The position numbers and the translations under genes are program-made. Positions 1 to 47,642 of a stretch of DNA of 47,642 nucleotides are shown one piece after another. The notes under the pieces were generated by a model that made no database searches, was not told where the DNA came from, and was given only the letters and a program-made list of their open reading frames with translations. The first letter of the stretch is position 1. The number at the start of each line of letters is the position of its first letter. Source of the stretch: Nitrospirae bacterium MYbin3 (GTDB taxonomy: Bacteria; Nitrospirota; Thermodesulfovibrionia; Thermodesulfovibrionales; Dissulfurispiraceae). The stretch is taken from assembly GCA_002753335.1 (NCBI GenBank), contig PEAD01000024.1, positions 1 to 47,642 of the forward strand. Direction: 5' to 3'.

Positions 1-2
1 CA

Positions 3-197
3 AAGGGGCATCTGGGAGGGGCGATGGGAAAAGAGGTCTGGATTATGCTGCCGTATGTGCCTGACTGGAGATGGCTGATAGATAGAGATGACAGTCCTTG
101 GTACCCTTCTATGCGTCTATTCAGACAAACAGAGCCTTCCGACTGGAATGCGGTCATCGATAAAATTTTTTATAGCCTTTCAAACAGGACAATATGA
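3..197 (+). CDS. 3' end of a TPR/GT-B (GT9-like, FlmG-like) glycosyltransferase, truncated by the window start
   Basis: Frame 3 reads HLGGAMGKEVWIMLPYVPDWRWLIDRDDSPWYPSMRLFRQ, the same C-terminal motif as 194..1759 and 8826..10472. Its TGA (195-197) overlaps the next ATG (ATGA). Confidence 0.85.
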   Translation, partial: KGHLGGAMGKEVWIMLPYVPDWRWLIDRDDSPWYPSMRLFRQTEPSDWNAVIDKIFYSLSNRTI

Positions 198-1759
198 CAA
201 CAAAAAAAGAACTGATTGAAGCAGTACTGAAGCAGCGCGAAAACGGGATGCTCAAAGAATCTTCGGCCTTATGCACTGCTGCAGTTAAAAACTTTCCTGA
301 TGATGCTGATATACTTCACCTTTGCGGGGTCATTGAATCCGAAAACAGGGATTACCAAAACGCAATAATCAGCATCAAAAAAGCGCTTATCATAAATCCA
401 AACATGCCTTCTGCATACAACAATCTCGGCGTGGCGCTCTCGGAAAGCGGCCAGCTTGATGATGCGATAGAAGCCTACAGCAAAGCGGTCTCACTTATGG
501 GCGAGTATGCCCCTGCTTACGACAACCTCGGGCTTGCGCTAAAACGAAACGGCAAACTAAGTCAAGCTATAGAATGCTTTAAAAAAGCTATCTCAATAGA
601 TCCTTCATACGCAAAAGCATGGTATCACTTAGGCAATTCGCTGTATGAAATAGGAGATATGGACAGCGCCGAAAAACATTTAGTCAGAGCAACAGAGCTC
701 GCACCTCTTTTTGCTGACGCATACGGCAATCTGGGGTCTGTTTATAACGAAAAAAAAGAGCTATCGAAAGCCATAAAGTGCTACCGTGAAGCTATACGCA
801 TAAAGCCTGATCATGCAAACGCCCATTGGAACCTATCGTTGGCGCTACTGCTTTCGGGAGAGTTCGAAGAGGGCTGGAAGGAATATGAATGGCGCTTTGC
901 GCTAAAGGATTCTGAAAAAAGAATTTTCTCTAAACCCAAATGGGACTGTTCTTCGCAAATCACCGGCAAATCATTGCTAATACATACGGAGCAGGGATTT
1001 GGAGATGCTATTCAGTTCATAAGATTTGCGCCTATGATTAAAAAAATGGACGCAAAAATAATTTTAGAGTGTCAGAAAGAGTTGACACGACTGTTCTCCA
1101 AAGTAGAAGGCGTCGATACTGTCATCCCGGAAGGGGAGAAGCTGCCTGAGTTTGATCTGCACTACCCTTTGCTCAGCCTTCCTTTGGCTCTCGGCATAAC
1201 ATCAACAAACATCCCTAACCTTCCGTATATCTCACCGGATGAAAACGAGGCTAATAAATGGGGCGAATTGCTTGGCACATTAAAAACTTTAAAAATTGGG
1301 CTTGTTTGGGCAGGAAAACCCAATCATTTTAGAGACAGGTTACGATCTGTTCCTGCATCTGTCTTTGCGCCTTTATTGGAAGTTGCCGGCGCAAGATTTT
1401 ACAGCCTTCAAAAACAAAACCACGAATATGCCAAGACCGAAGAAATAGAAAGTTGGGGAATCATTGATTTTACCGATAAGTTTTACGACTTTGCGGATAC
1501 TGCTGCTTTTATATCAAAACTTGATCTTGTGGTAACCGTTGACAGTGCTATAGCGCATCTTGCCGGAGCAATGGGGAAGCTTGTCTGGGTAATGATACCC
1601 TTTGTCCCCGATTGGCGTTGGCTTAAAAAAGAAACAAACAGTCGGTGGTATCCCACCATGAAACTCTTCAGACAGGAAGAGCCGGGCAAGTGGGAGCCGG
1701 TAGTGATGTCGCTAAGAGAAAATCTGGTTGAAATGACAAAAAACATAAATGCTATATAG
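194..1759 (+). CDS. TPR repeat + GT-B (GT9-like) glycosyltransferase, FlmG/FlbA-like
   Basis: N-terminal TPRs (AYNNLG..., AYDNLG..., AYGNLG...). Then GWKEYEWR, EQGFGD, IGLVWAG, DLVVTVDSAIAHLAGAMG and DWRW...WYPTMKLFRQ. Confidence 0.85.
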   Translation: MTTKKELIEAVLKQRENGMLKESSALCTAAVKNFPDDADILHLCGVIESENRDYQNAIISIKKALIINPNMPSAYNNLGVALSESGQLDDAIEAYSKAVSLMGEYAPAYDNLGLALKRNGKLSQAIECFKKAISIDPSYAKAWYHLGNSLYEIGDMDSAEKHLVRATELAPLFADAYGNLGSVYNEKKELSKAIKCYREAIRIKPDHANAHWNLSLALLLSGEFEEGWKEYEWRFALKDSEKRIFSKPKWDCSSQITGKSLLIHTEQGFGDAIQFIRFAPMIKKMDAKIILECQKELTRLFSKVEGVDTVIPEGEKLPEFDLHYPLLSLPLALGITSTNIPNLPYISPDENEANKWGELLGTLKTLKIGLVWAGKPNHFRDRLRSVPASVFAPLLEVAGARFYSLQKQNHEYAKTEEIESWGIIDFTDKFYDFADTAAFISKLDLVVTVDSAIAHLAGAMGKLVWVMIPFVPDWRWLKKETNSRWYPTMKLFRQEEPGKWEPVVMSLRENLVEMTKNINAI

Positions 1760-1768
1760 GTGGGCTGT

Positions 1769-2632
1769 ATGATCGTTCAAATGTCATGGCTAGGCAAGGA
1801 TGAACTGCACGGATTTGGAAATCAATTCTTTGCATTTTTTTTCTTGAAATTCATTGAGTCACAAATTGGCTGTGATATTCGTTATTCAACTTGGTTGGGC
1901 AATATTCTCTTTAATCTTCCTGAATGCAACCCTGTTCTGTCATATGATGAAAGCATAGATTTAGAACATACCATCAGTCGCGAAAAAGGACCTGAGGCAG
2001 AAATTAAAATTATTAAAAGCCATCTAGAAAAAGAAGCTAAAGTTTTAGAGCTAATGGGATTATTTCAATACCATACTTCAGCCTACATAAAGCATAGAGA
2101 GATGTTCTTCAATATCTTCAACTTTAGTGAACTTATTGAGCAACAGATAAACCAATCCTTGGTTAATTTAGGATTGGAAGATTGCCCTATAATCTGTGTT
2201 CATTTCAGAAGGGGTGATTATCTGAAATTTGCAAACAAGCATCCGTTATTCTGGGGCGGCAGTTTTGATGCCGTAATCAACGCCTTGTCTGACCTTATGC
2301 TGTCTTCATTTAAAAATTCCGCCATTTATTTATGCAGCGACGATATAGAGCATTGCAGACGAGAGTTTGAGTTGCGAAACATTCCGTGCATCACCAATGC
2401 AAGCCTCTTTGCGGTATTGGATGATTCGACCCGGTTGATTTCTGACTTTATGATGATGGCAAAATCAAGCGCACTCATTATCGCAAATAGTTCTCTTTCT
2501 TTTGCTGCAGCAATGTTAAATCATAAAGCAAAGATTTTTTTGCGCCCTTGTCCGCAAAAAGATAGATTTATTCCCTTTGACCCATGGAATTCTCATGTTC
2601 TTCTTCCAAAGTTCCCGCTTCATTTTCCATAG
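1769..2632 (+). CDS. GT11-family (alpha-1,2-fucosyltransferase-like) glycosyltransferase
   Basis: GFGNQFF, VHFRRGDY, CSDD and IANSSLS match GT11 signature motifs. ATG 1769 preferred; GTG 1760 is the alternative. Confidence 0.75.
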   Translation: MIVQMSWLGKDELHGFGNQFFAFFFLKFIESQIGCDIRYSTWLGNILFNLPECNPVLSYDESIDLEHTISREKGPEAEIKIIKSHLEKEAKVLELMGLFQYHTSAYIKHREMFFNIFNFSELIEQQINQSLVNLGLEDCPIICVHFRRGDYLKFANKHPLFWGGSFDAVINALSDLMLSSFKNSAIYLCSDDIEHCRREFELRNIPCITNASLFAVLDDSTRLISDFMMMAKSSALIIANSSLSFAAAMLNHKAKIFLRPCPQKDRFIPFDPWNSHVLLPKFPLHFP

Positions 2633-2658
2633 CATTCTATGTCAGGAGATAAAGCCAT

Positions 2659-3318
2659 ATGCTTATAGATTTTTCTAAATGCAACAGGTTAATCGGCGCG
2701 CTTTATAGCAAACCGGTCAAAAAGATCTATCATGTTGGCGCACATATAGGAGAAGAAGCATTTATATATGCTGCCAATAAAGTTGAAAAAGTGGTCTGGT
2801 TTGAAGCCAACGATTCTTTATTGCAGTCTTTGAGCGAAAATATCAGCAAATACGATATTGAGCAGTTTATAGTGCCTTACGCGTTATTTGATGAAAACAA
2901 GGTGCTGAAACTAAATGTAACGAATAACTTTCAAAGCTCTTCTGTGTTTGAACTGGACAGGCACTCTGCATATTATCCTCAAATTATCGTCAGCGAAATA
3001 AAGGAAGTTCAAGCCTATCGACTGGATTCGTTGATTGAAGCCAAACAATGTCATTTGCCATGGATTGATTTTGACTTTATTAACATTGATACGCAGGGTT
3101 CTGAGCTTGCAGTGTTGAAAGGACTGGGCAATTACATCAGCCAACAATCATTAAAAGGCATATTCCTTGAAGTAAATTCGGAGTCTCTTTATAAGGGAAT
3201 TCCTTTGGTTTCTGAGATTGATGAATTCTTGGCAAGACATAGCTTTTTTCGAGTTCTGACAAACTGGACAAAAGAAGGCTGGGGTGATGCGTTCTACTTG
3301 AAATCTGTTACGCTTTAA
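2659..3318 (+). CDS. FkbM-family SAM-dependent methyltransferase
   Basis: HVGAHIGEE, WFEAN, NIDTQGSELAVLKG, LEVN..LYKG and WGDAFY motifs. AGGAGA RBS upstream. Confidence 0.85.
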   Translation: MLIDFSKCNRLIGALYSKPVKKIYHVGAHIGEEAFIYAANKVEKVVWFEANDSLLQSLSENISKYDIEQFIVPYALFDENKVLKLNVTNNFQSSSVFELDRHSAYYPQIIVSEIKEVQAYRLDSLIEAKQCHLPWIDFDFINIDTQGSELAVLKGLGNYISQQSLKGIFLEVNSESLYKGIPLVSEIDEFLARHSFFRVLTNWTKEGWGDAFYLKSVTL

Positions 3319-3349
3319 CAAAAAAATGCTGAAGCGAAAACAACAAAAA

Positions 3350-3379
3350 TTGCTGGAAATTGCTGCCTTGCGATACAAT
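3350..3379 (+). promoter_or_regulatory. possible sigma-70 promoter
   Basis: TTGCTG-N18-TACAAT in the gap before the methyltransferase gene. Confidence 0.3.
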
Positions 3380-3398
3380 TAATATATTCTACTTTAGG

Positions 3399-4139
3399 AT
3401 GACCATGGGCACAAACTATTATTCACCGTTAAAAGAAAGTCACGATGTAAAGTATGGTGACTCACCTCGCATAGAAATAGCCAATCTTATAACCTGGATT
3501 CCTGAAAATATTCTCGAGATAGGTTGTGGCACAGGCGCCACCGGCCAATTGCTGAAACAGAAGTTTCCTAATCTGTTTTATAAAGGCATCGAACTGGATA
3601 AAACTGCTGCTGAGCTTGCTTCTAAGCGCCTTGACAATGTTGTTGTTGCTGATATTAACCGATTTGATGCCATAGAGTTAGGAATTGAAAAAGAATCTTT
3701 TGACCTGATTATCTGCGCTGATGTTTTGGAGCATCTGTATGACCCTTGGAAAACTTTACATGATTTGAGAGATTGTCTCAGGCCTGATGGAAAGTTGATT
3801 GCAAGCATCCCCAATGTCCAGAATATTGACCTTATTCTGCAGCTTGTTAATGGAAATTGGAGTTATGCAAAACATGGTTTGTTGGATGCGACACATATAA
3901 GGTTTTTTACTTTGAACGAAATATACAAGCTCTTCAATGGCACCCGGTATAATGTAATCCATTGCTTTAGCAATAGACAGCCTGGATTAGAAGAGCAGGG
4001 ATGGCCTAAAGATCTTGATTTGGGAAAGATAGTATTAAAAAATATCTCGCTTGAAGAAGCTGCCAGCTTTTTTACTTTTCAATATTTTGTTGTAGCTGAA
4101 AAAAACAGAACGCCTGCCGAAAACACCTCGACAAAATGA
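3399..4139 (+). CDS. class I SAM-dependent methyltransferase (sugar-cluster type)
   Basis: ILEIGCGTG, FDLIICADVLEHLYDP, SIPNV and GLLDATHIRFFT. Start ATG 3399 or 3405 rather than TTG 3360. Confidence 0.85.
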   Translation: MTMGTNYYSPLKESHDVKYGDSPRIEIANLITWIPENILEIGCGTGATGQLLKQKFPNLFYKGIELDKTAAELASKRLDNVVVADINRFDAIELGIEKESFDLIICADVLEHLYDPWKTLHDLRDCLRPDGKLIASIPNVQNIDLILQLVNGNWSYAKHGLLDATHIRFFTLNEIYKLFNGTRYNVIHCFSNRQPGLEEQGWPKDLDLGKIVLKNISLEEAASFFTFQYFVVAEKNRTPAENTSTK

Positions 4140-4168
4140 CGTTACTTGCACAAAAATAATTCCTGCAA

Positions 4169-5737
4169 GTGGGGAAAGTAAAATTAAAAATCATGCTGTC
4201 TTGCGTATTAAACCCTCTTGTTCCCGCCTATTACATAGAAAAAGCACTAAGAAAAAAACATGACGTTATAAAGTTCTCTCCTTTAGATATTTCTGAAAAG
4301 AGACTTAAGTACGAATGGAATATAAACTACAACGACATAAAAGACAAACTGCTGCCTCCGGAAATAGGCTCAAGCGTATTTTCGCATGCGGAAGCCGTAA
4401 AAAAGCTGCCTTGGAATCCTGATGTATTGTTTTACATAGACACCCATATTTGGTACCCTTTCGTTGGAATAGAGAAAATCGATGCATTCAAAGTTTGCTG
4501 GCTTATTGATGCTCATACATCACAGGAACTTTATTTAGAAATAGCGAAGAAGTTCGATATCGTGTTCCTGACAGAGACCTGCTATGTTGAGGCCTTCAGA
4601 AAACAGGGCATAAAAAATGTCTTCTGGATGCCATTGGCTTGTGATGATATCAACATCGGAAAACCTAAAGAAAAAACATTTGATATTTCTTTTATAGGTT
4701 CAATAAAAGATGACAGAAAAAAATACATGGATTTACTAAACCACAATTTTAATTTTGCGACCAAGAGTGCATTTTATGAAACCGCAACGGCCCTTTATGA
4801 ACAGTCACGACTAGTTTTACATATATCTCCACACATAGATTCAGGATATAAAATTCTGAGTGCCCGCATCTTCGAAGCTATGGCATCAGGATCTGCGTTA
4901 ATCACCGACAGAATAGGCAGTACTGATATAAATACTCTTTTAAAAGAAGGCCGCGATTATATAGGTTACACAGATTCAAATGATTTAGTAGAAATTGCAA
5001 AATACTACCTTAATAACGAAAACGAAAGGGAAGAAATAGCAAAAAATGGATTTAATAAAGTGACTGCTTTACATACTTACGACAAGAGGATTGACGCTAT
5101 TACAGACATAATTACCGGGTTCCTGGGGTCAAGAGAAAATCACAATGACATGAATAGCAATGTTACACAACCGCTAACTCTCCAGCAACTCATAGACAGG
5201 GAAGATTTCAATGCCGCTATTTCGATCTGTCTTGAATCAATAAAATCGGATCCTGATAATTATATCGCTTACAATACTTTGGGAGATGTATATTCAAAAA
5301 TGCATGAATATGAAAAAGCGATAAGATCTTACAAAAAATCTTTATCTATTAAAGATGATGCCGGCACTTACAACAACATCGCAAATATTTATTTTGTATG
5401 CAATAACTTCGACAGCGCAACGAAATATTACAATATTGCCCTATCCTGCGATAAAAACAACTACGCCATATATCAAAATTTGGGAATACTTTCTCATCTC
5501 AAAGAAGAATATGAAAACGCAATGATGTTCTATAATGAATCGCTTAAACTCAATCCGAAAAATGGGCAGATATATAACAATATATTCAATATTTTTGTAA
5601 AATTCTATACTAAAGGCACACTCATTAGTGATAGCAATTCTCCTGAAATAACAAATAGATTGTATTATCTTCTTTCTCCCGAATTCAGGTTTGAAGATAT
5701 AAAGATTTATTTAAAAAAATCTTTCGAATATTTATAA
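4169..5737 (+). CDS. CgeB-like glycosyltransferase with C-terminal TPR repeats
   Basis: WMPLACD, DISFIGS, RIFEAMASG, EREEIAKNG and HTYDKRI (CgeB/Glyco_trans_1_2-like). Then TPRs AYNTLG, TYNNIA, IYQNLG. Confidence 0.75.
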   Translation: MGKVKLKIMLSCVLNPLVPAYYIEKALRKKHDVIKFSPLDISEKRLKYEWNINYNDIKDKLLPPEIGSSVFSHAEAVKKLPWNPDVLFYIDTHIWYPFVGIEKIDAFKVCWLIDAHTSQELYLEIAKKFDIVFLTETCYVEAFRKQGIKNVFWMPLACDDINIGKPKEKTFDISFIGSIKDDRKKYMDLLNHNFNFATKSAFYETATALYEQSRLVLHISPHIDSGYKILSARIFEAMASGSALITDRIGSTDINTLLKEGRDYIGYTDSNDLVEIAKYYLNNENEREEIAKNGFNKVTALHTYDKRIDAITDIITGFLGSRENHNDMNSNVTQPLTLQQLIDREDFNAAISICLESIKSDPDNYIAYNTLGDVYSKMHEYEKAIRSYKKSLSIKDDAGTYNNIANIYFVCNNFDSATKYYNIALSCDKNNYAIYQNLGILSHLKEEYENAMMFYNESLKLNPKNGQIYNNIFNIFVKFYTKGTLISDSNSPEITNRLYYLLSPEFRFEDIKIYLKKSFEYL

Positions 5738-5752
5738 AAAAGCGGTTACCAA

Positions 5753-6847
5753 TTAATCAATACTGTTTTTTTCTATCACCCTTAGGCTCATAAACGAAAA
5801 AACTTCATTATATAATCTTGATGAGCTCATGAGTGTGTTATAAAACGAAGAAACCCCGTCCCATACGCCAATATCATGAAAAACAATCAATCCTCCGGTT
5901 GCAACAAATGGGGACCACAATGAAAAATCCCTTTCAGACCCTTCTAATGAATGGTCGCCGTCAATAAACAAAAGCCTTATTGGCCCTGACCAATTCTTAA
6001 CCGCCTGCTCAGAACTTGCAACAGTCGGTATTACATAATCATCCAGCCCTGCAGCACTAAGATTTTCAGAAAAACGTTTAAAAGTGGTTCCTTCACTTAT
6101 CAGTTCTTTTTCGTTCTTATGTTCTAAAGATCCGCTAAAATGATCAATTGCTGTAATCTTCTCTCTGCCAGAATTTTTCGAGCCTTCGGCAAGCCAACAT
6201 GTTGACCGCCCCATAAAACTTCCTATTTCAACAACCGATCCTGCTTGGGGGCCTTTAGAAGCAAGTGCCATAAGAATATACCCCTCCACACTATGAAGAA
6301 ACCCCTGAATATTGCAAAATCTATCTCTAAAAAAATCATAGCGCTCCTCAAATTCATCAAATAATCGTGCTAGAGGATAGCGTTCCTTAGAAATACCAAA
6401 TGCTCTCATAAAAGACTCTTTCGCACCGGATAAATCACCTGTTTCCTCAAGAACCTTACCCAGATTTGTAAAAATCTCAGCTGATGCATTATTGCAAGAA
6501 ACAGCCTTGCGATAGGCACTAATAGCAAAATCAATCATGCTAAGGCGATAAAATACATTCCCTTGGTTATTATATAAATCGGCATTGTCAGGTGCTATGT
6601 TGATAGCTTTTGCAATACAAACAAGAGCTGCTTCATGGTTGTTCTTTTTCGAATAAAGTGCAGAGAGATTGTTTAAAGCGGCTGTGTGATTAGGATTTGT
6701 CTCAAGCAACTTCTCATAACAAAGTATAGCTTTTTCGGTATTCCCATTTTTTTGAAAAAACATTGCTAAATTGAAATAAGCATCGGTATTTAGAGGGTTC
6801 TTGTTGACTTCTTGTATTAGATGTTTCATTTCGTCAGATTTTTTCAA
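5753..6847 (-). CDS. N-terminal TPR + class I SAM methyltransferase (Methyltransf_24-like) fusion
   Basis: TPRs, then VVEIGSFMGRST, AIDHF, LLFIDGDHS and GGLIVFHD. Start TTG 6847 or ATG 6829. Confidence 0.8.
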   Translation of the reverse strand: MKKSDEMKHLIQEVNKNPLNTDAYFNLAMFFQKNGNTEKAILCYEKLLETNPNHTAALNNLSALYSKKNNHEAALVCIAKAINIAPDNADLYNNQGNVFYRLSMIDFAISAYRKAVSCNNASAEIFTNLGKVLEETGDLSGAKESFMRAFGISKERYPLARLFDEFEERYDFFRDRFCNIQGFLHSVEGYILMALASKGPQAGSVVEIGSFMGRSTCWLAEGSKNSGREKITAIDHFSGSLEHKNEKELISEGTTFKRFSENLSAAGLDDYVIPTVASSEQAVKNWSGPIRLLFIDGDHSLEGSERDFSLWSPFVATGGLIVFHDIGVWDGVSSFYNTLMSSSRLYNEVFSFMSLRVIEKNSID

Positions 6848-6925
6848 AAGTTCTTGTTTATAATACGATTCTTAGTTGCATGAATCAATCTTATTTTTTC
6901 TGGTTTCGCTAAAACCGCGACTCAT

Positions 6926-6952
6926 TAAACTTTAGCACACATTCTCCGATAA
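6926..6952 (+). promoter_or_regulatory. sigma-28 (FliA) promoter upstream of flagellin
   Basis: TAAA-N15-TCCGATAA versus consensus TAAA-N15-GCCGATAA: one mismatch, exact spacing. Confidence 0.75.
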
Positions 6953-6980
6953 ATAAAACAACCAGACATAGCAAAAAAGA

Positions 6981-7009
6981 TTAACATTTTTAATGTATTA
7001 TGATATACT
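6981..7009 (+). promoter_or_regulatory. sigma-70-type promoter with extended -10 upstream of flagellin
   Basis: TTAACA-N17-TATACT, with TG at 7001-7002 (TGnTATACT). Confidence 0.55.
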
Positions 7010-7015
7010 TGTACA

Positions 7016-7134
7016 AGTCCTAAAAGGAGGTGAACAAAAGAAAGGACTGAAAATTAGGCGCTGAAACAATCAGCATAAAATAATAACCCCTCAGCAAGAA
7101 TGCTGAGATAAAATCCCAGAAAAGGAGAAACAAC
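7016..7134 (+). promoter_or_regulatory. structured flagellin 5' leader (three stem-loops plus RBS)
   Basis: AGTCCT/AGGACT (7016-7048), GCTGA/TCAGC (7060-7074) and CTCAGCA/TGCTGAG (7090-7107). AAGGAG RBS before ATG 7135. Confidence 0.5.
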
Positions 7135-7998
7135 ATGAACGAGATAGCATTAACATCCTCGATGAGACAAAACCTCATCAATCTGCAGGGAACAGCAAAC
7201 AACTTATCAACGGTTCAAAACAGACTGGCATCAGGCAAAAAGGTTAACACCGCTCTTGATGATCCGGTGAACTTCTTTGCTGCTCAGGCAAATATGTCAA
7301 GGGCTGCTGACCTTGCGCTCCGCAAAGATTCTATGGGCGAAGCGATTCAGACAGCAAAAGCTGCTGATTCAGCAATAACCGCGATTTCATCGCTCCTTGA
7401 TCAGGCAAAGTCTATCGCCACCACTTCGCTCTCAACTTCAGACACGAATAGCCGAGCAAGTTATTCGACGCAGTTTAACGTAGTCATGAGTCAGATTTTG
7501 GCGGTAGCCAATGATGCCAGCTATAAAGGCACAAACTTCCTTAAAGCCGCCACATTGACCGTAAAGTTCAATGAAGATGGCACTTCTTCTCTTGCTATGA
7601 CAGGCTTTAGAGGCGACTCAATAGCCAACCTTACTCTTGGTATGGTTGGTACAACTGTAACAACCTCTTATGGCAGTTCTACAGGTGTGGGTATCTGGTC
7701 AGATGCTACCTGCGGTGGATCAAATATTCAAGGCGCACTCGACGCAATCAACACCGCAACCACAAACCTCAGAGACCAGGCAAAGTCTATCGCAACTAAC
7801 CTTAACGTTATTACAGTGCGTTCAGAATTCGCAAAGAACATGATCGACACTCTAAAAACCGGTGCAGATAATTTGACACTGGCTGACATGAATGAAGAGG
7901 GCGCTAACATGCTTATGCTTCAGACCCGTCAGTCTCTGGGCATCACTTCACTGAGCCTTGCTTCACAGGCAGCCCAGTCCGTATTAAGAATGTTCTAA
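7135..7998 (+). CDS. fliC: flagellin (alphaproteobacterial-type termini, 287 aa)
   Basis: N-terminal RLASGKKVNTALDDPVNFF and C-terminal LTLADMNEEGANMLMLQTRQSLG...QSVLRMF. Ser/Thr-rich centre, followed by flbT and flaF. Confidence 0.95.
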   Translation: MNEIALTSSMRQNLINLQGTANNLSTVQNRLASGKKVNTALDDPVNFFAAQANMSRAADLALRKDSMGEAIQTAKAADSAITAISSLLDQAKSIATTSLSTSDTNSRASYSTQFNVVMSQILAVANDASYKGTNFLKAATLTVKFNEDGTSSLAMTGFRGDSIANLTLGMVGTTVTTSYGSSTGVGIWSDATCGGSNIQGALDAINTATTNLRDQAKSIATNLNVITVRSEFAKNMIDTLKTGADNLTLADMNEEGANMLMLQTRQSLGITSLSLASQAAQSVLRMF

Positions 7999-8010
7999 AA
8001 AAGCATCATG

Positions 8011-8042
8011 CAATGCGGAAGAGAATATTCTCTTCCGCATTG
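8011..8042 (+). terminator. perfect 32-bp palindrome after flagellin (terminator or mRNA-stabilising hairpin)
   Basis: CAATGCGGAAGAGAAT|ATTCTCTTCCGCATTG begins 13 nt after the stop. It has no strong U-tract. Confidence 0.65.
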
Positions 8043-8071
8043 TCTCTCAAACAAATCAATCTAAATCTAAA

Positions 8072-8497
8072 ATGTCATTAAAACTAAATCTTAAACCATA
8101 CGAACGGCTGATTGTTGGAGGAGCTGTAATCGCCAATGGTAGTCACAAAACCGAACTTTTTATAGAAAACAAAGCACTTGTTCTTCGTGAAAAAGATATA
8201 ATGACCACGCAACATGCTGATACGCATTGCAAAAAACTTTACCTTGCAATTCAGCTTATGTACATAGATGAGAAAAACTTGACAGAGTACTATGACGTTT
8301 ACTGGAAGCTTGTTCGCGAGCTTATAAATGCTGCGCCAAGGCTTATCTCAATTATAGACAGTATGAATGAACATATTATTTCTGGCAGATATTATCCTGC
8401 TTTAAAACTTGCAAAAGAATTAATACATTTTGAAGAGGAGGCATTAAATGGAATCAAAGGATCCGTTGTCAGAGAACAACAATATGTCGGGGCGTGA
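8072..8497 (+). CDS. flbT: flagellar biosynthesis regulator FlbT
   Basis: MSLKLNLKPYERLIVGGAVIANG...VLREKDIM...LYLAIQLMYID...YYPALKLAKELI. Confidence 0.92.
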   Translation: MSLKLNLKPYERLIVGGAVIANGSHKTELFIENKALVLREKDIMTTQHADTHCKKLYLAIQLMYIDEKNLTEYYDVYWKLVRELINAAPRLISIIDSMNEHIISGRYYPALKLAKELIHFEEEALNGIKGSVVREQQYVGA

Positions 8498-8810
8498 ACT
8501 AGAGGCTTCTGTTCTAGAAAAAGCAGCAGCAATACTCAAAAACTGCAAAGAAAATTGGAATGAGCAAGGATTGGAAGCTAAGCTTAATGATGCTTTAGGG
8601 TTCAACAACCTCATATGGAGCATTTTAAAAAGTGAAGTTTCTAAGGGCACCACACCCCTTCCTGTTGAAACAAGGCAAAATCTGTTAAAGCTTGCAGATT
8701 TTATAGAAAAACGCACAGAAGATATTAGGAAGAATCCATCAGCAGATAAAGTAGATATCTTAATTAATATTAATTTAAACATAGCGTCGGGATTGAAAGG
8801 AGCCGTTTAA
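8448..8810 (+). CDS. flaF: flagellar biosynthesis regulator FlaF
   Basis: GRELEASVL, ALGFNNLIWS, LPVETRQNL and LININLNIASGL. GAGGAG RBS; overlaps the flbT 3' end by 50 nt. Confidence 0.9.
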   Translation: MESKDPLSENNNMSGRELEASVLEKAAAILKNCKENWNEQGLEAKLNDALGFNNLIWSILKSEVSKGTTPLPVETRQNLLKLADFIEKRTEDIRKNPSADKVDILININLNIASGLKGAV

Positions 8811-8825
8811 TATAACCACAACTGA

Positions 8826-10472
8826 ATGAGCAACGGTGAGCTTCTAAGGAATGCTTTAGAACATCATAAAAACGGTGATTTTGAAAAAGCGATAGACATC
8901 TACACTAATCTGCTTAAGAAAAACACCGACCCCCAGATATTAAATTTTCTCGCATTGTCATTTAAGAGCCTAGGAGACTATGATTCCGCCTTAACGCATT
9001 TAAACAGAGCGATAGAGCTATCACCCAACTTTGTAGAAGCTATCGCAAATTCTGGCATTATAATGAACGCCATAGGCCATACTGATAAAGCAATTAAAGC
9101 TTATCAAAAGGCAATTAGTTTGTCACCTAATTTACCCGCTCCTTATTTCAACCTAGCAAAACTGCTCCAAAGCAAGTCAGATTATGACAAAGCGATTGTA
9201 TGCTACAAAAAGGCTCTTGAGCTTGATCCATCATTGCATGATGCGTACCCCAATCTTGCTTATATTTATGCCGCAAAAAAATCACCTATTAAAGCAATCG
9301 GGTTTTATATAAAGGCCATTGAACTTTTGCCAACAAATGCGGAATTGTACAACAATCTTGGAGTTGTTCTATTTGATAACGGCAATATAAATGAATCTAT
9401 AGAATGCTATAGGAAGGCCATTGAAATTGACCCCAATTATGCCAGCGCTTATTACAACCTCGGCAACTCGCTGCGAGCAATTAAGGATATAGAAGAAGCG
9501 ATAGAATGCTACAAACACGCCATAACTAACGACAACTCGCTTTCATATGCACATTGGAATTTAGCCATACTGCTTTTGCTTACAGGGAGATTTGATGAGG
9601 GATGGAAAGAATACGAGTGGCGATGGGAATTGAAAGATTATATTACAAACCGCAACTTTATCCAGCCGCTATGGGATGGAAGAGATATAAAGGGCCAAAC
9701 TATTTTGCTTCACGCAGAGCAGGGGCTTGGGGATGCGATACAATTTATCAGATATATTCCTTCTATAGCAGAAAAAGGAGTCCGAATAATAATTGAATGC
9801 CAAAAAGAACTTGTTTCGCTTTTCAGTTCTAGTGAGAACATAGAAAGCATTACAGTACAAGGAGAAAGGCTTCCGCCATTCGATATTCATTGTCCATTCC
9901 TAACCATTCCATATATTTTCAAAACAACCAATGAGAACATACCCACAAAAGTTCCGTACCTATCAGCAGACAATTCTTTAATACAAAAATGGTCTGCATT
10001 AGCAGGAATAGACAAAAATAGATTTAACATAGGCATCGTTTGGGCAGGCAATCCCAAAAACGCAAATGATAAAGTACGTTCCTTGTCTTTAGACTTATTC
10101 GCTCCACTTTCGGAGCTTAAAAATATTCAGTTTTACAGCCTGCAGAAAGGTGAGGCCTCAGCTCAGATAAACACACGTTCTTTGGCAATTAAAGATTTAA
10201 CTTCAGAGATACAAGACTTTTCGGATACTGCAGCATTAATCATGAACTTAGACCTGATTATATCGGTTGACACTGCTGTGGCTCACCTTGCAGGAGCTCT
10301 TGCAAAACCGGTCTGGCTACTCATACCCCCAATACCTGACTGGAGATGGCAGCTTAATAAAGACGATAGCCCATGGTATCCTACGATGAAATTGTTTCGT
10401 GGATATAAAGAGGGAGAATGGGCTGACGTTGTTGAAAAAATAAAGAATGAACTTTCATCTCGACAAAAATGA
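8826..10472 (+). CDS. TPR repeat + GT-B (GT9-like) glycosyltransferase, FlmG/FlbA-like
   Basis: Multiple TPRs, then GWKEYEWRW, EQGLGD, VWAGNP, DLIISVDTAVAHLAGAL and DWRW...WYPTMKLFR. Directly follows flaF. Confidence 0.85.
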   Translation: MSNGELLRNALEHHKNGDFEKAIDIYTNLLKKNTDPQILNFLALSFKSLGDYDSALTHLNRAIELSPNFVEAIANSGIIMNAIGHTDKAIKAYQKAISLSPNLPAPYFNLAKLLQSKSDYDKAIVCYKKALELDPSLHDAYPNLAYIYAAKKSPIKAIGFYIKAIELLPTNAELYNNLGVVLFDNGNINESIECYRKAIEIDPNYASAYYNLGNSLRAIKDIEEAIECYKHAITNDNSLSYAHWNLAILLLLTGRFDEGWKEYEWRWELKDYITNRNFIQPLWDGRDIKGQTILLHAEQGLGDAIQFIRYIPSIAEKGVRIIIECQKELVSLFSSSENIESITVQGERLPPFDIHCPFLTIPYIFKTTNENIPTKVPYLSADNSLIQKWSALAGIDKNRFNIGIVWAGNPKNANDKVRSLSLDLFAPLSELKNIQFYSLQKGEASAQINTRSLAIKDLTSEIQDFSDTAALIMNLDLIISVDTAVAHLAGALAKPVWLLIPPIPDWRWQLNKDDSPWYPTMKLFRGYKEGEWADVVEKIKNELSSRQK

Positions 10473-13400
10473 TTTGTAGCAGTTCTCGATATTATGCGTG
10501 AATTTATAGACATCCATCAATGGAGAATCAATTAAATTATTGCGTAATGTTTTACGAAGTATCTTAAGCCTCTCCCTATCATTAGCGAGTTCAACCGCAA
10601 TATTTATATATTCATCAACATCCTTTGCAATAAATTCTTTAAGGCCAGCATTCGAAAGCAGGCTCACCCCAACCCTTGACCTGTGATCGTTGCCCTCTAA
10701 GGTTATAACAGGGACTCCCATCCATATGGCTTCGCATGTAGTAGTAGTTCCATTGTATGGAAAAGTGTCCAACGCTATATCAACCTGTGAGTATATTTTG
10801 AGATGAGAAGTAGTATCATTTTCGAATGTGTTTATTTTAAGCCTTTCTTTTGTTATTCCTTTAGAATCAAACAAAGAAATTATTTTGCCTTTAAGGGTTG
10901 GGTCATCAATATACCTAGCCTTAAGCAAAATTTTAGCGTCAGGGACTCTCTTTAAAATTTCGGACCACACATCTATAACATAATCATTTATCTTAAGCGC
11001 CATGTTAAATGAGCCAAAAACTATATCCATATTACCTGATGCCTCAACATCAGGACTTTTTTTATCCGGAACATAACACAAAAAGCAATCAGGCATCCGT
11101 ACCAGCTTTTCCGTATAATACTGATCGGTCATGCCCTCAGGGTCGGTATAGCTATCAACAATCCTATAATCCATGGTACTCAAACCTGTTGTGTTAGGGT
11201 AACCTATCCAGTGCACCTGTACAGGAGCAGGCTTTCTTAGAAAAACGCTCAGGTTATTTAAGCCTGTATGGCCGGCAAGATCGACTAATATATCTATGCT
11301 ATCACTCCTTATCAGGTTTTCAAGATCGTCATCTTCCATTTTATATATTCCGCGCCAGTTTTCGACCAAATGCTTTATATGTTCGGTTATTTCATCAGAT
11401 ATAAAAGCATTAGAATAGCAAAAAACTTCAAACTCTTTTTTATCATGATTTTTTAGCACAGACTCTATAAAATAACTTACAGAATGCCGCCTAAAATCGG
11501 CCGAGACATAGCCTATTTTAATCCTTCTGCCTTGAGTATCAGGAAGAGATGAGTATTTATTCTGATTTGAATACAGTCTTAAATGTTTCTCATATTTTAA
11601 ATGCTCTCCAAAAATATCCTGCAGCGTAATACCAGTCTTATAATTAGTCAAATATATGATATTGCTCCATACATATGGTGAGTTAGGATTGACTTCAAGG
11701 GCTTTTTTATAAAATCTTTCGGCTGCTTCAAACATTCCCCACTCTCTATAAACATTACCCAAATTATTAAGCGCATCCACATGATGGGGTTCAATATCAA
11801 CTGTTTGCGAAAAAAAGATAAGCGCCTCGCTTAGTTTTCGGAATAAAAAAAATGTAACCCCTAAGTTATATGCAGCTGTTACATGGTTAGGGTTAAGTAG
11901 CAAGACCCTCTTATAACATTCTATTGCGTCATTATATTTATTAAGCGTCTGATACACTAAAGCCATATTAAAAAATATTTCGGCACGCGTTGGTTCCAGC
12001 TCAGCCGAAATATTAAAGTTCTTTATCGCTTCCTCTCCATCTCCCTGTTTAAACTTAATTGATCCGATTTTAAAGTACGCTTGTGCCGTATTTACGCCCA
12101 ACAAAATAGCCTTCCTGTAATAATTCTCGGCCTCCAGATAGTTTTCTAGCGAAGAATAAAGGTTGGCAAAATTAAAATAAGCTTCACCAAAGTCCGGTAA
12201 AATAGATAACGCTTTTTCATAACAATCTTTAGCCTTGTCCTGCAATCCCATAATTGCAAGGGTGTTTGCCAGACTAAAATAAAACAAAGCCGAACCAGGA
12301 TCCACCTCAAGCGCCCTTGAAATGAGTTCCACAGCGCAGTTGTATTCCTTCAATTGGTACTTAAGTGTTCCAAGTAGATGAAGAGCGTCGGCATTATCAG
12401 GCTCGACTTTTAAAATTTTCTGATACCTATACTGAGCATCATAAAGCTTTCCGTCATTGTGCAGCTGAACCGCCTTAGATATCTCATCTTGTATAAACAC
12501 TTTGTCTTTCCTGACGTTTTCACAGTATCGTACCCAAGTCTTTTTGTAAATATCTTCAATTTGATTAACAAAATAGTGATAATCAAACAAAGGCGACTCC
12601 TTCATGACTCCCCTAAGGGAATTCCTCATCTTAGCAAGATCGCTTAATTTTGATGCAAGAGATACGGCCATATTTACATATTCGCAATCATTAGCAGCAA
12701 TAAGATTATTAAGTCTAAGATTGGACAAAATGCTAACGCCTACTCTTGAAGCATGGGTTGCACCTTGCAATACAACTACCGGCACACCCATCCACAAAGC
12801 TTCGCATGTAGTCGTTGTCCCATTATATGGAAAAGTATCGAGAGCTATATCTACAGTGTTGTACACTTCCATATGCATAGCAGCATCAGGGGTCTTAGAC
12901 ATAAAAATAATCTGGCTATCATCTATGCCATGCTCGGCAAACATCTTAGTAATTTTAGTCCGTATATTATCCTCATCAAGTCCTTTAGCTTTCAGTAAGA
13001 TTTTTGAACTCTCGACACGCTTCAGTATTGATGCCCATAATTCAACAGCTCTTGGAGTTATTTTGGAGATTTTATTAAATGCGCCGAATGTTATATATCC
13101 TTTATCGAGAGCGGGCAACGAACTTACTTTAGGGCTCCGGTTATCCGGCATATAACACAGGAAAGTGTTCCTGAACCTTAAAAGCTTTTCTGCGTAATAC
13201 TTATCAGTCATGCCTTGGGGATCCGTATACTCGTCAACTATTCGATAGTCCATAGTTTTCAGCCCTGTTGTGTTCGGATAACCTATCCAGCTTATCTGTA
13301 CCGGAGCAGGCTTTCTGGCAAAAACAAGCATGCGGTTATACCCGGTATGCCCTGCAAGGTCCACCAATATATCTATGCTGTCGTTCCTTATCAGCTCAGC

Positions 13401-14279
13401 CACTTCCTCATCGCTAATTCCGTATATGTCACTCCAGCTTGTTGCATAGCTTTTTATCCTGCGAGTCACATCATCAAACACAGACACATCTGAGTAGCAA
13501 TATATATCAAAATCTTGTCTGTTATGGTTCATCAGCACAGGCTCTACAAAAAAACCTACAGAATGCAATCTAAAATCTGGTGAAATATAGCCCACACGCA
13601 GTTTTCGTGCTTCTATTAGTTTGCACCTATACGGCAAAATGTTTTTACTCAAAGGCTCTGCATGGATTTCTGCAAACTTAGTATGCTCTTTGAAAACCTC
13701 CTCAGGCGTCTTAGAGTCAATATAATTCAAAGCAAGCAAAAGGTTGCTGTGTGCTACAACATAATCTTCTTTTATAGCCAAAGCCTTTGAATAATATTCT
13801 ATCGCCTCTTCAACTTCGCCTATTTCCTGCAATACCCCGGCCATTCCATTATAAGCATAGGCATAATCCGGGTTGAGCTTCAAAACCATAGAATAGTTCT
13901 CTAAAGCCTGGGTCAATTTGCCAAGCTCTTTCTGAACATTCGCAAGATTGTTAATTGCTTCTATATAATCATTCCTGCACTCTACAGCACGCTTAAAACA
14001 TGCCTCGGCAGTATTCATCCTGCCTTTTCCAACATAAATAAGACCCAAATTATAATGAGATTCTGCTGAATTAGGCATGATAGAAAGAGCTCTGCCATAG
14101 CTTATAATTGCCTCATCCACCCTTCCCAAGGATTGCAAAGCAATACCACGGTTGAAATAAGCATCATATAAAGCTGGCGATAAAAGCAAAACTTCATCGT
14201 AAGCATTTATAGCATCTTCATAACTTGCTCCACCATGAAGCTTAAGTGCTTTTTTGAGCAACAGCTCAGCCGACTTCAT
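10455..14279 (-). CDS. tandem double TPR-GT41 (SPINDLY/O-GlcNAc transferase-like) protein
   Basis: Two complete sets of GY(I/V)SxDFRxHSV, DILVDLAGHT, KPAPVQxxWIGYPNTTG, FNxxxKI and DIALDTFPYNGTTTTCEAxWMGVPV, each preceded by TPRs. Confidence 0.9.
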   Translation of the reverse strand: MKSAELLLKKALKLHGGASYEDAINAYDEVLLLSPALYDAYFNRGIALQSLGRVDEAIISYGRALSIMPNSAESHYNLGLIYVGKGRMNTAEACFKRAVECRNDYIEAINNLANVQKELGKLTQALENYSMVLKLNPDYAYAYNGMAGVLQEIGEVEEAIEYYSKALAIKEDYVVAHSNLLLALNYIDSKTPEEVFKEHTKFAEIHAEPLSKNILPYRCKLIEARKLRVGYISPDFRLHSVGFFVEPVLMNHNRQDFDIYCYSDVSVFDDVTRRIKSYATSWSDIYGISDEEVAELIRNDSIDILVDLAGHTGYNRMLVFARKPAPVQISWIGYPNTTGLKTMDYRIVDEYTDPQGMTDKYYAEKLLRFRNTFLCYMPDNRSPKVSSLPALDKGYITFGAFNKISKITPRAVELWASILKRVESSKILLKAKGLDEDNIRTKITKMFAEHGIDDSQIIFMSKTPDAAMHMEVYNTVDIALDTFPYNGTTTTCEALWMGVPVVVLQGATHASRVGVSILSNLRLNNLIAANDCEYVNMAVSLASKLSDLAKMRNSLRGVMKESPLFDYHYFVNQIEDIYKKTWVRYCENVRKDKVFIQDEISKAVQLHNDGKLYDAQYRYQKILKVEPDNADALHLLGTLKYQLKEYNCAVELISRALEVDPGSALFYFSLANTLAIMGLQDKAKDCYEKALSILPDFGEAYFNFANLYSSLENYLEAENYYRKAILLGVNTAQAYFKIGSIKFKQGDGEEAIKNFNISAELEPTRAEIFFNMALVYQTLNKYNDAIECYKRVLLLNPNHVTAAYNLGVTFFLFRKLSEALIFFSQTVDIEPHHVDALNNLGNVYREWGMFEAAERFYKKALEVNPNSPYVWSNIIYLTNYKTGITLQDIFGEHLKYEKHLRLYSNQNKYSSLPDTQGRRIKIGYVSADFRRHSVSYFIESVLKNHDKKEFEVFCYSNAFISDEITEHIKHLVENWRGIYKMEDDDLENLIRSDSIDILVDLAGHTGLNNLSVFLRKPAPVQVHWIGYPNTTGLSTMDYRIVDSYTDPEGMTDQYYTEKLVRMPDCFLCYVPDKKSPDVEASGNMDIVFGSFNMALKINDYVIDVWSEILKRVPDAKILLKARYIDDPTLKGKIISLFDSKGITKERLKINTFENDTTSHLKIYSQVDIALDTFPYNGTTTTCEAIWMGVPVITLEGNDHRSRVGVSLLSNAGLKEFIAKDVDEYINIAVELANDRERLKILRKTLRNNLIDSPLMDVYKFTHNIENCYKSFLSR

Positions 14280-14343
14280 TAATTAACCTCTCGGATTCTG
14301 CCAAAAGAAATAGCGCTAAGGCACAATTCAGATTAAACCTATT

Positions 14344-14371
14344 GAAAAAAACAAGGAGGACTTAAAGCCCT
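14344..14371 (-). terminator. possible weak intrinsic terminator
   Basis: Minus-strand AGGGCT-TTA-AGTCCT stem at the stop of 14370..14873, followed after a few nt by a T7 run. Confidence 0.3.
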
Positions 14372-14873
14372 ATTGGGCCTTCTGCAAAGCTTCAAGATTA
14401 TCCATAGCCGTAAGATTCCATGGCTCTATCTCAAGCACCTTATTGTAAAACACAGCAGCGTCTTCTTTTTTGCCTAAAGCTGCAGCAATATTCCCAATTA
14501 TAAGAAAAGTATCAACATCTTCGCTATTTAGCGAAAGCAGCTTAAGATAAATCTGCATAGCCTCTTCCATTAGACACTGCTCGCCCAAATAATAATCTGC
14601 AAGATTCTTTAAGAAAATTGGATTCGATGGTTCAATTTCAGCCGCTTTTTGATAATGAGCAAAAGCCTTTTTCTTGTCGCCAACCTCAAAATAAAGCACT
14701 CCCAAATTATTTTGCGCAACCGCATAATCAGGATTGGCCTGAACAAATCTCTCGAGCGCCATCAATGCCTCTGCCTTCTTGCCATCCTTGATTAACTGAT
14801 GAATAATCTGGTAAATCTGCCAGCGCTCATCACCTGCGTTTTTTATCTGATCCCTTTTAATGTAAAGTGCCAT
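14370..14873 (-). CDS. stand-alone TPR protein
   Basis: AQNNLGVLYFEVGD...AAEIEP, plus further TPR helices; no catalytic domain. AAGGAG RBS. Confidence 0.8.
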   Translation of the reverse strand: MALYIKRDQIKNAGDERWQIYQIIHQLIKDGKKAEALMALERFVQANPDYAVAQNNLGVLYFEVGDKKKAFAHYQKAAEIEPSNPIFLKNLADYYLGEQCLMEEAMQIYLKLLSLNSEDVDTFLIIGNIAAALGKKEDAAVFYNKVLEIEPWNLTAMDNLEALQKAQ

Positions 14874-14916
14874 AATTACTCCTTTATCAAAGAATTTTAA
14901 AATTTCATTGTTTATT

Positions 14917-16329
14917 TTATGCTCTTGACTTAATAATCTCGCAACAATTTATCATAGCATATTTATGAGATGCGTCAAAAGATAACGCTTTGTAAAAAAA
15001 CTCGATCGCTTTTTCTACATCTCCTAAATAGAAATGAACAACTCCTAAATTATTAATAGCATCAGAAAAATCAGCACAGCTATCGATAACTTTCAAGAAA
15101 TGATTTAATGCTTCAGAAATATCACCTTCTAAAAAAAACGACTCTCCTAATTTATTATTCTTAGAAGCTTGTTCCAAAACAATTGATAAGTTATTCAATA
15201 ATTCCAGCATAATTCTATCTTCACCTAAATAATTTTCCAATAAAATCTTGGCAGTTTTATATTTTTTATTGACAAATAAATAATTTAACCACTCGATAAT
15301 GTTTTTCTCAGCCTGATAACATACTTCCGTCCCATTTAAGTTAGCATCAATTGAAAAACTGTTGTTTTTGTACAAATAAAAGAAAAAATCGTACGCTAGT
15401 TTATAACAAGGCATATCTTTCAAAAGCTCAATTGCAAAGGTCTCAGATCTATCAGAATTCATATCAAATTGTTTTCTTAGAGGATCGATAGCCCACTTGT
15501 AATCCCCATAACCACCAAGAACTCTTACGCCATTAACCTCTTCTCCTGTATATTCTATTTCTAATGAACACGCAATAATAAAGATAACTATTACAACAGA
15601 CCAAATATTTAAAGCAGGGGTCAAAGGAGACGGGCACTGTGAATAAAACTTAATAGGCAAAATAATATTATATATTTGAAGATCTATATGCTTTAATAAT
15701 TGCTTGCCAAAATCACCATAATGTGCACCGTTATAATTTTGTTTGTGGTGACCATGAAATGCAATAGGTGTAGCTAGAAATTTGACTGCCTTGCCTCTGA
15801 GAATAGGCATGAGAACTATCCAATAATCCCACCAAGGAATGCCCAAACAGAAACAATCATTTGGATAACATTCAATAAGTGACTTATCAAGAAAAAAGTA
15901 ATCGAATCCCAATGTATAAATACTGCCATTTATAGAACTTAATGATTCCATATCAACCCTGTTCCCAAAAACCATCGAGTTATCTGCCTCTTTTACCAAA
16001 AATTCTTGAAAACCAGGGCTTAACTTTAAATGAATATCTGAATTTACTATGCCAACAATTTTAGAACCGCAGTTTTGCAGATAATTGAGAATGTCATTTA
16101 TAAATACAGTGGGCTTTCCAACCAGTTCTTTAGCGCTCCGCTTAACCGGCACAAAAGTTACATTCGGAAAATATCTTGAAAGCATCTCACTTTCTTCAGG
16201 AATATTCATGGACACAACACTAAAACCCAAAATTGTCCAACTTGCAATAGCCAACTGTTGCTGTTCTATGTTACGAGGAGCAATACTTGTTGCTATAGTT
16301 ATTGACATCTTTATGTTCACATGCTCCAT
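14917..16329 (-). CDS. putative GT-A-like / uncharacterised N-terminal domain + C-terminal TPR
   Basis: IATSIAP, GIVNSDI (DxD-like), GFDYFF and LGIPWWDYW in the N-terminus; TPRs (AINNLGVVHF) in the C-terminus. Confidence 0.55.
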   Translation of the reverse strand: MEHVNIKMSITIATSIAPRNIEQQQLAIASWTILGFSVVSMNIPEESEMLSRYFPNVTFVPVKRSAKELVGKPTVFINDILNYLQNCGSKIVGIVNSDIHLKLSPGFQEFLVKEADNSMVFGNRVDMESLSSINGSIYTLGFDYFFLDKSLIECYPNDCFCLGIPWWDYWIVLMPILRGKAVKFLATPIAFHGHHKQNYNGAHYGDFGKQLLKHIDLQIYNIILPIKFYSQCPSPLTPALNIWSVVIVIFIIACSLEIEYTGEEVNGVRVLGGYGDYKWAIDPLRKQFDMNSDRSETFAIELLKDMPCYKLAYDFFFYLYKNNSFSIDANLNGTEVCYQAEKNIIEWLNYLFVNKKYKTAKILLENYLGEDRIMLELLNNLSIVLEQASKNNKLGESFFLEGDISEALNHFLKVIDSCADFSDAINNLGVVHFYLGDVEKAIEFFYKALSFDASHKYAMINCCEIIKSRA

Positions 16330-16368
16330 AAATTTGGGGTCTTATTCAATATCGCCAAAACCTGAGTA

Positions 16369-18300
16369 TCATTCATAACGATATTCTTTTTGTGGAATTC
16401 CTTCAAGCTTCTCAAGCAATTTAAGCATCTGAATATCTTCAGGCACCGACTTTACGTAGTTTCTGAGGATTTCTATAGCCCTTCCGTATTGCTTCAAATC
16501 GATTAGAACATTAATGTAGTTATAAACAGTGGCATTATCAAAAGGATTTGACTTCACAGCTCGCTCAAAATACTTCTGAGACTCTTCAATTTCTCTCGAT
16601 TGCCAGAAAAGAACTGCTATATTATTGCATGCCGCTACAAAATCAGGACATATATCCAAAGCTGCAACAAAAGCATTCTTCGCGCCCCTAATATCTCCCC
16701 TCTCAAAAAAAGATTCGCCTATTAGATTTAGTGCTTCCACTTTCGAAAGAACCATTTCGATTGATTCAAAATATTCTTGAACCTCTTTATCATAAGGGAA
16801 TTTATCGAGATACACTTTCATAAACATCTTCGCATATTCATATTTTTTAAAACTTGCAAAGGCATTACAGCAAATTATAACAATGTTTCTAGGTTCGGTT
16901 GACTGATTTAAAATATCATCAAAAAGTTCTGTTGTTATCCCCAATGCTTGCTTGCTGTTGTCAGTCACACTAAATACCTCTTCATATCCATCCATAAAGG
17001 TTCTTGTTTTAATTAGCATAGAAATTTCTGACAAAGACATAGGATTAATCTGTTTCCTTCCTGTATCCCACTCATCAATACAACGCAAGTAAAGATTCTC
17101 ATACGATTGCACAACCATTTCTTGTTCAAAATAAGATTCTGCCCTATGCCTAGCATTTATACTAAATTTATGCCTTAAATCATTATCTAGCGACAGCTTT
17201 ATAAGAGCTTCTATCAAGGAGTCTGTATCCTTGTATCCCACAACAAACCCGTCAATTCCATCGCGCACAAGCTCTGGGATTCCCCCTGTAGCAAAAGTTA
17301 CTATAGGAACACCACAAGCCATCGCCTCAAGTATAGTGAGGGGACAATTGTCTGCCACTGATGTCGAGATAAATATATCAAACAAAGAATATACCATCGC
17401 AAGTTCATTTTCATCATTAATTCTGGGTAGATCTATAATAAACGAATCATTATGGGTTTCATTTCCACCAATATTTAGAAATGCACAGTTTGATATCTTT
17501 CCTTTTAATGCCTTTAACGCTTCAAGCGTATATACACCGCCTTTCCAAGTGTTAACTAAAGCTCCTAAGTTAGCGACAGATCCGATAAGAATGACATCTT
17601 CTGAAATTCCAAATTTTTTACGGACCTCCAGCCTGTCATATGGCTTGAATATATTGGTATCAACTCCATTATAGATCAGTTCCATCGGATGCTTTTTCAA
17701 AATACTATATCCAACTTTTTCTTTCAACCACTTAGAAGGTGTGGTAACCCAAAAGGGAGCATGCTCATAAATATTTTTTTTATCTTGCCATAATTGTGCA
17801 GTCCTATCATAGAGAATTTGCGGATAAACATTCAAAACAGGGCATAATCCACAACCGGTTATCCATTTCTCACAGTCAAAAGAGTGTGCACAATGCCCGG
17901 TAAATGACTGCATATCATGTAAAGTCCAGACAACAGGCTTTATGGCAGAAAGCAAAATGAGCGAAAAAGGGTTGAAATAGTCACCATGAAGGTTATGCAG
18001 ATGTATAATATCTGCAGATTTTATAAGAGAATGTTTAAGCAGCTTATGGCTGCCCTGATACTCATAATACAAGAAGCCTGCACTCCTGCATAGAGCCTGC
18101 ATTTCAGTTGATGCCTCTGAATTAAATGAGACTGATCTGCCAGATCTATCACGACAAGCACTGGCTATTATACATGCGTCGTGTCCAGCCTCACATTGCT
18201 CTTTCACGAGACGCCAAGCAACTTTCTCAGCTCCACCTGCTATATCAAAAGTGCTGATGTGAACTATCTTTAGTTTTCTTTTTTTCTGATAATCCATCAT
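16369..18300 (-). CDS. GT4 glycosyltransferase (WcaC-like Cys insert) + C-terminal TPR
   Basis: GGAEKV, IIHLHNLHG, WTLHDM...GHCAHSFDCEKWITGCGLCP, NGVD and DNCPLTILEAMACGVP...GGIPE. Start TTG 18306 or ATG 18300/18297. Confidence 0.85.
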   Translation of the reverse strand: MMDYQKKRKLKIVHISTFDIAGGAEKVAWRLVKEQCEAGHDACIIASACRDRSGRSVSFNSEASTEMQALCRSAGFLYYEYQGSHKLLKHSLIKSADIIHLHNLHGDYFNPFSLILLSAIKPVVWTLHDMQSFTGHCAHSFDCEKWITGCGLCPVLNVYPQILYDRTAQLWQDKKNIYEHAPFWVTTPSKWLKEKVGYSILKKHPMELIYNGVDTNIFKPYDRLEVRKKFGISEDVILIGSVANLGALVNTWKGGVYTLEALKALKGKISNCAFLNIGGNETHNDSFIIDLPRINDENELAMVYSLFDIFISTSVADNCPLTILEAMACGVPIVTFATGGIPELVRDGIDGFVVGYKDTDSLIEALIKLSLDNDLRHKFSINARHRAESYFEQEMVVQSYENLYLRCIDEWDTGRKQINPMSLSEISMLIKTRTFMDGYEEVFSVTDNSKQALGITTELFDDILNQSTEPRNIVIICCNAFASFKKYEYAKMFMKVYLDKFPYDKEVQEYFESIEMVLSKVEALNLIGESFFERGDIRGAKNAFVAALDICPDFVAACNNIAVLFWQSREIEESQKYFERAVKSNPFDNATVYNYINVLIDLKQYGRAIEILRNYVKSVPEDIQMLKLLEKLEGIPQKEYRYE

Positions 18301-18313
18301 ATGCAACAGGAAA

Positions 18314-18394
18314 TCATAGATAACTCACCGAAAATGAGTTAATCGATTCAGCCGTACAGAAGCATCTATGATTCAAGCCATTTTTGATCTTCAT
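18314..18394 (-). CDS. possible 26-aa small ORF / leader peptide (MKIKNGLNHRCFCTAESINSFSVSYL)
   Basis: AAAGGA RBS 5 nt before ATG 18394. The ORF spans a nested stem-loop and is below the ORF-track size cut-off. Confidence 0.3.
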   Translation of the reverse strand: MKIKNGLNHRCFCTAESINSFSVSYL

Positions 18395-18483
18395 TTTATC
18401 CTTTCTTTAAACACTCTAGCCGCCATACACTCACAAGTTTTCTAAGTCCTGAAGAACAAATCGATAGGAAGGCAAAGGGATTC

Positions 18484-21400
18484 CTATGTGACAGACGCAG
18501 CTAAATGCGATATTTCTTTATCTTCAGGGTACAGTTTTAAGTAATACGAGTAAAGTTCTAAAGCAATATCATGCTGACCTAATGTTTTTAGAACTTCTGC
18601 ACAATTAATAATACCGTTACGGTCATCCGGCTTGAGTTCAAGAACTTTTTTAAAGACTTCAAGTGCATCCAGATATTTCTTTTGCGTCCAGAAACATACT
18701 CCTTTGTTATTGTAAGCAACAAAAGACTCAGGGTCAAGGCTAATTGCTTGATCGAAACATTGCAAAGCTTTCTCAAATTCTTCTTGCGCAAAAAACTTCT
18801 CTCCTTTTTGATTTATAGTTATAGCGTTTTTTTGTTTTTGAATTTCACGATCTATTACAATAGAAACAACCTGATCAGGATAATTAAGACCTTTAGATAT
18901 CTGCAATGGATTCTTTTGCAAGTATTCAATAGCCCATTGTTTATCCTCTGCTTTATAGATATCAGCCGGTCCGTATATAATCAAAACAGCCCTAGCCTGT
19001 GCATAATGCCCCTCATTCATTATCTGAGCAGACTGCTGTTTGCATCGCCTAAGATAATCCTCAGCCCACTGAATTTCGATATCCTCATAAAGATCACTAT
19101 GCCTTATTATGATATTTGCGTAATTGAACTCGTGTCTCCCAAACCCAGAATTTGAAAGCAATCCTTTTGAGTGCGCTCTATGATAGAAAACTACTTTCCC
19201 AATAGGAATGAATCTGGCGCCTACCTCAAGCGCTGCAATCCAGAATTCCCAGTCCTCATAGCATGTTATGCCAGTCTTATATTTACCTGCCTTTTCCCAT
19301 AATGTTCTGTTATATAGGGAAGAAATAGGGACACGATTAATACGAATCATTTCATTGGGATTAAATACTCCTGTAGTCCATCGACTGTTATTATCGCCAA
19401 AGCATTGCATTGATCCATATACAACAACATCCTGAGCAGAATATAACTGGGCAGCATTCAACAAATTCCGGATAGCATCAGCAGATAAGCGATCATCCGC
19501 ATCCAGCGGCAATATGTATTTACCTGTTGCTGCTTCAATACCTGTGTTGCGGTTGATTGCAGCCTCACCGGGTTCATACTGATTGATCAGTTTAATTTTT
19601 TGTGATGGATTTTTTGCAATTAGATCTTCTGATACAGTCTTAGTATTGTCTGTACTAGCAGCATTTACAATTATGATTTCTACGCTTCGGTATGTTTGTT
19701 TAAAGACACTTTCAACAGCCTCTTCCAAATATCGTCCATAATTGTAACATGTTATTATTACTGATACCATTGGTGATAAACTAGGAAGAAAAGACATCAA
19801 AGTATTCTCACAAACTGGAGAGAAATACCAACGGACAATATTACGTCCTTGCACAAAATGGGTCTCCCTGTCTTTGTCTGAGAGGTTGATAAGTTCCTCT
19901 GTGTGCTTTCTTATGTCTGATGGACCGTATGCCTTACGAAACCCTGGTAAAGCTTCAACTGGTGTTTTAGTTTCAACATCAAGAAAAGTTTCAGGAATAA
20001 CTTTAATAACAGGTAGTCCAACAACAAGTGCTTCATAAACACAAGCTGTATTGGAAAATATAAGAAGGTCACTGTTCAGCAAAAGTTTGTCAAGTGCTGT
20101 ATCAGAAATAAGAAAGTTGTCTGGGAAAGTGATCGCCGATGGAAGCAGCCTTTGGAAACGTTCACGAGGAAGAAACGTCGGATGTGGTTTCAAAGTAACC
20201 TGTACGTCAGGCAAGTTAATAAAAGCATGGATAACACAATCTAAAAGATATTCAGAGTCCTGGTGACCGATCGGGAACGCCACTAATATCCTCTTTAGTG
20301 CTAATTGGCTTCCCATCGTTCTTTTCATAAGTTCATAAAGATACTCATAACGAAGGGCAGGGCCAATCTGTACGCATTCTTCAGGATACCCGTTTTCGAA
20401 AAAAATATCGTATGAATACTTCCCATTACAAACGATTTTGTCCGGAAGAGTACCGGCACTCCATTCCTGTGCCGTTGGGAAATATGTTAGCCATATTCTA
20501 GGAACCGTAGCATGTTGGTATGCTGTTATTAGAGTATCAGGGAAAAATCGCCGTACCGCAGAGCAGAAAATCTTTTCCCAGTGTTGATTTTCAAAAGGAT
20601 ATATAAATTGCTTAATTATATAAGACTGATCCTTCAGTCTGCTAAGAAACGGCCAAAAAAGAAGATGGTTAGACAATATAGGCGATGCCCAAATACGAAA
20701 CAAGTCTTCTCGAAGAATTTCTTCAACACTAAGCCCCTCAAATAAAGGGCAAGTCTCAGGCATCATCTCCGGATCGCACTTATTAAACATCTCTTCAGAT
20801 GCCCAACGATAATCCTCTGGTTTCAAGAAATCCTGCATCATCAGAACTTTCCCTTGTGATGACCTTACCCTTCTTGCTGCTTCATCCCATGGTAAAGAAG
20901 TTTGGCAGATAAAGGGAATCCACGCAATCTTGTAACCGGATTTTCTAAGCCACTCAGGAAGCCGCCCAAAATATCTATCCTTAATTCCATCAGAGGCGGA
21001 AAGGACCCCATCATCAACATACGTGACAATAGCAAAATCTATTTCTTCATTGTTATCATCGGTATAAGCGTCAGACGACCAAAGAGAAATCATAGTTTCT
21101 GCATGCCTTTTGTAAAGAGCCTCTATTTCTCCCCTGAGTTTCTCATGGGCATTCGAATTCAATGCAAATGACATTTCTTTGGAAGCCTGTTTTATGAGCT
21201 GTCTCCTTAGCCCTGGGTTTTCTACAACTACAAGAATATTCTCTGCATTGTCTCTTTTGGAGATAGAAGTTGACAGCATCAAAAAACATAGAGAAGAAAA
21301 AAGCGATGAGTACGGATTTTTGCTAACCACATCCCCGGCAAGCCACGGTAGATTCGAATTCAATTGCAACATTTCGTCTGTCCAGTTTAAGAAAGGAGTC

Positions 21401-23367
21401 CTTATTTTTTCAGCAATCTCTTGTATCTCTTTACCAAGCGGAATTCTGGAGATTTCTTTAAGACTACTATTTTCTAAATGAATCGCCAAACCGTAATTAG
21501 TACCCAAATAACACCATGAATTAAATTGCGAAATAGGCTTCAAACTGCCCACCTCTTCAGGGGCAATAAAAAAAATATTAGATGATACTTTGGAATCTTC
21601 CAATACGGAAGGATAGTAATTTTCAGAATAATTCGAACTGATATTGCGAATCAAAGACAATATATTCAGTTCAGGTTTTTCTTTCTGAACAAAACGGTTA
21701 TAAAAAGCATTGTCACGCTTCTTCTCAAGTCTGCCCTCAAAATAACGCCTTACGGCCAGAATCAAATCCTCAACAGATTCAAAATAATGTACCCTTTTCT
21801 TCAACATATCTAAAGCATCCTGCTCAATAGGTCTAACCTCATCGTTTAAGAGAAAAATTTCGATATCCAACCCCAGCACCTCATATAGGGTTGTTGTCGG
21901 ATGCTCAATTATTATCGCCTTTGCCGAAACAACAGCCATAATGTCAGAGAACATTAAATCCTTATTTACAACATACCCTGAATGAGTGGACATTGTTTCC
22001 CATAAAGCAAGATTCATCTGAGATGAGCCGGGTAGTGGCTTTACAAGAACTCGAAGCTTAATCGAATCTAAAAACTCTAAAACCAGGTGTTGCCTATTTG
22101 CAAGAATATCAGGCTTTTGCCTGCACATGCCAAATTCGAGCATAGAAATTGTGTTCGTAATCGGGAAAATTATATCGAACTGCACAATTTCTTCCTTCTT
22201 TTCCGGGAAGCAAAGTCCTAACGGGTATATAACAGATCTGGGAAATACATCAGGATAAACTTTTTGCACATCCTCACCTGTAAAGCCATAGCTTATATAG
22301 TGGCTGCACTTGCTGGTATCACTTATATCAACTTCATGCCCATGCTGGTTAGCAAATAGACCGCCATGCTGGACGCCGACAACTGGAATTGAATGTGACA
22401 TCAAGATATCAAATGCCAAAGCCTGCATGTTAAAGACAGGTGGACAGTCCCACAAGCCCATATTTACATTATATTTATCAATAGCCATACAAACTGCTTT
22501 GGAATAGGCTATATACACATCTGTATTTATACTTAAATCTTCAGCTATTTCTGAAAGAATATAACCTGGCAATGAATTATTGGACGATAAATCAAATGGC
22601 ACAGAAGCGGCATCAAGATCAAAAAAAACATTCTCTTCGTATGGTAACTCAGAGGCTATTCCTTCAATGGTTGCTAAATCAATAATATTAAACTCTGAAT
22701 AAAGAGCAGGTCTGATATTCTTTAAATTATAATTCAAGCTGTATGAGATGATAGAAGATTTTTTAGAATCGATTTTAAACTCGGGAATTGATCTAAGTTT
22801 TATATGTTCAGGAACCCACGCTTTTAAGCAGGTTTGAATAGATAAGAACTCATTGTCATTTGCATCCCTTACAACTACAAATGCATCAGAAAATCCAAGA
22901 TGATTTACAAGATCTGCAAAAGAGTTTCTGGTTTTTATATCCTGGGCTGTGCGAACATTGTAAATCATCATGCGCTGCGGCGAATAGAAGGATACAGCCC
23001 GCAAAATACAATCACTCAGGCCTAGATAGTTTACAGCTTGGCAATATGCCGGATAGCCATAGATAGAAAAAAAGAAATTAAAATTTTTAGCTTGAACAGC
23101 TCTTGATATGTATTCTGAATATATTTGATGCAGGGCGTTGGTTAAGCCTAGTGAAATATTGCGTGCAGTTATAATATTTTTATAAGCTTCCTTGGAATCT
23201 ATAAAACTACTTAGACATACTGCTGAAATACCGCGATTACGCAAAAAATAATCAACTGCGGTATTTGTGGTCAAAACAACAGGGTCTTTAGAAAACAGAT
23301 TACGGGAATTGATGAAATGACCCCCATCCTCGACAGTGTTCATTATAATCAACTCTTGAGATTTCAT
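18484..23367 (-). CDS. 1627-aa multidomain glycosyltransferase: two GT-B-like surface-carbohydrate domains + GT2 + TPR
   Basis: Domain 1: VGVQHGG...KPLP. Domain 2: DRYFG...FENQHWEK...AYQH...ALRYEYL...KPHP. GT2: VSVIITCYNYG...LPLDADD...YEDWEFW. TPRs at the C-terminus. Confidence 0.75.
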   Translation of the reverse strand: MKSQELIIMNTVEDGGHFINSRNLFSKDPVVLTTNTAVDYFLRNRGISAVCLSSFIDSKEAYKNIITARNISLGLTNALHQIYSEYISRAVQAKNFNFFFSIYGYPAYCQAVNYLGLSDCILRAVSFYSPQRMMIYNVRTAQDIKTRNSFADLVNHLGFSDAFVVVRDANDNEFLSIQTCLKAWVPEHIKLRSIPEFKIDSKKSSIISYSLNYNLKNIRPALYSEFNIIDLATIEGIASELPYEENVFFDLDAASVPFDLSSNNSLPGYILSEIAEDLSINTDVYIAYSKAVCMAIDKYNVNMGLWDCPPVFNMQALAFDILMSHSIPVVGVQHGGLFANQHGHEVDISDTSKCSHYISYGFTGEDVQKVYPDVFPRSVIYPLGLCFPEKKEEIVQFDIIFPITNTISMLEFGMCRQKPDILANRQHLVLEFLDSIKLRVLVKPLPGSSQMNLALWETMSTHSGYVVNKDLMFSDIMAVVSAKAIIIEHPTTTLYEVLGLDIEIFLLNDEVRPIEQDALDMLKKRVHYFESVEDLILAVRRYFEGRLEKKRDNAFYNRFVQKEKPELNILSLIRNISSNYSENYYPSVLEDSKVSSNIFFIAPEEVGSLKPISQFNSWCYLGTNYGLAIHLENSSLKEISRIPLGKEIQEIAEKIRTPFLNWTDEMLQLNSNLPWLAGDVVSKNPYSSLFSSLCFLMLSTSISKRDNAENILVVVENPGLRRQLIKQASKEMSFALNSNAHEKLRGEIEALYKRHAETMISLWSSDAYTDDNNEEIDFAIVTYVDDGVLSASDGIKDRYFGRLPEWLRKSGYKIAWIPFICQTSLPWDEAARRVRSSQGKVLMMQDFLKPEDYRWASEEMFNKCDPEMMPETCPLFEGLSVEEILREDLFRIWASPILSNHLLFWPFLSRLKDQSYIIKQFIYPFENQHWEKIFCSAVRRFFPDTLITAYQHATVPRIWLTYFPTAQEWSAGTLPDKIVCNGKYSYDIFFENGYPEECVQIGPALRYEYLYELMKRTMGSQLALKRILVAFPIGHQDSEYLLDCVIHAFINLPDVQVTLKPHPTFLPRERFQRLLPSAITFPDNFLISDTALDKLLLNSDLLIFSNTACVYEALVVGLPVIKVIPETFLDVETKTPVEALPGFRKAYGPSDIRKHTEELINLSDKDRETHFVQGRNIVRWYFSPVCENTLMSFLPSLSPMVSVIITCYNYGRYLEEAVESVFKQTYRSVEIIIVNAASTDNTKTVSEDLIAKNPSQKIKLINQYEPGEAAINRNTGIEAATGKYILPLDADDRLSADAIRNLLNAAQLYSAQDVVVYGSMQCFGDNNSRWTTGVFNPNEMIRINRVPISSLYNRTLWEKAGKYKTGITCYEDWEFWIAALEVGARFIPIGKVVFYHRAHSKGLLSNSGFGRHEFNYANIIIRHSDLYEDIEIQWAEDYLRRCKQQSAQIMNEGHYAQARAVLIIYGPADIYKAEDKQWAIEYLQKNPLQISKGLNYPDQVVSIVIDREIQKQKNAITINQKGEKFFAQEEFEKALQCFDQAISLDPESFVAYNNKGVCFWTQKKYLDALEVFKKVLELKPDDRNGIINCAEVLKTLGQHDIALELYSYYLKLYPEDKEISHLAASVT

Positions 23368-23376
23368 TATATAATC

Positions 23377-24432
23377 CTAACCTGTAGACAAGGCTGAATA
23401 TGATTCGCCACTATTAAGTGACCGTAGGCAATTTGTACAATATTTGTTGACCTTTTTCTCAACAAATTGTCGTCTCAAATCTATCATATAAGGAGAATTC
23501 CATGCGTCTTTTATAGACATGTCTTTTATGTTTCCAATCGTAAGATGCTTACAAAACTCGCTGCAACAGGGCTTATAATCTCCATTCCAGTTAATGTAAA
23601 TCATCGTCCATGGGTAATTGCAATATGGGTCTTGAATATAATCATATTTCAGCAAATCAATATTCTTTATGTCTATAAGTGGTTGAATATCAACCTCATC
23701 AGCTATCTTTGACCAAAATCTAATGAAGTCATCGCATTCATTAATAGTCAAATTCGACTTTATCATTGTCACTCTTAGTACCGGCAATGCAGTGCCACGT
23801 TTTTCCCTTCTATCGAGAAAATTGAAGATATTCGACATTAGTTTATAAAAATGCTTTCCACGCACTTTATTGTAAGTCTCATTTGATACGGCATCGATTG
23901 AAACAGAAAGGCGCGTAACTCCGCTGTTCAGAATCACATTAATTTTTTCGTCATTTAGCAGCGTACCATTTGTGCAGACCCAAAAATCTTCGAACCGCTT
24001 ACTGCCTATATGTGCCATAACTTCTAAAATACTATCATAAAGGAACATCTCACTTTCTGTTCCAAGGTTTATTGAGTGAACCCCTATCTCCTTGCATTCA
24101 TCTATAAGTTTAAAGATTTCATCAAATTCCATTCGTCTCTTTAAGGTGCGGTCTTTATTGAATACACGGTAACAATGGGCGCAATGCAGATTGCAGGCAT
24201 CGCTCAATGCAAAAGCTACGTGCGGAGGAAAATCTAAGCTCTTTTCTCCCTTGCGTATAGACTCCCATACTTCACGATACTGCAAAAATCTTTGAGCTTT
24301 CTGAGTATCGCCATGCGAAACATAATAATCGTATATGATTTTATTAGGATCCTTAGAACCACGATGAATTATATGCTTAATAGCCTCGGTGCGCGGGATT
24401 AGCTCGTTTACATTATCATTGCTCAGTCCCAT
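23377..24432 (-). CDS. radical SAM protein with SPASM/twitch domain
   Basis: CNLHCAHC, TNGTLL, SVSIDA; C-terminal CNYPW...NGDYKPCC...IGNI...CTNC. Confidence 0.9.
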   Translation of the reverse strand: MGLSNDNVNELIPRTEAIKHIIHRGSKDPNKIIYDYYVSHGDTQKAQRFLQYREVWESIRKGEKSLDFPPHVAFALSDACNLHCAHCYRVFNKDRTLKRRMEFDEIFKLIDECKEIGVHSINLGTESEMFLYDSILEVMAHIGSKRFEDFWVCTNGTLLNDEKINVILNSGVTRLSVSIDAVSNETYNKVRGKHFYKLMSNIFNFLDRREKRGTALPVLRVTMIKSNLTINECDDFIRFWSKIADEVDIQPLIDIKNIDLLKYDYIQDPYCNYPWTMIYINWNGDYKPCCSEFCKHLTIGNIKDMSIKDAWNSPYMIDLRRQFVEKKVNKYCTNCLRSLNSGESYSALSTG

Positions 24433-25562
24433 ATATTATCCTTTACCCAGGAGCCGTCAGGAAGCCGCTCCCAAACTCTTTTGTCTCTGAATGAATCAGC
24501 TATGGTATCAAACTCGGTTTCGTTCATCTCAACATAGTCAAGCCAGCGATAAAGATCCTTAGGTTTAACCTGATCATACTTCTTAACCATTTCTATGCCT
24601 TCATCTCTGCTCATAAGGCCGTCTCGAATATCCTTGCACGCATGATCGGTAGCCCTCCCATAGCCAAACTTTATATATTTCATGTAGTCATGAATGCCAT
24701 TTTCATGCATGTCATCCAGGTTGGATGTCTTTCTGTAAGTGCGGTCAAAGCCGTTCCCATATTCAATAAACCCATATTTATCTATTACCAGCTTAGTATG
24801 TTCATTGGGATTCCATCTTACATAATTGGAAATATAGATTCCGCGGACCCCAACTCTCTTGATATCTTCATCCGAAGGATACTTTGCCCAAAGAAGTTCA
24901 TTTCCCTTGATGGGCTCCTTTTCATCATTAATCATATCGTACCATTCATAGCCCCTCAATCCATGCTCATGCCTAAATCTATAGGTAAACTCAACATAGT
25001 CACTATAGGAATGCATACCTCCCATATCCATAAAACCATGTTCACCCCAAATAATTAGCGGGATATTAAATTTAACCGATACTATTATAGGGTAAGTAAA
25101 TATACCGCAATGTGCATGCCAGTTCATATCCCCCATCTTACTAAAGCAAAGTCTATTCATCCTTTTGAGCAGATTAACGCTGGGGGTAAAGAAGATATGA
25201 TCAACACCAAAAACATTTCTCATATTTATCAGGTTTTTCATACCGGGTTCCGTATAATTATTCGCATTATACGTAACCAGCAAAGGATTAATTCCGAAAA
25301 TATTCTTTATAATATGTGTCTGAAAATAGCTGTCTTTACCACCACTCACCGGTATTATGCAGTCATAATTTGAATTATCCTTGGAACGATAAGAATCCAA
25401 AAGAACCTTGAGTTGGCTATGCCTTCTTTCCCAATCAATCTCATACTTCTGCTCAGAAACTCTGCATCCACTGCAAATGCCGGCATCATCAAACTCTACC
25501 GGAACCGCAGAAGATGACGGCATAACACATTTCTTGCAATATTTGACCTTTCCAAGCTTCAT
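24423..25562 (-). CDS. N-acetyl sugar amidotransferase (WbuX/PseA/PtmG family)
   Basis: YCKKCVMP...GICSGC, YDCIIPVSGGKDSYFQ, WGE and YIKFGYGRAT. Adjacent to hisF and hisH paralogues. Confidence 0.9.
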   Translation of the reverse strand: MKLGKVKYCKKCVMPSSSAVPVEFDDAGICSGCRVSEQKYEIDWERRHSQLKVLLDSYRSKDNSNYDCIIPVSGGKDSYFQTHIIKNIFGINPLLVTYNANNYTEPGMKNLINMRNVFGVDHIFFTPSVNLLKRMNRLCFSKMGDMNWHAHCGIFTYPIIVSVKFNIPLIIWGEHGFMDMGGMHSYSDYVEFTYRFRHEHGLRGYEWYDMINDEKEPIKGNELLWAKYPSDEDIKRVGVRGIYISNYVRWNPNEHTKLVIDKYGFIEYGNGFDRTYRKTSNLDDMHENGIHDYMKYIKFGYGRATDHACKDIRDGLMSRDEGIEMVKKYDQVKPKDLYRWLDYVEMNETEFDTIADSFRDKRVWERLPDGSWVKDNIWD

Positions 25563-25570
25563 AATTCCCC

Positions 25571-26365
25571 CTATCCCAACGCTGTTTCAGCCCCACGCCT
25601 CACATTTATATTCGCACTTATCAAGGCCTTTTTAATATGATAATCGCTGTGTTCCTTAAAATGAAAAATATTACCGGCCGCCACCGCTGCAGGATCTGCT
25701 TTCTCAAAACATTCCACAAAATCATAATAATCACCGGCTCCACCCAGCGCTATAACAGGAATATTAACACCATCAACAACCAGTTTAATAGTCACGGTGT
25801 CATACCCTTGAGCCGTACCGTCCCTGCTTATGCTGTTTAAAATTATCTCTCCTATTCCCTCCATCTCTAACTGCCGGCACCATTGCAATACACTATAGTT
25901 GGAACATATTTTCCCGTAAGAATGGTATACGAGATCTCCGATATAATCCACAGATGCCACTAAGGCTTGGGATCCAAAAACCCTAACAGCATCCAAAACA
26001 AAGCTTTTATCGTAGAATAGAATTGAATTAAGGATAACCTTGTCAGCACCGCATTGGAGGGTCATTTCAATATCCTTTAAGGTTCTAATACCTCCTCCGA
26101 AACTTAGCGGGACAAAACATTTCTTTGAAATCTCTTTCAGCAGCTCAAATCTATTATTAGGAATCTTAACCTTATGCTCACTGCGTCTAATATCATACAC
26201 ATCATCTTTGCTGATATTTATATATGCTATTTCATCTACAGCCCACTGACTAAACCTCTCCAGTTCATTTATTGGGTTCCCAATCAATTGATGAATAGAA
26301 AATTTCTCGCTCCTTATAATGAAGCCGTTCTTCAGAAATAGGCATGGTATAACCCTTTTTTTCAT
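25571..26365 (-). CDS. hisF: HisF-like cyclase paralogue (WbuZ/AglZ type)
   Basis: KRVIPCL (lacks the catalytic Asp of true HisF), FGGGIRT, GADKV, RDGTAQGYD and IPVIALGGAG. Sugar-cluster context. Confidence 0.85.
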   Translation of the reverse strand: MKKRVIPCLFLKNGFIIRSEKFSIHQLIGNPINELERFSQWAVDEIAYINISKDDVYDIRRSEHKVKIPNNRFELLKEISKKCFVPLSFGGGIRTLKDIEMTLQCGADKVILNSILFYDKSFVLDAVRVFGSQALVASVDYIGDLVYHSYGKICSNYSVLQWCRQLEMEGIGEIILNSISRDGTAQGYDTVTIKLVVDGVNIPVIALGGAGDYYDFVECFEKADPAAVAAGNIFHFKEHSDYHIKKALISANINVRRGAETALG

Positions 26366-26973
26366 ACCGTTATATTTGAAAAAAATTCCAGCAGCTTCAA
26401 TCCCGCGATATGACTCTTTTCGGGATGAAACTGAACACCATAAATATTGCCCTTTTGTATCCCTGAAATAATTGAGTCTTTATCGCCGCTTATTATGGAT
26501 ACTATATCAGGATTTAAAGGAACTACCTGATAGCTGTGAAGATAATAAAAGTCCTCTTTTTGGCCCTTTGAGAAACCGAGAAAATCATGCATAAACAAAC
26601 TCTCGTCCCAGCCGATCCTAGGCAGAGAGTATTCGCTGCTATGTTTCAGTTTCTTAACCTTGCCGGGCAATATTGAAAGTCCTTTGACCCCAGGCGATTC
26701 ATCACTCGCTTCAAACATGAGCTGCATTCCAAGACATATCCCCAAAACCGGTTTATGTGAATCAAGAGCTCCATATATGAGGTCATCAGCAAGATCATTT
26801 CGCTTTAGCGCGCTCATCCCGGCCTCAAATGTCCCTACCCCGGGAACTATTATATGCGTAGCCTTAGAAATATCTTCCCTACGATCCGATACCCAATAAG
26901 GAATTCCCAGAAACAAGAGCGCGTTTACGACAGAACTTAGGTTAGAAATCTTAAGATCCAAAACAAGAAGCAT
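26362..26973 (-). CDS. hisH: HisH-like glutamine amidotransferase subunit (WbuY type)
   Basis: PGVGTF, LGICLGMQL, YYLHSY and GVQFHPEKS; catalytic triad intact. Confidence 0.9.
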   Translation of the reverse strand: MLLVLDLKISNLSSVVNALLFLGIPYWVSDRREDISKATHIIVPGVGTFEAGMSALKRNDLADDLIYGALDSHKPVLGICLGMQLMFEASDESPGVKGLSILPGKVKKLKHSSEYSLPRIGWDESLFMHDFLGFSKGQKEDFYYLHSYQVVPLNPDIVSIISGDKDSIISGIQKGNIYGVQFHPEKSHIAGLKLLEFFSNITV

Positions 26974-26978
26974 TCTCG

Positions 26979-27962
26979 TTAAACCTTTCTTGCCGATACC
27001 AGCATATGGGAAGAAAGATTTTGCTTTTGAATAAATTCCTGAAAAAGCTTTCCTGTAGTATCATAGTTATCAACACAAATATTTCTAATGAAACCTCCAG
27101 GCAAAAATTCCCCCGACAAAATCTTTTTTCTGACAAGCTCAACATCTAATTTCCCGGGGGTTTCGATATGAAGCAGCTCAAACCTGCTATTTTCTAGGAT
27201 TATCTTTATAGCTTTTTCATTAAAATAGTTTAAATGTTCATGATCTATGCTGTCAGATTCCATGCCTAAAACAGATATGTCAAAGCCGTCATAATTTGGA
27301 AAAGTCATTAATAAAACACCACCGTCCAGTAACAGGGAATTTATCTTGGCAAGATGCTGCAATGGATTCATCACATGCTCGATAACCTCGAATGAAACCA
27401 CAACATTAAACTTTTCCTGAATAGCGACATCTTCAAGAATACCATTATACATTTTAAATCCCTTATCCTTTGTTGTTTCGTACAAGGCATCTGTTGCTTC
27501 TAATCCGACAATATCAGCAAATATATTTCTCTTTGCTAGTTCCTCACAAAAAATGCCAAACCCGGCACCTATCTCAAGGATACTATTCAATGACACACCG
27601 TATTCCTTGCAAATACTTACCACTTTATCCACACGCGGTATAAATATATTTTTTCTCCTGGCTTCCTTTGAGGCCGGGAAAATATAATCATTGAAATATT
27701 TGTAATTGGCAGACTTTGAATAAAATTCTCCCAATATTGACTGCGTAGGACGAGGGCTCATATATAGCATCCTGCAAGATGAACATTCTTTGTACTCAAA
27801 TCCAATTTTAGTAAAAACCGTTTTCTTATTATCCATACCACATGCAGGGCAGCTTATCTCGACAAACTCTTTTTTGTTGGCATGCAGGAAGGCAATATCC
27901 TGTGCTATATAAGATTCCTGATCTTTTTTTAAAGCATCCGGTCTTATATCATCTTCTAGCAA
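26979..27962 (-). CDS. class I SAM methyltransferase with N-terminal zinc ribbon
   Basis: CPAC...CSSC...SPRP, ILEIGAGFG, SFEVIEH and EHLNYF. TTG 27962 has an AGGAGG RBS 6 nt upstream. Confidence 0.85.
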   Translation of the reverse strand: MLEDDIRPDALKKDQESYIAQDIAFLHANKKEFVEISCPACGMDNKKTVFTKIGFEYKECSSCRMLYMSPRPTQSILGEFYSKSANYKYFNDYIFPASKEARRKNIFIPRVDKVVSICKEYGVSLNSILEIGAGFGIFCEELAKRNIFADIVGLEATDALYETTKDKGFKMYNGILEDVAIQEKFNVVVSFEVIEHVMNPLQHLAKINSLLLDGGVLLMTFPNYDGFDISVLGMESDSIDHEHLNYFNEKAIKIILENSRFELLHIETPGKLDVELVRKKILSGEFLPGGFIRNICVDNYDTTGKLFQEFIQKQNLSSHMLVSARKV

Positions 27963-27988
27963 AGCATTCCTCCTGAATAACCAATGTC

Positions 27989-28828
27989 CTAGGCACTCAC
28001 TTCCCATTCAATAAAACGGATCTTAAAGTCCTTTGTAGGAAAAATCATATCTTTGGGAAGCAATCTGCTCTCATCAAATACTATCTCCACTTTCCAGACC
28101 GTTATTTTTCTCCCATTTTCATCATAATAGTAAGCCCCTGGATAAGGTTTTGTTACGGCCCTTACGAAATTATATACATCAAGCGCCGATCTGTTAAAAT
28201 CCAGCTTGCCGTCATCAGGCGTTCTTTTGGGATACGCTGGAAAGCTTCCTGACTCATTGTGCATTCTGGGGGCAGTGCCTTTATGAATCTTAGGCAAATA
28301 TTCGCGAATAAGTTCAGCGCCTGCATGTGCGGCTTTTTTATAAACTGTATTGCAATCATCATTCAGCAGTATAGGAAAAGACTTCTGTGCAATGATATCT
28401 CCATCGTCAGCTTCAGGTGTCAGGTAGAACATTGTTATCCCGGTCTCCCTTTCACCCATAAGTATCGCCCAGTTAACAGGCGCACGCCCCCGATATCTCG
28501 GCAGCAACGACGAATGAAAGCCTATGGTTCCGAGGCGAGGAATATCTACGATTTCCTTGCAGATCAGCCTTTGCCATCCGCAGACGATTATAAGGTCAGG
28601 CGAACTATCTTTTAAGCGTCGAATACTTTCACTGCTATTTATGTGTTGTATCCTGATTAATTTACTGTTATTTTTTTCAGCAAGCGGTCCAAAATCAACA
28701 AAACCTGAGGTCTTAGCAGCCAGTTCCAGCGGAAGCGTAATCACAGTATCGATTTGATATCCAGTCTGATAAACAGCTTCCAGAACTGTCAAACCAATCT
28801 GTACTGTGCCTACAAAAACTATTTTCAT
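27989..28828 (-). CDS. sugar N-formyltransferase (Fmt-like)
   Basis: MKIVFVG, FHSSLLPRYRGRAPVNWA, ADDGDI and RAVTKPYPGA. ATG 28828 overlaps the upstream stop (ATGA). Confidence 0.85.
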   Translation of the reverse strand: MKIVFVGTVQIGLTVLEAVYQTGYQIDTVITLPLELAAKTSGFVDFGPLAEKNNSKLIRIQHINSSESIRRLKDSSPDLIIVCGWQRLICKEIVDIPRLGTIGFHSSLLPRYRGRAPVNWAILMGERETGITMFYLTPEADDGDIIAQKSFPILLNDDCNTVYKKAAHAGAELIREYLPKIHKGTAPRMHNESGSFPAYPKRTPDDGKLDFNRSALDVYNFVRAVTKPYPGAYYYDENGRKITVWKVEIVFDESRLLPKDMIFPTKDFKIRFIEWEVSA

Positions 28829-29496
28829 ATGGTTTCCTTTAGGTCCCGAACAAGAACGAACGGCTCTGCATACTCCACCCCGACAGAAAGCCCCCAATAT
28901 TTTGCGTAAGACCGCAATGCCTCACCACTTCTGGGATGGGGATAGGGTCTGCACTCGCTTTGATAACATTCCATAGCAGTAACCTTGCAATCAATTTCAT
29001 CCCGAATATTCAGAAAAGTATTAGGCGCAAAAGTCCGTTCGCAAAAAAGCAGGTTATATTCGGAAGAAGATGCAACAAAATATGAATAGACCTTTTTTAC
29101 TATCTGTCCTGGAATCGGTCTGACCGCAGTCATAGTCGCCGTACTAACAATCTGATGATCCCGGTTCAGGTCCCCAATATGATGTGTAAATACCGCCTCA
29201 GGCAGAATTTTATCAATATATTTCTCTATTATCTGCGTTACAGAAAGCAAGGAAACCGTATCAAGCTGTTGATTAGGCAGGTCTTCAAAAAAGACTTCCT
29301 TTGTACCTAACTTGAAATTTGCCTTAACAGCATTTTCTCTAAGGGCTTTCTCCATTTCTTTATCATATCTCGTTTCTGCTCCACCAGTAAGAATCAACAC
29401 ATAAGACTCATCCCCCTGATTGAAAGATTTATGGATAAGTCCACCGCAGCCTAAAATCTCATCGTCAGGATGAGCAGCTATTATCAAATTTTTCAT
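28825..29496 (-). CDS. PIG-L family N-acetyl sugar deacetylase
   Basis: AAHPDDEILGCGG, FTHHIGDLNRDH and YPHPRS. ATG 29496 is coupled to the upstream stop (ATGA). Confidence 0.9.
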   Translation of the reverse strand: MKNLIIAAHPDDEILGCGGLIHKSFNQGDESYVLILTGGAETRYDKEMEKALRENAVKANFKLGTKEVFFEDLPNQQLDTVSLLSVTQIIEKYIDKILPEAVFTHHIGDLNRDHQIVSTATMTAVRPIPGQIVKKVYSYFVASSSEYNLLFCERTFAPNTFLNIRDEIDCKVTAMECYQSECRPYPHPRSGEALRSYAKYWGLSVGVEYAEPFVLVRDLKETI

Positions 29497-30266
29497 GTAT
29501 CCCACCTGTGCATAATTACTTTAGAATCTTCGACAATCGAAAACCCATTTTTTATATAGAAATTCAGAGCTCCAAGGTTCCTGCTCTGCGTCTCGGTGCG
29601 TATTGAATATCCTCTAAAACAATTTGCTATATAATTAACCATCATCGCCCCAACCCCCCTTCCTTTAAATCTATCTATTACGGCAACAAAGCATAGAGTA
29701 GCCTGCTTCTCAGAATCATCCTCATTTACAAGAATCGCTCCGGCAATCTCCCTCCCGGACCTGGCAACAAAAATATGCCTTTGAGGTGAAGGTTTATAAT
29801 TGCGAATATACTCTATCCATAGTAAATCAGCCGTCTGTCGTGATATTCTTGTATCAGAATGAAACCTCGTATAAGTAAAGGCTGACCCAAGTTCTTCATA
29901 AGGAAGGCTAATATTTTCTGTAAGCTTATCAATAATAATATCCCCTCTATTTATAACTTCCCTATGGCCTGAAAAATTAAGCCTCAATACAAACTCAGTG
30001 ATTATATAGGCAAAGCCCGCCGACTGAAGAAAATGTATGACCTCTTTACCATAGGCCATACCGATTTTAGCCGTAACAAAAGATTTCTTAAGCTCCAGCT
30101 CAATCTTCGACCTTAACCCTTCAGAACATTTAAACATATAATTGTCGGTATCCAGGAAATAAGAACTGATGCCGAAAAAATCGGTATCCCACTCCAGAAA
30201 CCTGAAGTGATACTCGGTTCCATCACCAGCCAGGATTATATCACTTTGCAAGTTCACAGACGGCAT
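29493..30266 (-). CDS. GNAT acetyltransferase (WecD/SpsD-like sugar N-acetyltransferase)
   Basis: LEWDTDFFG, TRFHSD, VAV...KGRGVG and TQSRNLGALNFYIKNGF. Confidence 0.8.
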   Translation of the reverse strand: MPSVNLQSDIILAGDGTEYHFRFLEWDTDFFGISSYFLDTDNYMFKCSEGLRSKIELELKKSFVTAKIGMAYGKEVIHFLQSAGFAYIITEFVLRLNFSGHREVINRGDIIIDKLTENISLPYEELGSAFTYTRFHSDTRISRQTADLLWIEYIRNYKPSPQRHIFVARSGREIAGAILVNEDDSEKQATLCFVAVIDRFKGRGVGAMMVNYIANCFRGYSIRTETQSRNLGALNFYIKNGFSIVEDSKVIMHRWDT

Positions 30267-31233
30267 CTACAATTTCCTTCGTGCGAACAATATATTCCTT
30301 GTCAGGCAGCAGCGGATTCATCACAGAATTTATCAGCATTTCAGGGACAACCTCCCTAAATCCCAAATACCTGGCAAGTCCCTGCTCATGAAAGTAGCTG
30401 CAGCGTGCAATTTGGTGCTCATATGCGGCAATTAATATTGCAGGTGTGCGGGTCGCAATTAGTTCATAGGCGGTCAATCCCCCAGCTGCAATTGCAACAT
30501 CACAACTCATGTATTCGTCAAACATATTTTCGATATTGAATATCAACTTAAAACGCTGACCGCCTTTCTTTACAACCTGTTCAAGAGCCTCCCTGTAATT
30601 GTAGCCTGCGCCAAGGACAACAGTCACTATAAAATCCACATCATAATCGATCAATGCCTGTATAACCTTTTGAGTAAGATTCCATTCATCAGCCCCACCC
30701 ATAGCCACAAGCAGTTTTTTGGGACAAGCATTTTGTGCTCTGTTTTTTATTCGTTCGAAATCAAATTCGATCGGCAATATAACATACTCTGTTCCAAGCA
30801 ATAGTTGAGTTTTAGGATATCTTTTTCTATCAAACAACTTTGGTGCATCCACATCCCAATTCACAACAAGAGCAGTATCGTCAAAAACTTGTCCATCAAA
30901 ACAAACAGTTGCCTTTATTATCCCTGGGGCAAGATTTTTATAGTTTAATAGGCTTCTCTCTGTTATCTCAAGAAATATAACATTTATTCTCCAAGCCTCT
31001 GAGTATGAGTTTATAAGCTCGACCTCCTCTTCAACCGAGATATTTTCATCAATAGTGGCTATATTTTCCAATCCATGTTTCTGTACAAGCAAGCAGCCAG
31101 CTTTGTAATTGCGAATCATGAAATGGGACTCCCACCCTCTAACCTCAAAATACTTTGACAGCCGGATGAGCGACACCAAATCACCGGTCCCGATAGAAGG
31201 CTTTGCATCTGCCCTAAAAAGAATACGCTTCAT
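30241..31233 (-). CDS. pseG: PseG/SpsG-like NDP-sugar hydrolase (GT-B fold), atypical active site
   Basis: ILFRADA..IGTG, LGTEYVIL, LLVAMGGAD and DVAIAAGGLTAYEL. Asp sits at the catalytic His position. Confidence 0.7.
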   Translation of the reverse strand: MKRILFRADAKPSIGTGDLVSLIRLSKYFEVRGWESHFMIRNYKAGCLLVQKHGLENIATIDENISVEEEVELINSYSEAWRINVIFLEITERSLLNYKNLAPGIIKATVCFDGQVFDDTALVVNWDVDAPKLFDRKRYPKTQLLLGTEYVILPIEFDFERIKNRAQNACPKKLLVAMGGADEWNLTQKVIQALIDYDVDFIVTVVLGAGYNYREALEQVVKKGGQRFKLIFNIENMFDEYMSCDVAIAAGGLTAYELIATRTPAILIAAYEHQIARCSYFHEQGLARYLGFREVVPEMLINSVMNPLLPDKEYIVRTKEIVDAVCELAK

Positions 31234-32294
31234 CCCAGAATGCAGTCCCAGGTGATTGGGTCTTCAAATTTGATATTCTTTTTTGCGGTAATCTTATATT
31301 TATCAAAGAACTTAATAAATTTTGGCTCTAATCCATGTTCTTTCTTGCCGGACCTAAGAATATTTATATCGTTTGCACTGATAAGATCTCCCGGACAGAT
31401 ATCCCGCCCCGAATACAACCTCATAAAGGCAAAGTCTCTCAAATGTTTTTCGTGCGAATAAATTTTCTTTTCACTGCTGCCATAAATAACCTCATCTATA
31501 CAAAAATCTTTTTTCTCGCAATCCCCTTCAGCTTTGCGTATGTCCGCAACCATTTTTGCCAATTCATGGGGTTCTAAAGCAAAAAAATGGTCAGGACCGG
31601 TCATATCCTTGTTAAGAGTAATGTGCTTCTCGATTATTCGTGCGCCTAAGTATACAGCCTGGACAGCAGCCTCTGAAACTTCTTTTGTGTGATCAGAATA
31701 TCCTATATCGATGCAGGGGAAAGCCTTCCTGTAAGTTTCTATAACTCCAAGATTGCAGTCTTTCAATTGTGTAGGATATTGAATAGAACAGTGAAGCAAA
31801 GCTAATTTGTTGTGATATTTTAATACTGTTTCTACCGCTTCAAATACCTCGCCAAGTGTTGCGCCTCCGGTCGACAGAATAATTGACAAGCCCCTCTTAG
31901 CACAATACTCAATAAGGGGGATATTCGTAGCGACATATGATGCGAGTTTTGCAGTTTTGAATCCATGTGCGCTTAAAAAATCACAGCCTTCCTTATCAAA
32001 AACCGATGCAAGAAAATCTATCTTTTTTTCGGCGCAATATACCATAAGTTTATCTATCCAGCCCTCAGGCATTTCTGATTTTTCAACCGAAGAATAAATA
32101 TCATAAGAGTAGGCCTTATGCTCATCCAGCCAATCCAGCATCCCTGCACTTTTAGGATAAAGATTTTTAGCCCTAAACAGCTGAAACTTTACGGCATCAC
32201 ATCCGGCAGCGGCGGCGGTATTAATCATCTTATAACAGTTCTCTATATCCCCGTTATGGTTGATGCCAATTTCGGCAATAATGTAGGTTTTCAT
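31230..32294 (-). CDS. neuB: NeuB/PseI/SpsE-family nonulosonic acid synthase
   Basis: IIAEIGINHNG, AVKFQ, LSTG, LLHC..YPT, GYSDHT and IEKHITL...GPDH; C-terminal SAF-like domain. Confidence 0.92.
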   Translation of the reverse strand: MKTYIIAEIGINHNGDIENCYKMINTAAAAGCDAVKFQLFRAKNLYPKSAGMLDWLDEHKAYSYDIYSSVEKSEMPEGWIDKLMVYCAEKKIDFLASVFDKEGCDFLSAHGFKTAKLASYVATNIPLIEYCAKRGLSIILSTGGATLGEVFEAVETVLKYHNKLALLHCSIQYPTQLKDCNLGVIETYRKAFPCIDIGYSDHTKEVSEAAVQAVYLGARIIEKHITLNKDMTGPDHFFALEPHELAKMVADIRKAEGDCEKKDFCIDEVIYGSSEKKIYSHEKHLRDFAFMRLYSGRDICPGDLISANDINILRSGKKEHGLEPKFIKFFDKYKITAKKNIKFEDPITWDCILG

Positions 32295-32920
32295 TATTCT
32301 CTGTACTTAATAACTTTTGCCGGCACACCAACACAAATTGCATACTCCGGAACATCCTTTGTCACGACCGCATTTGCCCCAACTACCGCGCCCTTCTTTA
32401 TAACCACACCCATTTTAATTGTAACATTACCACTTATCCATACATCATCCTCTATTACAATAGGAGCATGACTATAACCCTGGTCTCTGATAAATTTTGA
32501 CTTCACTATGTTGTGCTCGCTGGAGTTCAAGTTTATATTGCCTGCAAACAAACACTTCTGCCCTATAATGACAGAGGTGCCACAATTAAAAGTGCAGTAA
32601 GGTCCTATAGCAGTCCCTTTGCCTATTATCAATTCTGCATCATTAGCTGCCACAAACCTGCAGTCAGAATCAATTGCAACATCATCATTTATAACTATTT
32701 TCCCATGTTCGCGGTTTCTGATATCTATATCCCCGCCTATAAACACATTGTTGCCGATGCAGATATCAGAAGCCCTGCCTCTTATCTTCAAATGCGGTGT
32801 CCCTTTTATTCTAAATTTTTCACCAACTTTAACACCCTTTCGCAATAAAATGACCTTAACAAGCATGCTGTGAAGAGACCAGTATGATTCTCCGAAAATC
32901 AATGACAGAATCTTATACAT
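32294..32920 (-). CDS. hexapeptide-repeat (LbH) acyltransferase
   Basis: IEDDVWISGNVTIKMGVVIKKGAVVGANAVVTKDVP...GVPAKVIKYR. ATG 32920 overlaps the upstream TGA. Confidence 0.85.
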   Translation of the reverse strand: MYKILSLIFGESYWSLHSMLVKVILLRKGVKVGEKFRIKGTPHLKIRGRASDICIGNNVFIGGDIDIRNREHGKIVINDDVAIDSDCRFVAANDAELIIGKGTAIGPYCTFNCGTSVIIGQKCLFAGNINLNSSEHNIVKSKFIRDQGYSHAPIVIEDDVWISGNVTIKMGVVIKKGAVVGANAVVTKDVPEYAICVGVPAKVIKYRE

Positions 32921-33966
32921 CAGCCCTTCTCCAAAATATAACGATGCTCGCCCTCTCCCCACATAATTGAGGCATCTTTTATGTTCTCCGACAACGCATA
33001 ATCCAGATCAAAAATATTGGCAGATATTATCTTCGTGAATTTAAATCCAAGCTCTTTGAATGTATCCTCCAGTTCCTGGCGGCTAGTGTGTGTTTCTATA
33101 GGCACATACCACGTATCTAAAAAAACAAACCTATTGTAAGGAAGCCCCATAATTTTTAACATATCTTTAGTAAATTCATACGGAATACTCTTAAATATTT
33201 CGCGCATTTTAATTCGTGTTTCCCAAAATATTCCTCCAGTTGCATAAAGATATAAAAAGCCTCGTCCTCCATAGCGCAGAACCCTGTAATATTCCCTAAG
33301 ACCTTGCTTTATTGATGTTGAATGATGCAGTGTTCCATTACAGAACACAAAATCAAAACTGCCATCTTCAAACGGAAGATTATGAAAGCTGCCTTCAAAA
33401 AAAATAATTGGCAGCTGCCTAGAATCGGCTAATCTCTGCGCCAACCTATATGACTGTTCATACAGATCAATAGCATATACCTTTTCAGCGTTTGCTAAAG
33501 CCAGAGCGATTGAGTATCTACCGCTACCACATCCCATATCCAAAACAACCTTCCCTTTAACAGCGTCCTCTATAATCGTTGGGGGAATCCGATTGGATAA
33601 CAGTTCGAAACTTTCCTTAACAAAAGTATCTTCAGAAAATCTATTCCAAAGGTCAGTATATAAATTTGATGTTGCCCGCTCTATAGATTCTTTTTCCATG
33701 GGGTTCTTGGACATATCGATGCGATTGACAGAATAAAACTTAATAAAGTTAAGCGAAGATTCCAGCCAAGAGTTCAGAGAACTAATCTTTCTGGTAATAA
33801 ATTCAACAGGATCGCAATTAACAAATCTCTCAAAAGGCTCATATGGATAAAGAAACCTGTAAAGTTCATGACAGGCTATTACAGTCAGGTGAGCTCCACC
33901 GTTAATAATTAGTTCGGAGCATTTTTGCGAAAACAACTCTAGCTCTTCAAAATATTTCTCAGCCAT
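32920..33966 (-). CDS. class I SAM-dependent methyltransferase with N-terminal extension
   Basis: VLDMGCGSGR, LPFEDGSFDFVFCNGTLHH and RVLRYGG. Confidence 0.85.
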   Translation of the reverse strand: MAEKYFEELELFSQKCSELIINGGAHLTVIACHELYRFLYPYEPFERFVNCDPVEFITRKISSLNSWLESSLNFIKFYSVNRIDMSKNPMEKESIERATSNLYTDLWNRFSEDTFVKESFELLSNRIPPTIIEDAVKGKVVLDMGCGSGRYSIALALANAEKVYAIDLYEQSYRLAQRLADSRQLPIIFFEGSFHNLPFEDGSFDFVFCNGTLHHSTSIKQGLREYYRVLRYGGRGFLYLYATGGIFWETRIKMREIFKSIPYEFTKDMLKIMGLPYNRFVFLDTWYVPIETHTSRQELEDTFKELGFKFTKIISANIFDLDYALSENIKDASIMWGEGEHRYILEKG

Positions 33967-35623
33967 TCTTTACCCTAAACATCTTCTTCCAGTATTCAAA
34001 TGCCATCGACTTATAAACGCTTCTATTGTATTTTCCTGTTCTGTCCCATTCAAACCATCTGTTTACAGGCGCAGAGAAACCTCTTTTGTCTATGCGGTCA
34101 ACTATTTCTCTGGGAATAAATTTTCTTGCGACTTTTTTCAATGCCCATTTTGTAACTCCATTTCGTATTTTATATTTTGAAGGCATCGAAAAGGCATACT
34201 GTATAAGCCTGTAATCCAGGAACGGCGAACGGTTCTCGATACTGAAAGCCATGCAAAGCCTGTCGGCCATCTGTAAAAGCACCTGCATAGTAGAATAAAA
34301 ATCGTTCAATCCCATTGCATGGATGACATCAGCCCTTGTCTTTTCAAAATAATAAGATATCGTCTGGTCCAAATATCTGTTAACCTGCTCATCAAACTGA
34401 TTCTCGCAGCGGTTTACAAGCTTGGCATATCTGTCTACAGGACTACCATAGTATCTGCCTACGAGATAAGCATATTTGCTCATGGATTCGAGCTGTTTGA
34501 TTTGTTCATCATGGTATAAAAGCATATATCTAGAATATCCTGAAAAGATTTCATCCGCTCCGTCACCATTCATGACAACTTTTAGGTCCCTGCACGAATG
34601 CTCAAGCAGCATCCATAAAGAGAAACTTGTCCATGTGCAGGGGGTGTCAAGATGATATGCTATCTGATCTCGGGTCCGAATAAAATCTTTTTTGTCAGGT
34701 TTTATAACCTTCAATTCCCTTTTGATTCTTTTTGCTATCAACTGCGCATACTCAAGCTCATCGAAATCGTCATAATCGTAATGAACGTGGTATATAAAAT
34801 CAGGTTTCGAAATACAGGCCACCAATGAACTGTCAACGCCACCGCTGATAAAACATCCGTATTGGTGGACAGAATTCTTTGTCCTAAGCAAAATAGCATC
34901 TTCAAGCAGTTCGGACAAATCCTTGATAATCTTCTTTTCATTATCCTGAATATCAATTAGATTGTCCCAAATCTTCCAATATTCGTGCTTTGTAAATCCT
35001 TTATCATTAGCCTTAATGTACTCCCCCGGTTCAAGGCTGTAAATATTCTTAAAAAGAGTCTCTGAGCCGACCGTAAATTCATATGCCCTGTAAGATATGG
35101 CATTGCGGTTAAACTCAGGGCTGACCACTTCTAAAAGACTCTTCATTTCGCTGGCAAATGCAAAAAAATCTTTCCCCTTTACGTAATATATTGGCTTTTC
35201 GCCGGCCTTGTCTCTCACTATATATACATTCTTCCCCTGTGCATCACATACTGCAAAAGCGTACATGCCGTTATAATCTTTGAAAGAATCCGTTCCTTTT
35301 TCAATATAATTATAAAGGGCAGTTTCGGCATCTGAATCAGTTTTGAATTTATAAGAGAAAATTAGGCTGTCTTTTATCGAATTATGGTTGTAAATTTCCC
35401 CGTTGTAAACAATTACATAGCTACCAGAAGAATCCTCATAAGGAATCGTGTGTTTTGACTTCCCGATAATACTAAGCCTCGTGCTTCCTAAAGTTACATT
35501 GCCAAAAGTTTTAAGCCCAATCTGATCAGGCCCTCTGTATCTCATTTTACAAAGCATATTATTGACAATCTCATATGCGTTGTACTTTTTGTTTTTAGAA
35601 ATAAATCCGGCAATGCCACACAT
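33959..35623 (-). CDS. asnB: asparagine synthase-like glutamine amidotransferase (probable sugar amidation)
   Basis: MCGIAG, RGPD, YNGEIYN, SGGVDSS, GDGADEIF and ENRSPFLD. Confidence 0.9.
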   Translation of the reverse strand: MCGIAGFISKNKKYNAYEIVNNMLCKMRYRGPDQIGLKTFGNVTLGSTRLSIIGKSKHTIPYEDSSGSYVIVYNGEIYNHNSIKDSLIFSYKFKTDSDAETALYNYIEKGTDSFKDYNGMYAFAVCDAQGKNVYIVRDKAGEKPIYYVKGKDFFAFASEMKSLLEVVSPEFNRNAISYRAYEFTVGSETLFKNIYSLEPGEYIKANDKGFTKHEYWKIWDNLIDIQDNEKKIIKDLSELLEDAILLRTKNSVHQYGCFISGGVDSSLVACISKPDFIYHVHYDYDDFDELEYAQLIAKRIKRELKVIKPDKKDFIRTRDQIAYHLDTPCTWTSFSLWMLLEHSCRDLKVVMNGDGADEIFSGYSRYMLLYHDEQIKQLESMSKYAYLVGRYYGSPVDRYAKLVNRCENQFDEQVNRYLDQTISYYFEKTRADVIHAMGLNDFYSTMQVLLQMADRLCMAFSIENRSPFLDYRLIQYAFSMPSKYKIRNGVTKWALKKVARKFIPREIVDRIDKRGFSAPVNRWFEWDRTGKYNRSVYKSMAFEYWKKMFRVKNG

Positions 35624-35626
35624 AGC

Positions 35627-36940
35627 TTAGCCTAATTGCTGAAGTTTCCCATCTCCGGGAACATGATAAGTGGCCTTGGAAGAGAAGCGAAAAGCCTTCA
35701 ATAATCCTGTATTATCTATAATAATTTTTCTGTTATTTATACAAAGCCGCTCAATATCCTTTTGAGTAAAATACCTGTATTCTTTATGCGATGCCATAAT
35801 AAACACCGCATCTGTGATCAACTTCCCATTTTTTATATCGATAAAATTGGCAAATGGAAGAATTTCTTTAATCTCTTTTTCTGTAAAAAAAGGATCGTTG
35901 ACAAACACCGTTATCCCATTCTCATTGAAATACTCAGCAAGAATAAGTGATGGTGAGAGTCTTATATCTTTTAGGTCTCCTTTTACCGACAAACCCAGAA
36001 TAGTGACTGACCTTGCCCCGCGACGCTTCACTGCATCGGCGTAGTTAAGCAAGCTTGATAGATTAACTGCCTGAGATTCTTTTATGATAGACAGCATCCC
36101 AGGGTTGTTTGCGCCCATGAGAAGATGGTTAATCGAGTTTAATGTCCGATAACTGCTAGTCCCTACACTAATCGCAGCTTCGTTCAACCCGAACAGGCTG
36201 GACAGGAGTTTTACCATCTTTGTAATGTCTGTTTCAGGGTAGGCCAGCGAGAGCTGATTAAGGATTGCCGAAAAAACATATTCTATAGAATTTTTGGTAT
36301 TTTCATAAATTTCGGCCTCTTTCAATGTCGCAAGGGAACTGTTCTTTATGCCCAAGGCATCATAGAAGACCTGCACCTTATCCAAAGACTCTTGCGAATA
36401 TCCGGACAATACCACAGCCTTTTCATTCGAAAAGAACTCCTCAAATGTCCAATCGCTGCGAAATGCCGAAGCATAAAAACATTTTATTTTTGCATTTTCT
36501 ATCCTGCCTATAAACTCTCCTTCGATGCCTCCAGGAACTCCGGCTGCCTGAAAAATCACCAATGAGTTTGCCGCCCTCTTGCCGTTCTTTATAAAAGTAT
36601 CGGCAATAGCGCTTAGTACATCTTCACCACCGTCAGTCTTAATATAGGGAAGGGCAATTATATGCACCGCTGATGGAAATAAATCATCAGGACTCGATTT
36701 GATGGATAACCTTGAAATATCAACAGCCGGAACTTCATCTTTTACTGACCAAAGATTTCTCTGTTTGCCTGTAGGATATGCTCCTTTTTTAATATCCGCC
36801 GCTGTCACATTATCCCAGCTGTAAACATTAACAAAAAAACCTTGCGACTGAAGCAGTAATATCGTAGAATACCCCAGATACCCTATACCCCAAACCGAAA
36901 CCGTCTTGCTTGCCAATAAGACTTCCTTGAATTTTTGCAT
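35627..36940 (-). CDS. degenerate UDP-glucose/GDP-mannose dehydrogenase-family protein
   Basis: WGIGYLG Rossmann motif and C-terminal ILGLSVKGDLKDIRLSP...DPF...HKEY. The GGxC, PER and catalytic Lys motifs are not recognisable. Confidence 0.7.
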   Translation of the reverse strand: MQKFKEVLLASKTVSVWGIGYLGYSTILLLQSQGFFVNVYSWDNVTAADIKKGAYPTGKQRNLWSVKDEVPAVDISRLSIKSSPDDLFPSAVHIIALPYIKTDGGEDVLSAIADTFIKNGKRAANSLVIFQAAGVPGGIEGEFIGRIENAKIKCFYASAFRSDWTFEEFFSNEKAVVLSGYSQESLDKVQVFYDALGIKNSSLATLKEAEIYENTKNSIEYVFSAILNQLSLAYPETDITKMVKLLSSLFGLNEAAISVGTSSYRTLNSINHLLMGANNPGMLSIIKESQAVNLSSLLNYADAVKRRGARSVTILGLSVKGDLKDIRLSPSLILAEYFNENGITVFVNDPFFTEKEIKEILPFANFIDIKNGKLITDAVFIMASHKEYRYFTQKDIERLCINNRKIIIDNTGLLKAFRFSSKATYHVPGDGKLQQLG

Positions 36941-36941
36941 A

Positions 36942-38090
36942 TTATTTCCTCACTAAATCGTTAAAATGTTCAACTACATATTCGATGTCCTCATCCGTCA
37001 TAGAAGGGAACATCGGTATAGACAGCATCTCCGGAAATACCTTGTTGGCTACAGGGAAATTATCTTCTGGAAAGCGTCCCCGATAATAACTGTGCATGTG
37101 GAGCGGCCTAAAATGAACACTGGCTCCTATATTGCGCTGTTTAAGCTTATCAATCAAGCTGTCTCGTTCAATAATGCTCGAAGGGACTCTTACAATAAAT
37201 AAATGATAGATATGGTTATGAATTTCAGAGTCTGCGGTAAATAGGACATTGCTGCTCAGATTATTTCTGTATACTTTTGCAATATGCTTCCGTCTATTAT
37301 TCATAACATCAATTTTATGCAGCTGAGCCAAACCTATCGCAGCATGAATGCTGTCAAAGTTATATTTATAGCCTAATTCCTCTATATCGTAAAACCATTT
37401 GCCGGTTTTGCCATAGCGATTGAAGGCTTCCTTATATATGCCAAAATAGCTCAATTTTCGTATCTTCCCTATCAGCTCCTCGTCTGAAGATACAACCATG
37501 CCGCCTTCTCCGGTAGCAAGGTTTTTGGTGGCATAAAAACTAAATACCGTAGCATCCGAAAAATTGCCGATCTTTGTGCCTCTATATTGAGTTCCAATAG
37601 CATGTGCAGCATCCTCTACGATTTTTATGCCGCGATCTGCTCCTATTTTTTTCAGCCCATCCATATCACACGGATAGCCGGCCATATGAACAGGGATGAT
37701 CGCTTTTGTCCTCGAATTGATAAGCCGCTCCGCTTTTTGGATGTCTATGTTCAGACTGTCCTCTTCTATGTCACACAAAACAAGCGTTGCGCCTGTCCAT
37801 TCCACAATCTGGGCTGTAGCCGCAAAAGTCCATGTCGGAACTATCACCTCGTCGCCTTTGCCTATGCCAAGCGCAAGCAGCGCAAGGTGAAGCCCTGCGG
37901 TGCATGAATTCAAGGCAACAGAATGAATTTCATTGCCATCATGCCTTAAATAATCGGCCACCATACGCTCAAACCTGTCAACAACCGGCCCTGTCGTCCA
38001 CCAGCCGGACCGCAACACCTCTGCAACAGCCGCTATCCCGTCTTCATCGACAGAGGGTCTGGACAAAGGCAGAAAATTATCCCTAATCAT
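36942..38090 (-). CDS. DegT/DnrJ/EryC1/StrS aminotransferase (SpsC/PseC-like)
   Basis: SGWWTTGP, NSCTAGL, TFAATA, VEDAAHA, FSFYATKNLATGEGG (PLP Lys) and GYKYN. ATG 38090 is coupled to the upstream stop. Confidence 0.92.
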   Translation of the reverse strand: MIRDNFLPLSRPSVDEDGIAAVAEVLRSGWWTTGPVVDRFERMVADYLRHDGNEIHSVALNSCTAGLHLALLALGIGKGDEVIVPTWTFAATAQIVEWTGATLVLCDIEEDSLNIDIQKAERLINSRTKAIIPVHMAGYPCDMDGLKKIGADRGIKIVEDAAHAIGTQYRGTKIGNFSDATVFSFYATKNLATGEGGMVVSSDEELIGKIRKLSYFGIYKEAFNRYGKTGKWFYDIEELGYKYNFDSIHAAIGLAQLHKIDVMNNRRKHIAKVYRNNLSSNVLFTADSEIHNHIYHLFIVRVPSSIIERDSLIDKLKQRNIGASVHFRPLHMHSYYRGRFPEDNFPVANKVFPEMLSIPMFPSMTDEDIEYVVEHFNDLVRK

Positions 38091-38947
38091 CTCTCCAAAA
38101 CCTCTCCTGTCCCCTGATTGCCGATTTCGGGATACCATGAATCGCACGACCTGCAGACAGCATCTGTAAATTCAAGCCGTTCGTGTTGACCTCTTAAACC
38201 GCGGTAATTTTCACTGTGCCATATGCCGTATAGTGTTTGATTATTCACGTTTCCCATAGGATCCCCGTTCCAGTCGTGGTTGCATCTTCCAACACCGCCA
38301 TCATCATAAACAAGCATTTCATAAAACGGCATGACGCACAACTTTCTTTCGGCCCTTGGAGTGTCTAACGATCCAAACCTTCCGTCTTTTGAATGTTCAT
38401 CATACACCCTTACTCTGTCAACCTTAGACTGCCACAGTCTTTTAAATGTCTCTATGTCTTCGTCGGTAGTATAATCGCTCCTCACCATAGATGTCTGGGT
38501 CTTTACCCTGCCCTGATTGAAGTCTAAAAACTTAAGTATATTTTTCTCGACCATTCCGTATTTTGCCGGAACCCTGGTCTTTTCGTAAACTGAAGGCACA
38601 TCGAGGCTGAACGAAAGGAATGTTATCGAATCGACTATCGAAGCAAATTTATCTTCCACCAGCAACGTGGCGTTGGTAGCCATCTGGATCTCGCCGAATT
38701 TGCCGGCAACATATCTTAAGAGCTCTTTAAACCTAGGGTGCATCATGCTTTCACCGCGCCTGTGAAGAACTATTATGGTCTCAGGATAAAGCGAGGCCTC
38801 ATCAATTATTTTCACAAAAAGATCCCAATTTATATATCCTGACAATTCCTGCATATGATGACGAGGGCAGTAAACACATTTCAAATTGCAGTTGCTTGAA
38901 AGCTCTATTTCCAGTCTCTTCGGAAATTCAGGTGTAGAGTGCGCCAT
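38087..38947 (-). CDS. radical SAM protein with twitch/SPASM domain
   Basis: IELSSNCNLKCVYCPR, ATNATLL; C-terminal CVMPF...GRCNHD...MGNV...CRSC. Confidence 0.9.
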   Translation of the reverse strand: MAHSTPEFPKRLEIELSSNCNLKCVYCPRHHMQELSGYINWDLFVKIIDEASLYPETIIVLHRRGESMMHPRFKELLRYVAGKFGEIQMATNATLLVEDKFASIVDSITFLSFSLDVPSVYEKTRVPAKYGMVEKNILKFLDFNQGRVKTQTSMVRSDYTTDEDIETFKRLWQSKVDRVRVYDEHSKDGRFGSLDTPRAERKLCVMPFYEMLVYDDGGVGRCNHDWNGDPMGNVNNQTLYGIWHSENYRGLRGQHERLEFTDAVCRSCDSWYPEIGNQGTGEVLER

Positions 38948-38950
38948 TAC

Positions 38951-39685
38951 TTATCGATCCTCTAAAACCAGGTGATCCGATTTCTTCTGATCAAGCATCG
39001 ACCTATTCATCAGAACTATTTCAAAGATATCCTGGGAATCGAAATTGGTCGAATCTTTCAAAGAAGCCGCAATACTCCGGCAAAAACCGAGATCCTCCGG
39101 GTAATCAACCGTAAGCTTCATATCTTCAAATCCCTTCAGATTCATGCCTGCATCAATCGTTTTTGTTCTGAATCTCTCAGGATTATTTCTGATATAGCGA
39201 GTTACATGCTCAAGGTCTTCATCATCTGAGGAAGCCCGCAAACTTTCCTTTAGTGCATTCAGCGACACTATCTCTGCATCTGTGCCGACAAGAAATGTCA
39301 GTGGGGTGCAAAACACATAATCGACCTGACTGTCTTTAAACTCTCTAAACATAGCATCAATTCTACCAACATCAACAAACGGAGAGTCGGCACAAACTCT
39401 GCATATTGTATCGGAACCATAAAATTCGGCAGCTTTTACATATCTATAAAGCACGTTGCGCAAATCACCCCTGTAGACCTCAATTCTGTGAGCCATGCAA
39501 TAATCAAACAACTCATCGTCGCTTTTGTCGTTAGATGTTACAACCGCCGTTATGTCAGCTTCGGACGAAGCTGAACATCTGTTATAGATAAACTCTACAA
39601 TAGGCGTATCAAAAATATTGGATAACACTTTCCCTGGAAAGCGGCTTGAAGATAGCCTTGCCTGTATCAATATAGACTTTTTCAA
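38951..39685 (-). CDS. spsF: SpsF-like cytidylyltransferase (CMP-nonulosonate synthetase)
   Basis: IQARLSSSRFPGKVL, RVCADSPF, EHVT and LTVDYPED. Start TTG 39685 inferred; the ORF extends to ATG 39727. Confidence 0.85.
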   Translation of the reverse strand: MKKSILIQARLSSSRFPGKVLSNIFDTPIVEFIYNRCSASSEADITAVVTSNDKSDDELFDYCMAHRIEVYRGDLRNVLYRYVKAAEFYGSDTICRVCADSPFVDVGRIDAMFREFKDSQVDYVFCTPLTFLVGTDAEIVSLNALKESLRASSDDEDLEHVTRYIRNNPERFRTKTIDAGMNLKGFEDMKLTVDYPEDLGFCRSIAASLKDSTNFDSQDIFEIVLMNRSMLDQKKSDHLVLEDR

Positions 39686-39834
39686 TTTTATAGAAAAGCA
39701 CCTTAGCAAACAGGACAGACATCGCAACTTTTATTTAAGCAGGTTTTTTCAGGCAAATCAGCCTTATTTCCCTGCTTTTTATTATCGTGATATTATTATA
39801 AACGTTTATGCTATAGTTACGAAACGGAGGCGAT

Positions 39835-40992
39835 ATGAAACGATATTTAATTGTTGCAATATTTCTCTTATTAAGCATCAACTCTGCAACAGCGGTAACA
39901 GATAGACCTTTCAGTGACATTAACAGATTGGCCATATTCGACACTAATGAGAAAGATTTTTCTTTTGCGGTATTCGGGGACTTCAGAACTGCAAGACGCG
40001 ACAACCCTTATCATCAGGCATTCGAACACATAATCGAAGAACTTAAGCTAATCGCCCCGCATTTTATCATCAGCACTGGCGACGCCTATTACGGATACGG
40101 CGGCTCGATGCAGAGGTTCAAAAATGAAATAGACTATTTCGTCAGCAAAACCAAAAACCTGCCGTCTCCGTTTTTCAACATAATCGGCAACCATGAACTA
40201 GGAGGCACAGCAGAGAGGGAAAAGCTTGTCAAAGAACGCTTTGGTAATTTTTATGGATCATTTGATTTTGGAGGCTCGCATTTCATCGCTCTAAACACCG
40301 AAGAAACAGCAAAAGAAGGCACGATATCCGGAGAGCAGCTTTCGTGGCTAGAAAAAGACCTTGAATCCAACAAAACAGCCGCAAACATTTTTGTATTCCT
40401 GCACAGGCCGTTGTTTTCAGCGGTTGACCCTCTGCTGATGTCCGGCAAATCTTTTAAAGACAAAACAAACCGCGAAAATCTGCACAATCTTTTCAGAAGA
40501 TACAAAGTCAAAGTGGTCTTTGCAGGACACGAACACCTTTTTGACGACACATCAAAAGACGGAGTGCGCTACATCATAACAGGCGGTGGCGGTGCACCAC
40601 TTTATCAAGCCCCGAATAAAGGTGGGTTCTTTCATTATCTAATTGTAAAAGTCAAAGGCGCTGACGTGGGCCTAGAAATACTTGCACCGAACAGCCTTCA
40701 AAAAAAGACCGTATCAGGAAATAACGGGTTTGAAGCAAAAGGTGAAATAGAGCTGTTAAACATATCCCATGCCGCTTTACAAATTCGCAACCTTTATTTT
40801 CTTATGCCTGCTGCAGATGCCGGAAAATTCAAAGCAAAGGCTTTTAGCACATCAAAAAAAGGTGAACAGAAAGAGGTTCCGGCTAGAATATATAAAGTAA
40901 AGAATAACGGCGACGGAACCTCAACCGTCAGTGTAGAAGTTGAATTGCCGGCAAATGGAAGCCTCAGAGTTGTTGTTGAAACAGATATCTAG
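39835..40992 (+). CDS. exported calcineurin-like metallophosphoesterase
   Basis: Signal peptide MKRYLIVAIFLLLSINSATA; GDF, TGD, GNHE, LHRP and GHEH motifs. GGAGG RBS. Confidence 0.85.
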   Translation: MKRYLIVAIFLLLSINSATAVTDRPFSDINRLAIFDTNEKDFSFAVFGDFRTARRDNPYHQAFEHIIEELKLIAPHFIISTGDAYYGYGGSMQRFKNEIDYFVSKTKNLPSPFFNIIGNHELGGTAEREKLVKERFGNFYGSFDFGGSHFIALNTEETAKEGTISGEQLSWLEKDLESNKTAANIFVFLHRPLFSAVDPLLMSGKSFKDKTNRENLHNLFRRYKVKVVFAGHEHLFDDTSKDGVRYIITGGGGAPLYQAPNKGGFFHYLIVKVKGADVGLEILAPNSLQKKTVSGNNGFEAKGEIELLNISHAALQIRNLYFLMPAADAGKFKAKAFSTSKKGEQKEVPARIYKVKNNGDGTSTVSVEVELPANGSLRVVVETDI

Positions 40993-40995
40993 CAG

Positions 40996-41715
40996 TTATT
41001 GATGTTTTGTTATAAGCACGTTGTAGCCCTCATCAGCAAGCTTGGCGCCTACCTTTTGAGCATCATTTTTGCTGCTGAATTTGCCGATCCTCACTCTGTG
41101 ATACTGCACTCCATCAACATTAGCCTTTGTTATATAAACATCCTTGTAATTCAAATCCAGCGCCATTTTTAGGCGTGAAGCATTTGCCTCTTCCCTGAAG
41201 GCTCCCGCCTGAATAGTAAGCACTCCGTCAGTGGTGCCATATTTTATGTATTTAACATATCTCATGTCTCTGCCAAGCGGCTCGATTATCACCGGCGCGG
41301 TTCCTGGGCCGATCATATCAATGCCCTTTGCAGCTGCGTATGAAAGATCAAGATCCCTTCCAGCAACAAACGGGCCCCTGTCATTCACTATGCAGTCAAT
41401 GTCTTTATTGCTAAGCGTGCTCAAAACTTTCAGCTTGGTTCCGAACGGGTATTCCTTATGAGCGCATGTAAGGTCGTACATATTGAATATTTCTCCTGAC
41501 GCTGTAGGCTTGCCGTGAAAGTCAGCGCCGTACCAAGAGGCAACAATACGCTTCTTTTCTCCGCGAAGCTCCTGAAATTCTGTCGATGGCTTATCAGCAG
41601 GCTTTGCAGATGGTTTTGGCGGCACAGATTTGTCGTCCCGTACAGAGAGGTACTTTGTTGAACATGAAGATAGAATCAACAATAAGCATACGGCTGCAAA
41701 AGACGCACTCCGCAT
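40996..41715 (-). CDS. rlpA: septal ring lytic transglycosylase RlpA (DPBB + SPOR lipoprotein)
   Basis: Lipobox LSSC; ASWYG.DFHGKPTASGE, AHK, VNDRGPFV.GR.LDLS; SPOR motif IQAGAF...HRVRIG. ATG 41715. Confidence 0.92.
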   Translation of the reverse strand: MRSASFAAVCLLLILSSCSTKYLSVRDDKSVPPKPSAKPADKPSTEFQELRGEKKRIVASWYGADFHGKPTASGEIFNMYDLTCAHKEYPFGTKLKVLSTLSNKDIDCIVNDRGPFVAGRDLDLSYAAAKGIDMIGPGTAPVIIEPLGRDMRYVKYIKYGTTDGVLTIQAGAFREEANASRLKMALDLNYKDVYITKANVDGVQYHRVRIGKFSSKNDAQKVGAKLADEGYNVLITKHQ

Positions 41716-41722
41716 GAATCTT

Positions 41723-43069
41723 TTACAGAATATACTTGCTAAGATCCTGGTCTTTAACAATATCAGAAAGCTTGCCATTAACATGTCCCTTGTCTATCTT
41801 AACCGACTGCCCCTTCATTTCCGGGGCATCAAACGATATATCATCAAGAAGCCGTTCAAGCACTGTGTGCAGCCTGCGAGCCCCGATATTCTCGGTCTTC
41901 TCGTTAACCACAGCCGCAATCTCAGCAATCTCAGATATCGCATCATCTCCGAACTGAAGAGTTACCTCCTCGGTCTCGAGCAATGCTATGTACTGCTTGA
42001 TAAGGGCGTTGTGAGGCTCGGTAAGTATTCGCACGAATTCATCTTTGCCTAGAGAATCAAGCTCGACCCTTATCGGAAATCTTCCCTGCAGCTCCGGGAT
42101 CAGGTCAGACGGCTTTGCTGTATGAAAGGCCCCTGCGGCTATAAATAACACATGGTCAGTTCTTACAGGGCCGTGCTTGGTAGAAACGGTTGAACCTTCC
42201 ACAATCGGAAGCAGATCGCGCTGAACACCTTCCCGAGAAACATCGGGGCCATGACTGTGTCCCCTGCTTGCCACCTTGTCAATCTCGTCTATAAAGACTA
42301 TTCCTGTCTGCTCAACCCTTTCCCTTGCCTCTTTAGTAACCTTTTCCATATCTATAAGTTTGCCCGCTTCTTCGTGAGTAAGCATTGTAAGAGCTTCGGG
42401 TATCTTGACCTTTTTTCTCTTGGATTTTTCAGGCAGCAATCCTCCGAGCATATCTTTTAGATTTATTTCGAGCTCTTCAAGGCCTACATTCGATATCACT
42501 CCAAATGGCATCGCCTTTTCTTTTACCTCTATGTCAACATATCTGGAATCGAGCTTGCCTTCCCGCAATTGAGTTCTCAAGCGTTCACGCGTGTCACCGT
42601 TTTGCTCCCTGTCCTGCTCTATTTCATCAGGTATAAGAGTTTTAGGCTGCCGCGGAGGAGGCAAAAGCAGATCAAGCACTCTGTCTTCAGCAAGAGACTT
42701 GGCCCTTTCCTGTACCCTTTCGATATGCTCGCTTTTTACCATTCCAAGAGCTATCTCCATAAGATCCCTTACAATCGATTCCACATCTCGTCCTACATAT
42801 CCAACCTCTGTGAATTTAGAAGCCTCTACTTTCAAAAATGGCGCCCCTGCAAGACGCGCAAGCCTTCTCGCTATTTCTGTCTTGCCCACGCCTGTAGGTC
42901 CTATCATGATTATATTCTTTGGCAGCACCTCATCCTTAAGATCGGACGTTATATTCTGCCGCCGCCACCTGTTCCTGAGCGCAATAGCGACCGCGCGCTT
43001 GGCCTTGTCCTGCCCGATAATATACTTGTCAAGCTCTTCTACAATTTTTCTGGGTGTAAAATTATGCAT
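41723..43069 (-). CDS. hslU: ATP-dependent protease ATPase subunit HslU
   Basis: [49 protein letters not shown] and NIGARRL; ends KYIL. Confidence 0.97.
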
Positions 43070-43595
43070 CAAGTTCCTCAACAGTAATATTTTTGTTGCT
43101 GTATATGCAGATGTCGGCTGCAATCTCCATCGCCTTTTGCACTATTTCGTTTGCCGGCAGTTCGGTATTTTCGTATAAAGCCCTTGCGGCCGCCTGAGCA
43201 AATGGCCCGCCCGATCCTATAGCAGAGACACCTATTTCTGGTTCTATAACATCGCCAGTGCCCGAAATTATAAAAGTATGGTCAATATCCGCAACGATCA
43301 ACAAGGCCTCAAGTCTTCTGAGCATCTTGTCTGTGCGCCAATCTTTGGCCAATTCAACAGCAGCCCTAGTTATGTTTCCCCTGTAAGATTCGAGCTTCGA
43401 CTCAAACTTCTCAAACAGTGTGAAAGCGTCTGCGGTAGCCCCTGCAAATCCGGCCAAAACTTTATTATTATACATCTTCCTCGTCTTTTTGGCATTGTGT
43501 TTTAGGATGGTATTGCCCATCGTAACCTGACCGTCGCTGGCAATAGAAACCTTGCCGTTTCTCCTGACGCAAAGTATTGTAGTGGCATGAAACAT
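43062..43595 (-). CDS. hslV: ATP-dependent protease subunit HslV
   Basis: [22 protein letters not shown] and AIGSGG. Confidence 0.97.
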
Positions 43596-43612
43596 TATTT
43601 GTATCCTCCTTC

Positions 43613-44533
43613 TCAGCCCTTGTTTTCGGTATTGTCAGACATAGGGTGTGCCTTGTCATAAATATCCATTAAATGTCCCAAATCAAGATGCGTGTACTTC
43701 TGTGTTGTCGAAAGCGATGAGTGTCCGAGCAGTTCCTGAATCACTCGCAAATCTGCCCCTCCCGTCAAAAGATGCGTAGCAAAAGAATGTCTTAGAGTAT
43801 GCGGCCCTATCTGGCCTTCGATGCCTATGGCACGTGCATATTTGACCACCATACTTCGTATCTGCCTGTCCGAGATTCTTTTCCCTCTCCTGTCAATAAA
43901 GAAGGGCACACTATCTTTGTTCTGTGAGGAATCCTTCATAAGTCCTGCGCGCTCGGATAAATAGGCTTCAAGCGCTTTGAGAGCTTTTTGGCCTATTGGC
44001 AATATCCGCTCTTTTTTGCCTTTGCCCATGACCTTAACAAGGCCCTCACGAATATTGATGTCTCCGTCATTAAGACCGGCAGCCTCACTTACACGAAGCC
44101 CGCTAGAATATATCAGCTCAAGCAGCGCATGGTCCCGGGCCGGTATCGCGCCTTCTCCGGTCGGCTTTTCAACAAGCGTGACGGTGTCATCCACCGATAG
44201 AAAATTAGGAAGATGCTTTGCGATTTTAGGTGAGGGAACAAGCTTAGCCTGATTTATCTTCACAAGGCCTTCACGGTAGAGCCAGTTGAAAAAAGAGCGC
44301 AGCGTGGCAAGCCTTCTCGACACCGTTGTCTTAGATTTTTTGTCCATAATCTGCTCCGAAACAAAACCCCTTATGTCGAGCATCTCTATTTCTGACGGGA
44401 TTTTGTCGCAGGAATTTAGGAATTCGAGCAGGTCGCCTTCATAAGCGCGAAGCGTATGTTGGGACATCCCCCTTTCAACATCGAGATGCCGCAAAAATCT
44501 GTCGATATACTCTTTAAGTCCTCTGTTTTCCAT
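43613..44533 (-). CDS. xerC: tyrosine recombinase XerC
   Basis: [29 protein letters not shown] and [15 protein letters not shown]. Lies directly upstream of hslVU. Confidence 0.88.
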
Positions 44534-44557
44534 ATGCCGCGCCGATTTCTTAGTATA

Positions 44558-45010
44558 TCAGATGGCGTTATGGTTTGAGTGCTCAGGCAAGACCTCCAAC
44601 ACAATCATAGATGAGCTTGTATCTAGCGCCCTAAGCTTGCTGTACGATATTAACGATGCAGTTATCATGGCTGCAAAACCAAAAATAACATCAAGATTCT
44701 TTACCTCTATCCGCTCAGACAAAATACTGCCGGCTAATGCCCCTGCAAAAAGCGCAATAATAGGTATTACAAAAGACAAAAAATATCCCTTTCTTCTTAT
44801 GCGATTATCAAGCCCAACCCTTACAATATCCCCCTGCTGTGCAGCAACTCTATTTTCTGCCTTTAAAAAACGGGCGTTGCCGCCCGGATTACAAAGGCCC
44901 ATTTTGCCTGCGCCACAGCCTTTGCAGGCATGGCCTCCGTTAAGCATTACAACAGCGGTAAGGCCTTCAAGCCTAACAACAGTACCTGTCTCGGGGATGG
45001 AAGGTTTCAT
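44558..45010 (-). CDS. RseC/MucC (SoxR reducing system) family membrane protein
   Basis: ETGTVV, CKGC...C, GDIVRV and two C-terminal hydrophobic helices. Confidence 0.75.
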   Translation of the reverse strand: MKPSIPETGTVVRLEGLTAVVMLNGGHACKGCGAGKMGLCNPGGNARFLKAENRVAAQQGDIVRVGLDNRIRRKGYFLSFVIPIIALFAGALAGSILSERIEVKNLDVIFGFAAMITASLISYSKLRALDTSSSMIVLEVLPEHSNHNAI

Positions 45011-45103
45011 GATTTAAGATTAGCCTAAAAAAACAGAAGCCGTGTATGACACAGCTCATAGAACAGCAAAAAATAAACCACAGAGCACACAGAGAAAAAG
45101 ATT

Positions 45104-45895
45104 TTAGCCTAAAAGAGAGAGGGCATTATCCCTTAAGATCCGTTTTTCGAGCGATTCTCCGAGACCGAGACCTTGCAGTCTCTTAATAGCCGCGCACTGT
45201 TCTGTCCATGGCGAATCAGAACCGAAAAGAATATACCCTTCGGGATGGCTTGTGATTATGCGCCTTGCATCAGCATTGTTCAGAAGCTCGAGTGAGAAAG
45301 AGATCTCCATATAAACCTCTCTGCCGGACATATGCCTTTCCACCTCTGCCCAGTCATCCCATGCGCCTAAATGCGAAGCCACCAGCTTAAGCGATGGCAC
45401 CGCTTCAAGCACATTGATGATTTTGGCCGGATCAGCCTTCCTGTCCTTCGGAAACGCAATATCAAAGCCGGTATGCGAAAGAAGTATCAGTCCTTCATCC
45501 GCTATCTTCTCATAAATAGGGAAAAGCCTCCGCTCGTCAAGATCAAACTCCTGATAGTAAGGATGCATCTTAATGCCTTTAAATCCCTCCAATTTAATTG
45601 CTTCGATATGCTCCTCCCATTGCGGATCGGCAGGGTGCAGTGAGAGAAATGGGATTATCCTGTCTGACGCTATCTCTTTTGACCATGAAAGTATCGAGTC
45701 GAACTGTGACGGCTTGGTCGCAATTGAGCAGATGACACTTTTTTCGATACTGCAACGATCCATTGCCGAAAGCAAAGAAGAAATCTTGCCGTCAAGATTT
45801 GCTTTGCAGTCGCCTTCTTTTTCTAGTACAGGAATGGCTTTTTCGGCAAGCTTATCAGGAAAAGCATGCGTGTGAAAATCTATTATGCCTGACAT
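45104..45895 (-). CDS. amidohydrolase family (TIM-barrel metal-dependent hydrolase)
   Basis: IDFHTH, GIKMHP, SHTG, SHLG and LFGSDSPW. Confidence 0.85.
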   Translation of the reverse strand: MSGIIDFHTHAFPDKLAEKAIPVLEKEGDCKANLDGKISSLLSAMDRCSIEKSVICSIATKPSQFDSILSWSKEIASDRIIPFLSLHPADPQWEEHIEAIKLEGFKGIKMHPYYQEFDLDERRLFPIYEKIADEGLILLSHTGFDIAFPKDRKADPAKIINVLEAVPSLKLVASHLGAWDDWAEVERHMSGREVYMEISFSLELLNNADARRIITSHPEGYILFGSDSPWTEQCAAIKRLQGLGLGESLEKRILRDNALSLLG

Positions 45896-45943
45896 GCGAA
45901 TATTATAACCTAACGCTTTTGAGCAAGTTCGAAACTCACCATT

Positions 45944-47281
45944 TCAAGTCTGTTCTATTCCGTACTTCTTAAGTTTAAGATAAAGCGTTTTTCTGTCAAT
46001 GCCGAGTATCTGGCTCGCCTTGGATTGATTGCCTCCGGTTTCCTTCAACACCTTTAAAATATGATCCCTCTCCAACGCTTCAAGAGATAAATGCGACCTC
46101 TCTCTTTTTGAACGGAGGGGTCCAGAAATCGAAAGGTCCTCTACACCTAGATTTTCAGAATCGCATAGTATGACAGCTCTTTCTATAACATTCTCTAGTT
46201 CTCTCACATTGCCCGGCCAATTGTATGCATTAAGCGCAACAGCAGCGGCGGTAGTTATGCCGCTAATATTTTTAGACATCTTTCTGCTATACCTTCTCAC
46301 AAAAAATTCTGCAAGAAGAGTTATATCGTCTCTGCGCTCCCTAAGCGGAGGCATTACTATGCTTATAACATTAAGTCGGTAGAACAGATCCTGCCTGAAA
46401 GATCCGGATTCAACAGCTTCAGCCAAATCCTTATTGGTGGCAGCGATTACGCGCACATCAACTTTTAGGTTTTTGTTTCCGCCTACCCGTCTGAACTCTC
46501 CGGAATCTAAAAATCTTAGCAGTTTAGACTGAAGGTTAAGCGGCATATCACCGATTTCATCAAGAAAAAGCGTGCCTTTGTCAGCCACCTCGACAATGCC
46601 GTATTTTGTCTGGTACGCGCTGGTAAACGCGCCCTTCTCATGGCCAAAAAGCTCCGACTCCATAAGATTTTCGGATAAAGTAGCGCAATTAAGCGCGGTG
46701 AACGGGCCTTGATCTCTTTTGCTGTAATGCCAGATGGCATTGGCAACCATCTCTTTGCCGGTGCCGCTTTCGCCCTGAACAAAAACAGAGGAGTCTGTTG
46801 GACCGATCTTTTTTATAAGCGCCATCAATTCCACAAAAGGTCCGCTCCTGCCCACAAACTCGGGCATGGACTCTTTCCGGGCAAGCTCTTGCTCAAGAAG
46901 CCGATTCTTGATTTTTAATTGCCTGTATTCAAATGCCCTGTGAATAATGATAACAAGCTCATCAAGCTTGTACGGTTTAGATAAATAGTCATAGGCCCCG
47001 TGCTTCATGGCATCAACGGCGGTCTCTACCGTAGCCCTTCCGGTAAGCACAACAATTGAGGGCATAGCAGAGTCTTTGCTTATCTTCTTCATAAAGGAGA
47101 TGCCATCAAGTCCTGGCATCACAACATCAAGAAGAACAACATCGTATGCATTGTTTTTTAGAAACGTGAGGGCGGTTTCTCCATCCGGAACAGTCTCGAC
47201 ATAAAACCCCTTCCTCTTCAGCTCCCTGTCCAGAAGCCGTCTGAAAGGCTCTTCATCATCAACAACAAGAACTCTGATCAT
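45944..47281 (-). CDS. sigma-54-dependent two-component response regulator (NtrC family: REC-AAA+-Fis HTH)
   Basis: VLVVDDE, LLDVVMP, GESGTGKE, ESELFGHEKGAFTSA, FLDEIG, WPGNVREL and LGIDRKTLY. Start ATG 47281 or GTG 47347. Confidence 0.93.
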   Translation of the reverse strand: MIRVLVVDDEEPFRRLLDRELKRKGFYVETVPDGETALTFLKNNAYDVVLLDVVMPGLDGISFMKKISKDSAMPSIVVLTGRATVETAVDAMKHGAYDYLSKPYKLDELVIIIHRAFEYRQLKIKNRLLEQELARKESMPEFVGRSGPFVELMALIKKIGPTDSSVFVQGESGTGKEMVANAIWHYSKRDQGPFTALNCATLSENLMESELFGHEKGAFTSAYQTKYGIVEVADKGTLFLDEIGDMPLNLQSKLLRFLDSGEFRRVGGNKNLKVDVRVIAATNKDLAEAVESGSFRQDLFYRLNVISIVMPPLRERRDDITLLAEFFVRRYSRKMSKNISGITTAAAVALNAYNWPGNVRELENVIERAVILCDSENLGVEDLSISGPLRSKRERSHLSLEALERDHILKVLKETGGNQSKASQILGIDRKTLYLKLKKYGIEQT

Positions 47282-47393
47282 ATTTTCAATAGGAGCTTTG
47301 AAGCCATATGTTTCGCCAGCTTCCAGTTGAGACAAACTTTTTTTCACAATGTGTCACTTCAACCAATTATTGGCGCCGAATACAACTATATAC

Positions 47394-47499
47394 TGTCACA
47401 GAGTATCACTTTTAAATGGTTTTTACAATAAAATGGCAGCATAAATAACCCAATTCCTGTCACAGAGTAAAAAATCACCCTAAAGGTTGTCACAGAGTA
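47394..47499. repeat. three exact 12-bp direct repeats TGTCACAGAGTA
   Basis: Copies at 47394-47405, 47458-47469 and 47488-47499; partial TGTCAC at 47352-47357. Confidence 0.85.
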
Positions 47500-47585
47500 T
47501 TATATCTAACATCCACTACTTTCGCTTTTAAATACATGTTACGTCCCAGCAAAGCGATACCGATTTTAAGGGTGTAAATCCCACC

Positions 47586-47601
47586 TAACCGGTACCGGTT
47601 A
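47586..47601. repeat. perfect 16-bp palindrome TAACCGGTACCGGTTA
   Basis: Read directly from the sequence. Confidence 0.7.
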
Positions 47602-47642
47602 TAAGGTACCCAATCCCACTCAAACGAGACCGATTTTCAAGG

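Follow-up and report, generated by a model that had tools for sequence, protein, structure and literature searches.

A large probable flagellin glycosylation island with TPR-fused transferases in a Nitrospirota bacterium

A single flagellin gene surrounded by TPR-bearing glycosyltransferases (GTs) and sugar-synthesis enzymes raises the question of what these proteins make and on which acceptor. The question is posed by the window, i.e., the whole 47,642-nucleotide stretch of Nitrospirae bacterium MYbin3 DNA that was analyzed (GCA_002753335.1, contig PEAD01000024.1). Known cytoplasmic flagellin systems employ one sugar and one enzyme (FlmG, Maf, GmaR) or one to three transferases.

Layout of the island and its flagellin

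Pfam searches revealed TPR domains in nine complete ORFs of the window (T1, T5, T6, and T10 to T15), which, together with a partial paralogue and a block of sugar enzymes, surround fla-flbT-flaF, and this confirmed the arrangement described in an earlier note on the same DNA. The GT11, the five methyltransferases (at 2659, 3360, 5753, 26979, and 32920), and the nonulosonate-type block of about 16 kb reported there were likewise found, the latter at 23377-39727 (16.35 kb). Further Pfam calls comprised two GT41 domains (E 7e-123), GT4, GT2, a CgeB-like domain (PF13524), and Methyltransf_24; in total, the window encodes about ten GT-type domains from no fewer than five families, with three more on contig C13. 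Between the sugar block and T11, which carries the GT41 domains, 22 genes follow one another with gaps of -73 to 177 bp. Among the genome's 45 ORFs of GT2, GT4, or CgeB type, TPR fusion was observed for all three in the window vs. one of the 42 elsewhere, and thus exceeds chance. The TPR regions of the island are mostly 22-40% alike and fall into several groups. A sigma-54 motif was found four times vs. 5.8 expected, i.e., not above chance and never upstream of fla, and sigma-70 matches were at chance level.

The 33 island proteins contain one possible transmembrane segment in all, as judged by a hydropathy scan, and profile searches detected no Wzx, Wzy, ABC exporter, or priming transferase among them, which upheld the absence claimed before. 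The window begins at a contig end, with the 3' end of a TPR-GT9-like gene (3..194, + strand) that encodes the last 63 aa of the GT9-like domain; the TPR part lies on a different contig, and the 5' part is most likely G000:C13:14-1378, as indicated by repeat overlap and synteny in the related genome G001. The same evidence points to further TPR-GT9-like genes, a second flaF, and a flagellar operon left of the window. An O-antigen or capsule locus with exporters at that place, named earlier as an argument against flagellin as the target, was looked for and rejected, since the C13 flank contains no wzx, wzy, or wzm-wzt. Neither the window nor this flank carries the exporter and priming transferase of a Wzx/Wzy- or ABC-dependent polysaccharide locus.

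The flagellin (7135..7998, +; 287 aa, 66 Ser/Thr) is of the alphaproteobacterial type, and its best PDB match is of Caulobacter type (E 2e-15). It is the only flagellin found in the assembly (93.7% complete) and is followed by an FlbT-like regulator (8072..8497, +; NF009432, E 5e-37, under the curated cut-off) and the FlaF regulator/chaperone (8448..8810, +; NF009435, above cut-off). The Ser/Thr content of the flagellin (23%) is typical of its clade and is not strong evidence. The window holds the larger part of a probable flagellin glycosylation island, a locus of a known kind that recurs in other genomes: (i) it lies beside a flagellin gene, (ii) it combines GTs with sugar synthesis and tailoring enzymes, (iii) it varies between close relatives, and (iv) its GC content is atypical (0.39 vs. 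0.444).

TPR-bearing enzymes and the sugar block

T1 (194..1759, +; 521 aa, 79% identical to its G001 orthologue) and T10 (8826..10472, +) combine N-terminal TPRs with a GT9-like GT-B domain. Pfam supported the GT9 calls weakly (E 6e-5 and 8e-6; PF01075 just above cut-off), and a sequence-profile search with the domain and its profile matched no PDB chain. The predicted model of T10 (pLDDT 95.6), which displays seven TPR-type helix pairs and a GT9 fold with invariant D303, D482, and H487, matched a GT9 enzyme (Z 19.8, rmsd 2.8, 249 aligned residues) and so confirmed the assignment at the level of the modeled fold. The heptosyltransferases WaaF (Z 18.7), WaaC (Z 17.8), and TibC (Z 16.2) are similar in fold; in contrast to them, T10 and T1 are TPR-fused, and sequence identity to these enzymes is 11-16%. 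TibC is a protein O-heptosyltransferase. We regard T10 as a candidate initiating transferase. The GT9-like family is huge (of 7999 candidates that were scored, 7980 reached E<=1e-30) and extends to a cyanobacterium, a breadth that counts against the flagellin island reading.

T11 (10455..14279, -) is a tandem (TPR-GT41)x2 protein with PF13844 above cut-off and SPY-like motifs in both units, and its first GT41 domain is closer to Arabidopsis SPY (E 8e-100) than to human OGT (1e-52). It resembles SPINDLY/OGT and a cyanobacterial Ogt that modifies pilin (bioRxiv 2021.07.06.449578) in joining TPRs to GT41, whereas it differs from SPINDLY/OGT in carrying two full units in one chain; T11 is a candidate protein O-glycosyltransferase.

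Eight of the nine TPR ORFs are fusions, as had been claimed for all; T12 (14370..14873, -) consists of TPRs alone. This candidate adaptor belongs to a flagellum-linked subfamily (KNLAD[FY]Y motif), as judged by Pfam and profile surveys. Its 167-aa module occurs in 7 of 121 Desulfobacterota genomes, each time in a flagellar region (in six genomes it shares a contig with the flagellin gene, at most about 41 kb away, and in one it adjoins motAB), and in 4 of 41 genomes of its own order, all four with this alphaproteobacterial-type flagellin. At least 53 of 71 longer matches fuse it to GT2, GT4, CgeB, or methyltransferase domains. These surveys suggest that T12 defines a distinct, new module, tied to flagellar regions in 7/7 carrier Desulfobacterota. 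A metagenome scan with T12 yielded three loci, none extending to a flagellin, and its profile did not match the N-terminus of a Maf-TPR protein.

Three + strand genes between T1 and T5 lack TPRs: a GT11-family transferase (1760..2632; PF01531, E 3e-13) with no match in the G001 island loci, an FkbM-family methyltransferase (2659..3318; TIGR01444 above cut-off), and a SAM methyltransferase assigned by Pfam (3360..4139), whose G001 homologue (62%) lies in a satellite locus. Pfam also identified T5 (4169..5737, +) as a CgeB-like GT (PF13524, DUF3880) with C-terminal TPRs, T6 (5753..6847, -) as N-terminal TPRs with Methyltransf_24, and T14 (16369..18306, -) as a GT4 with C-terminal TPRs. In T13 (14917..16329, -), the C-terminal TPR is a Pfam call; the catalytic domain, previously described as GT-A-like, has no Pfam match and is possibly of that type, as suggested by a GT2-like atlas lead (0.93).

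Profile searches resolved T15 (18484..23367, -; 1627 aa) into LIC12162/Capsule_synth-like, TIGR04326-like, GT2, and TPR regions. Homologues of its domains elsewhere are stand-alone proteins of 582-610 aa. T15, a candidate nonulosonate capping enzyme, appears to represent a new grafting of nonulosonate-transferase-like domains onto GT2-TPR. Sequence searches of its domains against PDB gave nothing useful, and a single-sequence fold of residues 1-590 (pLDDT 33.5) was not used as evidence. A Maf system was rejected, as the window lacks the MAF_flag10/DUF115 domain (PF01973); the single genome match lies inside the C50 O-antigen-type locus, which counts against the flagellin island reading.

The block itself (all on the - strand) encodes, by profiles unless stated otherwise, a radical SAM/SPASM enzyme (23377..24432; Pfam); WbuX-like amidotransferase, WbuZ/HisF2-like, and HisH-like proteins for acetamidino-type tailoring (24423..26973); a methyltransferase, a formyltransferase, a PIG-L deacetylase, and a GNAT acetyltransferase (26979..30266); a PseG-like hydrolase and a nonulosonate synthase of the NeuB family that reaches neither the NeuB nor the PseI cut-off (30241..32294); a hexapeptide acetyltransferase, a methyltransferase, and an AsnB-like amidotransferase (32294..35623); and a divergent NDP-sugar dehydrogenase-like protein, a PseC-like aminotransferase, a second radical SAM/SPASM enzyme, and a cytidylyltransferase (35627..39727). 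Candidates are thus present for every step of a Pse/Leg pathway except the dehydratase, with PseC, PseG, PseI, and NeuB scores below curated cut-offs; PseB/LegB-like dehydratase genes are located on C21 and C50.

Recurrence in other genomes and known systems

Of 76 related flagellins, 37 have a TPR-GT gene no more than 10 kb away (28 of 38 where the locus spans at least 15 kb), vs. 4 of 119 20-kb windows of the own genome with TPR-GTs, all four on island or satellite contigs. Among the GT-bearing ORFs at these flagellins, 66 of 97 have TPRs. The counts overstate independence because the surveyed genomes are kin. Cultured isolates of Desulfosarcina and Geomonas/Citrifermentans are represented among the loci. 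Some of these TPR-GTs are megaenzymes of 2,200-2,900 aa. The remaining 39 loci, many of them short, have no TPR-GT, which counts against our reading, and G032 carries the same fla-flbT-flaF without an adjacent TPR-GT or T12. Three of the 76 loci contain a priming-transferase homologue, whereas no Wzx homologue was found in any of them. Direct adjacency of TPR-GT genes to fla/flbT/flaF recurs across four phyla and involves two lineages of flagellin, the second being canonical FliC, with TPR-GT9-like genes at 7 kb (G019) or adjacent (G111); GT9-fold TPR enzymes thus accompany flagellins of both lineages, an association we believe to be new. Homologues of WbuXYZ, AsnB, PIG-L, NeuB, and PseG also adjoin canonical flagellins of relatives. 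Gene content and this adjacency across phyla support the previously proposed cytoplasmic, lipid-carrier-independent system aimed at flagellin. Its supposedly unusual size held insofar as the island is bigger than the window showed, but comparable islands occur in other genomes, and its being unique to this genome was rejected.

Comparison with G001 showed that the core (fla, flbT, flaF, T1, T10, T11, and T12) is conserved, at 71-87% identity, and that the sugar cassette is exchangeable: 14 cassette genes have no match in the G001 loci, and another NeuB cassette, also with TPR-fused enzymes, occupies the same position.

Islands of Enterobacteriaceae (PMC4875605) and Clostridium (PMC13317340), in the portions of these reports available to us, are likewise variable low-GC blocks beside flagellin with SPINDLY-type GT41, GT2, some TPRs, FkbM and SAM methyltransferases, formyl-, acetyl-, and aminotransferases, and often incomplete sugar pathways. 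Those portions describe, for enterobacteria, between one and three GTs, all from one family, vs. about ten domains of at least five families here, and neither GT9-fold enzymes nor a stand-alone TPR module. FlmG of Caulobacter crescentus and Brevundimonas subvibrioides (PMC7591256; bioRxiv 2022.03.25.485807), earlier taken as the closest model, resembles T1, T10, and T11 in domain layout (N-terminal TPR, C-terminal GT-B) and in its setting of Caulobacter-type flagellin with FlbT, FlaF, and a nearby nonulosonate pathway. However, FlmG acts as a single enzyme that attaches a single Pse/Leg sugar, and its distribution is said to be limited to Caulobacterales. Here, by contrast, N-terminal TPRs accompany a GT9 fold or SPINDLY-like domains, and it is T15, with its C-terminal TPRs, that holds the domains resembling nonulosonate transferases. 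As the nearest model, FlmG is wrong for most of the enzymes: the GT41s resemble SPINDLY, a type already reported from enterobacterial flagellin islands (PMC4875605). Maf-1 and GlfM-Maf-2 of Shewanella oneidensis (bioRxiv 2023.12.03.569772) share a C-terminal TPR as acceptor module, and GlfM shows that a small helical protein can serve as a free-standing adaptor, as proposed for T12; in contrast to the Maf-dependent pair, T12 itself is made of TPRs and linked to GT2/GT4/GT41 enzymes. The TagF-like capsule polymerases Cps3D and Cps7D (PMC11666461) are also multi-GT enzymes with a TPR domain, but they build capsule on a glycolipid, and no capsule exporter was found in the island or the C13 flank.

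Proposed mechanism and competing readings

We consider it probable that soluble enzymes of this very large island assemble a glycan of several sugars, likely capped by a nonulosonate, on the one flagellin while it is still in the cytoplasm, ahead of export, and we are slightly more confident that flagellin is the main acceptor. The long N-terminal TPR enzymes (T11, T10, T1, and the C13 paralogues) would recognize flagellin and attach the first sugars to Ser/Thr; T14, T5, T13, the GT11, and the GT2 of T15 would extend the chain, and the two N-terminal domains of T15 would add the CMP-nonulosonate of 23377-39727. This sugar may carry formyl, acetamidino, amide, and methyl tailoring from the block, with the dehydratase step supplied by another locus (C21, C50). 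T12 may act as the adaptor. Flagellin binding by TPRs was shown for FlmG (PMC7591256) and Maf-1 (bioRxiv 2023.12.03.569772). In the extending enzymes, the C-terminal TPRs are short and more likely serve to hold a complex of enzymes together than to bind flagellin one by one.

The island suggests a far longer, lipid-independent protein glycan, gives the large TPR-GT9-like family a candidate acceptor, and offers in T12 a possible portable tag for bringing enzymes to flagellin, which could serve glyco-engineering. It would also extend Caulobacter-type flagellin control (FlbT/FlaF) with glycosylation to Nitrospirota and Desulfobacterota, for which our literature searches found no paper. Much more tentatively, a mobile fla-flbT-flaF cassette (Nitrospirota, Desulfobacterota, Ignavibacteria) might travel with a modular machine, in which GT9-fold TPR enzymes form a new class of protein O-glycosyltransferases priming flagellin and T12-type TPRs, free or in 1,200-3,600-aa megaenzymes, are docking modules recruiting GT2, GT4, and methyltransferase domains, together a plug-in assembly line that would make long cytoplasmic protein glycans and need no lipid carrier.

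A stricter form, in which all TPRs bind flagellin, enzymes dock in turn, and building and methylation occur entirely on flagellin, seems unlikely to us. It would account for nine TPR ORFs around one flagellin, for T15 domains being TPR-fused here and stand-alone elsewhere, and for the many fusions of T12-type modules. Yet the island's TPRs belong to different groups; the GT11, three of the five methyltransferases, and the C13 GT4 have none; TPRs serve dimerization and stability in Cps3D (PMC11666461) and an intramolecular contact in GmaR (PMC9638930); and for the block's methyltransferases the nucleotide sugar would be the simpler substrate. Docking of every TPR is doubtful because the same TPR-GT families occur in a genome where no flagellin was found and capsule-polymerase TPRs are structural.

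We give a similarly low probability to a mixed island, where T11 and/or the GT9-like set place short glycans on separate flagellin sites and the products of the nonulosonate block and T13-T15 go to LPS, S-layer, or pilin via exporters encoded elsewhere. Wzx, ABC, priming, and ligase genes do exist on other contigs (C50, C21, C34, and C3), the best in-genome homologues of the second T15 domain and the radical SAM genes lie in the C50 locus, the missing dehydratase implies that precursors are already shared, and the cyanobacterial TPR-GT41 acts on pilin. However, the block is tightly co-oriented with T15-T11, those polysaccharide loci have their own NeuB paralogues and no TPR-GTs, and in G001 this site is taken by another NeuB cassette that likewise includes TPR-fused enzymes, all of which counts against a mixed island.

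Finally, it is highly improbable that TPR-GT9/GT41 proteins are many-target cytoplasmic glycosyltransferases and the flagellin link a hot spot for incoming DNA: low GC, an IS3 junction, the C9/C6 satellite TPR-GT locus with no flagellin nearby, and genomes such as G035 (99% complete; neither flagellin nor FliG found, yet three genes for TPR-GT9-like proteins and several for TPR-GT41) and G146 (a GT9-type domain, no FliG_C found) agree with it, the satellite locus and both genomes also counting against the flagellin island reading, but they are opposed by the repeated fla/flbT/flaF adjacency and by the presence of satellite-locus modules inside flagellin islands of other genomes.

Gene content and setting of the island

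The locus at roughly 1-39727 proved to be a genuine flagellin glycosylation island of very large size; what it adds to known islands is the GT9-fold enzymes, the T12 module, and a cross-phylum cassette. The window is the complete contig C7 of an assembly of 2.93 Mb (93.7% complete), and GC content is 0.39 in the island versus 0.444 in the genome. Pfam and NCBIfam searches bore out nine TPR ORFs, two GT41 domains, GT4, GT2, CgeB-like, and GT11 enzymes, five methyltransferases, the flagellin gene fla (7135-7998) with flbT and flaF, and a 16.35-kb nonulosonate-type sugar block (23377-39727). The same profiles identified in this block NeuB, PseG-like, PseC-like, cytidylyltransferase, WbuX/WbuZ/HisH, and AsnB-like genes, formyl-, acetyl- and deacetylase genes, two radical SAM/SPASM enzymes, and no dehydratase. 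The product of 35627-36940 resembles NDP-sugar dehydrogenases but diverges strongly from them (best PDB E 9e-6) and has two Cys only; it may substitute for, or act ahead of, the usual first step. A minus-strand run of 22 genes extends from 39727 to 10455 with intergenic gaps of -73 to 177 bp, and the 33 island proteins have one possible transmembrane segment in all. The sole flagellin found in the assembly is fla; the top PDB matches of its product are Caulobacter flagellins. Among named records, those whose flagellins come nearest include Thermodesulfovibrionales/Nitrospirota MAGs, which makes this the probable lineage of the host. The right flank (39835-47642) holds ordinary-looking genes, among them a metallophosphoesterase by Pfam and what we take to be hslUV, xerC, an RlpA-like gene, and a sigma-54 regulator; the final 106 bases are a repeat common to C59, C34, and C49.

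Recurrence beside related flagellins

The best 80 of 407 flagellin relatives gave 76 loci from Nitrospirota, Desulfobacterota, Ignavibacteria/Bacteroidota, and one Thiobacillus. At least one TPR-glycosyltransferase lay within 10 kb of the flagellin in 37/76 loci (28/38 among loci of at least 15 kb), as compared with 4/119 20-kb windows of the MYbin3 genome; this background comes from a single genome and does not serve as a cross-genome null, and close kin are among the compared loci. Two or more such enzymes were present in 17/76 loci, three or more in 7/76, and one of 1,200 amino acids or more in 19/76; TPRs were carried by 66 of the 97 glycosyltransferase ORFs, and a priming transferase homolog was found in three loci. 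Extended stretches of G106 and G044 revealed islands of at least 40 kb. At L068, L070, L072, L077, L083, L086, L088, L129, and L163, TPR-glycosyltransferases beside flagellin loci reach megaenzyme size (2,200-2,900 amino acids). In the related genome G001, the core is 71-87% identical to that of MYbin3 and the sugar cassette is different.

The GT9-like domain occurs in 5/41 genomes of the same order, three with own-type flagellin plus G035 and G019, the gene in G019 lying beside canonical FliC, WbuXYZ, and a Maf-TPR gene. It is also present in 7/121 Desulfobacterota, i.e. five with own-type flagellin (two of which were in the training alignment), G111, with the gene immediately upstream of canonical FliC, and G146. 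The Caulobacter-type flagellin with flbT-flaF (7135-8810) is itself patchy (5/41 and 7/121, respectively) and many kin have canonical FliC, which suggests horizontal spread.

Transferases and the T12 module

The predicted model of T10 (8826-10472; pLDDT 95.6) combines TPRs with a GT9 fold matching Veillonella GT9 (Z 19.8), WaaF (18.7), WaaC (17.8), and TibC (16.2). D303, D482, and H487, invariant across 66 sequences, presumably correspond to the GT9 catalytic motifs. In T11 (10455-14279) both TPR-GT41 units keep the same motifs, and the first GT41 domain is closest to plant SPINDLY (8e-100), with human OGT behind (1e-52). Residues 1-590 of T15 (18484-23367) matched LIC12162/Capsule_synth/Glyphos-type clusters (0.97-0.98), in most of which the families were found on less than half of the members, and residues 917-1154 matched TIGR04326 below the cut-off; we infer that both domains are nonulosonate transferases. 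Stand-alone homologs of the T15 domains have 582-610 amino acids, and none of 6982 candidates was another long protein with its second domain.

T12 (14370-14873), a stand-alone TPR protein, reaches 206 bits against its own profile, as compared with 63 bits for the next-best TPR protein of the genome. Close homologs, free or within glycosyltransferase megaenzymes, occur in 16/76 flagellin loci, and identity with G001 is higher for T12 (87%) than for the flagellin (80%). Among 121 Desulfobacterota, with 31 candidates scored per genome, T12 was found in seven, own-type flagellin in seven, and both in five, always on the same contig and including the seed genome; T12 lies 8 kb from canonical FliC in G093 and adjoins motAB in G046, and G068 and G110 have own-type flagellin with no T12 match. 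Within the order, T12 is present in 4/41 genomes (three of them in the alignment), all within the five with own-type flagellin. True T12 modules were found in 97 of the best 150 library matches, 26 being nearly pure module repeats and 71 longer; of the latter, 53 match GT2, GT4, CgeB, methyltransferase, or radical SAM references and five more of 13 tested match Pfam GT2, with no GT9 or GT41 match among them. A GT2-TPR and a GT41 gene come after T12 in G001, G023, and two metagenome loci; MYbin3 is without this GT2-TPR. T12 is thus a candidate flagellum-linked adaptor, which may bind either flagellin or the enzymes.

Acceptor and flanking contigs

Flagellin is probably the main acceptor. TPRs are found on 3/3 GT2/GT4/CgeB-type ORFs in the window versus 1/42 elsewhere (that one on C9; n = 45, from 46 rows minus one overlapping fragment), as counted with a conservative profile that overlooked TPRs seen by Pfam in a G001 GT2. 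Genes of the Wzx, ABC, priming, and ligase types map to C50, C21, C34, and C3. Five further NeuB paralogs and many radical SAM/SPASM genes lie in three other polysaccharide loci (C50, C21, C34) of this 2.9-Mb genome, and a Maf-like domain (PF01973) at C50:23939-24175 lies within a Leg/O-antigen-type locus.

The earlier note took FlmG as the model for an assembly line on flagellin. In the literature, the FlmG TPR binds flagellin (PMC7591256), its GT-B domain determines the donor (bioRxiv 2022.03.25.485807), and FlmG is described as restricted to Caulobacterales, while Maf-1 has a TPR and GlfM is an adaptor (bioRxiv 2023.12.03.569772); flmQ is a predicted flagellin glycosyltransferase (PMC4462625) and GmaR a glycosyltransferase-TPR protein (PMC9638930). 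Enterobacterial flagellin islands have SPINDLY-type GT41, one to three glycosyltransferases, FkbM, and formyl and acetyl transferases (PMC4875605), and clostridial ones include TPR-GT2 (PMC13317340). Cyanobacterial Ogt is linked to pilin modification (bioRxiv 2021.07.06.449578) and Cps3D contains a TPR (PMC11666461). With little subscription coverage, searches directed at GT9/GT41/TPR islands, at Geobacter, and at Desulfobacterota FlbT/FlaF yielded no paper. The strict version, in which every TPR docks on flagellin, is unlikely. A TPR-glycosyltransferase does not by itself mean that flagellin is the acceptor, because (i) G035 (99% complete) carries clusters (L131-L133) of TPR-GT9-like and TPR-GT41 genes, and neither flagellin nor FliG was found there, (ii) G146 has the GT9-like domain and FliG_C was not found, (iii) the very large GT9-like family extends to a cyanobacterium, and (iv) in G032 none of these enzymes is encoded close to fla-flbT-flaF.

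On the left, bases 5-166 are shared with the ends of C13 and C6, two contigs that C9 overlaps as well. The assembly breaks at two paralogous GT9-like genes, 93-100% identical across the final 700 bases and divergent in the TPR part; a comparable pair in G001 is 98% alike across the 357 bases present. The GT9-like domains of island and satellite are near-identical within each of the two species and about 74% identical between them, their TPRs being divergent, so concerted evolution is likely. Since one G001 contig has the order TPR-GT9, GT4, TPR-GT9, T1 (194-1759 in the window), fla, and its third gene has a C13-type N-terminus (72%) followed by T1, C13 most likely joins C7. It would contribute a pair of TPR-GT9-like genes, one GT4, and a second flaF, followed by a flagellar operon whose genes are named tentatively from their sequence. 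This flaF (C13:4241-4633, L001; 46% identical) heads the C13 TPR-GT9 genes with no adjoining flagellin, and a lone flaF likewise precedes a TPR-GT9-like gene in G023. A satellite locus is made up of C9 and C6 (TPR-GT9, CgeB-TPR, GT2-radical SAM, epimerases), and homologs of its modules sit within flagellin islands of other genomes. Finally, the end of C53 (11204-11290) carries, after an integrase-type IS, 87 bases identical to 5729-5815, which points either to an assembly branch or to an IS that has inserted, in a fraction of the population, where T5 (4169-5737) ends.
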